Below are positions 1-64,000 of a stretch of DNA of 64,000 nt, piece after piece. The first letter of the stretch is position 1, and each line of letters opens with the position of its first letter. The stretch covers positions 241,676,001 to 241,740,000 of the forward strand of contig CM126205.1 in assembly GCA_052327205.1 (NCBI GenBank). Direction: 5' to 3'. The stretch is from Somniosus microcephalus. Lineage: Eukaryota. A program made the position numbers and the translations under genes. Below the pieces are notes generated by a model. That model saw only the letters and a list, made by a program, of their open reading frames with translations, was not told where the DNA came from and did not search any database.

Positions 1-168
1 GCCACTTTCTTTGTTCATTCTATTAAAGTATCTAACATTGTAGGGTATATATTTTTTAATAAGAGGAATTGAAGTTATCATCACTGAGAAGATGATTTTA
101 TCTTTTTCTTTGTCTTCCTTTATGACTATCTTTTAAATGTATTCTTTATGACATCTTGATTTTTATAG

Positions 169-450
169 AACCACCAGTGTTTATCAGGAAACTAGAGCCA
201 TCAAAATTACTGAAAAGTGGTGATTCAGCTCGGTTTGAATGTGAAGTGACTGGCACACCTGAAATTAAAGTTACCTGGTATAGAAAAGACAAGCAAATTC
301 ATCCCAGTGACAAATACAGAATGTCATTTGTTAACTGTGTGCCAGTTCTTGAAATTCTTGCTAGTGATGTGGAAGACAGTGGAGAATACAGTTGTGAAGC
401 TAAGAATGAAGTTGGTAGTGAAAGTTGCAGTGCTACTGTAACAGTTAAAG
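169..450 (+). CDS. TTN: titin Ig exon, six-Ig repeat R1 pos1
   Basis: AG/GT, 282 nt, EPPVFIRK..ATVTVK. Confidence 0.93.
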
Positions 451-3400
451 GTCTGTGAAGATATCTTACTTCTAATTTTACGAATTTAGGCTGCATTTAC
501 AAGATATTTGTGGCATTTAACTTTTTTGGATCTAAGTGTAAAATTATATGTTTTAGATTGAATTTGTTATTTGTTCCTTTGTAGAACCTCCATCTTTCAG
601 AAAAGAACTTGAATCTCTTGAGGTGCTCAAAGCCTCTGACATCATTCTTGAGTGTGAAGTGGCTGGTACAGCCCCATATGAAGTTTCTTGGTATAAGGAC
701 AATAAGCAAATAAGGCCTAGCAAAAAGTACAAGGCGATCTGCCAAAACTCTTTAGTTAGTTTACATATTCTTAAATGTGATACCGTAGATGTCGGTGAAT
801 ATCAATGCAAGGTATCAAATGAGGTGGGAGATTGTTCCTGCAGTTCTGCAGTGGCTTTGAAAGGTTAGTAAAGACTTAGCAAGTGCTTCTGTTCCATTAT
901 ATCACATTCATTTTGTTTCACACTAATTATCAGTTGATTTTGCAATGATTAATCAGAGAAATCCTATATTTATTATATTTCATTTTAAAAACAGAATCTC
1001 CATCATTTGTTAAGAAGATTGAAAATATTACTGCGCTTTTGGGAACTCCTGCTATGTTTCAATGCACTGTGAAAGGTTCAAGCCCAATTTCTGTAACCTG
1101 GCAAAAAGATAAAGCTGATGTCACCGAAGATGATAACACTAAGATATCTTTTGAGAAGGATATAGCTACACTGCAAATTGGTTCTGTTGAAAAACATCAT
1201 GGTGGGAAGTTCCTTTGTCAGGCAAAGAATGACGCAGGAATCACAAAGTGTATTGCAAATTTGGTAGTGAAAGGTTGGTTTAAAGATTATTAGTGTGTGT
1301 GTTAAAACTTCAATTATTTAAAAAATTTAACTGCTCTAAATGTTTTAAGTTGTTTTAATTTCATAAAGGCTGTTTTGAAGCAGTTGAAGCAAATACAGCA
1401 CAGTATGTGCTGGAATGGTTAGACCGTAAAAAAGTCTTTAAAAAAATTGGGGGCTAGAAATTGCTGGGAAAATAATGGCGCGTTCACGGCACCCGCCATT
1501 ATTAGCCTGTAAAAAAACCAGCAATTTATGGCAAGGAAGAGATACACCATTAGTTGCGAATTGCCACAAATTGCTGGACTATTTGCTGCTAGCCTCGCAA
1601 AAACGGGAGCTTGCCGTTCCTCTCCATGAGTGTCAAGAAATTGCTGGATTTGTGCCGTAAATACGAATTAATCTCACCACAAATATTTAGGGCTGGTATT
1701 TCATGTCATAAGGACACTGTCAATACTGTGATTTATGATCCTGACATGAAACTCAACCTTGGAGGCCAAGAAAGAGAAAATTGAAACAATCAAGTCTTAC
1801 TCCTGCAGGTAGTAAATTGTTCAGAGGTTTTTAAAATTAAAAATTTTAATTTTGTTTTCTTACTTTTGTTTTCTGTCTTTTTAAATCTCTCTCTTAATCC
1901 AATCTTTCTTTCCCTCTTTATTTCTCTTTCTGTTTCTAATTTGTCTCTAATTGACCCTATTTCCTTCTCCATCGTTAACTCTGTTTCTTTGTCTATCCTT
2001 AAATTTAATTGGTTAATGGTTCAGGAGGTCCCAGATGCCCCGTTCACATCGCCGCACCAATTATCGATTTGCATTTCCAGCAATTTGCGGCACAAAAATA
2101 ATACGATCTGAAGGGTGAAGAAAAAAATTGATTTCACGGCACTCGCTGCGAGATGCGCCACTCCAGCAATTTCTGGACCACTCTCCAGAGAATAGAGAAA
2201 ATGGAAGAAGAGTATAATACAACAATATTTAGAGTCATGAGAATAACTGATTACATTAATGTGAAGTTGATGCAGTTATTAGAACTGTGACCAAAAGAAA
2301 GAATAACTGAAAGAATTTAGGCATTGGTTCTTAATGTGTGGAGTTTGCACATTCTCCCCGTGTTTGCGTGGGTTTCCTCCGGGTGCTCCGGTTTCCTCCC
2401 ACAGTCCAAAGATGTGCAGGTTAGGTTGATTGGCTATGATAAAAATTGACCCTTAGTGTTAGGGGGATTAAATACATGGGGTTACGGGGATAGGGTGGGA
2501 TATGTGTTGGTGTAGGGGTTACGGGGATCGGGTGGGATATGTGTCGGTGCAGGCTCGATGGGCCAAAATGGCCTCTATCTGCACTGTGGGGTTTCTGTGA
2601 TTCTGTGATAGACAGGTGTAAAATTGCGAAGTTGTTAATGCATGCAGTTAATACATTATTTTTTTAATTAAATAAAATGGAATTGGATGAATATTTGTTA
2701 AATGAGAAATTAAAACAGTTGCATAACCAGAATTTCCCAGAACTTGAGAAAGGCATTAACAAATAGTATAGTTTTTACAAGCAGAGTTTGTGGAAATAGT
2801 TCTGTGATATATTGAATAGCTTGGCTCAAGGAAAGATAATTAGGTGGGCCAAAATGGCCTTTTCTTGTTTCTTATATTCTTGCGTTCTAATATTCTTTTT
2901 CTGTCACAGAACCTGCAAATATTACAGAGAAAGCAGACTCTATTAGTGTAACTGCAGGCGAGCCAGCAACGCTGGACTGCAGCTTTACAGGAACACCAGA
3001 AATTAAAGCCAGGTGGTTTAAGAATGGCACAGAGTTGACGACTGGTAAAAAATATAAAATCAGTCTTACAAATAAGGTTACAAGTTTAAAGCTTCGGACT
3101 ACCGAGAAGGAGGATAGTGGTGAATTTACTTGTGAGGTCGAGAATGATGTTGGTAGCAGCAGTTGCAAAGCTTCTATTACAGTATTGGGTTGGTATTCTT
3201 ACTCTTCCATTTCATTGCATTTACTGCAATATTTAAAAGAAACAGAAATTATTTTGAAAGAAATTATAGCCTTTTCCTTTCCTACTATGTGTTGGACAGA
3301 TCGCATAGTTCCACCGTCATTTAAAAGGAACTTAAAAAATATGGATGGCATCAAAACTTCTTTCATTAAGATGGAATGCAAGATCTCCGGTTCTCTTCCA

Positions 3401-6400
3401 ATGAGTGTGCTCTGGTATAAGGACGATGAAGAGATAACAGCTAATGAAAAATATAAATTTTCTTATCATGATAACATGGCGCAGTTGGAGATTCATCAAC
3501 TAGAGATGACAGATGGTGGAACTTACACTTGCAGAGCAACAAATGCTGCTGGAACTGACCAGAGCAACGGTGTCTTGACTGTGAAAGGTTTGAAATGTTG
3601 TCACAAATTTCTTAATTGCTTACGAGAGTTAACTAGTTCAGCTAATATCTTCCTTTTAGTTACCACAAACATTACTTGTTATGCATCTTAGTTTGCTACG
3701 TTGACAAACATCCTGAAAATACCATACGTTATACTTACATATTTATTCTTGTACTCACTTATTTTGGCATACCTTTTGAAAGAAAAGTACTCTATTTTCC
3801 TTTTATGTTCTTGCCATAACTGCAATTTTCCTCTGGAAATTTTAGAGCCTCCGTATTTTACTATGAAGCCTTTGTCCCAGGATGTTGTGCCTGGTTCCAA
3901 AGTACAGTTTAGAAGTGTTATAAGTGGGACACCTCCAATGACGATAAAATGGTTCAAGGACAATAAGGAGTTGGTGCCTAGTAATTCATATTACATTTCA
4001 AAAGAAGGCTCAACAAGTATGCTACAACTGCATTCAGCAAAAGTCTCTGATACGGGTGACTACACTTGTCAAGTCAAGAATGAAGTTGGCACAGAATCGT
4101 GTGCTGCAAATCTTTTTGTCAAAGGTGTGGATTTTCTTAACAATGTTTCTATGTAACATTGTGCACAGTTTTATTTTGCTATGTTTCTTAAAAACATTGT
4201 AAATCTTTATCTGATAGCTCCATTTCTCTTACACATTTCTTTTTGTGTCTGTTCTTTATGTAGCCTGTCTTTATTTTTATTTGTTACATTCTATGATCAA
4301 CCTGAATCTTCCTTCAACATTATTTCTATGTCTTACTTTTCTCAGAGCAATGAAAATGTGTTTTTTTTTGTTTCCAATGGTTTTGGTTTTTGTGTCATGA
4401 TGTGACAGTAGGCTACAATGATTTTTGATTATGTACTTAGTTTAAATATATATTAGAACTGGGTTAGCCAAACTAAGGCAGGTGAACCATATGCAATCTG
4501 TGAGATCCAGGAAATTAGTTTCTATTTACACTTGTTTTTCTTATTCAGCTGGCTCCTCCTGTTTGAATTCCACAGGTCTTAAGGTTTAGAAAAGGTTCTC
4601 ATTGCTACTCCCTTATTGGTGGATAAATCCTAAATTTGAATACCACGACCTGTTAGCTTGCTAGTAGCTTGACATAGATCCAAAATTAATTTAAACCTTA
4701 TATGTGGCTTGTATGTAACTGCCCCTCAAAGACAAAATATTGAGATTTCTGTTATTGAAGATTGTTTTTAGGAAAGATAGCAGTGCTTTACTAAAAAATA
4801 ATTCCCTGGGTGACATCACACTGCATGACCCATAATCCCAAGAGGTGCGTGGGATACGTCGCCAAACATCATAGGTGGTTTATGTTTAAGGTGATTTATG
4901 TTGTGTATGTGAAATATCAAAACAAATCAAAAGAGAGTGGGAGACTATAAATGAAGAGATACAGAAACAGAAAGGATGGATTGAGCTTAGCAGTGGTGAG
5001 AAAGGGAGAGGCATCACTGGAGGATGATGGAAAAAGCAATAGATGAACAATTGAATGGTTTTAGAAGAAAGTAGACAGGCATAAGCAGATGAGTAAGAGT
5101 AGTAGAAAGCAGTCAGAGACTTCTTTGTACTTTTACCACTACCATGAGAATTACTGCCATGCTTGATGATGACAATGGGGAGCACAAATGTGCTTGCCAT
5201 GGAGCATTCAGGTCTTGTCAAAGGCCAGTCTTGAGAAATGTATGCAGAGCAAGATCAATATGAAAATTAAGTTTAGTACCAAATCCATGAGTTAGTTGCA
5301 AAAAGGAATGGCAAGGTTTCTCATTTTCACAACAGTATTGACAGAAGTGACTACTAAACTTTTAATTCCCCCAACATTGCTGGTTAACTCATAGTGCAGC
5401 ATGAACAAAGGAGACATAGCATTCACAAAACATACAACTCAAGGAAGCAGATCTACCACAATAGATGCAGTTACCCGCACTTCACTAGAAGCAATGCATG
5501 AATTGCCCTGGCTTAGTAGGGAGGGTGTGACTCAGGTGTGCTGTTTTGCCCATTTTGTGCTACAGGGATGGTAAAGGTCACCAGTGCCCTCCAATTTTAT
5601 GCTGCATCCCTAGCAGTCACTGTGAGAGCTTTCCTACCTATCAATTTGCCCATTTTCTTTTCTTTCCTTTCTGTGTTTTTCAACTTTATCTTTTAAACAT
5701 GACAACAATGTGAATTTAGGCAGGGTAAATTGAACCATGTAAATTCCTTCCAGCAGTACATTCTCTTTACCACTCTGGTGTGTGTAATGCAATTTGCAAC
5801 AGCCTTCCTTGCTGTTTCTCTGAGTTAGTGCAACATTTTTTGTGTCTAATAACAAGGGTTTTTAAATTCTTGCCCAGATATCCATTATCATTTTTAGAGA
5901 ATCCAAATTCATATGTGGTAATTCATTCAGTTGTCTGTGTGAGTGCTGGTTTTTTTTTCATTGCTACCTTTAACAACTCATAGGCGTATCACCTATTTTG
6001 AGTCCTTTGTTATATTATGATCATTTTTCCAGACTTGCTCAACGGTCCTCACAATGGTTGCTCTTAAGTTCATGTGGTCTGTCACAAATGGTCATGTTTG
6101 TTGTGTCTAATGTAATTTTGTAGACCACCCCTTAATCTCTCCAGCCCAAAAGAATTCATTGTGTTTTTCAGTCATGACCTTCATGTACGAGTCATAAGAA
6201 CATAAGAACTAGGAGCAGGAGTAGGTCATTTGGCCCCTCGAGCCTGCTTCGCCATTCAATAAGATCATGGCCTCAACTCCATTTCCCTGCCCGCTCCCCA
6301 TAACCCTTGACTCCCTTACCATTCAAAAATCTGTCTATCTCCACCTTAAATATATCCAATGACCCCGCCTCCACAGCTCTCTGGGGAAGAGAATTCCAAA

Positions 6401-9400
6401 AATTCACGACCCTCTGAGAGAAGAAATTCTTCCTCGTTTCCGTTTTAAATGGGAGCCCCCTTATTCTGAGATTATGCCCCCTAGTTCTAGATTCCCCCAC
6501 GAGGGGAAACATCCTCTCTGCATCTACCCTGTCAAGAGTCAGTGAAATGGTCTTTCCTTAATCTTCTTTGTACCACTTTGGAAAAGTTTGTGCATTCTCT
6601 GACAATAGATGAATGAAATGCTCATCATTTGTGCTGGTTAAATGACAATTTAGCTACTTGGGGAGTGTTAATATAACGCGATGTGATCATCCGGTTTTCT
6701 TTTGCTCCCATAATAGGATCATATTATAAGAAATCATCTGCAGCAATATTGCATGCACTTATTTTTTGTCCACTGGCATCATTGGAAACAAAATAATGAA
6801 TTATTTGGGAAATATAGCCCTAGCTATTTTTAAAGATTAAATTTGATGATGTAATATTTATTTTGGTTTTGAGAAAGTAGTAGCATAAAGTCCAGAACCA
6901 GGGGTCACAGTCTAAGGATAAGGGGTAAGCCATTAAGGACTGAGATGAGGAGGAATTTTTTCACCCAGAGAGTGGTGAACCTGTGGAATTCTCTACCAGT
7001 TGAGGCCAATTCATTAAATATATTCAAGAAGGAGTTAGATATATTTCTTAAGGCTAAAGGGATCAAGGGATATGGGGAGAAAGCAGGGACAGGGTACTGA
7101 ATTTGGATGATCAGCCATGATCTCATTAAATGGCGGAACAGGCTCGAGGGGCCGATTGGCCTACTCCTGCTCCTATCATCTATGCTTCTATGTAAAGCCA
7201 TATTCTTCTTTGGTGCTATCTTCTACTGTGAGTACTTACCTCTGTAGTCAGGAATAAGCTGAGTGACAGTTGTGCCTAGTGGGGAGTCCCTGTGGAAAAG
7301 CCAGCAGTTATAGAAGAGAAGATAAAAAAATTTGTGGGAGAAAGAGAAAAAAAATCATAAGATGTGAAAAATAAATCACTGGAAATGAACTGTAATTTCT
7401 GGGTCCACTTATATATAGATATATAAGTATATAGACTCTGAAATTCTGCAGGGGTTCCATCTGTCACCTGTTGAACAAATGGCTGAAGAAATGCAAAACC
7501 CCCAGGAAAATGGCATAAAAAGTTGAAAATTACCATTTGCACCATTTCCCTGAGGTTCCACTAGTCTCCTGCTGGAATCACGATGGGGGCCTGGTAGAAC
7601 CCTCATGGAATCTTAGAGCCATAATAACTAATTAATGTTCCATGGCATTACACATGGGGAGTCAAGTATTGTCTTCAGCTGAAGCTGGGTTCGAGGAATA
7701 ATTGGACCAGAGTGTACTGATGTAATTCAATCACATTTTAAAGTCATACATTCTGCTCTTATTTTTATATTTGCTAAATTGTCATTTTTATATTATAGAA
7801 GTTACTATATCCACATTTATAATGGAAATTGCCTATGTAAACGTGTCACTTTGCAATTACACCCTCTCGCCATTGGTGTTGTAATACACTCTTAATTGGC
7901 AGGAGAGTGTAATTAGAGTGTGACAAGGTTATAAAGACAGTGTCCATCTTAAATGTGGACATTTTGGCCCTGAATTTCCGATCTGAGGCTTCCTGCGGCA
8001 GATGCCTCCGATAGGAAGAAAATCTACAAACTTACCTGCTGGTTCCATAGATCCCGAGGCTTCCAATCCTGGGCCTTTCCTCTTCAAAATGCATAGAGGC
8101 CCTGGGATCACGTGGGCCAGGCGAACCAATGAAAGAAGGGAATCCCCCTTCATACTTTTAACAGTTCCGTACGGACAGAACTGTCAAAAGTATGAATGGG
8201 GATCACATTTAAAAACACACTAAAACATGAAATAATTTTTTATTACATAATTAAAATGAATTAAAATGCCATTTAATTAAATATTTTAAACAAAAGTTAA
8301 ATATTTGGCAAAAAAAAATTAAATGTTTTTACGGGGCTAAAAATAAACTTACCTTTTTGAAGAGTATTTTTAATTTATAAATGAGTTATCAAATTTCAGT
8401 TCTCTATTTTTTTAAAACTCTTAAGCTGGTAAAGGCAGGCCTTTTGCCTGCTTTTACCAGGCGTAAGAATTTGACAGGCTTTCAGCGGGCGGAAGTTGTG
8501 CAAAAAGCGCAACTCTTCACCCGCAGAGACACTTTTCTTGGGCATGCGGATGATCTGTCAAGAGAATTCTTGACAGATCGCAAGTGCCGGGTTTCAGTGC
8601 ATGCGCTTCGCATGCCTGAATTGCGCGTCCCCTATGGGCACGTACGCACCCGTGGGGGTTGGAAAATCAGGCCCATAAATTTATAATGTAAAAAGTTGAC
8701 AGGAAGTGCATGCAGACATAAGATTGTTAAAATGTTACTAGTTATTCTCCCGTGGTGTTGCACACAGGGAGTCAAGATCAAATGTAGTCTTGTGTAGTCA
8801 GGTGAAGTGTGTTTAGAGGCTGATGGAGTTATAATTGGATTAAAGTGCACATTCATAATTTAGTCCCCATTTTAAAGTAATAAATGCTGTCCTTATTTTT
8901 ATGTTTTCACTATAAGTTCCTGGGTCCGCATTAATAATGGAAACTTCCTATGTATTCAAATCCCATTTCTCACTCTTTCACTCAACCGCCTCTCTCTTAA
9001 ACTTCTCCCTCTCTAACCTCTTCCATCTCAACCCATTTTCTCTCTTTCAATCCACCCCTCTTAACCCCCTTTCTCTCAATCGTTCTTTTCTCAAACCCTT
9101 CTCTCTCACACTTCTCTTAACCCAGCTTTCTCTGAACCCTAGTCTCTCTTAATACCCTTCTCTTTCTCTCTCTCACCCCCAAATTTGCGAGGTCAGTGGG
9201 AGGGCAACTTAATCTGCATGTGGCAGGCACGCACAACCACCAATCCGAGTGCATCTCTGGACCATGCCCTGCCCATGCCTCATGCAGCCGTGTCCCCTTA
9301 AGGGGGCAATCAATTAAAAAAAAAAAGAAATTTTAACATTCTTCAGCAATCCAGGTCACTTTGGTGAGGTCCACTTCCACCCACCTGGATGCTGGTATAC

Positions 9401-12400
9401 CTCACCTCATTGGCGTAGTGGCCACAGTACTACCCTGGGGCTAGAATGAGCTAGGAAAGCAGGAACTCCTGGCTCCACCCCCTGACAACATTTGTCTTAA
9501 GAGTCTGGAAAATCCCAGAAATGGCAGAGGCTTGGTGTATCTGGATTTACAATGGAACCCCAACAGATTTTTGGGGACAACTTTCTTTTGAGAAAAAAAA
9601 CACTCAATATTAATTTGATCTCAATTAAGCTTTTGAAATTTGCCCCTTTGTTATTCAAAATTATTTGAAGGAAAGCTACTAAAAGTTGAAAAGCTAAAGA
9701 GAAATATCACATCAATAGAGTTTAGTTAGATACACTCTATATGCTCAAACTGCATAATCCAAATTCTGCTCAGAGTCACAGGTCTATGCACAAATATCAA
9801 TTCTAAGCCCAGGTTTTTGGGAGAGGCTGAGGCATTCAAGTAAAATTATAATGAAGGCATTAAAAGATGTAAAAGACAATTCAGTGGCTAAATTCAATCA
9901 TGTTATTGTGAAATATCTAATTTTTAATTTTTTAAAAGTTTTTTAAACCCTAATTTTGGACATTAGAAATTTTAGTTGCTGAAGAAAGAAGTGACTGCTG
10001 AAAAAATTCAGAATACATTTTGAGAGAAGTGTGAGAATGCAGTGGCCAGATTAAATAATCATTGACTAGCTTATATAGGCAAAACCCATTACAAATGTAG
10101 ATATAAAAGAAAAAGTTGACACAAAAAGTGTGGGAAATACATGACAACTAGAAGTCAAGTGTTGCAGATAGGAAGTGTGCACACAGTTAAGTTTTTAATA
10201 TATATTACGGATAGATATATGTCTGTAAATAGGTGATAAGGCAGTTATACTGATCAAGCAGATAATGGCCCAGAAATTCAGGTCGAGGGCTTCCCGCAGG
10301 TGTAAGCCCCCGACCTGCACTTACCTTGCGCGCCGGCCGTTGAGCTGTGGGCCCCTGTGGAATTGCGATCCTGGGCCTCCTCCAACTGCCGGCGCGCAGT
10401 GCTTGCGTATCCCAGGGGCGCAGTTAGCTCGATGCGTCCCCTGGGGTCACGTGGGCCATGGGGAGCCAATCAGAGTAGGGAATGCTTCATTCATAAGTTT
10501 GACAGGAAGGGCTGTCAAACTTATAAATACTATAAGCCCCAAAACATCACTAAATCTTCAAATAAATTTTTAAAAATCAAATTTTTTAAATAAACTATAA
10601 ATTACATGAAATAACTATTTTAAACAATAATTTAAATTTTTGAAAAAAATAATTTTATTTTCTAACGAGGCTAAAAATAAACTTACCTTTCTTTAAAGTA
10701 TTTAAAAATAATAAACCTGTGGAAAAAATGTTTTAATTTTAATTAATTCACCACTTACCTTGTAAAAAGCAGTCCTTGCAACTGCTTTTTATATGTGTAA
10801 CTTCTGGAGACTTACCCTCCCGGGAAAACCTGCAAAAAAAAATGTAAGTTCGATGCGCACGCGCAGCCTCTCCTGCGCACGCGTTCAACCTCTGAACCCC
10901 TTCTTTCAGGGGAACAGAAGTGCCGGTTTCCAGGAAACCGGCACTTCCATTGGGCTTACGGGTGAGTACCCCGTGCGTACTCACCCGTGGAGACCCGAAT
11001 TTCTGGGCCAATGTGTGAAATGTAACCTCAATTTATTTTTGAAGATATTTTTGATGCAAGCATTTTTGGAGCTAGATTTTGCTCTATTTATGAAAAAAGA
11101 CACTCACATATTTGAATGAACATGAATTTCCTGATATTGTTCCAAGATGTCAATAGTGCATAGTATGATAGTTGTTAGTTATGTGATGAGTTGTCAAAGT
11201 GTAATTTTTCAGGGGACTTACAAAAGTGTTTAATTAAGTTGTATACAAATAAGGTCAATTAGAAATCAATAACAGATAATGTGTTTTCTCCATAATATAT
11301 TTGTGATGATTTAGAGGTCATACTAGTCATCACTAGTTTTTTTTTACCTTCAGTTGAGTGCACATAAAATCTTTTGGGTTTTTTCTCATTCAATTCGGTA
11401 CATTTTGGTTTTATAGAGCCTCCAAACTTCATTAAGAAGCCAGATCATACAATATTATTGAAAAAAGGAAGTTCAACATGTCTTGAGTGTACAGTAACTG
11501 GCACACCTGAGATCAAAATTACCTGGTACAAGAAAGAAAGTGAAGTTCAGCCAAGTGACAAATTCAGGATGTCGTTTGTTGATTCTATATCAGTCCTTGA
11601 ATTAATTGATGCCAGCGTGGAAGACAGTGGACATTACACTTGTAAAGCAGAGAATGAAGCTGGTTTTGACAATTGCAATGTTACAATTACAGTTAAAGGT
11701 GTGTAGCCAAAAAAATTAATAATGGAACCAATTTTGACAATTTGCTTTTTAAATGTTTTCCAGTTTGGTCAGTTTCTAAATTCTTTTGCTTTACTTGCTT
11801 TTTTTTTAGAACCTCCTTCTTTTAGAAAGAAACTCAAACCTGTTGAGGTAATAAAAGGCAGTGATATCACTCTTGAATGTGAAATGGACGGTACAGGCCC
11901 ATTTGATGTCACTTGGTATAAGGACAATAAGCAGATTCGATCTAGTATAAAATACAAGATGATCTCTGGAAAATCTTTAGTTAGTCTTTTTATTCAAAAA
12001 GTCGATAATTCAGATGCTGGTGAATACCAATGCGAAGTAACAAATGATGTGGGAAGTTGTTCTTGCATTGCTGGAGTCAGATTAAAAGGTCAGTTATCAA
12101 ATGCTGATCATTTTCTTCTTTGATATTTTCAATAATCCCATTTTGCAGTTCATTCTTACTTGGTTTTATTACTTTAGCATGAAGTGTCTGATCTTGTATC
12201 TAATTCACACAACTCTTAACTCTTAACTTTAAATCAGAACCCCCTTCCTTTGTGAAAAAGATTGAAAACATTACAACATTATCTGGAAATCCAGCCACTT
12301 TTGACAGTCAAATAGAAGGCTCAGCTCCCATATTTGTTACATGGATGAAGGACAAAGATGAAATCAGAGAAGATGACCATATTAAAATATCTTTTGAGAA

Positions 12401-15400
12401 CAGTATTGCTGTACTGCAAATTGCTTCTGTTGAAGCAAATCACAGCGGAAAGTACACATGTCAGGCCAGGAATGATGCAGGAACTGAGAAGTGTTTTGCC
12501 ACCTTGTTAGTAACAGGTTAGTATGAGACACTTGACATTTGTGAATTTCAGTAAAGTGTCAAGTATGCAAACAATATTTCTTACTTCATCGATTGAGGAA
12601 GTCTGGTTTTTCTTGCAGAACCTGCACAAATCATTGAGAAGCCAGAGCCATTAAGTATTACTTCAGGATCCACAGCAATTTTGGAATGTTTTGTTGCTGG
12701 TACTCCAGAACTGAAAGTTAGATGGTTCAAGAATGAAGCTGAATTGACATCCAGCAGGAAATATAAAATTACTTTTCTCAATAAGGTGGCAATCCTAAAG
12801 GTTCTATCTGTTGGCAAAGATGATAGTGGGGAATATGCTTTTGAAGTCCAGAATGAATTTGGACACAGCAGCTGCACAACTTCATTGACAGTACTAGGTT
12901 GGTGTTTTTTTAATGTGTCGAAACCTTTGATAGCACATCTCAAAAAAGAAGCTGAAAGGGAAGGGCCCCGTCTAATTTTAACATACTTAGAATGGGAAAA
13001 TTATTTTTTAAATGTTCGGAAATCATATTTGTGTTTTCATGTCATCCTATTGTCTTCTAAATGTGTGAAATTGGTTATAGACAACTTCTTAGTACCCTGT
13101 AACAACTTCAGTTCCTTCTTGGTTGTGTAATAATTGTCTTCATGCCTTGAGCAGCTAGTGGAATATTACAGGGCCTTTAAGAAAAACATGCCAAAATTTT
13201 ACGGGTGGATTTTAACTATTGAGTGGCCAGTTGGTGGAGTGGGTGGGCCTGCCACCCAATTCCCCAGGCAGGAGGCCCAGTCCATGGTCCATTTTAAGTG
13301 CCAGGCCTCATTATCATGCCACCAGCGTGCTGCATGCCCCAAACAGGGGTCGTTCTGCAGCTTGCTGGTTCAGAGATAGCGCAATATCGGGTGGCCCGGC
13401 TGACTCAACTGGCAGAAAGGTAGCTCCAGAGGAGTGGTTATAATTGCCGAGGTGGGGAACCCAGGATGGCAGCATCACACATTATTCTTGTGGAGCCCAG
13501 AGGAGCACCCCTGAGGCTCCTGGCCCTACAAAAATAATTTTTGCTCTTAGCTCTTTAGGCTTTATCTGCTGTACCGCCAGGTGTTCCGAAGCAGAGCATG
13601 CACACTACACCTCCTGCGTAGTAGCCCATAAAATTGCATCAGTGTCCTAAGTACATCATAAGACCACAATTTGCATAATAAGGCACTTGCTTGTTTCCGA
13701 TGTGCACATCAGCCGCCCTGCAGAAGGTCATGGGAAAAGTGGTAGTGGAGTAGGAACGGGGCGGGAAGTCCACCAACTTCATTTTAACTCCATTACCACC
13801 CTGTTTCCACTGGGCAGAGTGAGTTAAAATCTCTCCTTTGATATGTTAGCTGACAAGCTATCTTTGTTATTCTGTGTTGGACAGATCGAGTAATTGCTCC
13901 ATCCTTTACAAGAAGTTTAAAGAAAATGGATAACATATTGGGGACTTTGATGCACATGGAGTGCAAAGTATCTGGTTCTCTTCCAATCAGCATTTCTTGG
14001 TATAAAGATAACAAAGAGATAATGACTAATCACAAATACAAAATATCATTTGAAGAAAATACAGCATTTTTGGAGATTAAAGAACTTGAAATCACAGATG
14101 GTGGAAATTACTCTTGCAAAGCAACAAATGCTGCTGGAATTAGTGAATGCAGTGGATTCTTAACAGTAAAAGGTTTGAAGATCGCTTTACTCCAATCCAC
14201 TTCTATTTTAAGATGCATCAAATGCTGATTTTTCCAGTTGTAATATTTTCTGTTTCTTCTTTTCTGCAACAATAGAATATCTAGATAAATTGTACATATT
14301 TCCACTTCCTAAAATATTTTAACTTGTTGTGATCAGTAGTAAAATGCTATAGTAATGTAACTATTTTCAGAAGTTTTATTTTTACTTTATCTGACCTCAC
14401 TAAACAATATTTTCTTAAATGACTTTTAGAACCACCAAACTTTATAGAAAAACCAATGTCCCAAGAGATTGTACTTGGATCTACAGTACAGTTTAAGAGT
14501 GTTGTGAAAGGAACTCTTCCACTGTTTGTCAAGTGGTTCAAAGATAATAGGGAATTGAATCCTGGTGCAAGACGTTCCATTTGGAATGAAGAAACAACGC
14601 ACTTCTTTGAGCTAATGTCAACTAAAGTTTCTGATGCTGGCGTTTACAGCTGCCAACTCAGCAATGAAGCTGGTTCAGTTACTAGTACTGCAGAAGTATT
14701 CATCAAAGGTTTGCATTTCTTGTCAATCTTATTAGAAATTAAGTTTTGTGTAACTTTTTTAACAGTGTGATATTTCTTCCTTAGTTTTCTTCAAACCAAA
14801 GATCAGTAACTTTTATCTGAGGGTGACTTTTAGTCTCTTGTCTACTAATCTATTGTTCATGTTTCCTAACTTTACTTTGTAATTCCAGTATTCAGGTTTA
14901 TTGCATTTAATTTTCTCAGAACCTCCAAGTTTTGTTAAGAAGCCATCTCCTTCAGCAGCACTGAAACAGGGAGAATTTGCACGTTTTGAGTGCAAAATAA
15001 CTGGTACACCTGAAATCACAGTTACATGGTACAGAAATAACCATGATATTAGTACCAGTGACAAATGCAGGATATCGTTTCAAAACTCATTGGCTGTTCT
15101 TGAGATTGCTGATGTAAGTGTGGAAGATAGTGGGGATTATTCCTGTGAAGCACAGAATGGAGCTGGTAGTAATAGCTGCAACTTTGTCGTTCAGGTTAAA
15201 GGTGGGTAAAATAATATCTTAAAGACAGATTTTGCTTTTGGCATTTGATTGACCCCTAAGTCACATTGTTGTGTTTACTCTTTAGAACCTCCCACATTTA
15301 CAAAGAAACTTGAACCTGTTGAGGTAGTAAAAACCAGTGATTTCACTTTTGAATGTGAGGTGGCCGGTTCATCTCCCTTTGAAGTTATGTGGTATAAGGA

Positions 15401-18400
15401 CAAAAAACAAATTCGACGCAGCAAAAAATACAAAATGATCTCTGACATTTCTGTAGCCAGTCTTTGCGTTCTAAAGTCTGATAGCTCAGATGTTGGCGAA
15501 TACAAGTGTACAGTAAAAAATGAAGTGGGGAGTTGTTCTTGCAGTGCTACAGCCAGTTTGAAAGGTCAGTAGTAGTATGTTGCTAGACCATATTTTTCTT
15601 CTGCCGTTTATCATGCCACTTTAGTTAGCTTGTTATCCATTAGAGAATGCAGTGCTCAGCTATTTGTGGAAGCATTCTAATGTTTAAATTAAAAGAATTT
15701 TAAAACCATACTAAAAAACCATTTGTTTTAAACTAGAACCCCCAGGATTTATAAAGAAGATTGAAAATATAACAACATTGTCAGGGAATTCTGTTGTATT
15801 CCAATGTCAAGTAAGAGGCTCAAAGCCTATTTATGTAACTTGGATGAAAGATAAAGATGATATCCAAGAAGATGGTAATATTACATTGTCTTTTGAGAAT
15901 AATATTGCTACTCTTCAAATAAATGCTGTTGGAGAAAATCATGCTGGGAAATATACGTGCCAGGTCAAGAATGATGCTGGAACTGAGAAGTGTTTTGGCA
16001 CATTGTTGGTAGCAGGTCAGTAGGATATCGATTAGTTTAATAGTACCCTCCCCTCCAAAGTTTATGCTAATTAGTGAATTCAGATTCTTTGTCATACATC
16101 AACTAAAATGAGACTTATACCAGTAATATATTGAAGAGATTTTTTTTTCTTCGTAGAACCAGCAAAAATTACAGAACAAGCACAGTCACTCAGTGTGACG
16201 GCAGGAAATCCAGCAAACCTGGAATGTACTGTAACTGGTACACCAGAACTAAAAGTTAAATGTTTTAAGGATGGTAATGAAATGGTACCTAGCAGAAAAC
16301 ACAAAATCAACTTTGAGAATAATGTGTTCAGCCTAAAGATTCCTTCTGTTTCTAATGATGATACTGCTGAATATACTTTTGAGGTCAAGAATCAGTTTGG
16401 AACCAGCAACTGTAAAGCTTCATTGACAGTATTAGGTTAGTGTTTTATTTGCATTTAAAATTTGACTAATTTAAATATCTAGTGTCATTTGAAAATTTTG
16501 TTTGCCAATAAAGAAATCCTGATCACATTGACCAAAACCATATATAAAGGCTTTTATTGTTATAATGTTTTTTATGGAGACCAGTAACGATGGGAGTAGA
16601 CAGATCAGCTGTGTTGGGAGCTTTAAAATAAGTTTTGACTTGGATGGTCTCAGAAGGTATATCCTAATAAATATGAAAAATCTTATTGTAAACAATCACA
16701 GTGGATTTGATTCATTTAAAGCACTTCCAAATTTTTGCTGTTTGAGTTGATTGGCTGTGCTTTTGTCACTTTATCTTGGACAGATCAACTAATTCCCCCA
16801 TTGTTTACAAGAAAATTACGAAAAATGGACAGTGTTTTAGGATCTTTCATACATATGGAATGCAAAGTTTCTGGTTCTCTTCCAATGAGCTTTTCATGGT
16901 ATAAAGATTACAAAATAATAACAACTAGTGAAAAATACAAAGTGTTATGTCAAGATAACACACCAACTTTGGAAGTTAATCAACTAGAGATTTCAGATCA
17001 TGGAACTTATATTTGCAAAGCAACCAATTCGGTGGGAAGTGATGAATGCAGTGGTATCTTAAATATAACAGGTTTGAAAGATGAACTTGCTTTGTTTCAG
17101 CTCCTAATATAGCTTTTGCATATATAAACACTTGTTCAATTTCTGATTTTTGCTTGTTGCTCTAAAAAGATAAATATATTTAGTATTTAAAATTTATTAT
17201 GCAGTTTATAGTACGTTCTCATTTTAGCTCTGCTTTGCCATTTTATTTTTGTTGACATCTTACCCAATGTAAACTAAGTACTATAGGGAGCCAATTCTAT
17301 TATTTTTTTTCACCTGACTTTTAGAGCCACCAAGTTTTATAGAAAAACCTGTAGCCCAGGAAAGTCTACCTGGTTCCACAGTGCAGTTTAGAAGTGTTGT
17401 GAAAGGAACTGCTCCACTATCTATAAAATGGCTGAAGGATGGCAGGGAACTGATGTCTGGAGCTGATTGCTTCATTTTAAATGAAGGTTCAACAAGTTTA
17501 CTCGAGTTGTTTTCAGCTAAAGTTTCTGATTTGGGTGACTATACTTGTGAAGTCAGCAACAAGGTTGGAAGCGCCACTTGTACAACAAGACTATTTATCA
17601 AAGGTGTGGAATTTAGGTTCACTTGTTAAACCATTGTGAAACACTGTTAAAAATTCTGACGTCTTCATTTTGAAAAGTTTACATGTCTGTAAAGTTATTT
17701 TTCTTTGGTTTGTTATACACTTTTCTCTCGTTTGTTATTTTTTATGTTGCTATCGTGCTGTGTGTTATCTTCCTTTATTCCTTTATATGTGGCATGTGTT
17801 GCATTGTTCCTTTTTATGTTGTATGGGTTTGTTTCAGACTTTTACATTTATAATTAAGTTTACTACATTTTTTTCTCTAGAACCTCCTTATTTTATTAAG
17901 AAGTTAGATCTTACAGCAGTATTTAAAAAAGGAGAGACAGCAAGTTTTGAGTGCAAAGTAACTGGCACACCTGAAATCAAAATCACTTGGTTCAACAACT
18001 ATCGTGAAATTAGAGCCAGTGAAAAATACAGAATGTCATTTGCTGATTCAGTGGCAATATTTGAGATTGCTGATATAAGCCTGGATGACAGTGGGAATTA
18101 TTCCTGTAAAGCACAAAATGAAGCTGGCAGTGAATCTTGTGACATTAAAGTTACAGTTAAAGGTGTGTAAAAAGTCCTAGTTATATTTTGCAACAGAAGT
18201 TAACTGGTCTTTTTGAAAATGTTGCAAGTGCCTTGTGTTTAATTATGGAATATTTGGGAGCCTATTTTAAGTTTAACATCACTTTAACAGCCTGTTTTTA
18301 TAGCTAGTTTTTCATTGGCCAATAAAAATTATCATTCAATTGCCCCAAGCTCCTTAATTCAAACTGAAGAATGAAATGTAATGTAAGCATGTTAATAGAA

Positions 18401-21400
18401 AATTTAAAATTTGACTCCAAAGGACCGATTTTAATTACCAGTGGGAAGCTGGCAGATGCAGACCGTGCAGGCGTCTTCATCAGAGGCCCCGGCAGATTTT
18501 AACTGCTAGGCCTTATTTGAATGCCAGCGTTCAGCTGCTCACCCGTTTAGAGTAGAAAGTGGCAGCTGGCTGGTGGGGGGGAGGTGAATATATCTGCCCT
18601 GTAGCACCAGGAAATGGCAGAAAGTGGCAACAAGGTAAGTCTGGGAGTGGGACTTTCCAAGGGTCTCACTGCTGCTTAGGAGAGAAGCCCAGGGCATTGA
18701 GGCCCAGACATTCTTTGTAGGGCCAGGAGCTCTCATGCTCCTCCTGGTCCCATTGTAGAAAGATGTTTAATTTGTCTCGAAGACCTCGCTATCTTCCCGA
18801 CAACTTTACCTGGCGTGCAGCCGTGGCAGGCATCCTGCTCAGAAGGACATTAAAGTGCCTTTTCCGTCCCATGTGCATCATTGGACCCCAATTTTCATTT
18901 ATTGGTGAGGTTCCTGCTGTTGTCCAATGGACATCTCAATCGCCGACAAAAACAAGTTGTGTTAAAATGGGGAATAGGCGGGAACAGAGTGAGAATTGGA
19001 GATGCTCCATTTTAACTGCTCCCTCTCTTTCCTGCTGGTTGGGAGATTTAAAGTTCCCCGTTTAATCCTTTTTAAATGCTAAGAGTCATGTGCAACTAGG
19101 TAAAGTTATTAATGTTCAGGGCTGATAATGCCTTGAAAATTGTAGATATATATAAAAAAGAATGAAGGGTATTTATTCGAGTATTTTACTAATCTGCATT
19201 AAATAATAGCTGCAGGAGAAAACATCTGTGTGTTTGTTTGTTTTCCATGATTTGCAATCACACCTTAAAATAAGAATCACGCAAATATTTTTTCACGTCA
19301 ATGGTTATTGTTAGGAGTCACTGTGCAAAACCTGAATTTAGTGGCCTGTGATTTGTAAACCATGTTAATGTGTTTAATCTTTAGAACCTCCCACATTTAC
19401 GAAGAAGCTTGAACCAGTTGAGGTAGTAAAAACCAGTGATTTCACTCTTGAATGTGAAGTGGCCGGTTCAGGTCCCTTTGAAGTTATGTGGTACAAGGAC
19501 AATAAACAAATTCGACGCAGTAAAAAATACAAAATGATCTCTGACATTTCTTTAGCCAGTCTTTGCGTTCTAAAGTCTGATAGCTCAGATGTTGGCGAAT
19601 ACAAGTGTTCAGTAAAAAATGATGTGGGGAGTTGTTCCTGCAGTTCTACAGTCAGTTTGAAAGGTCAGTTACAATCCAGTTCTAGTAAGTGGTTTCACCT
19701 GGATGTTGTGTGGTATCTGTTTCGTTATCATGCTCTTATTAGGTATTATTGAATGTCTTGAAGCATAATATTTTTAATAATTGAACGTTGGTTGTATAAT
19801 TTTAAATTATAACAGGGTATATTCTCTACTTTAAACTAGAACGACCAACCTTCGTACAAACAATAGAAAATGCAACAGTATTTTCTGGAAATTCTGCTGT
19901 ATTTCAATGTCATGTAAGAGGCTCAGTTCCTATAGCTACAAGCTGGAAAAAAGATGGCAAACATGTCAAAGAAGACGATAATGTAAAAATGTCCTTTGAA
20001 AACAATATTGCCACATTACAGATTATTAAGGCTGAAGAAAATCACAGTGGAAATTACATATGTCAGGCAAAGAATGATGCGGGAACTGCAAAATGCTTTG
20101 CTACATTGGCCGTAATGGGTTAGTAGGAAGTAATGAGCACAAGTATTGTCCACAAATTATTGATCTATGTCTCATAATATTTACTTTTCCACAGTAAAAT
20201 TATTTTAATGTTTTTAAATTAATTCTGTGATCATCAAGGTGAGGAATGTTATAATTGGCAGTGGGAACCTTTTCCATGTTGAGCAAACATTGTCAGGCAC
20301 TCAGTGCACCACAGTTAAATGCAGGATATAGCTCCCTGTACTCTACTCCAAAAATATGCCTCTGGCAAATCCTCAGAAGAATATTTCCTCTGTATCATTT
20401 TTTTCCATTTCCCTCACTATCTATTTTGTGAGGTCCCTGAATTAGATTGTTAACTTAATGCCCAGTTAGGGACAGTTTAGTGCCATTGGGAGCTGGATTG
20501 AGACTGCCCAAACTTATTTCACACACAACACTTACAGCAAGCATGCAGAAGAGACTTTTATTGCAGCAGTCTTGACTGGATTTGTACCCAAGTCCATGAT
20601 GTATAAACCTATTGTGTAGTCTGTTTCCGCCCAAATCTATTATCTTAAAATAGCAATCCGAGCATAAATATTGCATCGTTCTCCTGATGTAAATGATCTA
20701 ATTTTTCCCACAGAACCTGCGAATATCATAGAAAAAACTGAGCCACTCACAGTGACTTCAGGAAACCCAGCCATTTTGGAATGTACTGTAGCTGGTACAC
20801 CAGAATTAAAAGTTGCATGGTTCAAAAGTGGAAAGCAACTGGAATCAAGTAGAAAATATAAGATGAGTTTTGTGAATAAAGTGGCCAGTCTAAAAATTTT
20901 GGCTGTTGGAATGGATGACAGTGGTGACTATACTTTTAAGGTCCAGAATGAGTTTGGAGCCAACAGCTGCAATGTTTCTTTAACAGTGTTAGGTCAGTGA
21001 TTAATTTGTGTTGATGGCATCGATTTCATAGAGCATTTCTTTTAAAACCAAAGCTTATCACAAAGTTTAAAATAATTGACACTTTTTTATTGATGTTTTA
21101 TGATTTTTTTTTCCTTTATATTGGACAGAACAAATAATTGCTCCATTGTTTACAAGAAAACTAAAGGAAATGGGCAGTATTTTAGGATCTGTTGTACGAA
21201 TGGAATGCAAAGTTTCTGGTTCTATTCCAATGACCGTTACTTGGTATAAAGCAGACAGTGAAATATCAGCTAGTAACAAATACAAGATGTCATTTCAAGA
21301 CAACATGCTGTCTTTAGAGGTCACTGAGTTAGACTTTTCAGATGGTGGAATTTACACTTGCAAAGCAGCAAATTCAGCAGGAAAGGATGAATGCAGTGCT

Positions 21401-24400
21401 GTCTTAAGTATAAAAGGTTTGAGACATTGCTTTGCTACATTTCTTTCTCATCAGTACTTATTTTCTTAGTTTATATTTTTTGTTTGCTACGATAGTGAAG
21501 TAACTAAATAAACCTATCGACCATCTCTATCTTCTTTTTGTTAAGAGTTCTTAGATTTTTTGAAGGATATGTTAGCATGTGTTAATCATAAAGTTGTCTT
21601 TAATCTAATCATGTCTTCTAGTTTGTACATACATCTGAGTTAATTAAATGCTTTTTTCTTATGTGAATTTTAGAGCCCCCAAGCTTTACAGACAAAGTAA
21701 TGTCCCAGGATGTTGTACTTGGTTCTACAGTGCAGTTTAAGAGTGTTGTGAAAGGAAGCACACCACTCTCTACAAAATGGTTCAAAGGGGACAGGGAATT
21801 GATGCGTGGTGTGGCATATTCTATTTGGAATGAAGGCTCAACATATTTTCTCGAGCTGTTTTCAGCTAAAATATCTGATGCGGGTGCTTACACCTGCCAA
21901 GTTAGCAACGATGTTGGCACAGATACCTGTTCTGCAGAATTGTTTGTTAAAGGTGTGCATTTCTGGATTTTTGCTGCAGATCTCTTTTATATAAAACTGT
22001 TTCCCTGCTTTGCTATCTTAAAAGTTTAGAAACATCAACTTGTTTTCTTGCTGGTTGGTTAGCTCTAGTGGTAGAACTTTACACTGCCAACCATGGAGAG
22101 GGGCCAATGGTGGTCATCAGGCATTCAAATCTGGGCTGACAGTCAGACGCAATGTTCTTTATTCGGAAACTCTACAGTTTTGCCATGAACTGCTAGGTGG
22201 AGCATCATGTAATGGTGGGGAATTCTCTGTCAGTTCAAGGAAAACTGGCAAACCCAACAGTCCTCACTGAAATTGATTTGCATCATCTAATCATAAAATG
22301 GCTGTGATGGCAACTTTGAGGACTTTCACAGTCTGGAATGCCCTACCGCCAATATTGAGGGAAGAACCATTTTGGTGGAGGCAGCAACCTGATGCCATAT
22401 GAAAAAGGAAATGCTGTTTGCTTTACCGTACACAGAGCTCAGTTTGAGTATTAAACTATTGTTTTTTAACTTGTAAATTTGGTGTGTAAATGTTTCATAG
22501 CCAATTATTTATATCTAAATATTAGTTTGAACTGCTTTTGATTATCGTTTAAACTTATATTGAAATTTATAATATTTTGGCTTCTAGAACCTCCTAGCTT
22601 CATTAAAAAGCTACATTCTTCAACAATACTAAAGAAAGGAGACTCAGCACGTTTTAAGTGCATTGTAACTGGCACACCTGAAATTAAAGTTACTTGGTAC
22701 AAAAACGGTCATGAAATTATAGCCAGTGACAGATGTATCATGTCATTTGATGGTTCTTTGGCAATTCTTGAGATGATTGATGTTATTCTGGATGACAGTA
22801 CATGCTACACCTGTGAGGCACGGAATGAAGCTGGCAGTGACAGCTGCAGCACTGAAGTTGAAGTTAAAGGTCTGTAGTAATGTCTTCTTTAATTGGTAGC
22901 AATATATATATGTTAGTTTCTTGAGCAGGGATACTATTAGTTTCTGTATTGTGGTTGATTTGGATTTCTTTATTCTGATTACTTTATAGAACCTCCCAGT
23001 TTTAGAAGGAAACTTCAATCTGCTGAAATAGTTACAACCAGTGATTTCACCCTTGAATGTGAGGTGGATGGTACAGGGCCCTTTGAAGTTATGTGGTATA
23101 AGGACAATAAACAAATTCGACGCAGCAAAAAATACAAAATGATCTCTGACATTTCTTTAGCCAGTCTTTGCGTTCTAAAGTCTGATAGCTCAGATTTTGG
23201 CGAATATAAGTGTTCAGTAAAAAATGAAGTGGGGAGTTGTTCATGCAGTTCTACAGTCAGTTTGAAAGGTCAGTTGTAGCATGTTGTCAGATATATGTTC
23301 CTTCCGGTGTTTATAGTGCCATTTGAGTTATCTTGTTATCCATTAGAAAATTCAAGGCTAATCTATTTGTGGAAGCATTCTACATTTTACATGAAAACAT
23401 TTTTAGAACCATAATGAAAAACAACAAAATATATTGACATATTCATATTACCATTTGTTTTAAACTAGAACCCCCAGGATTTATAAAGAAGATTGAAAAT
23501 ATAACAACATTGTCAGGGAATTCTATTGTATTCCAATGTCAAGTAAGAGGCTCAAAGCCTATTTATGTAACTTGGATGAAAGATAAAGATGATATCGAAG
23601 AAGATGGTAATATTACATTGTCTTTTGAGAATAATATTGCTACTCTTCAAATAAATGCTGTTGGAGAAAATCATGCTGGGAAATATACGTGCCAGGTCAA
23701 GAATGATGCTGGAACTGAGAAGTGTTTTGGCACATTGTTGGTAGCAGGTCAGTAGGATATTGATTAGTTTAATAGTACCCTCCCCTCCAAAGTTTATGCT
23801 AATTAAAAGTGAATTCAGATTCTTTGTCATACATCAACTAAAATGAGACTTATACCAGTAATATATTGAAGAGATTTTTTTTTCCTCGTAGAACCAGCAA
23901 AAATCACAGAACAAGCACAGTCACTCAGTGTGACGGCAGGAAATCCAGCAAACCTGGAATGTACTGTAACTGGTACACCAGAACTAAAAGTTAAATGTTT
24001 TAAGGATGGTAATGAAATGGTACCTAGCAGAAAACACAAAATCAACTTTGAGAATAATGTGTTCAGCCTAAAGATTCCTTCTGTTTCTAATGATGATACT
24101 GCTGAATATACTTTTGAGGTCAAGAATCAGTTTGGAACCAGCAGCTGTAAAGCTTCATTGACAGTATTAGGTTAGTGTTTTATTTGCATTTAAAATTTGA
24201 CTAATTTAAATATCTAGTGTCATTTGAAAATTTTGTTTGCCAATAAAGAAATCCTGATCACATTGACCAAAACCATATATAAAGGCTTTTATTGTTATAA
24301 TGTTTTTTATGGAGACCAGTAACGATGGGAGTAGACAGATCAGCTGTGTTGGGAGTTTTAAAATAAGTTTTGATTTGGATGGTCTCAGAAGGTATATCCT

Positions 24401-27400
24401 AATAAATATGAAAAATCTTATTGTAAACAATCACAGTGGATTTGATTCATTTAAAGCACTTCCAAATTTTTGCTGTTTGAGTTGATTGGCTGTGCTTTTG
24501 TCACTTTATCTTGGACAGATCAACTAATTCCCCCATTGTTTACAAGAAAATTACGAAAAATGGACAGTGTTTTAGGATCTTTCATACATATGGAATGCAA
24601 AGTTTCTGGTTCTCTTCCAATGAGCTTTTCATGGTATAAAGATTACAAAATAATAACAACTAGTGAAAAATACAAAGTGTTATGTCAAGATAACACACCA
24701 ACTTTGGAAGTTAATCAACTAGAGATTTCAGATCATGGAACTTATATTTGCAAAGCAACCAATTCGGTGGGAAGTGATGAATGCAGTGGTATCTTAAATA
24801 TAACAGGTTTGAAAGATGAACTTGCTTTGTTTCAGCTCCTAATATAGCTTTTGCATATATAAACACTTGTTCAATTTCTGATTTTTGCTTGTTGCTCTAA
24901 AAAGATAAATATATTTAGTATTTAAAATTTATTATGCAGTTTATAGTACGTTCTCATTTTAGCTCTGCTTTGCCATTTTATTTTTGTTGACATCTTACCC
25001 AATGTAAACTAAGTACTATAGGGAGCCAATTCTATTATTTTTTTTCACCTGACTTTTAGAGCCACCAAGTTTTATAGAAAAACCTGTAGCCCAGGAAAGT
25101 CTACCTGGTTCCACAGTGCAGTTTAGAAGTGTTGTGAAAGGAACTGCTCCACTATCTATAAAATGGCTGAAGGATGGCAGGGAACTGATGTCTGGAGCTG
25201 ATTGCTTCATTTTAAATGAAGGTTCAACAAGTTTACTCGAGTTGTTTTCAGCTAAAGTTTCTGATTTGGGTGACTATACTTGTGAAGTCAGCAACAAGGT
25301 TGGAAGCGCCACTTGTACAACAAGACTATTTATCAAAGGTGTGGAATTTAGGTTCACTTGTTAAACCATTGTGAAACACTGTTAAAAATTCTGACGTCTT
25401 CATTTTGAAAAGTTTACATGTCTGTAAAGTTATTTTTCTTTGGTTTGTTATACACTTTTCTCTCGTTTGTTATTTTTTATGTTGCTATCGTGCTGTGTGT
25501 TATCTTCCTTTATTCCTTTATATGTGGCATGTGTTGCATTGTTCCTTTTTATGTTGTATGGGTTTGTTTCAGACTTTTACATTTATAATTAAGTTTACTA
25601 CATTTTTTTCTCTAGAACCTCCTTATTTTATTAAGAAGTTAGATCTTACAGCAGTATTTAAAAAAGGAGAGACAGCAAGTTTTGAGTGCAAAGTAACTGG
25701 CACACCTGAAATCAAAATCACTTGGTTCAACAACTATCGTGAAATTAGAGCCAGTGAAAAATACAGAATGTCATTTGCTGATTCAGTGGCAATATTTGAG
25801 ATTGCTGATATAAGCCTGGATGACAGTGGGAATTATTCCTGTAAAGCACAAAATGAAGCTGGCAGTGAATCTTGTGACATTAAAGTTACAGTTAAAGGTG
25901 TGTAAAAAGTCCTAGTTATATTTTGCAACAGAAGTTAACTGGTCTTTTTGAAAATGTTGCAAGTGCCTTGTGTTTAATTATGGAATATTTGGGAGCCTAT
26001 TTTAAGTTTAACATCACTTTAACAGCCTGTTTTTATAGCTAGTTTTTCATTGGCCAATAAAAATTATCATTCAATTGCCCCAAGCTCCTTAATTCAAACT
26101 GAAGAATGAAATGTAATGTAAGCATGTTAATAGAAAATTTAAAATTTGACTCCAAAGGACCGATTTTAATTACCAGTGGGAAGCTGGCAGATGCAGACCG
26201 TGCAGGCGTCTTCATCAGAGGCCCCGGCAGATTTTAACTGCTAGGCCTTATTTGAATGCCAGCGTTCAGCTGCTCACCCGTTTAGAGTAGAAAGTGGCAG
26301 CTGGCTGGTGGGGGGAGGTGAATATATCTGCCCTGTAGCACCAGGAAATGGCAGAAAGTGGCAACAAGGTAAGTCTGGGAGTGGGACTTTCCAAGGGTCT
26401 CACTGCTGCTTAGGAGAGAAGCCCAGGGCATTGAGGCCCAGACATTCTTTGTAGGGCCAGGAGCTCTCATGCTCCTCCTGGTCCCATTGTAGAAAGATGT
26501 TTAATTTGTCTCGAAGACCTCGCTATCTTCCCGACAACTTTACCTGGCGTGCAGCCGTGGCAGGCATCCTGCTCAGAAGGACATTAAAGTGCCTTTTCCG
26601 TCCCATGTGCATCATTGGACCCCAATTTTCATTTATTGGTGAGGTTCCTGCTGTTGTCCAATGGACATCTCAATCGCCGACAAAAACAAGTTGTGTTAAA
26701 ATGGGGAATAGGCGGGAACAGAGTGAGAATTGGAGATGCTCCATTTTAACTGCTCCCTCTCTTCTTTCCTGCTGGTTGGGAGATTTAAAGTTCCCCGTTT
26801 AATCCTTTTTAAATGCTAAGAGTCATGTGCAACTAGGTAAAGTTATTAATGTTCAGGGCTGATAATGCCTTGAAAATTGTAGATATATATAAAAAAGAAT
26901 GAAGGGTATTTATTCGAGTATTTTACTAATCTGCATTAAATAATAGCTGCAGGAGAAAACATCTGTGTGTTTGTTTGTTTTCCATGATTTGCAATCACAC
27001 CTTAAAATAAGAATCACGCAAATATTTTTTCACGTCAATGGTTATTGTTAGGAGTCACTGTGCAAAACCTGAATTTAGTGGCCTGTGATTTGTAAACCAT
27101 GTTAATGTGTTTAATCTTTAGAACCTCCCACATTTACGAAGAAGCTTGAACCAGTTGAGGTAGTAAAAACCAGTGATTTCACTCTTGAATGTGAGGTGGC
27201 CGGTTCAGGTCCCTTTGAAGTTATGTGGTATAAGGACAATAAACAAATTCGACACAGTAAAAAATACAAAATGATCTCTGACATTTCTTTATCAAGTCTT
27301 TGCGTTCTAAAGTCTGATAGCTCAGATGTTGGCGAATACAAGTGTTCAGTAAAAAATGATGTGGGGAGTTGTTCCTGCAGTTCTACAGTCAGTTTGAAAG

Positions 27401-30400
27401 GTCAGTTACAATCCAGTTCTAGTAAGTGGTTTCACCTGGATGTTGTGTGGTATCTGTTTCGTTATCATGTTCTTATTAGGTATTATTGAATGTCTTGAAG
27501 CATAATATTTTTAATAATTGAACGTTGGTTGTATAATTTTAAATTATAACAGGGTATATTCTCTTTACTTTAAACTAGAACGACCAACCTTCGTACAAAC
27601 AATAGAAAATGCAACAGTATTTTCTGGAAATTCTGCTGTATTTCAATGTCATGTAAGAGGCTCAGTTCCTATAGCTACAAGCTGGAAAAAAGATGGCAAA
27701 CATGTCAAAGAAGACGATAATGTAAAAATGTCCTTTGAAAACAATATTGCCACATTACAGATTATTAAGGCTGAAGAAAATCACAGTGGAAATTACATAT
27801 GTCAGGCAAAGAATGATGCGGGAACTGCAAAATGCTTTGCTACATTGGCCGTAATGGGTTAGTAGGAAGTAATGAGCACAAGTATTGTCCACAAATTATT
27901 GATCTATGTCTCATAATATTTACTTTTCCACAGTAAAATTATTTTAATGTTTTTAAATTAATTCTGTGATCATCAAGGTGAGGAATGTTATAATTGGCAG
28001 TGGGAACCTTTTCCATGTTGAGCAAACATTGTCAGGCACTCAGTGCACCACAGTTAAATGCAGGATATAGCTCCCTGTACTCTACTCCAAAAATATGCCT
28101 CTGGCAAATCCTCAGAAGAATATTTCCTCTGTATCATTTTTTTCCATTTCCCTCACTATCTATTTTGTGAGGTCCCTGAATTAGATTGTTAACTTAATGC
28201 CCAGTTAGGGACAGTTTAGTGCCATTGGGAGCTGGATTGAGACTGCCCAAACTTATTTCACACAGAACACTTACAGCAAGCATGCAGAAGAGACTTTTAT
28301 TGCAGCAGTCTTGACTGGATTTGTACCCAAGTCCATGATGTATAAACCTATTGTGTAGTCTGTTTCCCCCCAAATCTATTATCTTAAAATAGCAATCCGA
28401 GCATAAATATTGCATCGTTCTCCTGATGTAAATGATCTAATTTTTCCCACAGAACCTGCGAATATCATAGAAAAAACTGAGCCACTCACAGTGACTTCAG
28501 GAAACCCAGCCATTTTGGAATGTACTGTAGCTGGTACACCAGAATTAAAAGTTGCATGGTTCAAAAGTGGAAAGCAACTGGAATCAAGTAGAAAATATAA
28601 GATGAGTTTTGTGAATAAAGTGGCCAGTCTAAAAATTTTGGCTGTTGGAATGGATGACAGTGGTGACTATACTTTTAAGGTCCAGAATGAGTTTGGAGCC
28701 AACAGCTGCAATGTTTCTTTGACAGTGTTAGGTCAGTGATTAATTTGTGTTGATGGCATCGATTTCATAGAGCATTTCTTTTAAAACCAAAGCTTATCAC
28801 AAAGTTTAAAATAATTGACACTTTTTTATTGATGTTTTGTGATATTTTTCCTTTATATTGGACAGAACAAATAATTGCTCCATTGTTTACAAGAAAACTA
28901 AAGGAAATGGGCAGTATTTTAGGATCTGTTGTACGAATGGAATGCAAAGTTTCTGGTTCTATTCCAATGACCGTTACTTGGTATAAAGCAGACAGTGAAA
29001 TATCAGCTAGTAACAAATACAAGATGTCATTTCAAGACAACATGCTGTCTTTAGAGGTCACTGAGTTAGACTTTTCAGATGGTGGAATTTACACTTGCAA
29101 AGCAGCAAATTCAGCAGGAAAGGATGAATGCAGTGCTGTCTTAAGTATAAAAGGTTTGAGACATTGCTTTGCTACATTTCTTTCTCATCAGTACTTATTT
29201 TCTTAGTTTATATTTTTTGTTTGCTACGATAGTGAAGTAACTAAATAAACCTATCGACCATCTCTATCTTCTTTTTGTTAAGAGTTCTTAAAAAGTTGAA
29301 GGATATGTTAACATGTGTTAATCATAAAGTTGTCTTTAATCTGATCATGTCTTCTAGTTTGTACATACATCTGAGTTAATTAAATGCTTTTTTCTTGTGC
29401 GAATTTTAGAGCCCCCAAGCTTTACAGACAAAGTAATGTCCCAGGATGTTGTACTTGGTTCTACAGTGCAGTTTAAGAGTGTTGTGAAAGGAAGCACACC
29501 ACTCTCTACAAAATGGTTCAAAGGGGACAGGGAATTGATGCGTGGTGTGGCATATTCTATTTGGAATGAAGGCTCAACATATTTTCTCGAGCTGTTTTCA
29601 GCTAAAATATCTGATGCGGGTGCTTACACCTGCCAAGTCAGCAACGATGTTGGCACAGATGCCTGTTCTGCAGAATTGTTTGTTAAAGGTGTGCATTTCT
29701 GGAGTTTTGCTGCAGTTCTCTTTTATATAAAACTGTTTTCCCTGCTTTGCTATCTTAAAAGTTTAGAAACATCAACTTGTTTTCTTGAAGGTTGGTCAGC
29801 TCTAGTGGTAGAACTTTACACTGCCAACCATGGAAAGGGGCCAATGGTGGACATCAGGCATTCAAATCTGGGCTGACAGTCAGACTCAATCGCCGAAATT
29901 TTAATTTGAGGCGGGGAGGGAGCAGAGGGGCTGGAAAGCGGTCTGGAAACCCGAATTTAATGACATGGCCTGATTAGCATTTAGAATCCCTGTTTTGCGC
30001 CTGCAGCCAGCCAGATGGAGAGGCTGGCTGGCTGTCAGGCGGGTAGACCTGCGGCACCAGGCTGCAGAGAGGAGCGCTGGGATGTGGGGGAGTCGGTAGC
30101 CAGTGTGTGATCGGGGACCCGAGGGGGGAGGTTTGAAGGCCGAAGGATGAGCAGGGGCCGGAGGCGGGAAGTTGGCAGGTGATTGAAGGCCAGGGGATGA
30201 ATTGGAGGCTTGGGGCTGGGTGGGGGGTGCGGTTGGAGGCCGGAGGGGGTCCAAGGCCTATCCAAGGATCGAAAGCCAGAGAGGGAATTGAAGTTCGGAG
30301 GGGAGGTTGGGGTGAGATCGGAAGGGCCGGGGTATGTCCGATCACGGGCCATTGGCGAAGCAGGAAAGCTGGATCCAGTGAGTAAGTGAAAAGGCACTTA

Positions 30401-33400
30401 ACTCCTGGATCCAGCAGTCCTCGCCCTCCTTCAGCTGGCTGGTTCCCCGAGGCCCGGGAATCCTGCCCGCCCACTGTTAAATTGAAAATGGAGCTACAAA
30501 ATGAGGCACGCAGCCTCATTATAATTTTAAAGTGCAAACCCATCTCATGCAAGCGGGTTGACCGCTCGCCTCCATTAAATCCGGAAGTGGGCGGGTTAGG
30601 GTTGGGATTCAGATTTTTAACTCTTCAACCTCCCACTTGACCCCAACCCACCCATTTTTTGGGGTTAAAATTACCCTCCAAGTTCTTTATTAGGAAGCTC
30701 TACAGTTTTGCCATTAACTGCTAGGTGGAGCAGCATGTAATGGTGTGGAATTCTCTCAGTTCAAGGAAGAACTGGCAAACCCAAGAGTCCACACTGAAAT
30801 TGATTTGTATCATCTAATCATTAAAATGACAGTGATGGCAATTTTGAGGAATTTCACAGCCTGGAATGCCCCACCCCCAATATTGAAGGAAGAACCATTT
30901 TGGTGGAGGCAGCAATGAGAAAACCTGATAGCATATGAAAAAAGAAATGCTGTTTGCTTTACCATACACAGAGTATTTGAGTATTAAACTTTGATTTTCT
31001 TAAAGTTGTAAATTTGGTCTGTAAATGTTATATAACCAATTATTTATATCTAATGATTTGAATTGATTTTGATTATGCTTTAAATTAAATGTAGTCATAT
31101 TTTGGCTTCTAGAACCTCCTAGCTTCATTAAAAAGCTACATTCTTCAACAATACTAAAGAAAGGAGACTCAGCACGTTTTGAGTGCATTGTAACTGGCAC
31201 ACCTGAAATTAAAGTTACTTGGTACAAAAACGGTCATAAAATTATAGCCAGTGACAGATGTATCATGTCATTTGATGGTTCTGTGGCAATTCTTGAGATG
31301 ATTGATGTTATTCTGGATGACATTACATGCTACATCTGTGAGGCACGGAATGAAGCTGGCAGTGACAGCTGCAGCACTGAAGTTGAAGTTAAAGGTCTGT
31401 AGTAATGTCTTCTTTAGTCGGTTACAATATATATATGTTAGTTTCTTGAGCAGGGATACTATTAGTTTCTGTATTGTGGTTGATTTGGATTTCTTTATTC
31501 TGATTACTTTATAGAACCTCCCAGTTTTAGAAGGAAACTTCAATCTGTGGAAGTAGTAAGAAGCAGTGGTGTCACTCTTGAATGTGAGGTGGCCGGTACA
31601 GGGCCCTTTGACGTAATGTGGTATAAGGACAATAAACAAATTCCGTCTAGTGAAAAATACAAGATGATCTCTAAGAACTTTTTAATTAGTCTTCATATTT
31701 TGAAGTTGGATATTTCAGTTGTGGGTGACTATAAATGCACAGTAACAAATGATGTGGGAAGCTGCTCCTGCAGTTGTGTTGTCAGTTTAAAAGGTTAGTT
31801 ACATTGCGATAGGAAAGTACTTTTACTTGTAATATTGACATAAACAATATGTATTGCTACTTTATTATAATCAGGAAAGAGGACATAGCACAGTTTTAGC
31901 AGCTAACATTGTTGTAACATTGTAATGTTGAAATTTTTTAGGGAATAGGCCCATAAACAGTATTTATTGCTATTTTATTATAATCATGAAAGCGGACAGA
32001 GCAAATCACTCATATTTATTTCCGTGCCTGTTTATCTTGAACTAGAACCCCCATCATTTATAAGGAAGATTGAAAATGTTACAACATTTGTTGGAAATCC
32101 TGCTGCGTTTCCATGCCTTGTAAAAGGCTCACAACCTTTATCTATAAGTTGGATGAAAGGTAACGATGATATCAAAGAAGATGATAATATAGCAATTTCT
32201 TTTGAAAACAATATTGCTATCCTGCAAATTACAGCCGTTGAAGCAAAACATGGTGGGAAATACATTTGTCAAGCCAAAAATGATGCAGGGATTGAGAAAT
32301 GTTTTGCTGCGTTGATAGTAACAGGTTGGTAGGAAACATTTAGAAATATGATTGGCTAAAATGTAAAAGTTCTAATTTATTTATCATACTAATGGGCAAA
32401 AGAAGACCACATTAACATATTGACAACATTACTCAGCACAGTATTTTTTCTTAACAGAATCTGCAAAAATTGTTGAGGGAGCAAAGTCACACAGTGTAAC
32501 TGTAGGAAATCCAGCAATTTTGGAATGTACTGTAGCTGGTACACCAGACCTAAAAGTTAAATGGTTTAAAGATGGAAAGGAGCTCACATCTACCAGAAAG
32601 TGCAAATTGAGTTTTGAGAAAAACATGGCCAGTTTAAAGATTCTGTCGGTAGAGATGTCGAGTAGTGGTGAATATACTTTTGAGGTCCAGAATGAATTTG
32701 GAGTCGACAGCTGCAAAGCTTCCTTGGCAGTATTAGGTTAGTATTTTAAATGTATTGAGAGATTTGGATGTGAATAGGAATGCGGTTAAGTTGGTATTTT
32801 AGGCTACTTTTACATCTTAAGCTTACAGGTTGTGCTCTATATTGTACAGATCGATTAATTGCTCCAACATTTACGAAAAAGTTAAAGAATATGGGCACTA
32901 CATTGGGGTCTTTCATGACCATGGAGTGCAAAGTATCTGGTTCTCTTCCAATGAACATTCATTGGCATAAAGATGGGAAGGAGATATCAGATAGTAGCAA
33001 ATATAAACTATCACAGCGAGATAACACTTCATCTTTGGAGATTAATCAACTAGAAATCGCAGATGGTGGACTTTATACTTGCAGAGTATCAAATGTAGCA
33101 GGAAGTGATGAATGCAGTAACACACTTACTGTGAAAGGTTTGAAATATTGCCTTTGTGTTTTCTACTCAATTTCTTAACATGATAGATGTAATTCGGATC
33201 ATATTTTAACCTCAGCAGAATTTCTTGAAAGTTTGAAATAATTACTCTGAATTTATTGAAGAGTTATATCGTTTATAACGCAAAAGTTGATGAATCTTTA
33301 TACGTGCTCTTTATTGCAACAAATATACTTTTTCTTCAATGAATTTTAGAACCACCAAGATTTATAGTAAAGCCAGTGTCACAGGAGGTCCCCCCCTGTT

Positions 33401-36400
33401 CTGCAGTACAGTTCAAGAGTGATGTGAAAGGAACACCTCCCCTGTCTTTCAAATGGTTTAAGGATGACAAGGAACTAAGTTCTGATGCTACATGTTGCAT
33501 TGTGATGGAAGGTTCATCCAGTTTTATACAACTGTATTCAGTAAAACATTCTAATACAGGATACTATACTTGCCATGTCACCAATGATGTTGGCACAGAT
33601 ACTTGTACAGCAAAATTGTTTGTGACAGGTGTGGATATTTTGTGTTGTGTTGTGTTGTGTTGGTATATTTTATCAGTGTCTTGTTTGTGTTTTACTTGTC
33701 AATGTCTTTAAGTTGCTGAGTATTCTCAGTACATACAAATCTTCTTTCTTGTCTGTGTTCTGTGTTAGCATCTTGTGTTCTTCATGACATCAATTGTATG
33801 TAACCATCTTATACTCTTTATCACATCAATTCTATATCAGCTTCTTACACTCTTCTTGATCTCAAGATTATATTATCACCTTGTACTCTTAATTAAAGCA
33901 ATTCTATTGTATGATTCTTATATATAACACTAAAAAGTTATATTTGACTTTTTAAAAGAATTTGGAACATTCTCTTATGCAATTTTTATTCAGTATTCCA
34001 TTTCTTTCCACATATTTCACAATTCCAATTATTCCAAAATGTAACATTCTTGTAACTCTGGCACTAAATATATTCTATTTTGGTTTCCTAGAGCCCCCAA
34101 CTCTCACACAGAAGCTGGAACCATCCAAAGTACTGAAGAAGGGTGAATCAGCACATTTTGAGTGCAAAGTGACTGGCACGCCTGAAATCAAGGTTTCATG
34201 GTTCAAGAATGATGTTGAAATTAGTGCTGGTAACAAATACAAAATGCATTTTGATAATTCCGTAGCAGTTCTTGAAATCATTGATGCTGATTTGGAAGAT
34301 AGCGGTGATTACATTTGTGACGCTCATAATGAAGCTGGCAGTGTCAGTTGCAGTGTAGCTGTTACAGTCAAAGGTAGGTAGCTTTTTTCAGGTGCATATG
34401 AAAATGTTTCTCCAAGTTATAATGCAAGTATCTTTTCTTCATGAATGCATAAATGAGACAAATTATCTTCTTACAGAACCTCCTGTTTTCAGTAAAACAC
34501 TTGAGGCAGTTGATGTACTAAAAGGCTCTGATGTCATACTGCAGTGTGAATTCAGTGGTACATCTCCTTTTGAAGTTACCTGGTACAAAGACAAAAGGCA
34601 AATCCGAGCAAGTAAAAAGTATAAAATAACATATGAAAACCATGTAGCAAGTCTTCATATTCTTAAAGTAGAGACTCCAGACATAGGGGAATACATGTGC
34701 ACAGCCAAGAATGATGTGGGAAGTGACAATTGCACTGGCACATTAAATCTAAAAGGTTGGTAAATTTTCCAAATTGTACATTTAAATGTTACTACTGTTA
34801 CAATTTTAGGAACACATTTCTTTAAGTTTATGTTTCACATGTAAGGAATATTTCTTTAATTCTTCAGAGCCAGCAGTATTTGTTAAGAAACTTTCAAACA
34901 TTTCTTCTGTGCTTGGAGAGTCTGTAACCTTACAAGCTACCATTAAAGGCTCAGAACCAATTAATGTAACTTGGATCAAGGAAAAGGAAGAAGTGAAAGA
35001 TAATGAGTACATGACTATTACCTATGAACAAAACATTGTTACGTTACATATTGCAAAAATGGAGCCAGTTCATGCTGGAAAGTATGCTTGCCAAATCAAA
35101 AATGATGCTGGAATGCAAGAGTGCCCTGCTACAGTATCACTCCTGGGTCAGTAACCTAATAATGTCAATATATTAGATGTTTCTAGAATTTAATTCATAT
35201 TTGAAAGGATTACCAACTATTATTTTATTTGCCAATGTATATCAAGAATATTTTGTAAAAAGAAGTTTTCTTCTTCTAGAACCTGCCACAATAGTGGAAA
35301 AAGCAGAATCTGTCAGTGTAACCGTAGGAGATCCAGCAACTTTGGAATGCATTGTTAGAGGCACACCAGAACTAAAAGCGAAATGGTTGAAAGATGGTCA
35401 AGAGTTGGCATCTGGTAGAAAATATAAGATCAGTTTTCAAAATGAGATTGCCAGCCTAAAGATTCTATCTGCAGAGAAGGCAGACAGTGGTGAATATACT
35501 TTTGAAGTCCAGAATAACATCGGTAGCAGCAGCTGCAAAGCATCAGTCAGCATTCTAGGTTTGGTTCACTACTTTTTCTTATTCATACTGTTTTCTTTAG
35601 GATTTCTTAAATCTTTTTTTTTAATCCCTTTATAATCATGGTTTATTGGTGTAACTTAAACAGATCGAATTATTCCACCAACATTTACAAGAAAATTAAA
35701 GAAAGTGGACGGTATCTTGGCTTCTACCATCCAAATGGAGTGCAAGGTGTCTGGATCACCGCCCATTGCTATGTCTTGGTTCAAAGACGGGCAGGAGATT
35801 GTACATGGAGAAAAATATCATCTTGCATTTGGAGATAATACATGTGATTTGAAAGTAAATTCATTGGAAATGTCAGACGCTGGCAATTATACATGTAAAG
35901 CAACAAATTCTGCAGGAAGTGATGAATGCAGTGGTGTCTTGACCGTGAAAGGTCAGTTTATTTCTTAATGAAAATTCCAGTATTTTCCTTACCCGTGTAT
36001 ATAAATTATGTTTATCATTTGTATTCTAAATGATTTTTGTTTGGTACTCCACTGGTCTATAAGTGTGTAAATGTCACCATGTGACATGACACAGCCTTGT
36101 CTAGCAAGAAGGTCTCAAGTCAGTGGTTGGAGACATTATAATTGGCCTGCGTGCCCTGAGATAGAAAATTGGGGAAAAAATCAACTAGCAGTCCTGTCGT
36201 CACTTTCTTGGGACTCCAGCTTGAAAGTGCACTGATGTGGATGTTGGGTCAGGACAGAATCAGGCTCAGCTATGATCATTTCATGGTCAAATGGCCTGCT
36301 GATGCCGATCTTCCAGACTTAGCCATGAAGAATGGTCAGTTGGGTGAGGTACTGGAAGGCTGCTATTACCTGTGGATTAGCAGGAGTCACTGCCATCAGG

Positions 36401-39400
36401 AAAGAGGGTAACAAAGGGGTAATAATTGTGAAAAAAGAGAAAAACTGATTTTGTTTTTATTCATAATAAAAAATCAAGGTCTTAAATTTAAATTTCTGGT
36501 AAATTTATAACTTAATGTTACATTACACTATTTTGCTTTGACCCCTTTAGAACCGCCCTCATTTGTGAGCAAACCTGATCCTCAGGAAGCTTTACCTGGT
36601 TCAACAATGAGATTTGTAAGCGTTGTTACTGGAACAGTTCCACTGAAAGTGAAATGGTTTAAAGGTAGCACTGAACTGGTACCAGGAAGGAAATGTCAAA
36701 TTTCTTTAAGTGACTCAACAGCAGTACTAGAGCTACTAAACGTAGATCCTTCCCAAAGTGGAGACTATATCTGCCAAGTCAGTAATGAAGCTGGCAAAGA
36801 TTCTTGTACAACAAAATTATTTGTGAAAGGTTGGTAAAGTACAGATTTAAAGAAAGAACATTTTGCTTGAGTTGCTAGGATTTTTTTGACAACTGTTTTC
36901 ATATGTATCTTTACCAGAACCAGCAGTATTCCAGAAGAAATTGAAGGATTCTAGTGTTGTATTGGGAAAGTCAGTTTGTCTAGATTGCACATACTCTGGT
37001 ACCCCAGAAATCAAAGTCACCTGGAAGAAGAATGGATCAGATATATTCCAGTCTGAAAATCATATTATAACTACTACTGAAACATCTTGTATTTTGGAGA
37101 TACTCAACAGTGTTAGAGACGATGGGGCAAAATACACTTGTGAGGTAGAAAATGATGCTGGAAGGGACACCTGCCATGCTGAAGTGAAAATACTAGGTTT
37201 GTTCCTAATCATGCATCAACATTTTGTTTCTTTGGCTTTCTTTTTTTATATGTATAATATGCATATTCTTTCATTGTTGATATATATTGATTATACCTTG
37301 ATTATACCTTAGAACCACCAACGTTTGTCCAACATTTAGAGCCTCTGGAAATAACAGTAGGAGACTCAGGATCTTTTGAATGCACACTTACTGGAACACC
37401 TGAAATCAATGTGGCTTGGTACAAAGGAGACACAAAACTGAGAGCCACCCCTAATTGCAAAATGGAGTTTGTGAACAACGTTGCAAAAATGGAACTGAAG
37501 AAAACAACTTTGAGTGACTGTGGGGAATTTATATGCAAAGCTGAAAATAAAATAGGGGCCTGTTCATCAAAGGCCATGCTCACTGTACAAGGTGATATTG
37601 CTTGGCAGATTGGCATAAGTCTGCATGCCATACATTTCTCTGTTTTAATCTTTTCATTGTGGTTCAAAAAAATCATTTCCTGAATAATCACAGTTTTGAT
37701 GAACTCATTCTGTAACTGTTTATTTTACAGAACTTAAAACTGCGCCTTCTTTCACAAGAAAAATTAAGAATATGGAAGGAACTCTTCATCTACCAGTGAC
37801 ATTTGAGTGTCGTATTTCTGGTTCAGTTCCTATTGAAACTTCTTGGTTTAAAGATGGTGTAGAATTGACCAGTGCAGAAAACTTAATTATATCTTTCATA
37901 GAGAACATAGCATCTCTTACAATTCTTAACGCTGAGATGGATCATGCTGGTGAATACACTTGCAAAGCTTCCAACATGGTTGGAGATGCTTCATGTAGTT
38001 CCAAACTAACTCTGAAAGGTTTGTTGGGTAAAATATTTACTAAATATCCTCAGCTTTTTGTCTTTATTATCCTTAACCTTAATTTTGTAGTATTTACACT
38101 TTAATATCTGCTTCTTTTACCTGTCATTCCTAGATGTTATTGCTTTACTATTGATAGTATTACGACAGAAAATAATTATTTCTTGTTATATTTTTAGAAC
38201 CTAGAGTTGCCCCTGTATTTGACAAAAAACTAGAACCAGTAGAAGTTACCACTGGGCAAAGTGTAGAGCTTGAATGCCATTTAATTGGCTCTCGCCCAAT
38301 TAAAGTTATTTGGCTGAAGGGTGACAAAGAGATTCGATCAGGTGGCAATTACAAGATAACCTGTGTGGAAAATACACCTCATCTGACAATTCTAAAAGCA
38401 GACAAGGGAGACTCTTGCCAGTACATTTGTGAGGCCAGCAATGATATTGGAAATGACTCATGCAAAACGCAAGTGACTGTAAAAGGTATTGCTCAATATC
38501 AGTTATTATTCTTTTCCCTCTGGTACAGTATTCCAGGCTAAACTTTATTAATTTGGAAGAAGAATGTTGCTACTTATTAGTTTTACTTCTTCATTATGAT
38601 TGTTTTCTAGTTACTTGTTCAGTTTTTGTTACGTTATCCATGTGGAGCTCTTCTTTTGCCAGTAAGACATTCGGGAAAGGCAATTACTTAAAAACAAATT
38701 TAAACTGTGAAAAGTAACATCAAAAGTGGTGAAAATCTTTTTAATCCTCATCAATAACTCATAATTTTACTCACCCACCACCATCCATTTTTTCAGGCAT
38801 ATTTACAGGTCTTCACTTTTTTTAAGATGTCTCACGTGGAAACGTAACATCACTGAAGAAATGTAAAATATATCTATATCTTTTGGATATTTGTAATATT
38901 AATTCATGTTGCTATATACCTGTCTGTTACAGATCGTAAAATTCCACCAAGCTTTACTAAAAAACCTCTTGAAACAATACAGGATACAGAAGGAATATCT
39001 ATAAAACTTGAAGCTCGTGTTGCTGGTTCACAACCAATGTCTGTAACCTGGTTCAGAGATGAACAAGAGATCTTGCAAACTGAAAATTATGAATTGTCAT
39101 TTAAAAATAATGTAGTAAAGTTGAACATTAAGAAAGCACATCTTACTGATTCTGCTGTTTATACGTGTGAAGCAGCCAATGAAGCAGGCACTGCAAGGTT
39201 TAATGTGTCTGTACTAATCAAAGGTTAGTGATGAAGACTATTATTTTATCACTCTTGGTCCCTGATAGTAGTGGATGGGGAATCTAATGCTTGCAAATTC
39301 TACTATTGCTTATTTAGACAAATATATTGGTAATTTTTTTAAAGACTTTACTTGATATCCTTTATTATTCTTCTGTCTAAATAGGCATTCTAAACTCTTT

Positions 39401-42400
39401 GGCCTAGAAATTCAGTTTGGGGCGGCCAGCTCGCTCGCGCCCAGAAAGTACCGCTGCGCGCGGAGCCACTTGCGCCCGCCGGAAATTCAGTTTCAGCGCC
39501 CCAACTCGAAGGCGGCCGCTATTCAAGGGTTTCGGCGCCCCCGCTTGGGGCGCTGAAACTGAATATCGGCGCGCTAGGTGCCGCAGCGCCACCCGCTGCG
39601 GAGCGGCAGGCTGCGGTACTGCAGGCCTTCCTCCCTCTCTTAAGGGGGAGGTGCCTGCAACAGCGAGATCGCCGCTCGCTAGTGCCGGCAAATGAGCCCG
39701 GCACCACGGAGAAGTGCCGGGCTCCCGGAAAACAGCCGGCAATGCCGCGGGGGGGGGGGGGTGGGTGGAGGAGGCCGGGGAAGGAGGTGCGGGCAGGCGG
39801 CCGCCGAAAAAGCGGCCGACCGCACCTCCGCCTTAACTCGCCCCACTAACGCTACAGGACGGCCCCGTTTTCTGATCGCTGTTTGCGGCCGCTGCGGAAG
39901 AGGCGGCCGCAACTAAATATGGCGGTCGGGGCGGTAGCGGGGCACTGCGCACACCGATGACGTCATCGGTGGCGGCGCAGCGCTACTGGCTAACGCCGCC
40001 ATTACCGCAGCGCTGAATATCGGCGAAAGCTCAGCAAGTGGCGCAAAAGCCCTCTTTGGGCAAAAACTGGGCGCAAAGCCTACTGAATTTCTAGCCCTTT
40101 GCCTGTTGTCAGCTGTTACCATCAACATTTCATTTCAACCAATGTCTACTACAGAAAATATGTATAAGCTGTTCAATGTCAGCTGGAAATATGGATACTA
40201 ATTGCTTTGGAAGGTTTTTACATTCTTCTAGGTTCTGAGACAGCAAGTTCTTTTTTTCTTACGATTTGTATTTTTTCCTGCCTGCTACGATAATAATGTT
40301 GAACTCTAACTAAAGTGGTATGAGTTCAAATCTTACTTGACAGTAATTCAGACTTCTTTTTTTAATCTTTGGACAAGTTTTACCATTTCCTGGACAGGTG
40401 ACTGGATGAAACACTGTGTAGCGGGAGGGTGCGAAACACCGCCAGAAAAAGTATTGCCCAGCAAAAATGCATATTTTGTTAGCAAGTTATGGAGAAAGAA
40501 AAAATTGCATTTATACAGCGCCTTTCACGACCTCAGGATGTCCCAAAGCACTTTACAGCCAATGAAGTACTTTTGAAATGTAGTCACTGTTGTAATGTAG
40601 AAAATGCAGCAGCCAATTGCACACAGCAAGCTCACACATGTGATAATGACCAGATAATCTGTTTTAGTGATGTTGATTGAGGGATAATTACTGGCCAGGG
40701 CACTGGGGATAACTCCCCTGCTCTTCTTCGATATAGTGCCCTGGGATCTTTTACGTCTACCTGAGAGAGCAGACAGGGGCCTCGGCTTAACGTCTCATCT
40801 GAAAGACGACACCTCTGACAGTGCAGCACTCAATTCACAATTCACAATTCAAATCGCTTTATTGGCATGATAAGTTACATCTTATGTTGCCAAAGCATCA
40901 AAATACATTTATGGTTTAGCACATAAACGCAGTTCTATTCATACAGTGTATAAACAGGTATATCCCTGAGTGTATAAATATACATTCGCATTGTTTATAT
41001 ATATTCTTTTCTTAGTTTACTGGTTGTCCCTCTGTTCCCTCAGCACTGCACTGGAGTGTCAGCCTAGTTTTTTGTGCTCAAGTCTCTGGAGTGAGACTTG
41101 AACCCACAACGTTCTGACTCTGAGGCGAGACTGCTGCCAACTGAGCCATGGCTGGCTTGCCATTAATGATAGCTGTGAAGTAGTCTGCAGCACACACTGC
41201 TAAACTCTCCTGGATGAAAGAGGAAATGTGATGATGGGAAACAGCAATGGGTAAACTCAAAGGGGGGGGGGGTAATGGACTGGGTAAAATAAATAGTTTA
41301 AAGAAGATCTTATGTTTGATTATTACAGATTTTCCATTTTACATACTGACATTTATTTTGTTGTTGTTTTAGAGCTTAGAAAGCCTCCTGTCTGTGACAT
41401 ACCACTTAAACCAATGACAATAACCGAAGGAGAGTTATTGCAACTTAGCTGTCATTTACATGGGTCTGAGCCAATTAAGATGCAATGGTTTAAAGACAGG
41501 AAAGAAATAAAACCATCTGAAAAATTGAACATAACCTTCATGGATGGTACAGCTGCCCTAGAAATTAAAGCATCTACCAAAACAGACAGTGGTGACTACC
41601 TATGTAAAGCCACAAATGATGTTGGAAGTGACTCTTGCAAAGCCAAAATAACAATCCAAGGTATGGGGTAGATGTGAAATAGATTGTCATTGTTATGTGA
41701 ATAATATAAGGATGCTAAAAGCTTTTACTAATTATGTTTTATTAAGCTTGTCCAACTTTTTTAGTCTTACTGCATTAAGGGAAAAATCAGTGCTGGATCG
41801 AGATCTTTTACTTGAAGTATTGAAAGACCGAGGGGGTCCACTCAGCCATATAGGTGAGAGTGGATGGTTGGAGCAACCACTAGCCAATGGCTAGGTTTAC
41901 CATTAGCAGTGCCCAAGCCAGGTTCTGTCATTGGTCAAATATGCCTCAAGCTGCCAATAGTAATTTTTTGTGAGTCAAAAATTCTCACAGATCATGCAAT
42001 CGATCAAGGCCTGAATAGAAAAGAAATGTCAGATTTATATTTAATTCTAGCTCTGTTCATTACAGTGCTCTGTACCATCACCTCTGTGTTTCCAATGCTG
42101 CCAAAAGTTCTTCATTTTGAAATTTTATGCCAGGTGTCTTTGGCCACAATACTAAATACATTTATGTACTGTTTTTGTTTTGTAAATATGGTACAGTAGT
42201 TAAATTGTTTTTAAACTGATGATGTTGCAATATTGTTAATTGAGATGTAATTTGGAGAGTGAAGATACATCATGTGCACAAGGGCTTTTATAGTTTGTTC
42301 TTAGTACCAAAACTGCATCTTTGTCTGTAATTGTTTTTGTTACATCTTGTTAAATGATCTGTACAGGGAAGTGGTGTTTATGCACACATTTCAAAATACA

Positions 42401-45400
42401 ATTTATAATACCATAATAATTGGAGGGTAGGAGCATATTGTCTTAGGTTTGTAAAACATGAAGGCAGCTCTGGCCAGTACTTTCTTCTTCCAATGACTGC
42501 AATGGTATTGCATGGGGAGCTTGCACTTGCACAAGCACAAGGGGCCAAATGGCCTCCTGTACGGGAATTTCTATGATTCTAGGTGCATACGCAAAAGTCA
42601 CCATACACTGAAAACAGGCACTTTCCATCCATTGCTCAGTGGTAGCAAATGTATGGATGTGTTCCAGTACAGTTTTCTTTATTGCCAAAGAAATAATAAC
42701 AGCATTCTCTCCGAATTGTTAATAATTGCTATGCATATTTGTCACGATGTCCTGGAAAGTTTTATTTAAAAAACCCTCATAGGTGAGATATTAAAAGTGA
42801 ATCCACGTCAGTTCTAGAAAGACACAAAGAGGAATACTGGAATTGTAAATATGTAATAAAAAGAAAATATTCAGCATAAATTTTACATCAGTAGACTTGC
42901 TAGCATGCTTTGTAAATATTGTAGCATATTGGAGATTGCAATACAAGGTGTATTTCAGCCTTTTCACAGTTTATTATATATAATCTACATTTTTTTGCAT
43001 GGTTGGAACCAGGCTTCAGATATCTAAATTGATGCAGTAATATCCATTTTCAACCCTGTACAAATTTTTTTTTACTCTGCTTCCCAAGCAAACACATACA
43101 CTGACCTAAATATTTGGAGGAATCAGTTACTCTTGGAAAGGGAGAAGTCAGTGAGTGTGAATGTACTACCTCACCTCTTCCAAATGGTGCCTGCCAGAGG
43201 ACCGACCAATCAAACAATTCAGGGACTTTACTAAGCACACCTCAAAATTCCCATAGGCAAGCAAGAGACCACAAATGCATTTCAGACATCTACAGGCTCC
43301 CAAGCCTCATATTACTTCTCAACAACCCAACCGTAAGGAACCATGTCCTGCAACACTGTCACCCCACAATACCCACAGCTGGATAAAGAAATGAAAGCTT
43401 CTTGTACATTGTCAATACATAGGTGCTATTGGAGCTTTTTCACAGATTTATTATTTATAATTCATCCATTTTGTATGGTTGGAGTCAGGCTTCAGATATC
43501 TAAATTGATGCATTAATATCCACTTTCAACTCCCCAGCACCAAATGTAGATTGCCATTCATAGACCCTTAGAAGAGACTAGAGGAACCCCCATAGTTCTA
43601 ATGTTATCAGCTGGTGAAAAGCATATATCTTGCTCACAATATCCCACAATCACTATGAGTAGATTCAAAACCTGGCAGAAGAAAGGCATCACAAGGCTAG
43701 ATCATGTTTTCCACAAGGGTCAGATCATAAATGTTGAGTTAGCTGAAAAATTACACTTTGTTTCATTTAACTTGTTCCAATGCTTTCATATCTGGCATTT
43801 TCTCAAAGATGCAATGACACCGCACAGACTCAAATACTGATGTAGGGCTGCAGCTGCTCAACATCATGTACTTCAGTTATCTCTATGTGAACAGACAAAA
43901 TAAAAAGCATATCCTGCCAGACCTACTAGCACAGAACACAGCATCACTTACCCATTTAAAAAAAATATATATATATTTATATTGCTTTTTCCAAAAGCAG
44001 CTAGAATCTTTGGGCTTGGCTTCAATTACAGCTAATGTGGCTTAGGCCATCCACTAACTGAAGAGAAATGGGATGAAATATAAATTCAATCCCCCTATAA
44101 CCTCCACATATAGCAAATCAACTCAAAATCATACACCAAATATATCGCACTCTACACAAACTTTACCCCAACCTGATTGTTGAATTCAAGATCATCATTT
44201 GGGGTAAGGAAGAACTGCATTAAGCCACAAAGTATCATGTGCAATTCTCTGTTCAAACATTGCTGCTTTTTGATATTGGTGGCTTTGATACAACGTAGGT
44301 TCATGCAGCCTAAATTCAGACTCAGGATCTGACCTGAGTACAGAGCTAAGTGGAAGGAAACTTTCTGGAGGATGGAGTCTCGCTGCTCCTCTGTAGAGCC
44401 AGGTCAGACCCTATATCCAGATTTACATCACAGAATGGAAACTACATTGAGGCGAGGTCAACTTTGTAGTGTAAATGCGCCCTGAAATGCTTTGCCAGAA
44501 TATTAAATCTTCATTGTGATTTTTGTTGCTTTTAATGTCAAAAAAATGAATTACTGATGTTTCATTTTATGTACAGACTGTTCAATCATTGGTACGTTCA
44601 GCTTGTTTACTTCTGAGAAATTTGACATTGAAATACTAAAATTATGACATTTGAAATTCTTTTAACTTGTTCTGGTTTAGAAAAAGCTGTAGCAAAGAAA
44701 GTGGTTTCTCCACCACAGCTGGACAAGATCTTCTTCATTGAGAAACCAAAAAGTGTGAAAGTAGCAGAAAGTAAGTGCCCTGTGGAATATTTCCTCTCAC
44801 GTGTAATGTTTGTTAAAAAGAAACATTTCTGAAAGATGCAAAATATTTCAAAGCAAAAACGGCCAAATAATTACAATACTACGCCATCGATTGTCAGCTA
44901 GAGAGTGTTCGTTTGAATTTTAGACTGGAAGTAGATTCACACTTGAGCTTCTTGAGAAAAATAGTTTAATCACCTTTGTTGGGTCTTCAGGAAGGAAGAT
45001 AACACTTTAACAGGGTTCCATTACTGTGTTGTTTAAGCAGATCACCTAGCATGCTAACTAAAGAGTGGGAGCCATATCCCATTTCCCAATTAAAGAGGGC
45101 AGCAAAGAGTTAGGGCATAGATCTTTGGTGGGAGAAAATAGAGTAAAAGTTTTAAAGAGGTTATCATTGATCTTGATTATATTTTACATTCCAGAGGGTA
45201 TAGCAACATTTATTGCAAAGGTTGGTGGTGACCCAATTCCAAATGTTAAATGGATGAAAGGCAAATGGAGACAGTTGAACCATGGTGGCCGAGTTATTGT
45301 ACAACAAAAGGGACAAGAGGCCAAACTGGAAATCAAAGAAGTGGCAAAAACTGACTCTGGACAGTACAGATGCGTAGCATCTAACAAATTTGGTGAAATT

Positions 45401-48400
45401 GAAAGCAGTGCAAGCTTAGATATTGTGGAGAAGAAAGAAATTATTGTTGAAACAGACTTCAGAGCTAAACTGAAGAAGTAAGTATTTAAGATTAGGTAAG
45501 ATTGATAAAGTTTTGATTTGTAATATGAGTGAAAGTAGTGTTTTTCATTTTATAATTATTTCACCTGTTTACCAGAAAAAATAGTGAATGTTTATAAAGC
45601 TTAATGTAACTGAATCTTTTTCTTTAGTTTGGCAGCTTTGTTCTTGATTATTTATTCTATTTCATGTAGTGGGTGGAACAAAGTAATTAATTTTACAGTA
45701 ATGCGCCGTATTGATTTTAGTTTTGACCCATCCATTTATACATTTTATTTAATGTACATTTTATTTTAAATGCAGTAATAATGCATTAATATTGAATGCA
45801 TTATTTATTATTAATTGATATTTGCCATTTATTTTAAAAGAACACCTTCCAAGCAAAAGGAAGAAGAAATAGACAAGGATATTGACATTGTAGAACTTCT
45901 AAGGAATGTTGATCCTAAGGAATATGAAAAGTATGCCCGTATGTATGGAATTACTGATTTCCGTGGTCTTCTTCAAGCCATTGAACAACTGAAAGCCAGC
46001 AGAGGAGATGAAACTCACAGAGTGGTGAGTTACTTTATGATCATTTCTATGTATGCTAGAACCATAGAACATACTATAGTTTTTATGCAGAATAAAAATC
46101 TTTCATGATTATTATACTATGTTTTTTTGTCACTGCTTTTAACTCTTTGATGCTTTGTTAAGGAGTTGGAAGAGCATGAGCGAGGTGCTGAAGAAGATGA
46201 GTTTAATGAATTAATCCAGTATATCCAACAAAGAATAGAAAAGGTTGAGGTAAGATCTGCACTATAATAAAATAATAGTGACCTCAAGTTGTATTCCAGT
46301 CTAGTGTTTCACAGTGTTTTGTTTGAAATGAATATTTACAAAAACATTTGTCCTCTCTGCAGCCTATTGAATTAATCAAGAATATTGAAGACCAAATTGT
46401 ACGTACAAATGTAGATGCAGTGTTTGAATGTGCGATAAAGATAAACTATCCTGAAATCAAACTTTCCTGGTATAAAGGAACTGAAAAGTTGGAATCAAAT
46501 AGCAAGTATGAAATTAGCATTGATGGTGACATTCATCGCCTAAAGATCAAAGACTGTGCACTGCAAGATCAAGGCAACTTTCGCATTGTCTGTGGCCCAC
46601 ATATCTCTAGTGCTAAACTGACTGTTGTCGGTAAGTAGTATTTGCATTTTTAATTCTGAGTGTTGTTTCCATTTTTATTAACTCATCTAACTTATTTGCA
46701 TTTGTTTGTGTTCTCCAGAACCCATCGTTGAACAACACCTTGAAAATCTTTCCGGTAAGGAAGGTTATATTTGTATCATGGTTTGCCAGTTTTCCTTACC
46801 AGACCTGAAAACTGAGTGGTTTAAAAATGGCAGCAGGATCGAGGGACGAGGCAGATATTCCATAGATGTTGCGGATAAGTTGCAGAAAGTCACTATTAGT
46901 GACTTAAAACCAGAGGATCAAGGCCGATTTACTTGCAAGTATGAAGATCTTGAAACATCTGCTGATCTAATTGTTGAAGGTTTGTAGTTCTATCAAAAAG
47001 TCTTAACCTAGTTGTACTTTGCTGATTCGGTTTTGTATAAGTATTGTATTGCTTCTGCTCTTGTATGTTATAGCTCAACCAATTGAATTCACAAAGACAA
47101 TCCAGGATATTGTGGTGAATGAACATGAGTCAGCTGTATTTGAATGTGAAGTGTCCTTTGATGATGCCATTGTAACCTGGTTTAAAGATACAGTGGTGCT
47201 GAAAGAAAGTCCAAAATACAGCTTCAGAAGAGATGGGCGCCGACATTTTATGACTATCCATAATGTCACAACAGACGATGAAGGTGTGTTTAGTGTAGCC
47301 ATTAAACGTGTTCTTTTTATTACAGTAGTTATCTATCTGCAAATAAGACACTGGAGTTAATTTCTAGAGGAATAGAATTTCAAAAGCAGAGAAGTTATGT
47401 TAAACTTATATAGAACCTTGATTAGACCACACTTAGAGTACTGTGCTTATTTCTGGTCTTCATATTACAAAGCGAATATAGAGGCACTGGAGAAGGTACA
47501 AAAAAGATTTACAAAAATGATACAAGAACTGAGAGGTTATAAGTATAAGGAAAGGTTGAATAGTCTGAGGCTCTTTTCTCTAGAAAAGAGAAGGCTGAAA
47601 GGCAACCTGATAGAAGTCTTTAAAAATATGAAGGGATTCGATAGAATAGATGTAGAAAAGATGTTCCACTTGTGGGGAAGTCCAAATATAGGGGCCATAA
47701 ATATAAGAGTCACTAATAAATCCAATAAGGAATTCAGGAGAAACTTCTTTACTCAGAGAGCAGCTAGAATATGGAACTTGTTACCACATAGAGTAGTTGA
47801 GGCGAACAGCATAGATGTATTTAAGGGGAAGCTAAATAAGTACACGAGGGAGATAGGAATAGAAGGATATGTTGCTAGGGTTAGATGAAGTAAGGTGGGA
47901 GGAGGCTCGTGTGGAACATAAACACTGGCATAGACCTGTTGGGCTGAATGGCCATTTTCTGTGTTGTAAATGCTATGTAATACTATAATACTAATTTCAA
48001 ATAAAATAAAGGTAATTACAGGAGTATAAAATTGTATTTTTCAGGGGTTTATTCAGTTATTGCTCAACTTGAGCCAAGAGGTGAAGCTAAAAGTACTGCA
48101 GAACTTTATGTATCAAGCCAAGGTAGGTACATTAGAATTAATGCACCTTTTTAATGAAACTAAAACATTCTCTTTATTATTTTATTAATTTTCACTAATG
48201 CTAAAATCTATTCTTTACAGAAATCATCTTACAGCCCAGGAAACCTGGTGTGTAATCTGTTAAAAATCTCATATTCCAGTTCTTAAATTTTCATTAATAT
48301 TACAATAAAATATAAGCAGAACTAACTGTTTTCATCTCTTTTACTTAAAATATCAGAACTTTGTTGAGTAATACTAAACAGTGGCTGTATTAAATAACTT

Positions 48401-51400
48401 TTATTACAAATATTTTTAAAATAAGCTGGTATTTGTTTTTCCTTTTATTTTAACTTTAAAACAGTAAGCATGCACAAAATATGGTGGTGATCAATAATTT
48501 AAAAGCTGCCTCTAACATGACTGTTTGTCATTGATGTTAATATTCTTATTTACATTTTCTCAAAATGTAGGTCAGATTTTAAAATCTAAAATACTAGTTA
48601 GAAATTTAATTTCAATTCTTGCATTAAATTGTTCAATAAAATTGTGATAAAATGGGCCCTCAGGAAGAATGAAAGAACCAAAAATAATTATCACTCCTTT
48701 TGTACTCTTTAGATGTTCCTGATATTGGAATTCCAGTTGAAAAAATATCATTTACAGGTAAAAGAGCAGTTAGCTTCAGAATGTATTATCAAAGGGGTAT
48801 TGGTTTAAGTGGAGAATCTATGGATTTTATGTTTTTTCCAAAACCAAAATGTTAATTAAGTATTGCTTATTTGTTAAAACCACATTTTGGATTCATGTAC
48901 ACGTCTTTTAGCTGAATTTTTGAAGTTCCTTCGTGTCCTATAACTCTCTTTATGATAAGCTGTATAAACGCATCTTCCTTGAATTTGCTGGAATTATTTG
49001 TTATTTACATATTTTTTCCTCATCTCTATGTTATAGAAGAAGAATGGACAGAAGAAATAGGTAACATGCTTATATCCTTTCTGTTTTAATAAGTTAATGG
49101 AGGTTATTAAATCCTAAATATTCCAGCATTCTAAAACAGCATAATTAAAACATACTTTGGCTATGTAATTTCTTCATGTTATGCCAGTACCATGAAAACA
49201 AATTTAGATTTTCTGAAATTGTCTAGTCAACTGCACCTGAAAAGTTTCACAAGTGCCATTAAGAAGCATGGTTTTCCTCTATCAAAATGTGTATTAATGT
49301 TTATAGCAATGTTTTTATAAACAGCATGTTTGCATAATATGTATGCCTTTTATGAAAACATTTATACTGTCTATACTTGTATTCGGAAGTAATTTTTACT
49401 TTTGTGGGTGATGGAAAACTGGAGGTACTGGATCAGCCGCCCATTATACACCCCACACGATTTTCCTTTCCATTGACTTTAGTGGAAAGGAAAACCAGGC
49501 GAGTGTATAAAAAGTGACCAATCTGCTACTGCTGCTATTCCACCACCACCAAAATATTAAAATCAGCCTCTTAGATTGCAAGCAGGTGTTGGGAAAATTC
49601 TAGTTTTCCTGGGTTGTTTTCAGCGTATATTACACAGTGACACTGAAACAAACATTAGGCAAAAAAGCTACTCAAATGTCAAGAGTAGCTTTATTTGCAA
49701 CTAAAATAAACATTTAAAATACAAGTTTAAAAATGGTTTCAACATTACACCTTGTCTGTCCTTTTTGTCTTCCGGATTTTTCTTTTTTCCTATCTCTGTT
49801 CTCACTTCTTTTTAATTATTTAAATTATCTGTATATCTATCCAAGATCGCACTGTTTTCTGACCTTTTTTTCTTAAACAAGAATGACTTTTTCTTGCGTC
49901 TCTCATGTCCAAAGCCAGTTTTTTGAGCCAGTTGATGCCAAACAGAAATTAGTCTTTTGCCCAAAACAGGTACAAAGTGGGCGCTGTGCCTGCAATGCGA
50001 GCCTGAAGATGAAGGCCCGAGGCTCACCAGAATTTAGACTTCGGGCTTCATCAGCTACATAAAACCGGTGAGCTGCTGACGCCAATCAAGCATCCTAATG
50101 CAGCCCTGGAAAATTCAGCAGGCTCCAATGCAAATCTGGCCCTCATGTACACAAACTGACTTTGAAGAGTCATTAGGCAGGATTTTCATTGGGCTTTGGA
50201 GGCGAGTGAGGGGTTAAAATCGTGAAATCGAGGGACACGAACCCATCCCGCCCCCAACCCGCCTCCATGCCAGTTTCAAAGGAGGCGGATACCCGACCTG
50301 TGCTGGGAGCTGCCTCCCCGAGGTGGGAAGGGGATTAGTGCCAATTAACTGCCTGTTAACGGGCAGTTTTTGGCCTAATCCCTATTTTTATTCCTGAAGT
50401 GTGGGATTCCCGACGGCTCCAAACCACGCCAAGTTAGCGAGGCGGGTCGTCGGGCTGAAGGGCTTGGAAGGTTCGAGATGTCCGGTGTTCAGGTGAGTGA
50501 TGGGTGCATGAGTGCAGAGGTAAGTGTGTTTGGTGTCTGTAAAGTGTTAAAAGAAGTTTTACTTACCTTTACAGCCTTCCTTCCTTCAGGTCTCGGGAGT
50601 CCCTCATCTCACCAGCACAGAAAGCAGAATGGCCGCGAGCTGTCAAAAGTTGCAGTATTCAGCTTTCTGTTCTGGAGAGATCTCTAAATCAGCCTGAGAA
50701 GAAGGAATTAACTTAGTGTACAGATTGTCAGTGTTTGACAGCTTCAAAGAGCTGTCAAACGCTGATATTTCATCTGTCAAAAGCTCTTGACAGATGAAAT
50801 GTCAATCTGTGACGTCGCCTGTTGCTGGGTGGCCCTTAATTGGCCTGCTGAGCCCGCTGAGCAGGCTCAACAAGGTCAATCAAGTGAAAATCGAGTGGGT
50901 TGGCCACAATTCGATGGAGGCGGGACTACAACCTCAAAAGTTGTAGTCCCGCCTCCTACACGCCTCCAGTATCAAAATCCAGCCCATTGAATGTGACAGT
51001 GTAAGAGAGCTAAATTAGTTGAAATGAAAAGGTGTCTGAGTAAGCTTGGATTAATGACTGTATCTGTACAGGTATCTGTATCAGAATCACTCAATATTAA
51101 TTTAGTTCTCTTTCACAGCTCCCTGAAGTCAGTTCCCCAATTATGAAATCAGCACTCACTGTTATAACAAATATATTGTCAAAAAATCAATACAAATAGA
51201 AAAATTGAACAAAATGTCATTTTCATTGAAATTATTTTAATAAATTTAGAAATGTGTTTTATTTTGTAAAAGTATACTGTCTTGTCGCAAGTGTTATGTA
51301 TGAAATATACTCTGTTGCTAAGTGTAAACTAATGTAAGATAAATCTTTTAAAATCCCTGAAGCATGCAAGACAAGTGAAGACATTACTTACACGATTTTG

Positions 51401-54400
51401 GAGGAAGAGGAAATCAGTCATTGGAAAGGTACAGACGAAATTATGTTACCTTGATTAAATACCTAGCTGCTACTTATTGCCTAGGCTTACATAAGAAGAA
51501 TGAATATTTGGGTGAGATGTCAAAAAGCTGCTGGTGATCATGGAATTGTATCCAACATTAATCCAGCACTTTTAGGAGAAGACATACATTTATGCCCACT
51601 TCAGTGCTTTTTAAATGGTCAAATTTCACTGAAATAGGATTAGGACGTTATAGGCTTTCATTCAGATTTCTTAAATGCACTCTTTTTTTTAACTGAAGCA
51701 ATAGTGGTGTAAAACCAAAATGTTTTTTAAGTTTCTGAGGTTCCCGAGAAGACTACTGAACGTGTTCCTGTTGAAGAGGAAGTTTATATGAGAAAAGGTA
51801 CAAAAGTGAACAGAGCCCCTTGTGTTTTTTAACGAGTGTGATTTTTGTGGCCTGTCCTATTATCATTTTATTCTTTTAAAAATTTTGTCTTTAAATAATC
51901 CCTCCCTTGTAATTGTTCTTTTTCTTTTAAAAATGCTAATGATTTATTTCACCGTCTTTTTGTTTCTTGGTTTTCTCTTAACTGTTGTGTAAATTCAGGT
52001 CTCTTTGCATGTGTTTGTTTGTGTTGGTTCCCATCTTTTAGAAAAAGTTTATGTTTAATTGTGGAAGTCTGATTATAATCAATTAATTTGTACTTGATTA
52101 TTTTGTAATTAGTGTAAAAATTCAAGAAAATCTGCAATAGGTTACCTGAAAGAAAACCAAATTGCCCTTAAGATTTTCATAAAGAATTTAAAATTGAATA
52201 TATTTAAATTAGTTTAATATTTTATGTATTGAAACTAATTACTCTGCTTCTGAGACCTTTGGTAAGCATGTGGATTTTTGAAACTCAAGCTAAGTTGTCT
52301 AATTTTCTGTAGCACTTGTACGTATGTTTAGCATTTGTTGCCATTTGGCACTTCATTTGAATGTCTTTCGTTAGTAATTGTTTGTTGTGCTCCCAGATCA
52401 TGATCAAGCTTTTTTCTATATATTGCATAGTTTTTCCTGTATTTTCTTTGCACCTTTTCTTATACTTTTTTCCAAACGTAAAAATGTACAAGAAAAATAT
52501 GGAAACATCAACAGTACTATGGTAGTTTTTAAAATATTAAATACATTTCAACTACTAAGTGTATCCCAAACACTTAATAAACCTGTGATGTTATTGGACT
52601 TTAGCATGCAATTTACTGCATACTTTTAAAATCTGGAAACACGAGGTAACATTTGAAATTGGTAAGAACTCAAAAGGACATTTGTTTGATAGTTTTCTTG
52701 CTGTCTTTCCAATAACCAACCCATTTTCTTGTAAAATACAGGAATCTCTGTAGATGTGAGAGCACAGAATGTTTGTTAATATATTGTGTTAAATGTGTAT
52801 AAATGTCTTCTGTTAATTGGTGTGGTCTACAATAACAATAATATCTTTAAAGTGTCTGGAGTTGCCAGGGTAGCTGTACCTGAAAAAGTACCTGAACAAG
52901 CTGCTCCCTCTCAGATTCCTATTGTACAGGAGGCAGTTCCACAAAAAGGTACAAAGAGCTTGCAGTTTGTTTGCGACAAACTCCATGTATGTTCTGTGTT
53001 TCTTGTTAGTCTTCATTTTGATTTGCTCACAACAAATGCCAGCTTGTTGTATTTACCTTAGCTTATTCTTTATTTCTGTAGGGTTCTTTGAGATTTTATA
53101 TACTCGATCAATTATGTTTCAAACCTGGTTTGTTCTCATAATTGCTACTGTCTGTGTACACAGCTGTTACTGATATAATTTTTAATGTTCTGTGTAAAAG
53201 GTTTAAAATTGTAAAACCTTTGTTTTCTTATACTTTTTTGATCTAATTTAGAATTGTGTGTCTTTTAAAAATAATCCACATTGTACATGTGTCTAAATAA
53301 GTTTGGATCTGATCTCAGTCAGGAGCAATAATCTTTACATGGCATAAATTGCCACGAAAGTATCACCTCAAAAAGTTGTGTCACTAACTATTCCAAAAAA
53401 TTTAGAAGTGCTTTGTGGGGGGAAAAAAGCAATCAATGGCCGTAATTTTCTTAAGGTAGTGGGTTGAAGGCGGGGGCCTCCGAGGCAGGTGGGAAACCTG
53501 GGAGGCCGGATTTCCTGCAGGCCCCGCCGACTTTAAAGGCAGGGCCTGATTTGCATGTGATGCTTCTGATTCCTGCCCGCAGCCAGCCAGATTGAGAGGC
53601 TGGCTGGCTGCGGCGGGGGGGGGTAGGCTTCAGTTGCGGAGAGGGAGTGAGGGGTCGGTCCGGTCGGGGATCAGGGGGGTGGTCGGGGAATGGCAGAGGG
53701 GGATCGGGGAATGGCATAGGAGGATCAAGAATGGGGGAGTTGGGGAACGGCAGAGGAGGATTGGGGTTCGGGGGGGGATTCAGGGAATGGTAGAGGAGGA
53801 TTGGGGATCGCGGGGGAGGATTGGGGATCGGCGGGGGCGGTCAGGGATGGGGGCGTCGGGTATTGGCGGGTGGGGTTGGGGATGGCGGGGGGGGGGGGGG
53901 TCGGGGATTGGGGGTTGGCCAGAGGATCGGGAATGGGGGTGGTGCTGGGGATCGGGAGGGGGTGATTGGCGGGTCGGGAGTCAGCCGAGGATCAGGAATC
54001 GGCAGGGGGGTAGACAGGATCGGGGCCGGCCATTGGAGGATTGTGGCTGGCCTCAGCATCATCATGGGGGGGGGGTGGGGGGGCCTCGTTGTGGGTCTCC
54101 GATCACGGGGGGTGGGCTAGGTAGGGACCCTGGATCCAGGAGCTAGGTATAACGCTACTTACCTCCTCAGTTTAACTGTCAGGTTTCACGAATTGTGTGA
54201 AACCCGTCCACATGCAGTTAAATTAAAAATGGAGGTTAAAAAAGAGGCTTCCAGCCTCATTACAATATTTAAATTGATGTACAGCCCCTGGGAGCGGGTT
54301 AGTCACCCACCCCCTACCCGCCTCCGTTAAAACCGAAAGAGGGCGAGTTGGAGGCGGGATCAGGTCGGGAATCCAATTTTTAACATTTTAACTGCCCCCA

Positions 54401-57400
54401 CGCTCCAAACCCACCCATTTTTTTAGGGGAAAATTCCAGCCAATGTTAGCATGTAGTGTGGCCTTCATGGGAAATTATTGTGTTTATCTGCTTATGTCAG
54501 AAACCATACTTGTTTCATGGTGTTGTTTTTGTGTATTCTTTTATCACTCTTCTATATGTCAGTGGATTGGCATAAAGAAAGTAGGGTTCTTATGAGCTGT
54601 TATAATCTCATCTGCACCTTCTCCAGAGCCTCACTGTCCTTCAGCATATGCGGGTACCAAAGCCTGACACAATAGTCCAAGTACAGACCTAACAAGGCCT
54701 TGTATAGCATAAATAAACTGCTCTTTGTTTTATCTTCGATGTTCTTTGCAATACACACTAAAACTCTATTTACCTTCACTATAGCCACCTCACACCGCTT
54801 GTACACTTTTAACAAGTTGTCAACTGTTAACCCCAGATATCTCCCTTGACCATGCCTGGTCACTTCACTTATCCACAATAAAGAACGTCTGCCACTTATG
54901 GGCCCATTCTCCCAATTTATATAAATCAGCCAGCAGCCTATTAATTTAGCCTAAAATGCTTACTCCTGTACACAGTTTACTGTGATTGTACAAATGGTTC
55001 CATTAATGCCTTCATCCAAATCATTAATGAACATGATGAAAAGCAATAGTTCTAACATGGAACCTTGTGGAAGTCCACTTGTGACCAGCTACCGTTCAGG
55101 TACACTTCTATTAATGGCAATGTTATGCCGATGAGATTTCAGCCAGTTACCTGTCCAGTATTATACCTGTCCTATGTTCCTATATGACTTCTTTTTTCTA
55201 GTGGTCTTCTATGTGGCACTTTGTCACAAGCTTTTTGGAAAACTAGATATATAACATCAACAGGATTGTTATCATCCACTATTTTGGAGACTTCCTCAGA
55301 GAACTCAATCAGTTTACTGAGGTAGAAACTGTTTCCTGAAGCCATGCTGGGAATCTCAAATAACCACTAATCTCCCTAAGTGATCATAAGTTACATCCAT
55401 GCAATACCTTTCAACAATTTCCTTATGAATAATGTCAAACTGACAAGTCTATAATTCCCAGAGTCAAATTTCTTCTCCTAATTAATAGGGTCACCTAATT
55501 ATGCTTCTAATCCATTGGAACCAGCCCAGACCTCAAGAGCTATTGAATATATGAATCAGTGACTCACATGTAACCTCCCCCATTTCCATAAGCACTCTAG
55601 GGCAAATTAATCAGTTTCAGCAGCATGATCATCTAAGACCATGCCTGCAGTTATTTCTATTGTAGCATCTCTAGCAGCACATCTATCTAATGCTACCAGG
55701 ACTGTAGCATCATCATTAGTTTTGAAAAACAAAGTACTGATACAATCTTTATATTTGATTCCGTGATTATATTTTAGCAGCAACTATCTACAATAGTGCG
55801 TTTGATGTGACTCCAACAAAACTGAGTGCAGTGTTGCTGTTTTCATGTTTCACCTCCCACACATTTTGATTTAAAGTTTAGCTATCAATTGTAGATTTTT
55901 GAACATACATTTTTGTATTAGAGTTCCCGCTAATAAAAACATTACTATAAGATTCATGATAATTGGTATACATTTACCACTTCTTATAATCTTGACATCA
56001 GGTGGCTGTGCTTTGTAACCTAATTGTTTTTTAATGTATACTGTTGTTCCATATGTTTTGTTTCATCTTCCAAGTAATGTTCATTTTCTTCAATGAATTT
56101 TATCTAAAAATGAAAATGTTCTTTAAAGTGCCGAAGAAGCCTGTTGCTGAGGAGATTACAGCAGTTACTGTTTCGAGAAAGGAAGCCGTTCCTCCAACAA
56201 AAGGTATGGAAATATGCATACAATACTTCTAAAATTATACTGTAAAAAGAAATCACATGATCTAGTTGGCTATGCCGTGTGTGTTTGTGCATTCATGTTG
56301 TTTCCTGCTGTTTTTGTATATTGTAGTTTATAGTTTTGCTTACTTATCCATTAAATTGAGGGACTCATTGAATTAGAAACACTGGTTTGGGGGACTTATT
56401 TTAAATTTTAATATATTACAATGCTAGAAATTAGTGTGTTCTCATTTTGGTCAATTTACTAATAATTAATTAGTGTTATTGCAACTAAAGTCATTTAAAT
56501 TCATGTCTAATATGATGTATAAATCTTAACTTACAACATTTTTGGAGGGAAAGGTGAATTATAATAAGCAACTAAGTTTTCAGCTTGCTTGGTTGATTTA
56601 TATATTTATGTTACAGTTACTTATCAGTAAATATTAGCGAAACATGTATGCATACATACATGAGAACATACAGATGTGATAGTAGATGAACCAGAAATTA
56701 GTGAATGATATTGGTTTTTTGATTAGCTCTTGCTTTCTGAAACCGCCAACAGGAAATCTTCAGAGGTTGCAAATTCACCTCCTGGAGATCAAGGCTGAGA
56801 ATGCCTATCACCATGCTACACATTATATTTGGAACTAAACTTTTAATACTGTAGAATTATCTACATGCACCTTCATTTTGAAAAGAGATTTGAAATGTTG
56901 TTGAACAGACATATCTTTCTGCTTCCCAATATGGCAGTTTGGTTGTTACTAACATGTTGTCATAAACATGCTGTTCCAATAGCATGGAACTGCTACAAGC
57001 CAGCTTGTTTGGAAAGTAATTCTGGGGACAACACCAGAGGCTGTATATGGGGGATGGAGTTCTGTCCATGAAAAATCATATTCGCTGTGCTACCGGAAGT
57101 GATAGAAAGTATGGAGATTTGCAACAAAAATCACTTCTGCTGTTTGAGAACTAAACCTTAAAATATCCAAAGGATTTGTGTGTAATTGCTCATAGCTGCT
57201 GGATTAATTAACTAGGTTGCATAAGGCAATAATAAGTTTATGTATACCAGAACCATGATGCAAAATGAGAGATTATTGTGTGATTGGCACAAGATGGTAG
57301 ACTGTGTAATGTATCAGTTGCTTCTTTTGTGTTTAATGTTATGTGCACTTCTGTGTTAAAATGTTCGAAGTGCAGGTCTTTGATTTTTTTTTTTGTCCAA

Positions 57401-60400
57401 AAATTAAATTCCTTAAAGTGCCAGAGGTTCCTGAGTTTGTTCCTGAAGAAGTGAAACCAGTTATACGAAAAGAAAAGGTTTCTCCAATAAAAGGTACAAA
57501 AGAAGCCACGTGTTTCATACTAGCATTGTTCTTTTGATAAATGTGTATTCATCTATTCATCTTGTAATTATCTTGGAAAGTAGTTCTCTTTTAGAGGCTT
57601 CAAATTGCCAATGCTCTGCTACTTGTTCATCTTATTTTACGATATGTGTTGTTTTAATTGTTTGCTTGTGAATTTGTGCCATTCTACCACTGCATTGTGT
57701 TGTTCTTGTATTTATTGATACTGTCATTATGCTTAGTTAGGTATTAAAACACATAGGGGGAAAAATTTGGTTGGTTTGCACCTTCCATTAGCGCCTTAAG
57801 AGGGCGCTAATGGGGCGCAAAGCAACTAGCGCCCGGGCGCGGCGATGTTTGCACCGCTCGCGAAATTGACCAGACATTTTGCGGCGGCGCTAAACACTAC
57901 CGCCACGATCTCCTGCGCCTGCAGATCATGACGTCAGTCGAGCGTGCAACGCCCCGGTAGTGCCCCAGACCAGATCTTGAGTGGTGCCCCTTGCCTTACC
58001 GCCTGCCGCTAGCAACGACAGGTTGAGTGGAGCATTTTGCAGTTGGGAAGGAACTGGGGGAGCGCTATTTAAAGGCGACCGCTTCCTGCCTTTTTTTGTT
58101 GGCGACATTTTTGCACCACGCATTCTGAGTGAGAGAGAGAGACTTCTGGAGATATTCAACGCTGTGTTGAGGAGTTTTGGGTACTGAGCAGCACTTTGCA
58201 GGTTCATTTTGATTTGCCCTTCCTTGTATCGATTTAGAAGAGACTGTGGGGGCTGCACTCTGAGCTCTTTCCCTGGGCTTCTCCATTGTTCTTTCCAGCA
58301 GATTTGATGTACAGGTCTCTCCAGGCCGAGATTCAAGGCTGTAATGAGCAGGATATGGATGGAGTGCAAGATCAACCCTCCCCTTTAAGAACTGACCAGC
58401 ACCAGTGTGTCTGTGTTCCATTGCTGACTGACATCACATGAGCTTCGCCAGCGCTCTGAGGTAGCGCCTCGCTCCTCGGCGTTAGTGCCTTAAGAGAGGT
58501 GTGTAGCGCCTGATTTAGCGCTCCAATCACCTCCATGGGCGATTGAAGCCAAGTTTGCAGTTGGAGGCGATAATTAGCGCCAAGCGCTAAACTTTGCGCC
58601 CAGCTGATAATTGCGCCCCAAACGGGGCGATACCGAATTTCTCCCCCATAATATTTTAATATCACCAATATTAGATAAATTTGAATTTTGCATTGAATTT
58701 CTTAACCAATAGCTTGCCTTGAAAACTTACCTGGACTTGTTGGGAACCCCATGATAAAGCTGGTGAAACAACTGTTTGCTTTGATGAATCATAAATGCAT
58801 GGCTCTTTGGGATTTTTTTCTTGTTGCCTCAATGAAGGTGAAGATAAAGCATATCAATACAAGCATCCAGTTGCCGTACGATACTGTACAAATGCAATCG
58901 AGATCATAATTACTATCTTTTGGTACTTATATTTGAGGAACAACAGCGCAATGATGGACTGCCACACCCACAAGGGAAGATTAGGAGCGTGATTGTATTT
59001 CTTTTTTGACCCAGATTATGAAGCTCATCAAATATAATGAGGGAGCGGAGGAGTCCACTTTTGTCATTTGAATTTGAAAACTATCTTTTAAACTTTTACT
59101 TTTTAATCTTTTAGTTTATCTTACTACAGCTTAAGCAGGAGTTTATAACAATCCTGCTACATCTTACTCCTCTAACATGCTGGCTACTAACAGCACCTTA
59201 CAAGTATGGAGCTTGGCTATTATGGCTGGGCTCAAAGCAAGTGGTTGGAAAATCAGAGTGTGCATCTTTAAATCCTCCTGCCCTTCAGGCTGGACTTCTG
59301 GTTCACCGCAGGCCACTATTAGTTGTTCATGTACCACTGTCAGCAAGTGATAATGTCAGAGTTTTGTCATTGGTAATAGCGTATCTGCACACTCAGTGCC
59401 ACTTCCTCTCGACCAACCAGTCTTGGTTGTAATTTTGAGTTATCCACGAGCTGTTACTGGCACGAGATTTTTCCTTCCAGAAAAAAGTTATCCAGGGGAC
59501 TGTTTCCCTGGCTGAGTTTTTTTTTAATTGATGTAGTATTGGCCTTAAGGAAAGCATAATTTCATTTACATTCTTTACCGCTAGAAAAAAATCTCTCATT
59601 TTAAAGCTAACAGATTTTTAAAAATTGTGTGATAGACCTTAATTTAGAAAATCCACTGATCTCAACTGCAAAATCATGTACAAAAGTAATTGTTATTGTG
59701 ATCTAACAACAGCTTGCATTTATATAGCATGATTAATGTAGTAAAACATCCCAAAGCATTTCATAGAAGTGTTATCAGACAAAATTTGACACCAAGCCAA
59801 TATGGAGATATTAGGACAGGTGACCAAAAGCTTGGTCAAAGAGTTGGGTTTTAATGAGCATCTTAAAGGAGGAGAGAGGGAATGATTTGGAGGGAATTCC
59901 AGAGCTTAGGGGCTAGACAGCTGAAGGCACAGCCGCCAATGGTGAGGCGAAGGAAATTGAGGATGTACAAGGGGCCAGAAAGCAGAATACTTGGAGGGTT
60001 TTAGGGCTGGAGGAGGTTACAGAGATAGAGAGCGGCAAGGCAATGAAGGGATTTGAACAAAAGGATCAGATTTTTATATTCGAGGAGTTGCTGGACCGGG
60101 AGCCAATGTAGGTCAGCGAGCACAGGGGTTATGAATGAATGGGACTTGATGTGAGTTAGGTTAAGGGCAACAAAGTTTTGGATGAGCTCAAGTTTACGAA
60201 GGGTGGAAGATGGGAGGCCAGCCAGGCGAGTGTTGGAATAGTCAAGGCTGTAGGTAACAAAAGCAGGGATAGGCCGAGACAGTTGCAGAGACAGGCGATA
60301 TTTTGGAGGTGGAAGTAGGTGCTCTTGGTGATGGAAAGGATATGGGCCGGAAGTTCAGCTCAAGGTCAAATAGGACGCTGAGGTTGCAAACAGTCTGGTT

Positions 60401-63400
60401 CAGCCTCAGACAGTGGCCAGGGAGGTGGTTGGAATCAGTGACTAGGGAACTAGGCTTGTGGCTGGGGCCAAAGACAATTGATTCGGTCTATCCCATATTT
60501 AATTGGAGGAAATTTCTGCTCAGCCAATACTAGATGTCGGACAAGCAGCATGACAAGTCAGATGCATTGTAGGAGTTGAGTAATGTGGTGGTGAAGCAGA
60601 GCTAGATTTCCCCAGCGTATATGTGGAATCTGATGTTGTGTTTTCAAATGATGTCGCCAAGAGGCAGCATGTAGATGAGATTTTTGAGTTATGCGTTGGA
60701 AGGGAAAATATGATTAGGATGCTACCGTTGTCTGTTACCTGTTCTGTGTGATTTTCATTGGATGTTTGAATAAATTTCATTTTTGTTTTTGATAAGTTTT
60801 GGCTAAATATAAAAATATTCTTTGAAGTGCCAGAAGTTGCTGTGAAACGTACTCCTGAAGAGCCAGTTCCTGTTCAAAGGAAAGAGGAAATCACGCCAGG
60901 AAAAGGTACAAACATTACAAGATTTTATACAAATATTTTCCCAAGTGATATGGTAGTTTATTGTTGCCATTGAGGTGACAATGTTGTCTTGTTTTTATGA
61001 TAATCTCTCAAATCAAAGTTAGAACTCTTCTGACTGTACAAGAATACTCATATTCTCAATGTCTGTCATGAACTTGTTACAATGTTATGATCATTGTTCA
61101 TAACGTGCATAGATATATTATATATATATATGTATATAGATTATGAATATTGTGATAGCATTAACATCGCTTAATATTTTGGCAATACATCAATTAAATT
61201 GGATTAAAGCTATTTTTTGCAAAATTATGAATTAATTTTTCTCACTGATAATTCTGATCATGCTATTGGAAAAATGTGCATAACAATACTCAGTGAAACA
61301 CTTAATTTGTTAGCAAAAAGAGTAAAAAGCCTTTTGTATTTTATTTTAGCAAATATATTATATCAAAGTAAAAAATATTCCATCAATTCTAGTTACTGAA
61401 GTTCCCAATGGCAGTGCATTACTTATATAAGTACTGTACCAGTAGTTGATGGAGCTTTACAGTTGTTATTGTTACAAGAAAAATTGTCTGTCATGTGTTG
61501 TCCTGTTTGGTGTTGAGATACATTCTGTATATTTTCTTTAATGATTCTAGTCTTTAAAAAAGATAAATGTTCTTTTAAAGTGCAAGAGATTCCTAAAAAA
61601 GCAGTTGCTGAAGAAGTGAAACCAATTATTATTTCAAGAAAAAAGGAGGTTTCTCCACTAGAAGGTATAATATACATAGAAGGATTTCATACCAACTTCA
61701 TCATTCCTATATAATCTAATATCACCTTCATCAGATCAGAATGCAAGCATGGTTTTTCTTCATGATCATCTCATAAGTTCTAACCAGAACCCTGCTGTTG
61801 ATGATGCTCATAGTGTCATTTATGTTCTTCATACGTATTGCTGGTTGTATGTTATATTGTTTTATTCTGTTGCGATGTAGAGTAATCATTTATGTATCTC
61901 ATTTGTGTGTATTGTTCATGCTTTTTTGTAGCATTTAGGTAATTTTTTTGCTTTAATAGGCGGGGATTTGATCTGGAACATTTGAATCAGCAGAGGGTTG
62001 ATTGTATCTAGTTTGTTATAACACCAATTATGAAAATAATTCAGGGGTTTAATTTTTATAACTTCCAGTGGTTCTCAATTGAAATTGTTCAATTGCCAGA
62101 GCAGGAATTTAGGATTTGTTAAATATTTGTCAGTTATTTAAAGAAAACAGCCCATCATTTTGTAAGCAAACAATCAGTAGTTTAATTTGAGTGTTTACTG
62201 TTTCCCACAGCAAGAGTTGATTTTTTTATTTATTCATTTGTAACATAAGTTGTCAATTTAATAATTTGGATAAGGAATATCTTCCACCAGCAAATAAAAT
62301 TCCAGGAGCCAAGTTCAAACAAAATGGTGACTCCTAATGGTTCAGTGAGTAAGTGGAACTGAGTTGTGCTGATCAGAATGGCCCAACTTTAGCCCCAGGA
62401 TTAGTTAGATGATTTAGTGGCAGTGGAGCTAAACAGTGCCACAATTCTTCTTAGCATCCCCAGTTCAGGGAAGAGGAGGGAACTCCTGATTATCTTCTAG
62501 AATCAGGTTTGACTCTAATGGCCCCAAGACCAAGCTGCCACCTGAGGAAAAAAGCCCAAGCATGATTGTTGGTTGAGAATAGGAATTTCTGTGCTGCTGC
62601 TTGGCAGGATAAGAGCAAATGTTACTACATTGTCATCAGGATTTTCATTGTCAGTCCATCAGACACTAGTAACCAAATCTTCTGATTGAACTAGGGTTAA
62701 GATATAGCTGTGAGGGCAACCACTAGCAAATAACTGGTAGTGCAATGCAACACCAAGTTGTCATGTTCAAGAGGTTAGGGAGTGCATGACTGAAAGAGTT
62801 AGGTCGGAGAAGAGGAAGGGAAGATGCCAACAAACCATGCTATGCCAGGCCATCAGCCTTGCCATCTCTGATGCTGACTGCTGTCCGTCTTCATATGATG
62901 TTGATGGCGGCTTCTTCCAAAAAGGTGACTGATGGTCCTACCAGGCTACTTGTATCCCTCCTGTTGTGAGCCAAATTCTGCTGCAAGAAGAGTGGAAGTG
63001 AGCTAATATGTGCTCTGAGTCAGCTGACCATCATGTGCATGATGGCAGGAAGAAGTGGCAAGCATGGTCAAGAAGGAGAAGAAGTTGTGAGGGCAGCAGC
63101 AGATTTTCCAGGTGTGAGTGTCGCAGAAAGGAGGTGAAGTTAAGTCTTCCCTGCTGACCTATGGACAGCCATGGCAAGTGGAGAAGGGAAAGATAGAGTC
63201 CTACAGAATGGTGCAGAAAGTATTTGATGTGAAGTGGAGTCTTACCTTGGCAATCTGAGTGAGATGATTAAATTTATTTCTGCTTTGCAACCAGGCCCTA
63301 GCAATAATGCTTCGTGCATTCATATATTGTACCACCTCTCACCAGGCCCATTCACCAATTTGCCTTGCCACTGGCCAACCATTAAAGGGGAAGAAGACCT

Positions 63401-63921
63401 CCTTTCAATTTTGAACGCTTCTTGTCCACAGACATCTTCTTGCAGCTCCACAGTGTTACTTCCTTGCTTTGGTCACAAAAAAATGCACCTCCCCAGTAAG
63501 CCTTTAAGAACCTGCAGCAGCATCTGATTGCCCATCTTCTAATCAACAAGCTGCCTATGGTGAGCGCATTTCATGCTAGCGCTTAAATCACTCATGCAAC
63601 TTAAGGATGATCTGGAAATTGGGAGGGGTTCCCCCACTAACTCGTCCAGATGGCTGTAGCTTTCACCGCACGCACATCCTGATGAGAGACCAAAATCGAC
63701 TTCAATGTCTCTAATAGTTAAGTGCAGTTAAGCAGCTATCATAATTCAATTTCATTATCTCTCTGATCCTTGGTTGAATAAATCAGACAGTGATGTACAT
63801 TTTTGCAGTACATATTTTAAAACCATGCTGTTTTTTAAAGTGCCAGAGGTTCCAAAGAAGCCAATTGTTGAAGTAAAAACGGCTATTGTTCCAAGAAAAG
63901 AAAAGGTTGCTCCAACAAAAG
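169..63921 (+). CDS. TTN: Titin, partial multi-exon gene (middle tandem-Ig region, N2A element, start of PEVK); extends beyond both window ends
   Basis: About 72 AG/GT-flanked exons that splice in frame; tandem I-set Ig domains, then UN2A ([24 protein letters not shown]), I81-I83 and VPEVPKKP-type PEVK repeats, in the order known for titin. Confidence 0.98.
585..863 (+). CDS. TTN: titin Ig exon R1 pos2
   Basis: AG/GT, 279 nt, EPPSFRKE..SAVALK. Confidence 0.93.
995..1273 (+). CDS. TTN: titin Ig exon R1 pos3
   Basis: AG/GT, 279 nt, ESPSFVKK..ANLVVK. Confidence 0.93.
1451..2179. mobile_element. MITE-like TIR element
   Basis: Left GGGCTAGAAATTGCTGG vs right CCAGCAATTTCTGGACC (imperfect inverted termini); CpG-richer ends; TSD not clear. 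Confidence 0.6.
2335..2608 (+). mobile_element. HE1/V-SINE-like SINE, 5'-truncated
   Basis: TGTGTGGAGTTTGCACATTCTCCCCGTG..GGGTTTCCTCCGGGTGCTCCGGTTTCCTCCCACAGTCCAAAGATGTGCAGG core, CR1-like 3' tail, internal ~37-bp tandem duplication at ~2477-2552. Confidence 0.8.
2910..3188 (+). CDS. TTN: titin Ig exon R1 pos4
   Basis: AG/GT, 279 nt, EPANITEK..ASITVL. Confidence 0.93.
3300..3587 (+). CDS. TTN: titin Ig exon R1 pos5
   Basis: AG/GT, 288 nt, DRIVPPSF..GVLTVK. Confidence 0.93.
3846..4124 (+). CDS. TTN: titin Ig exon R1 pos6
   Basis: AG/GT, 279 nt, EPPYFTMK..ANLFVK. Confidence 0.93.
6193..6535 (-). mobile_element. CR1-clade LINE 3' fragment
   Basis: Minus ORF TRGHNLRI..RKNFFSQRVVNFWNSLP is the CR1 ORF2 C-terminus; (TTCTTATG)n tail; GAGTCA at both flanks (6189-6194, 6536-6541), a probable TSD. 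Confidence 0.88.
6889..7192 (+). mobile_element. CR1-clade LINE 3' fragment
   Basis: ACCAGGGGTCACAGTCT..TTCACCCAGAGAGTGGTGAACCTGTGGAATTCTCTACC..; 3' tail CTATGCTTCTATG. Confidence 0.85.
7966..8674. mobile_element. MITE-like TIR element (Harbinger-like)
   Basis: GGCCCTGAATTTCC / GGAAAATCAGGCCC inverted ends; AT-rich core shares GGCTAAAAATAAACTTACCT with element 10267-11009. Confidence 0.65.
8960..9180 (+). repeat. CT-rich low-complexity tract
   Basis: Degenerate CTCTCT(T)AACCC units. Confidence 0.6.
10267..11009. mobile_element. MITE with ~18-bp TIR and AAT TSD (Harbinger-like)
   Basis: aat|GGCCCAGAAATTCAGGTC ... GACCCGAATTTCTGGGCC|aat. Confidence 0.85.
11417..11698 (+). CDS. TTN: titin Ig exon R2 pos1
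   Basis: AG/GT, 282 nt, EPPNFIKK..VTITVK. Confidence 0.93.
11810..12088 (+). CDS. TTN: titin Ig exon R2 pos2
   Basis: AG/GT, 279 nt, EPPSFRKK..AGVRLK. Confidence 0.93.
12238..12516 (+). CDS. TTN: titin Ig exon R2 pos3
   Basis: AG/GT, 279 nt, EPPSFVKK..ATLLVT. Confidence 0.93.
12619..12897 (+). CDS. TTN: titin Ig exon R2 pos4
   Basis: AG/GT, 279 nt, EPAQIIEK..TSLTVL. Confidence 0.93.
13203..13836. mobile_element. decayed MITE-like TIR element
   Basis: GGGTGGATTTTAAC / GTTAAAATCTCTCC inverted ends; GC-richer than flanking intron. Confidence 0.5.
13885..14172 (+). CDS. TTN: titin Ig exon R2 pos5
   Basis: AG/GT, 288 nt, DRVIAPSF..GFLTVK. Confidence 0.93.
14430..14708 (+). CDS. TTN: titin Ig exon R2 pos6
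   Basis: AG/GT, 279 nt, EPPNFIEK..AEVFIK. Confidence 0.93.
14920..15201 (+). CDS. TTN: titin Ig exon R3 pos1
   Basis: AG/GT, 282 nt, EPPSFVKK..FVVQVK. Confidence 0.93.
15286..15564 (+). CDS. TTN: titin Ig exon R3 pos2
   Basis: AG/GT, 279 nt, EPPTFTKK..ATASLK. Confidence 0.93.
15737..16015 (+). CDS. TTN: titin Ig exon R3 pos3
   Basis: AG/GT, 279 nt, EPPGFIKK..GTLLVA. Confidence 0.93.
16157..16435 (+). CDS. TTN: titin Ig exon R3 pos4
   Basis: AG/GT, 279 nt, EPAKITEQ..ASLTVL. Confidence 0.92.
16784..17071 (+). CDS. TTN: titin Ig exon R3 pos5
   Basis: AG/GT, 288 nt, DQLIPPLF..GILNIT. Confidence 0.93.
17325..17603 (+). CDS. TTN: titin Ig exon R3 pos6
   Basis: AG/GT, 279 nt, EPPSFIEK..TRLFIK. 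Confidence 0.93.
17881..18162 (+). CDS. TTN: titin Ig exon R4 pos1
   Basis: AG/GT, 282 nt, EPPYFIKK..IKVTVK. Confidence 0.93.
18421..19059. mobile_element. decayed MITE-like element (second copy at ~26156-26796)
   Basis: GC-richer block beginning GGACCGATTTTAA and ending TTAAAGTTCCCC; resembles 13203-13836. Confidence 0.45.
19385..19663 (+). CDS. TTN: titin Ig exon R4 pos2
   Basis: AG/GT, 279 nt, EPPTFTKK..STVSLK. Confidence 0.93.
19840..20118 (+). CDS. TTN: titin Ig exon R4 pos3
   Basis: AG/GT, 279 nt, ERPTFVQT..ATLAVM (missed by ORF track). Confidence 0.93.
20714..20992 (+). CDS. TTN: titin Ig exon R4 pos4
   Basis: AG/GT, 279 nt, EPANIIEK..VSLTVL. Confidence 0.93.
21129..21416 (+). CDS. 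TTN: titin Ig exon R4 pos5
   Basis: AG/GT, 288 nt, EQIIAPLF..AVLSIK. Confidence 0.93.
21674..21952 (+). CDS. TTN: titin Ig exon R4 pos6
   Basis: AG/GT, 279 nt, EPPSFTDK..AELFVK. Confidence 0.93.
22588..22869 (+). CDS. TTN: titin Ig exon R5 pos1
   Basis: AG/GT, 282 nt, EPPSFIKK..TEVEVK. Confidence 0.92.
22990..23268 (+). CDS. TTN: titin Ig exon R5 pos2 (chimeric junction exon)
   Basis: AG/GT, 279 nt, EPPSFRRK..STVSLK. Confidence 0.92.
23469..23747 (+). CDS. TTN: titin Ig exon R5 pos3
   Basis: AG/GT, 279 nt, near copy of 15737-16015. Confidence 0.9.
23892..24170 (+). CDS. TTN: titin Ig exon R5 pos4
   Basis: AG/GT, 279 nt, near copy of 16157-16435. Confidence 0.9.
24519..24806 (+). CDS. TTN: titin Ig exon R5 pos5
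   Basis: AG/GT, 288 nt, copy of 16784-17071. Confidence 0.9.
25060..25338 (+). CDS. TTN: titin Ig exon R5 pos6
   Basis: AG/GT, 279 nt, copy of 17325-17603. Confidence 0.9.
25616..25897 (+). CDS. TTN: titin Ig exon R6 pos1
   Basis: AG/GT, 282 nt, copy of 17881-18162. Confidence 0.9.
27122..27400 (+). CDS. TTN: titin Ig exon R6 pos2
   Basis: AG/GT, 279 nt, near copy of 19385-19663. Confidence 0.9.
27579..27857 (+). CDS. TTN: titin Ig exon R6 pos3
   Basis: AG/GT, 279 nt, copy of 19840-20118. Confidence 0.9.
28453..28731 (+). CDS. TTN: titin Ig exon R6 pos4
   Basis: AG/GT, 279 nt, copy of 20714-20992. Confidence 0.9.
28866..29153 (+). CDS. TTN: titin Ig exon R6 pos5
   Basis: AG/GT, 288 nt, copy of 21129-21416. 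Confidence 0.9.
29410..29688 (+). CDS. TTN: titin Ig exon R6 pos6
   Basis: AG/GT, 279 nt, near copy of 21674-21952. Confidence 0.9.
29891..30679. mobile_element. MITE with G-rich core, present only in duplicate copy B
   Basis: Absent at the paralogous site ~22153; termini GAAATTTTAA / TTAAAATTAC; same family as 53438-54441. Confidence 0.85.
31113..31394 (+). CDS. TTN: titin Ig exon R7 pos1
   Basis: AG/GT, 282 nt, near copy of 22588-22869. Confidence 0.92.
31515..31793 (+). CDS. TTN: titin Ig exon R7 pos2
   Basis: AG/GT, 279 nt, EPPSFRRK..CVVSLK. Confidence 0.93.
32046..32324 (+). CDS. TTN: titin Ig exon R7 pos3
   Basis: AG/GT, 279 nt, EPPSFIRK..AALIVT. Confidence 0.93.
32458..32736 (+). 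CDS. TTN: titin Ig exon R7 pos4
   Basis: AG/GT, 279 nt, ESAKIVEG..ASLAVL. Confidence 0.93.
32850..33137 (+). CDS. TTN: titin Ig exon R7 pos5
   Basis: AG/GT, 288 nt, DRLIAPTF..NTLTVK. Confidence 0.93.
33350..33628 (+). CDS. TTN: titin Ig exon R7 pos6
   Basis: AG/GT, 279 nt, EPPRFIVK..AKLFVT. Confidence 0.93.
34092..34373 (+). CDS. TTN: titin Ig exon, ten-Ig repeat pos1
   Basis: AG/GT, 282 nt, EPPTLTQK..VAVTVK. Confidence 0.93.
34477..34755 (+). CDS. TTN: titin Ig exon, ten-Ig repeat pos2
   Basis: AG/GT, 279 nt, EPPVFSKT..GTLNLK. Confidence 0.93.
34868..35146 (+). CDS. TTN: titin Ig exon, ten-Ig repeat pos3
   Basis: AG/GT, 279 nt, EPAVFVKK..IKNDAGMQECPATVSLL. Confidence 0.93.
35280..35558 (+). 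CDS. TTN: titin Ig exon, ten-Ig repeat pos4
   Basis: AG/GT, 279 nt, EPATIVEK..ASVSIL. Confidence 0.93.
35664..35951 (+). CDS. TTN: titin Ig exon, ten-Ig repeat pos5
   Basis: AG/GT, 288 nt, DRIIPPTF..GVLTVK. Confidence 0.93.
36551..36829 (+). CDS. TTN: titin Ig exon, ten-Ig repeat pos6
   Basis: AG/GT, 279 nt, EPPSFVSK..TKLFVK. Confidence 0.93.
36918..37196 (+). CDS. TTN: titin Ig exon, ten-Ig repeat pos7
   Basis: AG/GT, 279 nt, EPAVFQKK..AEVKIL. Confidence 0.93.
37313..37591 (+). CDS. TTN: titin Ig exon, ten-Ig repeat pos8
   Basis: AG/GT, 279 nt, EPPTFVQH..WYKGDTKLR..AMLTVQ. Confidence 0.93.
37731..38018 (+). CDS. TTN: titin Ig exon, ten-Ig repeat pos9
   Basis: AG/GT, 288 nt, ELKTAPSF..SKLTLK. 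Confidence 0.93.
38198..38485 (+). CDS. TTN: titin Ig exon, ten-Ig repeat pos10
   Basis: AG/GT, 288 nt, EPRVAPVFDKK..EIRSGGNYK..TQVTVK (missed by ORF track). Confidence 0.92.
38933..39223 (+). CDS. TTN: titin Ig exon (I78-like)
   Basis: AG/GT, 291 nt, DRKIPPSFTKK..KLEARVAGSQP..VSVLIK. Confidence 0.92.
39401..40097. mobile_element. CpG-rich MITE with ~16-bp TIR and TTT TSD
   Basis: ttt|GGCCTAGAAATTCAGT ... ACTGAATTTCTAGCCC|ttt. Confidence 0.85.
40503..41153 (-). mobile_element. SacSINE1/DeuSINE-like tRNA-derived SINE interrupted by a ~205-bp insertion
   Basis: tRNA-like head on minus strand (AGCCATGGCTCAGTTGG..GGTTCAAGTC), Deu-like core (CTCATCTGAAAGAC..CTGACAGTGCAGCACTC), L2-type 3' tail; family name from recalled similarity. 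Confidence 0.7.
41373..41660 (+). CDS. TTN: titin Ig exon (I79-like)
   Basis: AG/GT, 288 nt, ELRKPPVCD..QLSCHLHGSEPI..AKITIQ. Confidence 0.93.
43100..44200 (+). mobile_element. degraded L1-clade LINE ORF2 remnant (boundaries approximate)
   Basis: FKTWQKKGITRLDHVF..G..FQCFHIWHFL resembles the W-x-x-KGI..F-x-Y-x-Q-x-RHF segment of fish L1 ORF2. Confidence 0.4.
44681..44770 (+). CDS. TTN: titin N2A exon (linker + start of I80)
   Basis: AG/GTAAGT, 90 nt, EKAVAKK..IFFIEKPKSVKVAE. Confidence 0.9.
45195..45477 (+). CDS. TTN: titin N2A exon (I80 + start of UN2A)
   Basis: 283 nt, phase 1-2, ATFIAKVGGDPIPNVKWMKGKWRQLN..DFRAKLK. Confidence 0.95.
45841..46024 (+). CDS. TTN: titin UN2A exon
   Basis: 184 nt, phase 2-0, [32 protein letters not shown]. 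Confidence 0.95.
46163..46249 (+). CDS. TTN: titin UN2A C-terminal exon
   Basis: 87 nt, phase 0-0, ELEEHERGAEEDEFNELIQYIQQRIEKVE. Confidence 0.88.
46363..46630 (+). CDS. TTN: titin I81 exon
   Basis: 268 nt, phase 0-1, IKINYPEIKLSWYKGTEKLE..VCGPHI. Confidence 0.95.
46719..46979 (+). CDS. TTN: titin I82 exon
   Basis: 261 nt, CQFSLP..TCKYEDLETSA. Confidence 0.94.
47074..47283 (+). CDS. TTN: titin I83 exon (first part)
   Basis: 210 nt, FECEVSFDDAIVTW..MTIHNVTTDDE. Confidence 0.94.
47361..47985 (+). mobile_element. CR1-clade LINE 3' fragment
   Basis: ORF 47397-47888 LYRTLIRPHLEYC..LEKVQKRFTKMI..SLEKRRL..RRNFFTQR..WNLLP, followed by 3' UTR tail. Confidence 0.9.
48045..48122 (+). CDS. TTN: titin I83 exon (second part)
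   Basis: 78 nt, GVYSVIAQLEPRGEAKSTAELYVSSQ. Confidence 0.92.
48221..48247 (+). CDS. TTN: titin micro-exon after I83
   Basis: 27 nt, CAG/GT, phase 1-1, EIILQPRKP (cf. recalled human EIKLELKPP). Confidence 0.75.
48713..48757 (+). CDS. TTN: titin short exon, start of PEVK region
   Basis: 45 nt, DVPDIGIPVEKISFT (cf. recalled human DIPDSRVPIP). Confidence 0.75.
49037..49060 (+). CDS. TTN: titin acidic micro-exon
   Basis: 24 nt, TAG/GTAAC, phase 1-1, EEEWTEEI. Confidence 0.6.
   Translation, partial: KKNGQKK
49385..49568. repeat. short palindromic MITE-like element
   Basis: Central hairpin TTTTCCTTTCCA-ttgactttag-TGGAAAGGAAAA flanked by TATACAC/GTGTATA. Confidence 0.55.
50175..50985. mobile_element. 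MITE with TIR and ATT TSD
   Basis: att|AGGCAGGATTTTCA ... TCAAAATCCAGCCC|att. Confidence 0.72.
51354..51428 (+). other. PEVK-like cassette lacking acceptor AG (pseudo-exon candidate)
   Basis: 75 nt open frame xPEACKTSEDITYTILEEEEISHWK, AAAG|GTACA donor, acceptor reads TTTAAAA. Confidence 0.45.
51732..51797 (+). CDS. TTN: titin PEVK exon
   Basis: 66 nt, VSEVPEKTTERVPVEEEVYMRK. Confidence 0.8.
52853..52948 (+). CDS. TTN: titin PEVK exon
   Basis: 96 nt, VSGVARVAVPEKVPEQAAPSQIPIVQEAVPQK. Confidence 0.82.
53438..54441. mobile_element. MITE with AAT TSD and G-rich minisatellite-like core
   Basis: aat|GGCCGTAATTTTC ... GAAAATTCCAGCC|aat; shares CAGCCAGCCAGATnGAGAGGCTGGCTGGCTG with 29891-30679. 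Confidence 0.82.
54590..55620 (-). mobile_element. degraded CR1-clade LINE RT fragment
   Basis: Minus ORF RYLGLTVD..LYKALLGLYLDYC..W.PH..LEKVQ; upstream CCACAAGGTTCC (PQGS motif); frameshifted. Confidence 0.75.
56129..56203 (+). CDS. TTN: titin PEVK exon
   Basis: 75 nt, VPKKPVAEEITAVTVSRKEAVPPTK. Confidence 0.88.
57419..57493 (+). CDS. TTN: titin PEVK exon
   Basis: 75 nt, VPEVPEFVPEEVKPVIRKEKVSPIK. Confidence 0.88.
57756..58647. mobile_element. MITE with ~16-bp TIR and ATA TSD
   Basis: ata|GGGGGAAAAATTTGGT ... ACCGAATTTCTCCCCC|ata; multiple TAGCGCC/GGCGCTAA subterminal motifs. Confidence 0.82.
59706..60665 (-). mobile_element. L2-clade LINE 3' fragment
   Basis: Tail AACAACAGCTTGCATTTATATAGC..; purine-rich antisense ORF2 remnant; tail shared with the SINE at 40503. 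Confidence 0.7.
60828..60905 (+). CDS. TTN: titin PEVK exon
   Basis: 78 nt, VPEVAVKRTPEEPVPVQRKEEITPGK. Confidence 0.88.
61581..61664 (+). CDS. TTN: titin PEVK exon
   Basis: 84 nt, VQEIPKKAVAEEVKPIIISRKKEVSPLE. Confidence 0.88.
63841..63921 (+). CDS. TTN: titin PEVK exon
   Basis: 81 nt, VPEVPKKPIVEVKTAIVPRKEKVAPTK. Confidence 0.9.
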
Positions 63922-64000
63922 GTACAAGATTACTCGGCGACTCTTACACCAACAATATCTTCACATAACGCAACGTTTTGTTGTTTCCATTACAATGGAA

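Follow-up and report, generated by a model that had tools for sequence, protein, structure and literature searches.

The window analysed here, a 64,000-nt stretch of Somniosus microcephalus DNA (contig CM126205.1), covers the differentially spliced middle-Ig segment of the titin (connectin) gene and contains seven six-Ig units (R1 to R7), one ten-Ig unit (T8), two closing Igs, the N2A element and PEVK exons. Positions within a unit are denoted p1 to p10, and the features are as follows:

169..4124, plus strand: six-Ig super-repeat R1 (exons 169-450, 585-863, 995-1273, 2910-3188, 3300-3587, 3846-4124)
11417..14708, plus strand: six-Ig super-repeat R2 (exons 11417-11698, 11810-12088, 12238-12516, 12619-12897, 13885-14172, 14430-14708)
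14920..17603, plus strand: six-Ig super-repeat R3 (exons 14920-15201, 15286-15564, 15737-16015, 16157-16435, 16784-17071, 17325-17603)
17881..21952, plus strand: six-Ig super-repeat R4 (exons 17881-18162, 19385-19663, 19840-20118, 20714-20992, 21129-21416, 21674-21952)
22588..25338, plus strand: six-Ig super-repeat R5 (p1 a copy of R7p1; p2 chimeric; p3-p6 copies of R3)
25616..29688, plus strand: six-Ig super-repeat R6, a near-identical copy of R4 (98-100% nt)
31113..33628, plus strand: six-Ig super-repeat R7, grouping with an elephant-shark unit in P0017 (100/100)
34092..38485, plus strand: T8, the one ten-Ig super-repeat in the window (p1-p5 34092-34373, 34477-34755, 34868-35146, 35280-35558, 35664-35951; p6-p10 36551-36829, 36918-37196, 37313-37591, 37731-38018, 38198-38485)
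38933..41660, plus strand: two closing Ig exons (I78-like 38933-39223, I79-like 41373-41660)
45195..47324, plus strand: N2A element (I80-like 45195-45477, the located part, without its 5' part; UN2A exon 45841-about 46024; I81-, I82- and I83-like exons starting at 46363, 46719 and 47074)
51731..63965, plus strand: short exons rich in PEVK, with which the PEVK segment opens (approximate borders)

A scan for splice sites and Ig motifs located 50 Ig exons and a targeted scan added four; all 54 are intact, bounded by AG...GT and in phase 1, and the 15,201 nt that they make up in sequence order contain no stop codon. The exon lengths run 282-279-279-279-288-279 seven times in R1-R7 (169-33628), then 282-279-279-279-288-279-279-279-288-288 in the ten-Ig unit (34092-38485), followed by 291 and 288. 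The original prediction of seven such cycles, with one ten-Ig unit directly before I78/I79 and N2A, is thus borne out within the window by the exon scans, the open frame and the position clades described below. Each exon encodes one I-set Ig domain, in tandem and with the frame kept (Pfam I-set above cut-off in all three exons tested). Mean amino acid identity between domains is 57% at lag 6, 66% at lag 12 and 55% at lag 18, compared with 31-34% at the remaining 15 lags up to 18, and adjacent domains are at most 47% identical to each other.

When the 54 exons were masked, an Ig search returned four further matches with E<1e-5, all of them in N2A (45188-47309), whose Ig domains we take to be I80-I83. 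The introns of the window hold no position 7-10 Ig remnant, since the next best match in this search reached only E=0.15, and the window accordingly has one ten-Ig unit with no ten-mer remnants elsewhere. In a search of solved structures, PDB 3B43, the skeletal I-band tandem of titin and presumably I65-I70, was the top match for all three query exons, each with its own best domain: T8p9 on domain 2 (95 bits; other domains ≤58), T8p10 on domain 3 (93 bits; ≤70) and R3p1 on domain 4 (96 bits; ≤54). The closing Ig exons show 61-80% identity to the domains found after the ten-mer in fragments from Acipenser and Albula, and the UN2A exon matches titin in PDB 7NIP (E=4e-18). The exon structure, the 3B43 register and the order of closing Igs, N2A and PEVK all fit, and the segment is the vertebrate titin middle-Ig region.

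In the domain tree, each of positions 1-6 forms a single clade of eight domains (support 98-100/91-99), a clustering equalled in none of 500 label shuffles; T8p7, which has a long branch, falls within the position-1 clade. The unit-level tree (20 rows) places all seven six-mers with six-mers, and none with ten-mers, while the window ten-mer groups with those of newt, lizard and bonefish (100/100). Together with the published counts given below, this tree supports the earlier proposal that six-mers were amplified here and ten-mers in mammals, a single ten-mer being ancestral. R1-R7 group with the six-mers of bony vertebrates, and a single clade for all chondrichthyan six-mers was not rejected as a constraint (p=0.17; p=0.13 in a second tree). 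R1 joins the middle (second ancestral) six-mer of teleosts and amniotes (95/92). In tests on groups chosen after the tree was seen, R1 plus the first six-mer is rejected (p=0.016), whereas R2-R7 may stem from the third six-mer (68/79) or equally from one of the alternatives, which are retained at p=0.13 and 0.37. Because R1 is of the second ancestral type, one further six-mer probably lies upstream of the window, which would make eight in all.

The region from R3p2 to R7p2 holds one 12-exon Ig block, about 7.7 kb with introns, twice in tandem, so that R3-R6 are largely two copies:

15320..23030, plus strand: block copy A (12 exons, introns included)
23030..31555, plus strand: block copy B (12 exons, introns included)
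22990..23268, plus strand: chimeric junction exon R5p2 (mosaic zone about 23024-23108)
24375..27194, plus strand: core of copy B, free of substitutions relative to 16640-19457 (2,817 columns, two small indels)
29891..30681, no strand assigned: 791-nt insertion in copy B only (partial relatives at 53527-53610 and 54217-54435)

The copies differ by 143 substitutions in 7,691 columns, of which the inner 5,677 columns hold only 19 differing sites (0.3%). The longest clean run, 2,817 columns, compares with a maximum of 648 in 2,000 permutations; it was matched in none of the 2,000 for the whole block and in one of 2,000 for the inner columns. The identity tract is patchy and spans introns as well as exons. 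Intron mismatches number 0/1,751 in the core, 31/171 at the 5' edge and 43/419 at the 3' edge, so that edge introns differ by 10-18%, being only 82-90% identical where the core reaches 100%. R5p2 is R7p2-like in its upstream intron and 5' end and R3p2-like in its 3' part and downstream intron; it is in frame and carries substitutions of its own. The count of seven six-mers stands, but not as seven cycles of independent origin: R5 duplicates R3, and R6 duplicates R4, almost without change, and the seven units represent five distinct lineages. The 12-Ig duplication behind two of the seven units had been overlooked in the original prediction.

The window six-mers are orthologous, as judged by sequence, to those of other cartilaginous fishes. 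The closest match is the sevengill shark Heptranchias (93.2% over 279 aa, versus 85.3% for Mobula), and per-domain identities are 89-96% for Heptranchias, 76-90% for Mustelus, 72-93% for Mobula and 71-78% for Callorhinchus; R2 is 74-86% identical to Mobula birostris P0013. Site patterns did not separate shark from ray (3, 2 and 2 sites), and it is the identity to Heptranchias that points to a shark, probably a squalomorph. The protein searches covered entries of up to 2,000 residues, a range that leaves out the full-length titins of human, whale shark, elephant shark, gar and coelacanth, and the trees draw on fragments with names, 34 of which were mapped among the first 121 matches and 8 more later; a homologue search with the single domain T8p9 gave one match among 88 candidates. 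Two Mobula hypostoma models, P0012 and P0074, which like the other Mobula models are fragments compared by sequence rather than genomic order, each span R4p4-p6 plus R7p1, with mutual identities of 80, 87, 86 and 69%. Between copies, amino acid identity is 69-87% in Mobula and 95-100% in the window. At p6, P0012 is nearer to the window shark (93%) than to P0074 (86%), and for R4p1-type domains two Mobula species share 71% identity, while one of them reaches 81% with the window shark (grouping support 85/78). In a concatenation of the four domains the two Mobula copies fall together (79/80, not starred), and window plus P0012 is rejected (p=0.018).

We consider it likely that this shark middle-Ig segment carries an old 12-exon doubling common to sharks and rays, whose copies were later made alike in this lineage through gene conversion or unequal crossing-over. 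To produce the doubling, position-2 exons that are paralogous and lie twelve exons from each other would have paired out of register, with the crossover inside them; such a crossover would double the block and keep the reading frame and register, because every exon is phase 1. At about the time when sharks and rays diverged, a chimaera-like state of six six-mer units would thereby have become eight, and the copies in this shark lineage would since have been overwritten by unequal exchange or conversion. Twelve extra Igs would lengthen the skeletal-muscle spring, and duplication in multiples of six would keep neighbouring domains unlike. Unlike neighbouring Ig domains are thought to limit misfolding. 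We hold a fuller version only tentatively, at somewhat below even chances: a single shark-ray 12-Ig duplication from six to eight six-mers, by a position-2-exon crossover without a transposon, in a block that still recombines and was recently overwritten here, with spring length perhaps varying in copy number within the species. As to a transposon, the 791-nt insertion is some 0.9 kb short of the end of the block, away from the junction, and therefore gives no support for such a trigger; a terminal inverted repeat was looked for in it and not found, and three LINE-like reading frames had no Pfam match.

The pairing of the Mobula copies and the rejection of window plus P0012 also fit a duplication confined to rays and dating from shortly after they separated from sharks. 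Taken further, the same block may have doubled independently, long ago in rays and more recently in this shark lineage with later conversion of the core, which would make it a recurrent hotspot. The window copies do pair together, as the Mobula copies weakly do, and edge introns still 82-90% alike are high for the age of the shark-ray split; however, at p6 and R4p1 one Mobula copy resembles the window shark more closely than it does the second Mobula copy, and whale shark too has six plus two units (PMC12241362), and we regard independent doubling as rather unlikely. Part of the identical core may have arisen in assembly, and 19 differences in the inner columns with 2.8 kb free of substitutions would be compatible with alleles. 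That copy B as a whole is falsely duplicated, through two haplotypes having been assembled one after the other, with a true count of five six-mers in the window, is nevertheless very improbable given edge introns that differ by 10-18%, an insertion private to one copy, a junction at a chimeric exon that stays in frame and has substitutions of its own, and rays that have the block twice. Finally, positions 1-6 are homologous one by one between six-mers and the ten-mer, as they would be if six-mers were degenerate ten-mers lacking positions 7-10, from an ancestor with many ten-mers; we give this almost no credence, as shark, teleost and tetrapod units fall into one clade of six-mers and another of ten-mers (100/100) and the window's introns hold no Ig remnant. 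A block still exchanging would be a natural case of recombination changing titin spring length, and a warning that shark assemblies can collapse or over-count such regions.

Hanashima et al. 2025 (PMC12241362) give six-mer plus ten-mer counts of 6+1 for elephant shark, 8+1 for whale shark, 3+1 for zebrafish and 3+3 for human, the last in agreement with the roughly three of each named in the original prediction. They describe one ancestral ten-mer, which cartilaginous fishes retained while multiplying six-mers to lengthen the tandem-Ig spring, and in elephant shark splicing removes most of the middle-Ig segment in heart but retains it in skeletal muscle. The original interpretation was therefore right but not new, and the main architecture is one more species for a published pattern; what is novel is only the doubled 12-domain block with near-identical copies. 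That source proposes, without testing, a transposon trigger for six-Ig multiplication, and leaves open how six-Ig blocks multiply, on which a junction in coding homology and a doubled unit of twelve domains bear. Our literature search on elasmobranch titin I-band duplication found this paper alone, and no report of Ig-domain tandem duplication or gene conversion in titin, or of concerted evolution in shark titin.

Elephant shark and whale shark resemble the window in having many six-Ig units, one ten-Ig unit, two closing Igs and N2A (PMC12241362), and the window exceeds three six-Ig units, as in the chondrichthyan-type architecture of that source. Six-Ig units number at least seven, and probably eight, here, compared with six in elephant shark and eight in whale shark; elephant-shark P0017 is 71-78% identical to R7 and R4p6. 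The 12-Ig doubling and the chimeric exon of the window, and the homogenisation proposed for it, do not appear in the text of PMC12241362. Teleost titin-a is like the window in having one ten-mer before an I78-like domain (Albula fragments) and a middle six-mer that groups with R1, but zebrafish and other teleosts have three six-mers without expansion (PMC12241362). Mammalian titin I28-I79 shares the ten position classes and the register (3B43 and mammal fragments); unlike in the window, the mammalian ten-mer was tripled and the six-mers stayed at three (human counts from PMC12241362). The triplicated PEVK exon block of human TTN is similar in kind, with recent near-identical multi-exon tandem copies in the I-band, but that block consists of nine PEVK exons and is LINE-1-linked (PMC12241362), whereas the window block consists of twelve Ig exons with its junction in a coding exon.

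The window contains 54 Ig exons on the forward strand (169-41660), of which 50 were recovered by a splice-and-motif scan and four by a targeted scan. All have AG...GT borders and are in phase 1, and joined they read through 15,201 nt without a stop. The exon-length cycle of the original prediction was recovered with the same lengths, as seven six-exon units (six-mers) followed by one ten-exon unit (ten-mer):

169-33628, + strand: six-exon units R1-R7 (exon-length cycle and scan)
34092-38485, + strand: ten-exon unit T8 (exon-length cycle and scan)
up to 41660, + strand: two closing Ig exons after T8, 291 and 288 nt
from 51731, + strand: PEVK-rich exons, downstream of the UN2A-containing area

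In the tree built from all 54 domains, positions 1-6 (p1-p6) each form a single clade of eight (support 98-100/91-99), a clustering equalled in none of 500 shuffles, and T8p7 falls among the position-1 domains on a long branch. When the window was searched with the 54 exons masked, four further Ig matches had E<1e-5, all at 45188-47309, and the next-best reached only E=0.15; a 62-residue exon in this area matches titin UN2A (PDB 7NIP, E=4e-18). The six-domain titin chain 3B43, which we take to be I65-I70, is the best solved structure for all three queries, with T8p9, T8p10 and R3p1 fitting best on its second, third and fourth domains, respectively. The available part of PMC9529554 discusses the I65-I70 structure with its PDB entry unnamed.

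By sequence, named fragments place the window within sharks and rays, with per-domain identities of 89-96% for Heptranchias, 76-90% for Mustelus, 72-93% for Mobula and 71-78% for Callorhinchus (93.2% for Heptranchias vs 85.3% for Mobula over one shared 279-residue span). The DNA probably comes from a squalomorph shark. Public annotation of five cartilaginous fishes presents pieces of the R1-R7 stretch as separate small genes (P0012, P0013, P0074, P0139, P0016, P0017, P0182 and P0183), some misnamed peroxidasin, roundabout or CAVP-target, and the stretch seems hard to annotate. R3p4 (16157-16435) and R5p4 (23892-24170) have a cysteine in place of the I-set core tryptophan; Mobula birostris (P0139) and Heptranchias (P0182) share this change, which is therefore old and tolerated. 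The R1-R2 intron (4125-11416, 7.3 kb) is by far the longest of the array, and an Ig search with exons masked found no Ig remnant in it. The R1p4-R1p5 intron (2891-3688 area) is 111 nt, in frame and stop-free, so that its retention would give 37 extra residues. Reading frames at 6276-7222, 47376-47885, 54603-54950 and 60004-60354 look like terminal parts of reverse transcriptases from CR1/L2-type LINEs; none of three tested had a Pfam match.

Self-comparison of the window revealed a 7.7-kb tandem duplication, introns included, which had been overlooked in the original prediction:

about 15320-23030: copy A, R3p2 interior to R5p2 interior, twelve exons
about 23030-31555: copy B, R5p2 interior to R7p2 interior, twelve exons

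The junction lies within a position-2 exon, R5p2, whose upstream intron and 5' end are of R7p2 type and whose 3' part and downstream intron are of R3p2 type; a mosaic stretch lies around 23024-23108. Identity between the copies is graded. Intron mismatches are 31/171 at the 5' edge, then 4/489, 0/1,751 (the core), 5/905 and 16/457 in the interior, and 43/419 followed by 4/120 at the 3' end, the edge introns being 82-90% alike. The longest substitution-free run spans 2,817 columns; when the 143 substitutions were scattered uniformly 2,000 times, no clean run exceeded 648 columns. With the inner 5,677 columns only, a 2,817-column run was reached in 1 of 2,000 trials. R5p1 (22588-22869) and R7p1 (31113-31394) differ at five codons, all five changing the residue and none silent, which is too few for a selection test. 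Copy B has a private, GC-rich insertion of 791 nt (29891-30681), probably a non-autonomous mobile element, with partial relatives at 53527-53610 and 54217-54435 (80% over 85 nt, 68% over 220 nt).

We infer that paralogous exons paired out of alignment and that a crossover inside them would have doubled twelve exons with frame and register intact, the middle of the copies being homogenised later through unequal exchange or conversion. A distinct event, a single-exon conversion, seems to account for R3p2 (15286-15564), which is 94% identical in nucleotides to R4p2 (19385-19663), within the exon only; the remaining five R3/R4 position pairs are 69-77% identical. Because R4p2-type domains of Mustelus (85%) and Mobula (77%) lie near R3p2, it is R3p2 that looks overwritten by R4p2.

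As to the age of the doubling, two Mobula hypostoma models (P0012 and P0074), whose contigs are given as equally long, both span R4p4-p6 and R7p1, and are mutually 80, 87, 86 and 69% identical; at p6, one is nearer to this shark (93%) than to its counterpart (86%). For the R4p1-type domain, M. birostris and M. hypostoma are 71% identical, and M. hypostoma and this shark 81% (tree support 85/78). From these identities, a large part of this block seems to be present in rays in two old copies. In the counts available from PMC12241362, the whale shark has exactly two six-mers more than the elephant shark. Against a shared shark-ray origin, the Mobula copies sit together over four domains (79/80), grouping the window with P0012 over these domains is rejected (p=0.018), and the still considerable likeness of the window's edge introns would also count against it. 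A pure assembly artefact is an unlikely source of the second copy, since the edges have diverged, the 791-nt insertion is private to one copy and rays appear to have copies of the block, but the assembly may have produced part of the identical core.

A tree built from 20 units, each concatenated over positions 1-6, sets five ten-mers (T8, newt, lizard and two bonefish) apart from 15 six-mers (from R1-R7, Mobula, elephant shark, newt and two teleosts) at 100/100. This rules out R1-R7 as ten-mers minus four domains, in agreement with the original prediction of expansion rather than loss. A second tree had 25 rows, with R5 and R6 omitted as copies and the first, middle and last six-mers labelled from their order within fragments and the published count of three. 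Here R1 joins the middle of three consecutive teleost six-mers and matching amniote fragments (95/92), and a grouping of R1 with the first one is rejected (p=0.016, for a group chosen after tree inspection). As none of the window's units groups with the first six-mer, a further unit probably lies upstream of the window, for a total of eight. The last six-mer is favoured as the origin of R2-R7 at only 68/79, and alternative sources are not rejected.

A longer tandem-Ig segment is taken to mean a longer, more compliant spring; with an Ig domain about 4-4.5 nm long, twelve extra ones would lengthen each half-sarcomere's spring by about 50 nm. Adjacent Ig domains are at most 47% identical, while domains twelve apart reach 100%, and the low neighbour identity fits the argument, made in PMC12241362 and PMC9529554, that similar Ig domains are seldom juxtaposed.

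Both the architecture and the evolutionary interpretation of it have already been published. PMC12241362 (Hanashima et al. 2025) gives six six-Ig units and one ten-Ig unit for the elephant shark, eight and one for the whale shark, three and one for zebrafish, and three and three for human. Its conclusion is a zebrafish-like ancestor, with independent lengthening of the segment in cartilaginous fishes and mammals. It also describes how the heart of the elephant shark splices out most of the segment, and puts forward as a hypothesis a transposon as the trigger of six-mer duplication. The original prediction of a single ancestral ten-mer and independent lengthening is nearly identical to that conclusion. 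Our search covered open-licence papers and preprints (for PMC12241362, its text) and found no report of shark titin with a doubled 12-Ig block or with homogenised copies; Fig. 4 of PMC12241362 may show paired whale-shark domains. Overall, the array is real and was correctly read; it extends a known pattern to another species, and the tandem block adds modest mechanistic detail, so far unreported.

What the first reader, a model, noticed from the sequence alone, without database searches (positions are those of the whole stretch)
15320..31550. Tandem duplication of a 12-Ig-exon block (~7.7 kb) inside titin
Seen: exons and introns from R3 pos2 to R5 pos2 recur at +7735. All duplicated exons remain open with intact splice sites, adding 12 Ig domains (about 1,120 aa) to the I-band spring. 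The copies differ by scattered SNPs, small indels and one MITE. Established: human TTN has a near-identical triplicated block in PEVK; I know of no such young duplication in the middle Ig region. Inference: recent or ongoing titin length evolution, possibly copy-number variable.
Basis: seen in the sequence. Interest (0 to 1): 0.75.

Follow-up and report, generated by a model that had tools for sequence, protein, structure and literature searches.

The report
Ancient titin duplication kept looking young
A shark's titin gene carries a real tandem repeat of 12 spring-domain exons whose copies are 99.6% identical in the middle, but the same repeat shows up in other sharks and, strongly diverged, in a ray, so it is likely an ancient duplication kept alike by gene conversion and not a recent one.

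Summary
The duplication is real: 12 Ig exons (1,124 aa) of titin's middle-Ig segment recur in tandem, and all 25 exons involved are open with AG/GT ends. It is not young. The 6.2-kb core differs at 0.4% of sites, the edge introns at 12%. Contigs from three other species break at the same boundaries and lay on the core at about twice flank depth, while differing from the window by 2.2-5.7%. Heptranchias has two near-identical models of this block that share 10 species-specific residues; the ray Mobula hypostoma has two copies 19% apart. Best reading: unequal crossover between two position-2 exons made a chimeric in-frame exon, and gene conversion has homogenised the copies since, in sharks but no longer in devil rays. 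It probably accounts for the published six (elephant shark) versus eight (whale shark) 6-Ig super-repeats. One origin before the shark-ray split (about 306 Ma) is likely but unproven. Inclusion in mRNA and copy-number variation were not shown.

The parts
15286..15564 (+). R3 position-2 Ig exon; left parent of the junction. 94% identical to the non-equivalent R4 position-2 exon although flanking introns are unrelated
15565..15736 (+). Left diverged edge intron, 18.1% different from 23269-23468
   Evidence: single-depth contigs in runs X4, X12, X15
15737..21952 (+). Core of copy 1: ten Ig exons (R3 p3-p6, R4 p1-p6) with introns
   Evidence: 25 substitutions and 7 indels in 6208 aligned sites against copy 2
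16640..19457 (+). Stretch with no substitution against copy 2, including a 1.2-kb repeat-bearing intron
   Evidence: 0/2817, 2 indels
21953..22587 (+). Right diverged edge intron of copy 1 (4.0% before and 9.6% after the insertion point)
   Evidence: X12 contig 22089-22606 lies on it
22588..22869 (+). Junction-side copy of the R5 position-1 exon; 5 substitutions against 31113-31394, all amino-acid changing
22990..23268 (+). Chimeric junction exon: first 31 nt identical to R5 p2, nt 94 onward like R3/R4 p2, private changes between
23269..23468 (+). Junction copy of the left edge intron, with a 29-nt indel next to the core boundary
23469..29688 (+). Core of copy 2: ten Ig exons with introns
   Evidence: contigs of three other species at about double depth
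29891..30681 (.). 791-bp high-copy repeat insertion present only in copy 2
31113..31550 (+). R5 p1 exon, intron and start of R5 p2: second homogenised island (about 98% like 22588-23025) and right parent of the junction
   Evidence: X4 contig 31097-31530 at depth 27.9 against flanks of 15-18

Best explanation
This is a likely ancient in-frame tandem duplication of 12 Ig exons in shark titin, whose two copies are likely kept near-identical by recurrent gene conversion (concerted evolution). Shown: the duplication, the chimeric junction exon, the identical core with diverged edges, and two copies in other sharks and in a ray. Inferred steps: (1) unequal crossover between the paralogous R5 and R3 position-2 exons (both 279 nt, phase 1) made the junction exon and added two 6-Ig super-repeats without a frameshift; (2) conversion tracts, from exon-sized to several kb, have since overwritten exons and introns alike in each shark lineage; (3) large heterologies (the 791-bp repeat, a 29-nt indel, the ends of the unit) limit the tracts, so divergence builds up beside them; (4) in devil rays exchange stopped long ago and the copies drifted 19% apart; (5) the block would lengthen the skeletal-muscle I-band spring by 12 domains and be spliced out in heart, as reported for this segment in elephant shark.
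For: Core introns 13/3397 (0.38%) vs edge introns 71/589 (12.1%), Fisher p 3e-47; introns being identical excludes protein-level selection alone. Runs of organisms C, D, F: core contig depth over flank depth 1.97, 1.72, 2.40; core divergence from the window 65/3005, 154/4755, 257/4519 (2.2, 3.2, 5.7%) against 0.55-0.60% between the window's copies over the same spans. Contig ends in all three fall near the window's own boundaries (about 15540, 15750-15761/23453-23463, 29855-29890). Heptranchias XP_067843000.1 and XP_067843002.1: 6/184 residues apart, 10 columns group copies by species, 0 by copy. R3 p2 vs R4 p2 exons 94% identical at offset 4099 where other R3/R4 exon pairs are 69-77%: exchange at a non-unit offset, bounded near the exon ends. 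Elephant-shark primers i47 and i60 map to R2 p6 and to the two R5 p1-type exons, and Callorhinchus XP_007888385.1 runs R4 p6 to R5 p6, so the block is about e49-e60, single in a six-repeat gene; whale shark has eight (PMC12241362).
Against: No listed contig spans the junction exon in the relatives, and the tool warns that depth is not copy number. In X12 flank depths range 4.7-11.5 and core depths 9.6-17.5, so they overlap. One X15 piece in the core (18231-18441, depth 5.98, only 210 of 882 nt fitting) and X4 rows at 18836-18866 (depth 16.8) are at single depth, so relatives' copies are not collapsed everywhere. The two Mobula copies group together (93/93; 24 species-grouping columns, 0 copy-grouping), which fits a separate early-ray duplication as well. 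The ray junction exon is in no model seen. Only one copy was found for Mustelus. The RNA run gave exon depth under 2 and no listed splice joints. All 5 changes between the two R5 p1-type exons alter residues, which gives no sign of constraint on the junction-side exon.
Confidence: 0.82

Rival explanations
1. Same old duplication, but homogenised mainly by cycles of unequal crossover (2 to 3 to 2 copies), which would leave segregating copy-number variation.
For: A long identical core with fixed diverged ends is what such cycles give. Organism F core/flank depth 2.4 could hide a three-copy haplotype. Human TTN's repeated block is copy-number variable (PMC9142044, passages).
Against: A second homogenised island (22570-23025 vs 31095-31550) is cut off from the core by a diverged intron, and position-2 exons are alike at offset 4099 with unrelated introns; crossover at the unit offset cannot make these. 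Both processes may act together.
Confidence: 0.2
2. The block is a duplication hotspot: sharks and rays (or several shark lineages) duplicated the same 12 exons independently, and the shark event is younger than the shark-ray split.
For: Mobula copies form their own group; ray breakpoint only bracketed between R5 p1 and R3 p6; near-identical position-2 exons are ready substrates.
Against: Needs the same 12-domain unit to arise twice; the ray copies are as far apart as shark from ray (72 vs 64-72 of 372); whale shark's eight repeats equal six plus this block (PMC12241362). Within sharks C, D, F the shared contig boundaries point to one event.
Confidence: 0.3
3. A young, species-specific duplication.
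For: 99.6% identity over 6.2 kb.
Against: 12% edge divergence, copy-specific repeat insertion, private changes in the junction exon; two copies in three other species, Heptranchias and Mobula.
Confidence: 0.03
4. Assembly artefact (two haplotypes joined in tandem).
For: Near-identical core; no long reads were available to lay.
Against: The junction exon and its two flanking introns differ 10-18% from both parents and cannot exist on an unduplicated haplotype; relatives show doubled, not halved, core depth; X12 has a 521-nt contig on the junction-side intron.
Confidence: 0.01

Closest known systems
6-Ig super-repeat expansion of the middle-Ig segment in cartilaginous fish (Hanashima et al. 2025, PMC12241362)
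   Same: Same segment, same six-domain period, followed by one 10-Ig repeat, two Ig and N2A; elephant shark six and whale shark eight repeats, a difference of 12 domains.
   Different: The paper speaks of six-domain blocks and a possible transposon; its text has no mention of conversion, concerted evolution or a 12-Ig unit. I could not see its Fig. 4 tree, which may already pair the whale-shark domains.
Human TTN PEVK triplication (exons 172-198) and NEB triplicate region (PMC9142044; PMC12241362)
   Same: Near-identical multi-exon tandem block inside a giant sarcomere gene.
   Different: The TTN block is disordered PEVK, dated to about 1 and 3 million years, and copy-number variable; this one is folded Ig, old, with diverged edges; copy-number variation untested.
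Long-lived concerted evolution of BMP8A/B, DDX19A/B, TUBG1/2 (Carson and Scherer 2009, PMC2720389, abstract)
   Same: Two copies, intron-inclusive homogenisation of segments, paralogues closer than orthologues, over 100 million years.
   Different: Those are gene pairs in mammals; here the pair is a block of exons inside one gene and one polypeptide, possibly for about 300 million years.
Rule that neighbouring titin Ig domains diverge to avoid stable misfolding (Borgia et al. 2015, PMC4660218, passages)
   Same: Neighbours here are 22-47% identical, 0 of 41 pairs at 70% or more.
   Different: Identical domains sit 12 apart and 85-91% identical ones 6 apart (3 of 36 pairs), which the rule as tested on adjacent pairs does not cover.

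Membership tests
Titin middle-Ig segment | One I-set Ig domain per phase-1 exon in a six-domain period, then a 10-Ig repeat, two Ig and N2A | tested here: met
   best PDB match titin 3b43, E 2.6e-104; best named relatives are shark and ray titin-like models
Tandem intragenic duplication | Head-to-tail copies with a unique junction | tested here: met
Recent segmental duplication | Uniformly low divergence along the whole unit | tested here: not met
   0.38% core vs 12.1% edge introns
Recent segmental duplication | Absent from related species | tested here: not met
Concerted evolution | Paralogues within a species closer than orthologues between species that share the duplication | tested here: met
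   0.55-0.60% vs 2.2-5.7%; Heptranchias 10 species-grouping vs 0 copy-grouping columns
Concerted evolution | Homogenisation includes non-coding DNA | tested here: met
   13/3397 intron sites
Concerted evolution | Duplication shown to be one event before the species split (orthologous junction) | tested here: inconclusive
   Shared contig boundaries in organisms C, D, F, but no listed junction-spanning contig; ray junction not seen
Gene conversion (vs unequal crossover) | Patchy tracts that do not change copy number | tested here: inconclusive
   Patchiness and off-unit exon exchange shown; non-reciprocity needs population data
Copy-number-variable block (as human TTN SD) | Copy number differs among individuals | not testable with these tools
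   One run per relative, contigs only
MITE (the 791-bp insertion) | Terminal inverted repeats and target-site duplication, high copy number | tested here: inconclusive
   High copy; only 8-bp inverted match, no clear duplication

The most novel reading that the evidence does not exclude
One 12-Ig duplication in the ancestor of sharks and rays, over 300 million years ago, has been kept at about 99.5% identity, introns included, by gene conversion in several shark lineages, while it froze and diverged in devil rays. That would be among the longest-lived intragenic concerted evolution in vertebrates, with a built-in control lineage, and would put exact domain twins 12 positions apart in one titin chain.
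Probability: 0.55. Interest if true: 0.72.

Novelty: new variant of a known kind. Interest (0 to 1): 0.6.

Why it matters
It names the probable event behind the six-to-eight step in cartilaginous-fish titin super-repeats and shows that sequence identity badly misdates it. Sharks that still homogenise and rays that stopped give a natural comparison for what sustains or ends concerted evolution, and for how far apart identical Ig domains must be to be tolerated in one chain. Practically, short-read contigs collapse this block and public annotation breaks it into stray models named 'peroxidasin homolog' or 'CAVP-target protein-like', so titin lengths in shark genomes may be miscounted.

Tried and rejected
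No whole genome is held for this window, so upstream repeats could not be counted. The HMMER search of 50% representatives returned mostly long Ig-rich proteins at 24-38% identity and no full-length shark titin among the 150 listed. Protein searches were limited to 162-2000 residues, so only fragmentary models were seen. No RNA holder was listed; one of two same-label RNA runs was laid (X21, about 24% read): 359 reads, 49 at 99% or better, exon depth under 2, no listed splice joint, so inclusion of the junction exons is open. Four of 24 runs were laid; the runs with the highest share (X1-X3) were not. In one search I used 18 of the 23 listed pieces and left out X15 records 10 and 11, X4 records 21 and 22 and the second piece of X4 record 17 (repeat, position-2 exon, right island or paralogous match); 15,615 shorter pieces were not shown. 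GC-biased conversion: core introns and third positions are no richer in GC than flanking repeats, no signal. cDNA-mediated conversion of position-2 exons was considered; likeness runs about 16 nt into the upstream intron, which favours DNA-level exchange. Hidden Ig exons in the 7.3-kb intron 4125-11416: none by tblastn. PMC10620051 gave no shark-ray date. Literature searches with no report of this block; subscription journals are mostly missing from the library.
Full report
Observation. A self-comparison finds two long matches, 14913-22153 to 22582-29890 (96.1%) and 22154-23275 to 30682-31800 (87.9%), far above the 64-78% background between Ig exons. Exon parsing gives seven six-exon repeats in the window (R1, R2, R3, R4, a junction repeat, R4', R5), then a ten-exon repeat, two more Ig exons and N2A-type exons (the N2A label is from recalled motif knowledge and the order given in PMC12241362). 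The best solved-structure match of the junction exon is titin 3b43. All 25 exons between 15286 and 31793 are open and have AG..GT ends; the gain is 12 exons, 1,124 residues. Per-domain identity is 75-97% to Heptranchias models (89-97% outside the position-2 exon), 72-93% to Mobula, 76-90% to Mustelus and 71-78% to Callorhinchus, so the window is from a shark (inference).

The divergence profile is not that of a young copy. The core 15737-21952 vs 23469-29688 has 25 substitutions in 6208 sites, none in 2817 consecutive sites. Core introns differ at 13/3397 sites, the two edge introns at 71/589 (p 3e-47; corrected distances 0.004 vs 0.13). Beyond the right diverged intron lies a second island of about 98% identity (R5 p1 exon, intron, first 31 nt of the next exon). 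The junction exon 22990-23268 starts as R5 p2 (0 differences in nt 1-31), has private changes in nt 32-93 and continues as R3/R4 p2. Divergence is highest next to a 29-nt indel and a 791-bp high-copy insertion.

Relatives. Logan contigs of three other coded organisms were laid on 14400-32800. From the listed pieces, core depth over flank depth is 1.97 (X4), 1.72 (X12) and 2.40 (X15), and the core contigs differ from the window at 2.2%, 3.2% and 5.7% of sites, against 0.55-0.60% between the window's own copies on the same spans (18 of 23 listed pieces used, the rest named under Tried and rejected). Contigs start or stop where the window's copies begin to differ: near 15540 and 15750-15761 on the left intron, 23453-23463 at the core start, 29855-29890 at the core end, and 22089-22606 (X12), 30693-31182 (X15), 31097-31530 (X4) on the right. 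The simplest reading is that each species has both copies, alike enough to collapse, with the same edges. Limits: depth is a rough proxy, X12 is noisy, some core pieces are at single depth, and no listed contig spans the junction exon.

Named proteins reach further. Heptranchias perlo has two models, XP_067843000.1 and XP_067843002.1, that both hold R3 p3-p4; they differ at 6 of 184 residues, and 10 columns unite them against both window copies, none by copy. Mobula hypostoma has consecutive models XP_062908156.1 and XP_062908157.1 that both hold R4 p4-p6 and R5 p1; they differ at 72 of 372 residues, the window's copies at 6, and ray versus window at 64-72. An M. birostris model has an R4 p1 domain 27 of 93 residues away from the M. 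hypostoma one while the preceding half-domain differs at 4 of 50, suggesting two R4 p1 paralogues in devil rays (two species, so weaker). The tree puts window copies together (100/99) and ray copies together (93/93), so it cannot separate one old event with early conversion from two events. Only one copy was seen for Mustelus.

A second level of exchange. The R3 p2 and R4 p2 exons are 94% identical at offset 4099, where the other five R3/R4 pairs are 69-77%, and their introns are unrelated beyond about 16 nt upstream and 6 nt downstream. Over the last 59 residues the window's R3 p2 is 6 from its own R4 p2, 11-13 from R4 p2 of Mustelus and Mobula and 15 from the exon before R3 p3 in Heptranchias, which suggests R4-type sequence overwrote R3 p2 and the junction exon in this lineage (inference).

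Mechanism. Unequal crossover between two phase-1 position-2 exons explains an in-frame chimeric exon and a gain of exactly two super-repeats (inferred from the junction). Intron-inclusive identity with patchy borders and off-unit exon exchange points to gene conversion, with unequal-crossover cycles as a possible partner (inferred). No adaptive reason for homogenisation is needed or shown; core exons carry both silent and replacement differences. Neighbouring domains stay at 22-47% identity (0 of 41 pairs at 70% or more), while 3 of 36 pairs six apart and 14 of 30 pairs twelve apart reach 70%, in line with the view that it is adjacent identity that is penalised (PMC4660218, passages). In elephant shark most of this segment is spliced out in heart and mostly kept in skeletal muscle (PMC12241362); the same is assumed here, since the RNA run was too shallow.

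What is known. PMC12241362 (read: parts 1-3 of 5 of the text, its one supplement, term search; figures not held) reports six 6-Ig repeats in elephant shark and eight in whale shark. Its i47 and i60 primers match R2 p6 and the two R5 p1-type exons of the window, and a Callorhinchus model runs R4 p6 to R5 p6, so R3-R4 is e48-59 and this duplication would turn six into eight (inference; the window begins at R1, so the first repeat is not seen). The text has no 'conversion', 'concerted' or '12-Ig'. Human TTN has a young, copy-number-variable PEVK block (PMC9142044, passages; PMC12241362). Concerted evolution lasting over 100 million years was found for three human gene pairs (PMC2720389, abstract). 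Dates of 421 Ma for chimaeras vs elasmobranchs and 306 Ma for sharks vs rays are from PMC3692497 (abstract). Searches and passages of PMC12198301 showed no report of this block. The scan's own notes hold nothing on this sequence; one search listed only prokaryotic look-alikes.

Verdict. Real feature, wrong age. A new variant of known kinds (titin super-repeat expansion; concerted evolution), of interest because of its probable depth in time and the shark-ray contrast. Interest 0.6; 0.72 if a single origin over 300 million years ago is confirmed.

Noticed in passing
window 15286-15564, 19385-19663, 22990-23268, 27122-27400: Four position-2 exons in a row of super-repeats are 90-98% identical in DNA, six domains apart; they could seed 6-Ig gains or losses. 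Five of the 12 core exon substitutions fall in the R4/R4' p2 pair.
   Followed up: partly
window 16157-16435 and 23892-24170: The usually invariant core tryptophan of this Ig domain is cysteine in both copies, and also in Heptranchias and Mobula models; possibly a mechanically weaker domain.
   Followed up: no
window 22588-22869 vs 31113-31394: All 5 substitutions between these exons change residues; by comparison with ray, Mustelus and chimaera, about three are new in the junction-side copy.
   Followed up: partly
P0006, P0007: NCBI models named 'peroxidasin homolog' (Mobula birostris) and 'CAVP-target protein-like' (Heptranchias perlo) are fragments of titin's middle-Ig segment.
   Followed up: yes
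window 6193-7192: Long degenerate inverted repeat (arms about 280 nt, 71-81% complementary) in the 7.3-kb intron between R1 and R2; likely an old transposon.
   Followed up: no
window 39400-40080: Very GC-rich 680-bp element in an intron after the first post-repeat Ig exon, with similar ends in inverted orientation by eye; likely a non-autonomous transposon.
   Followed up: no
window 18231-18441 (run X15): In organism F a contig fits only 210 of 882 nt here at single depth, suggesting an insertion in one copy of the core intron, a place where homogenisation may be breaking.
   Followed up: no
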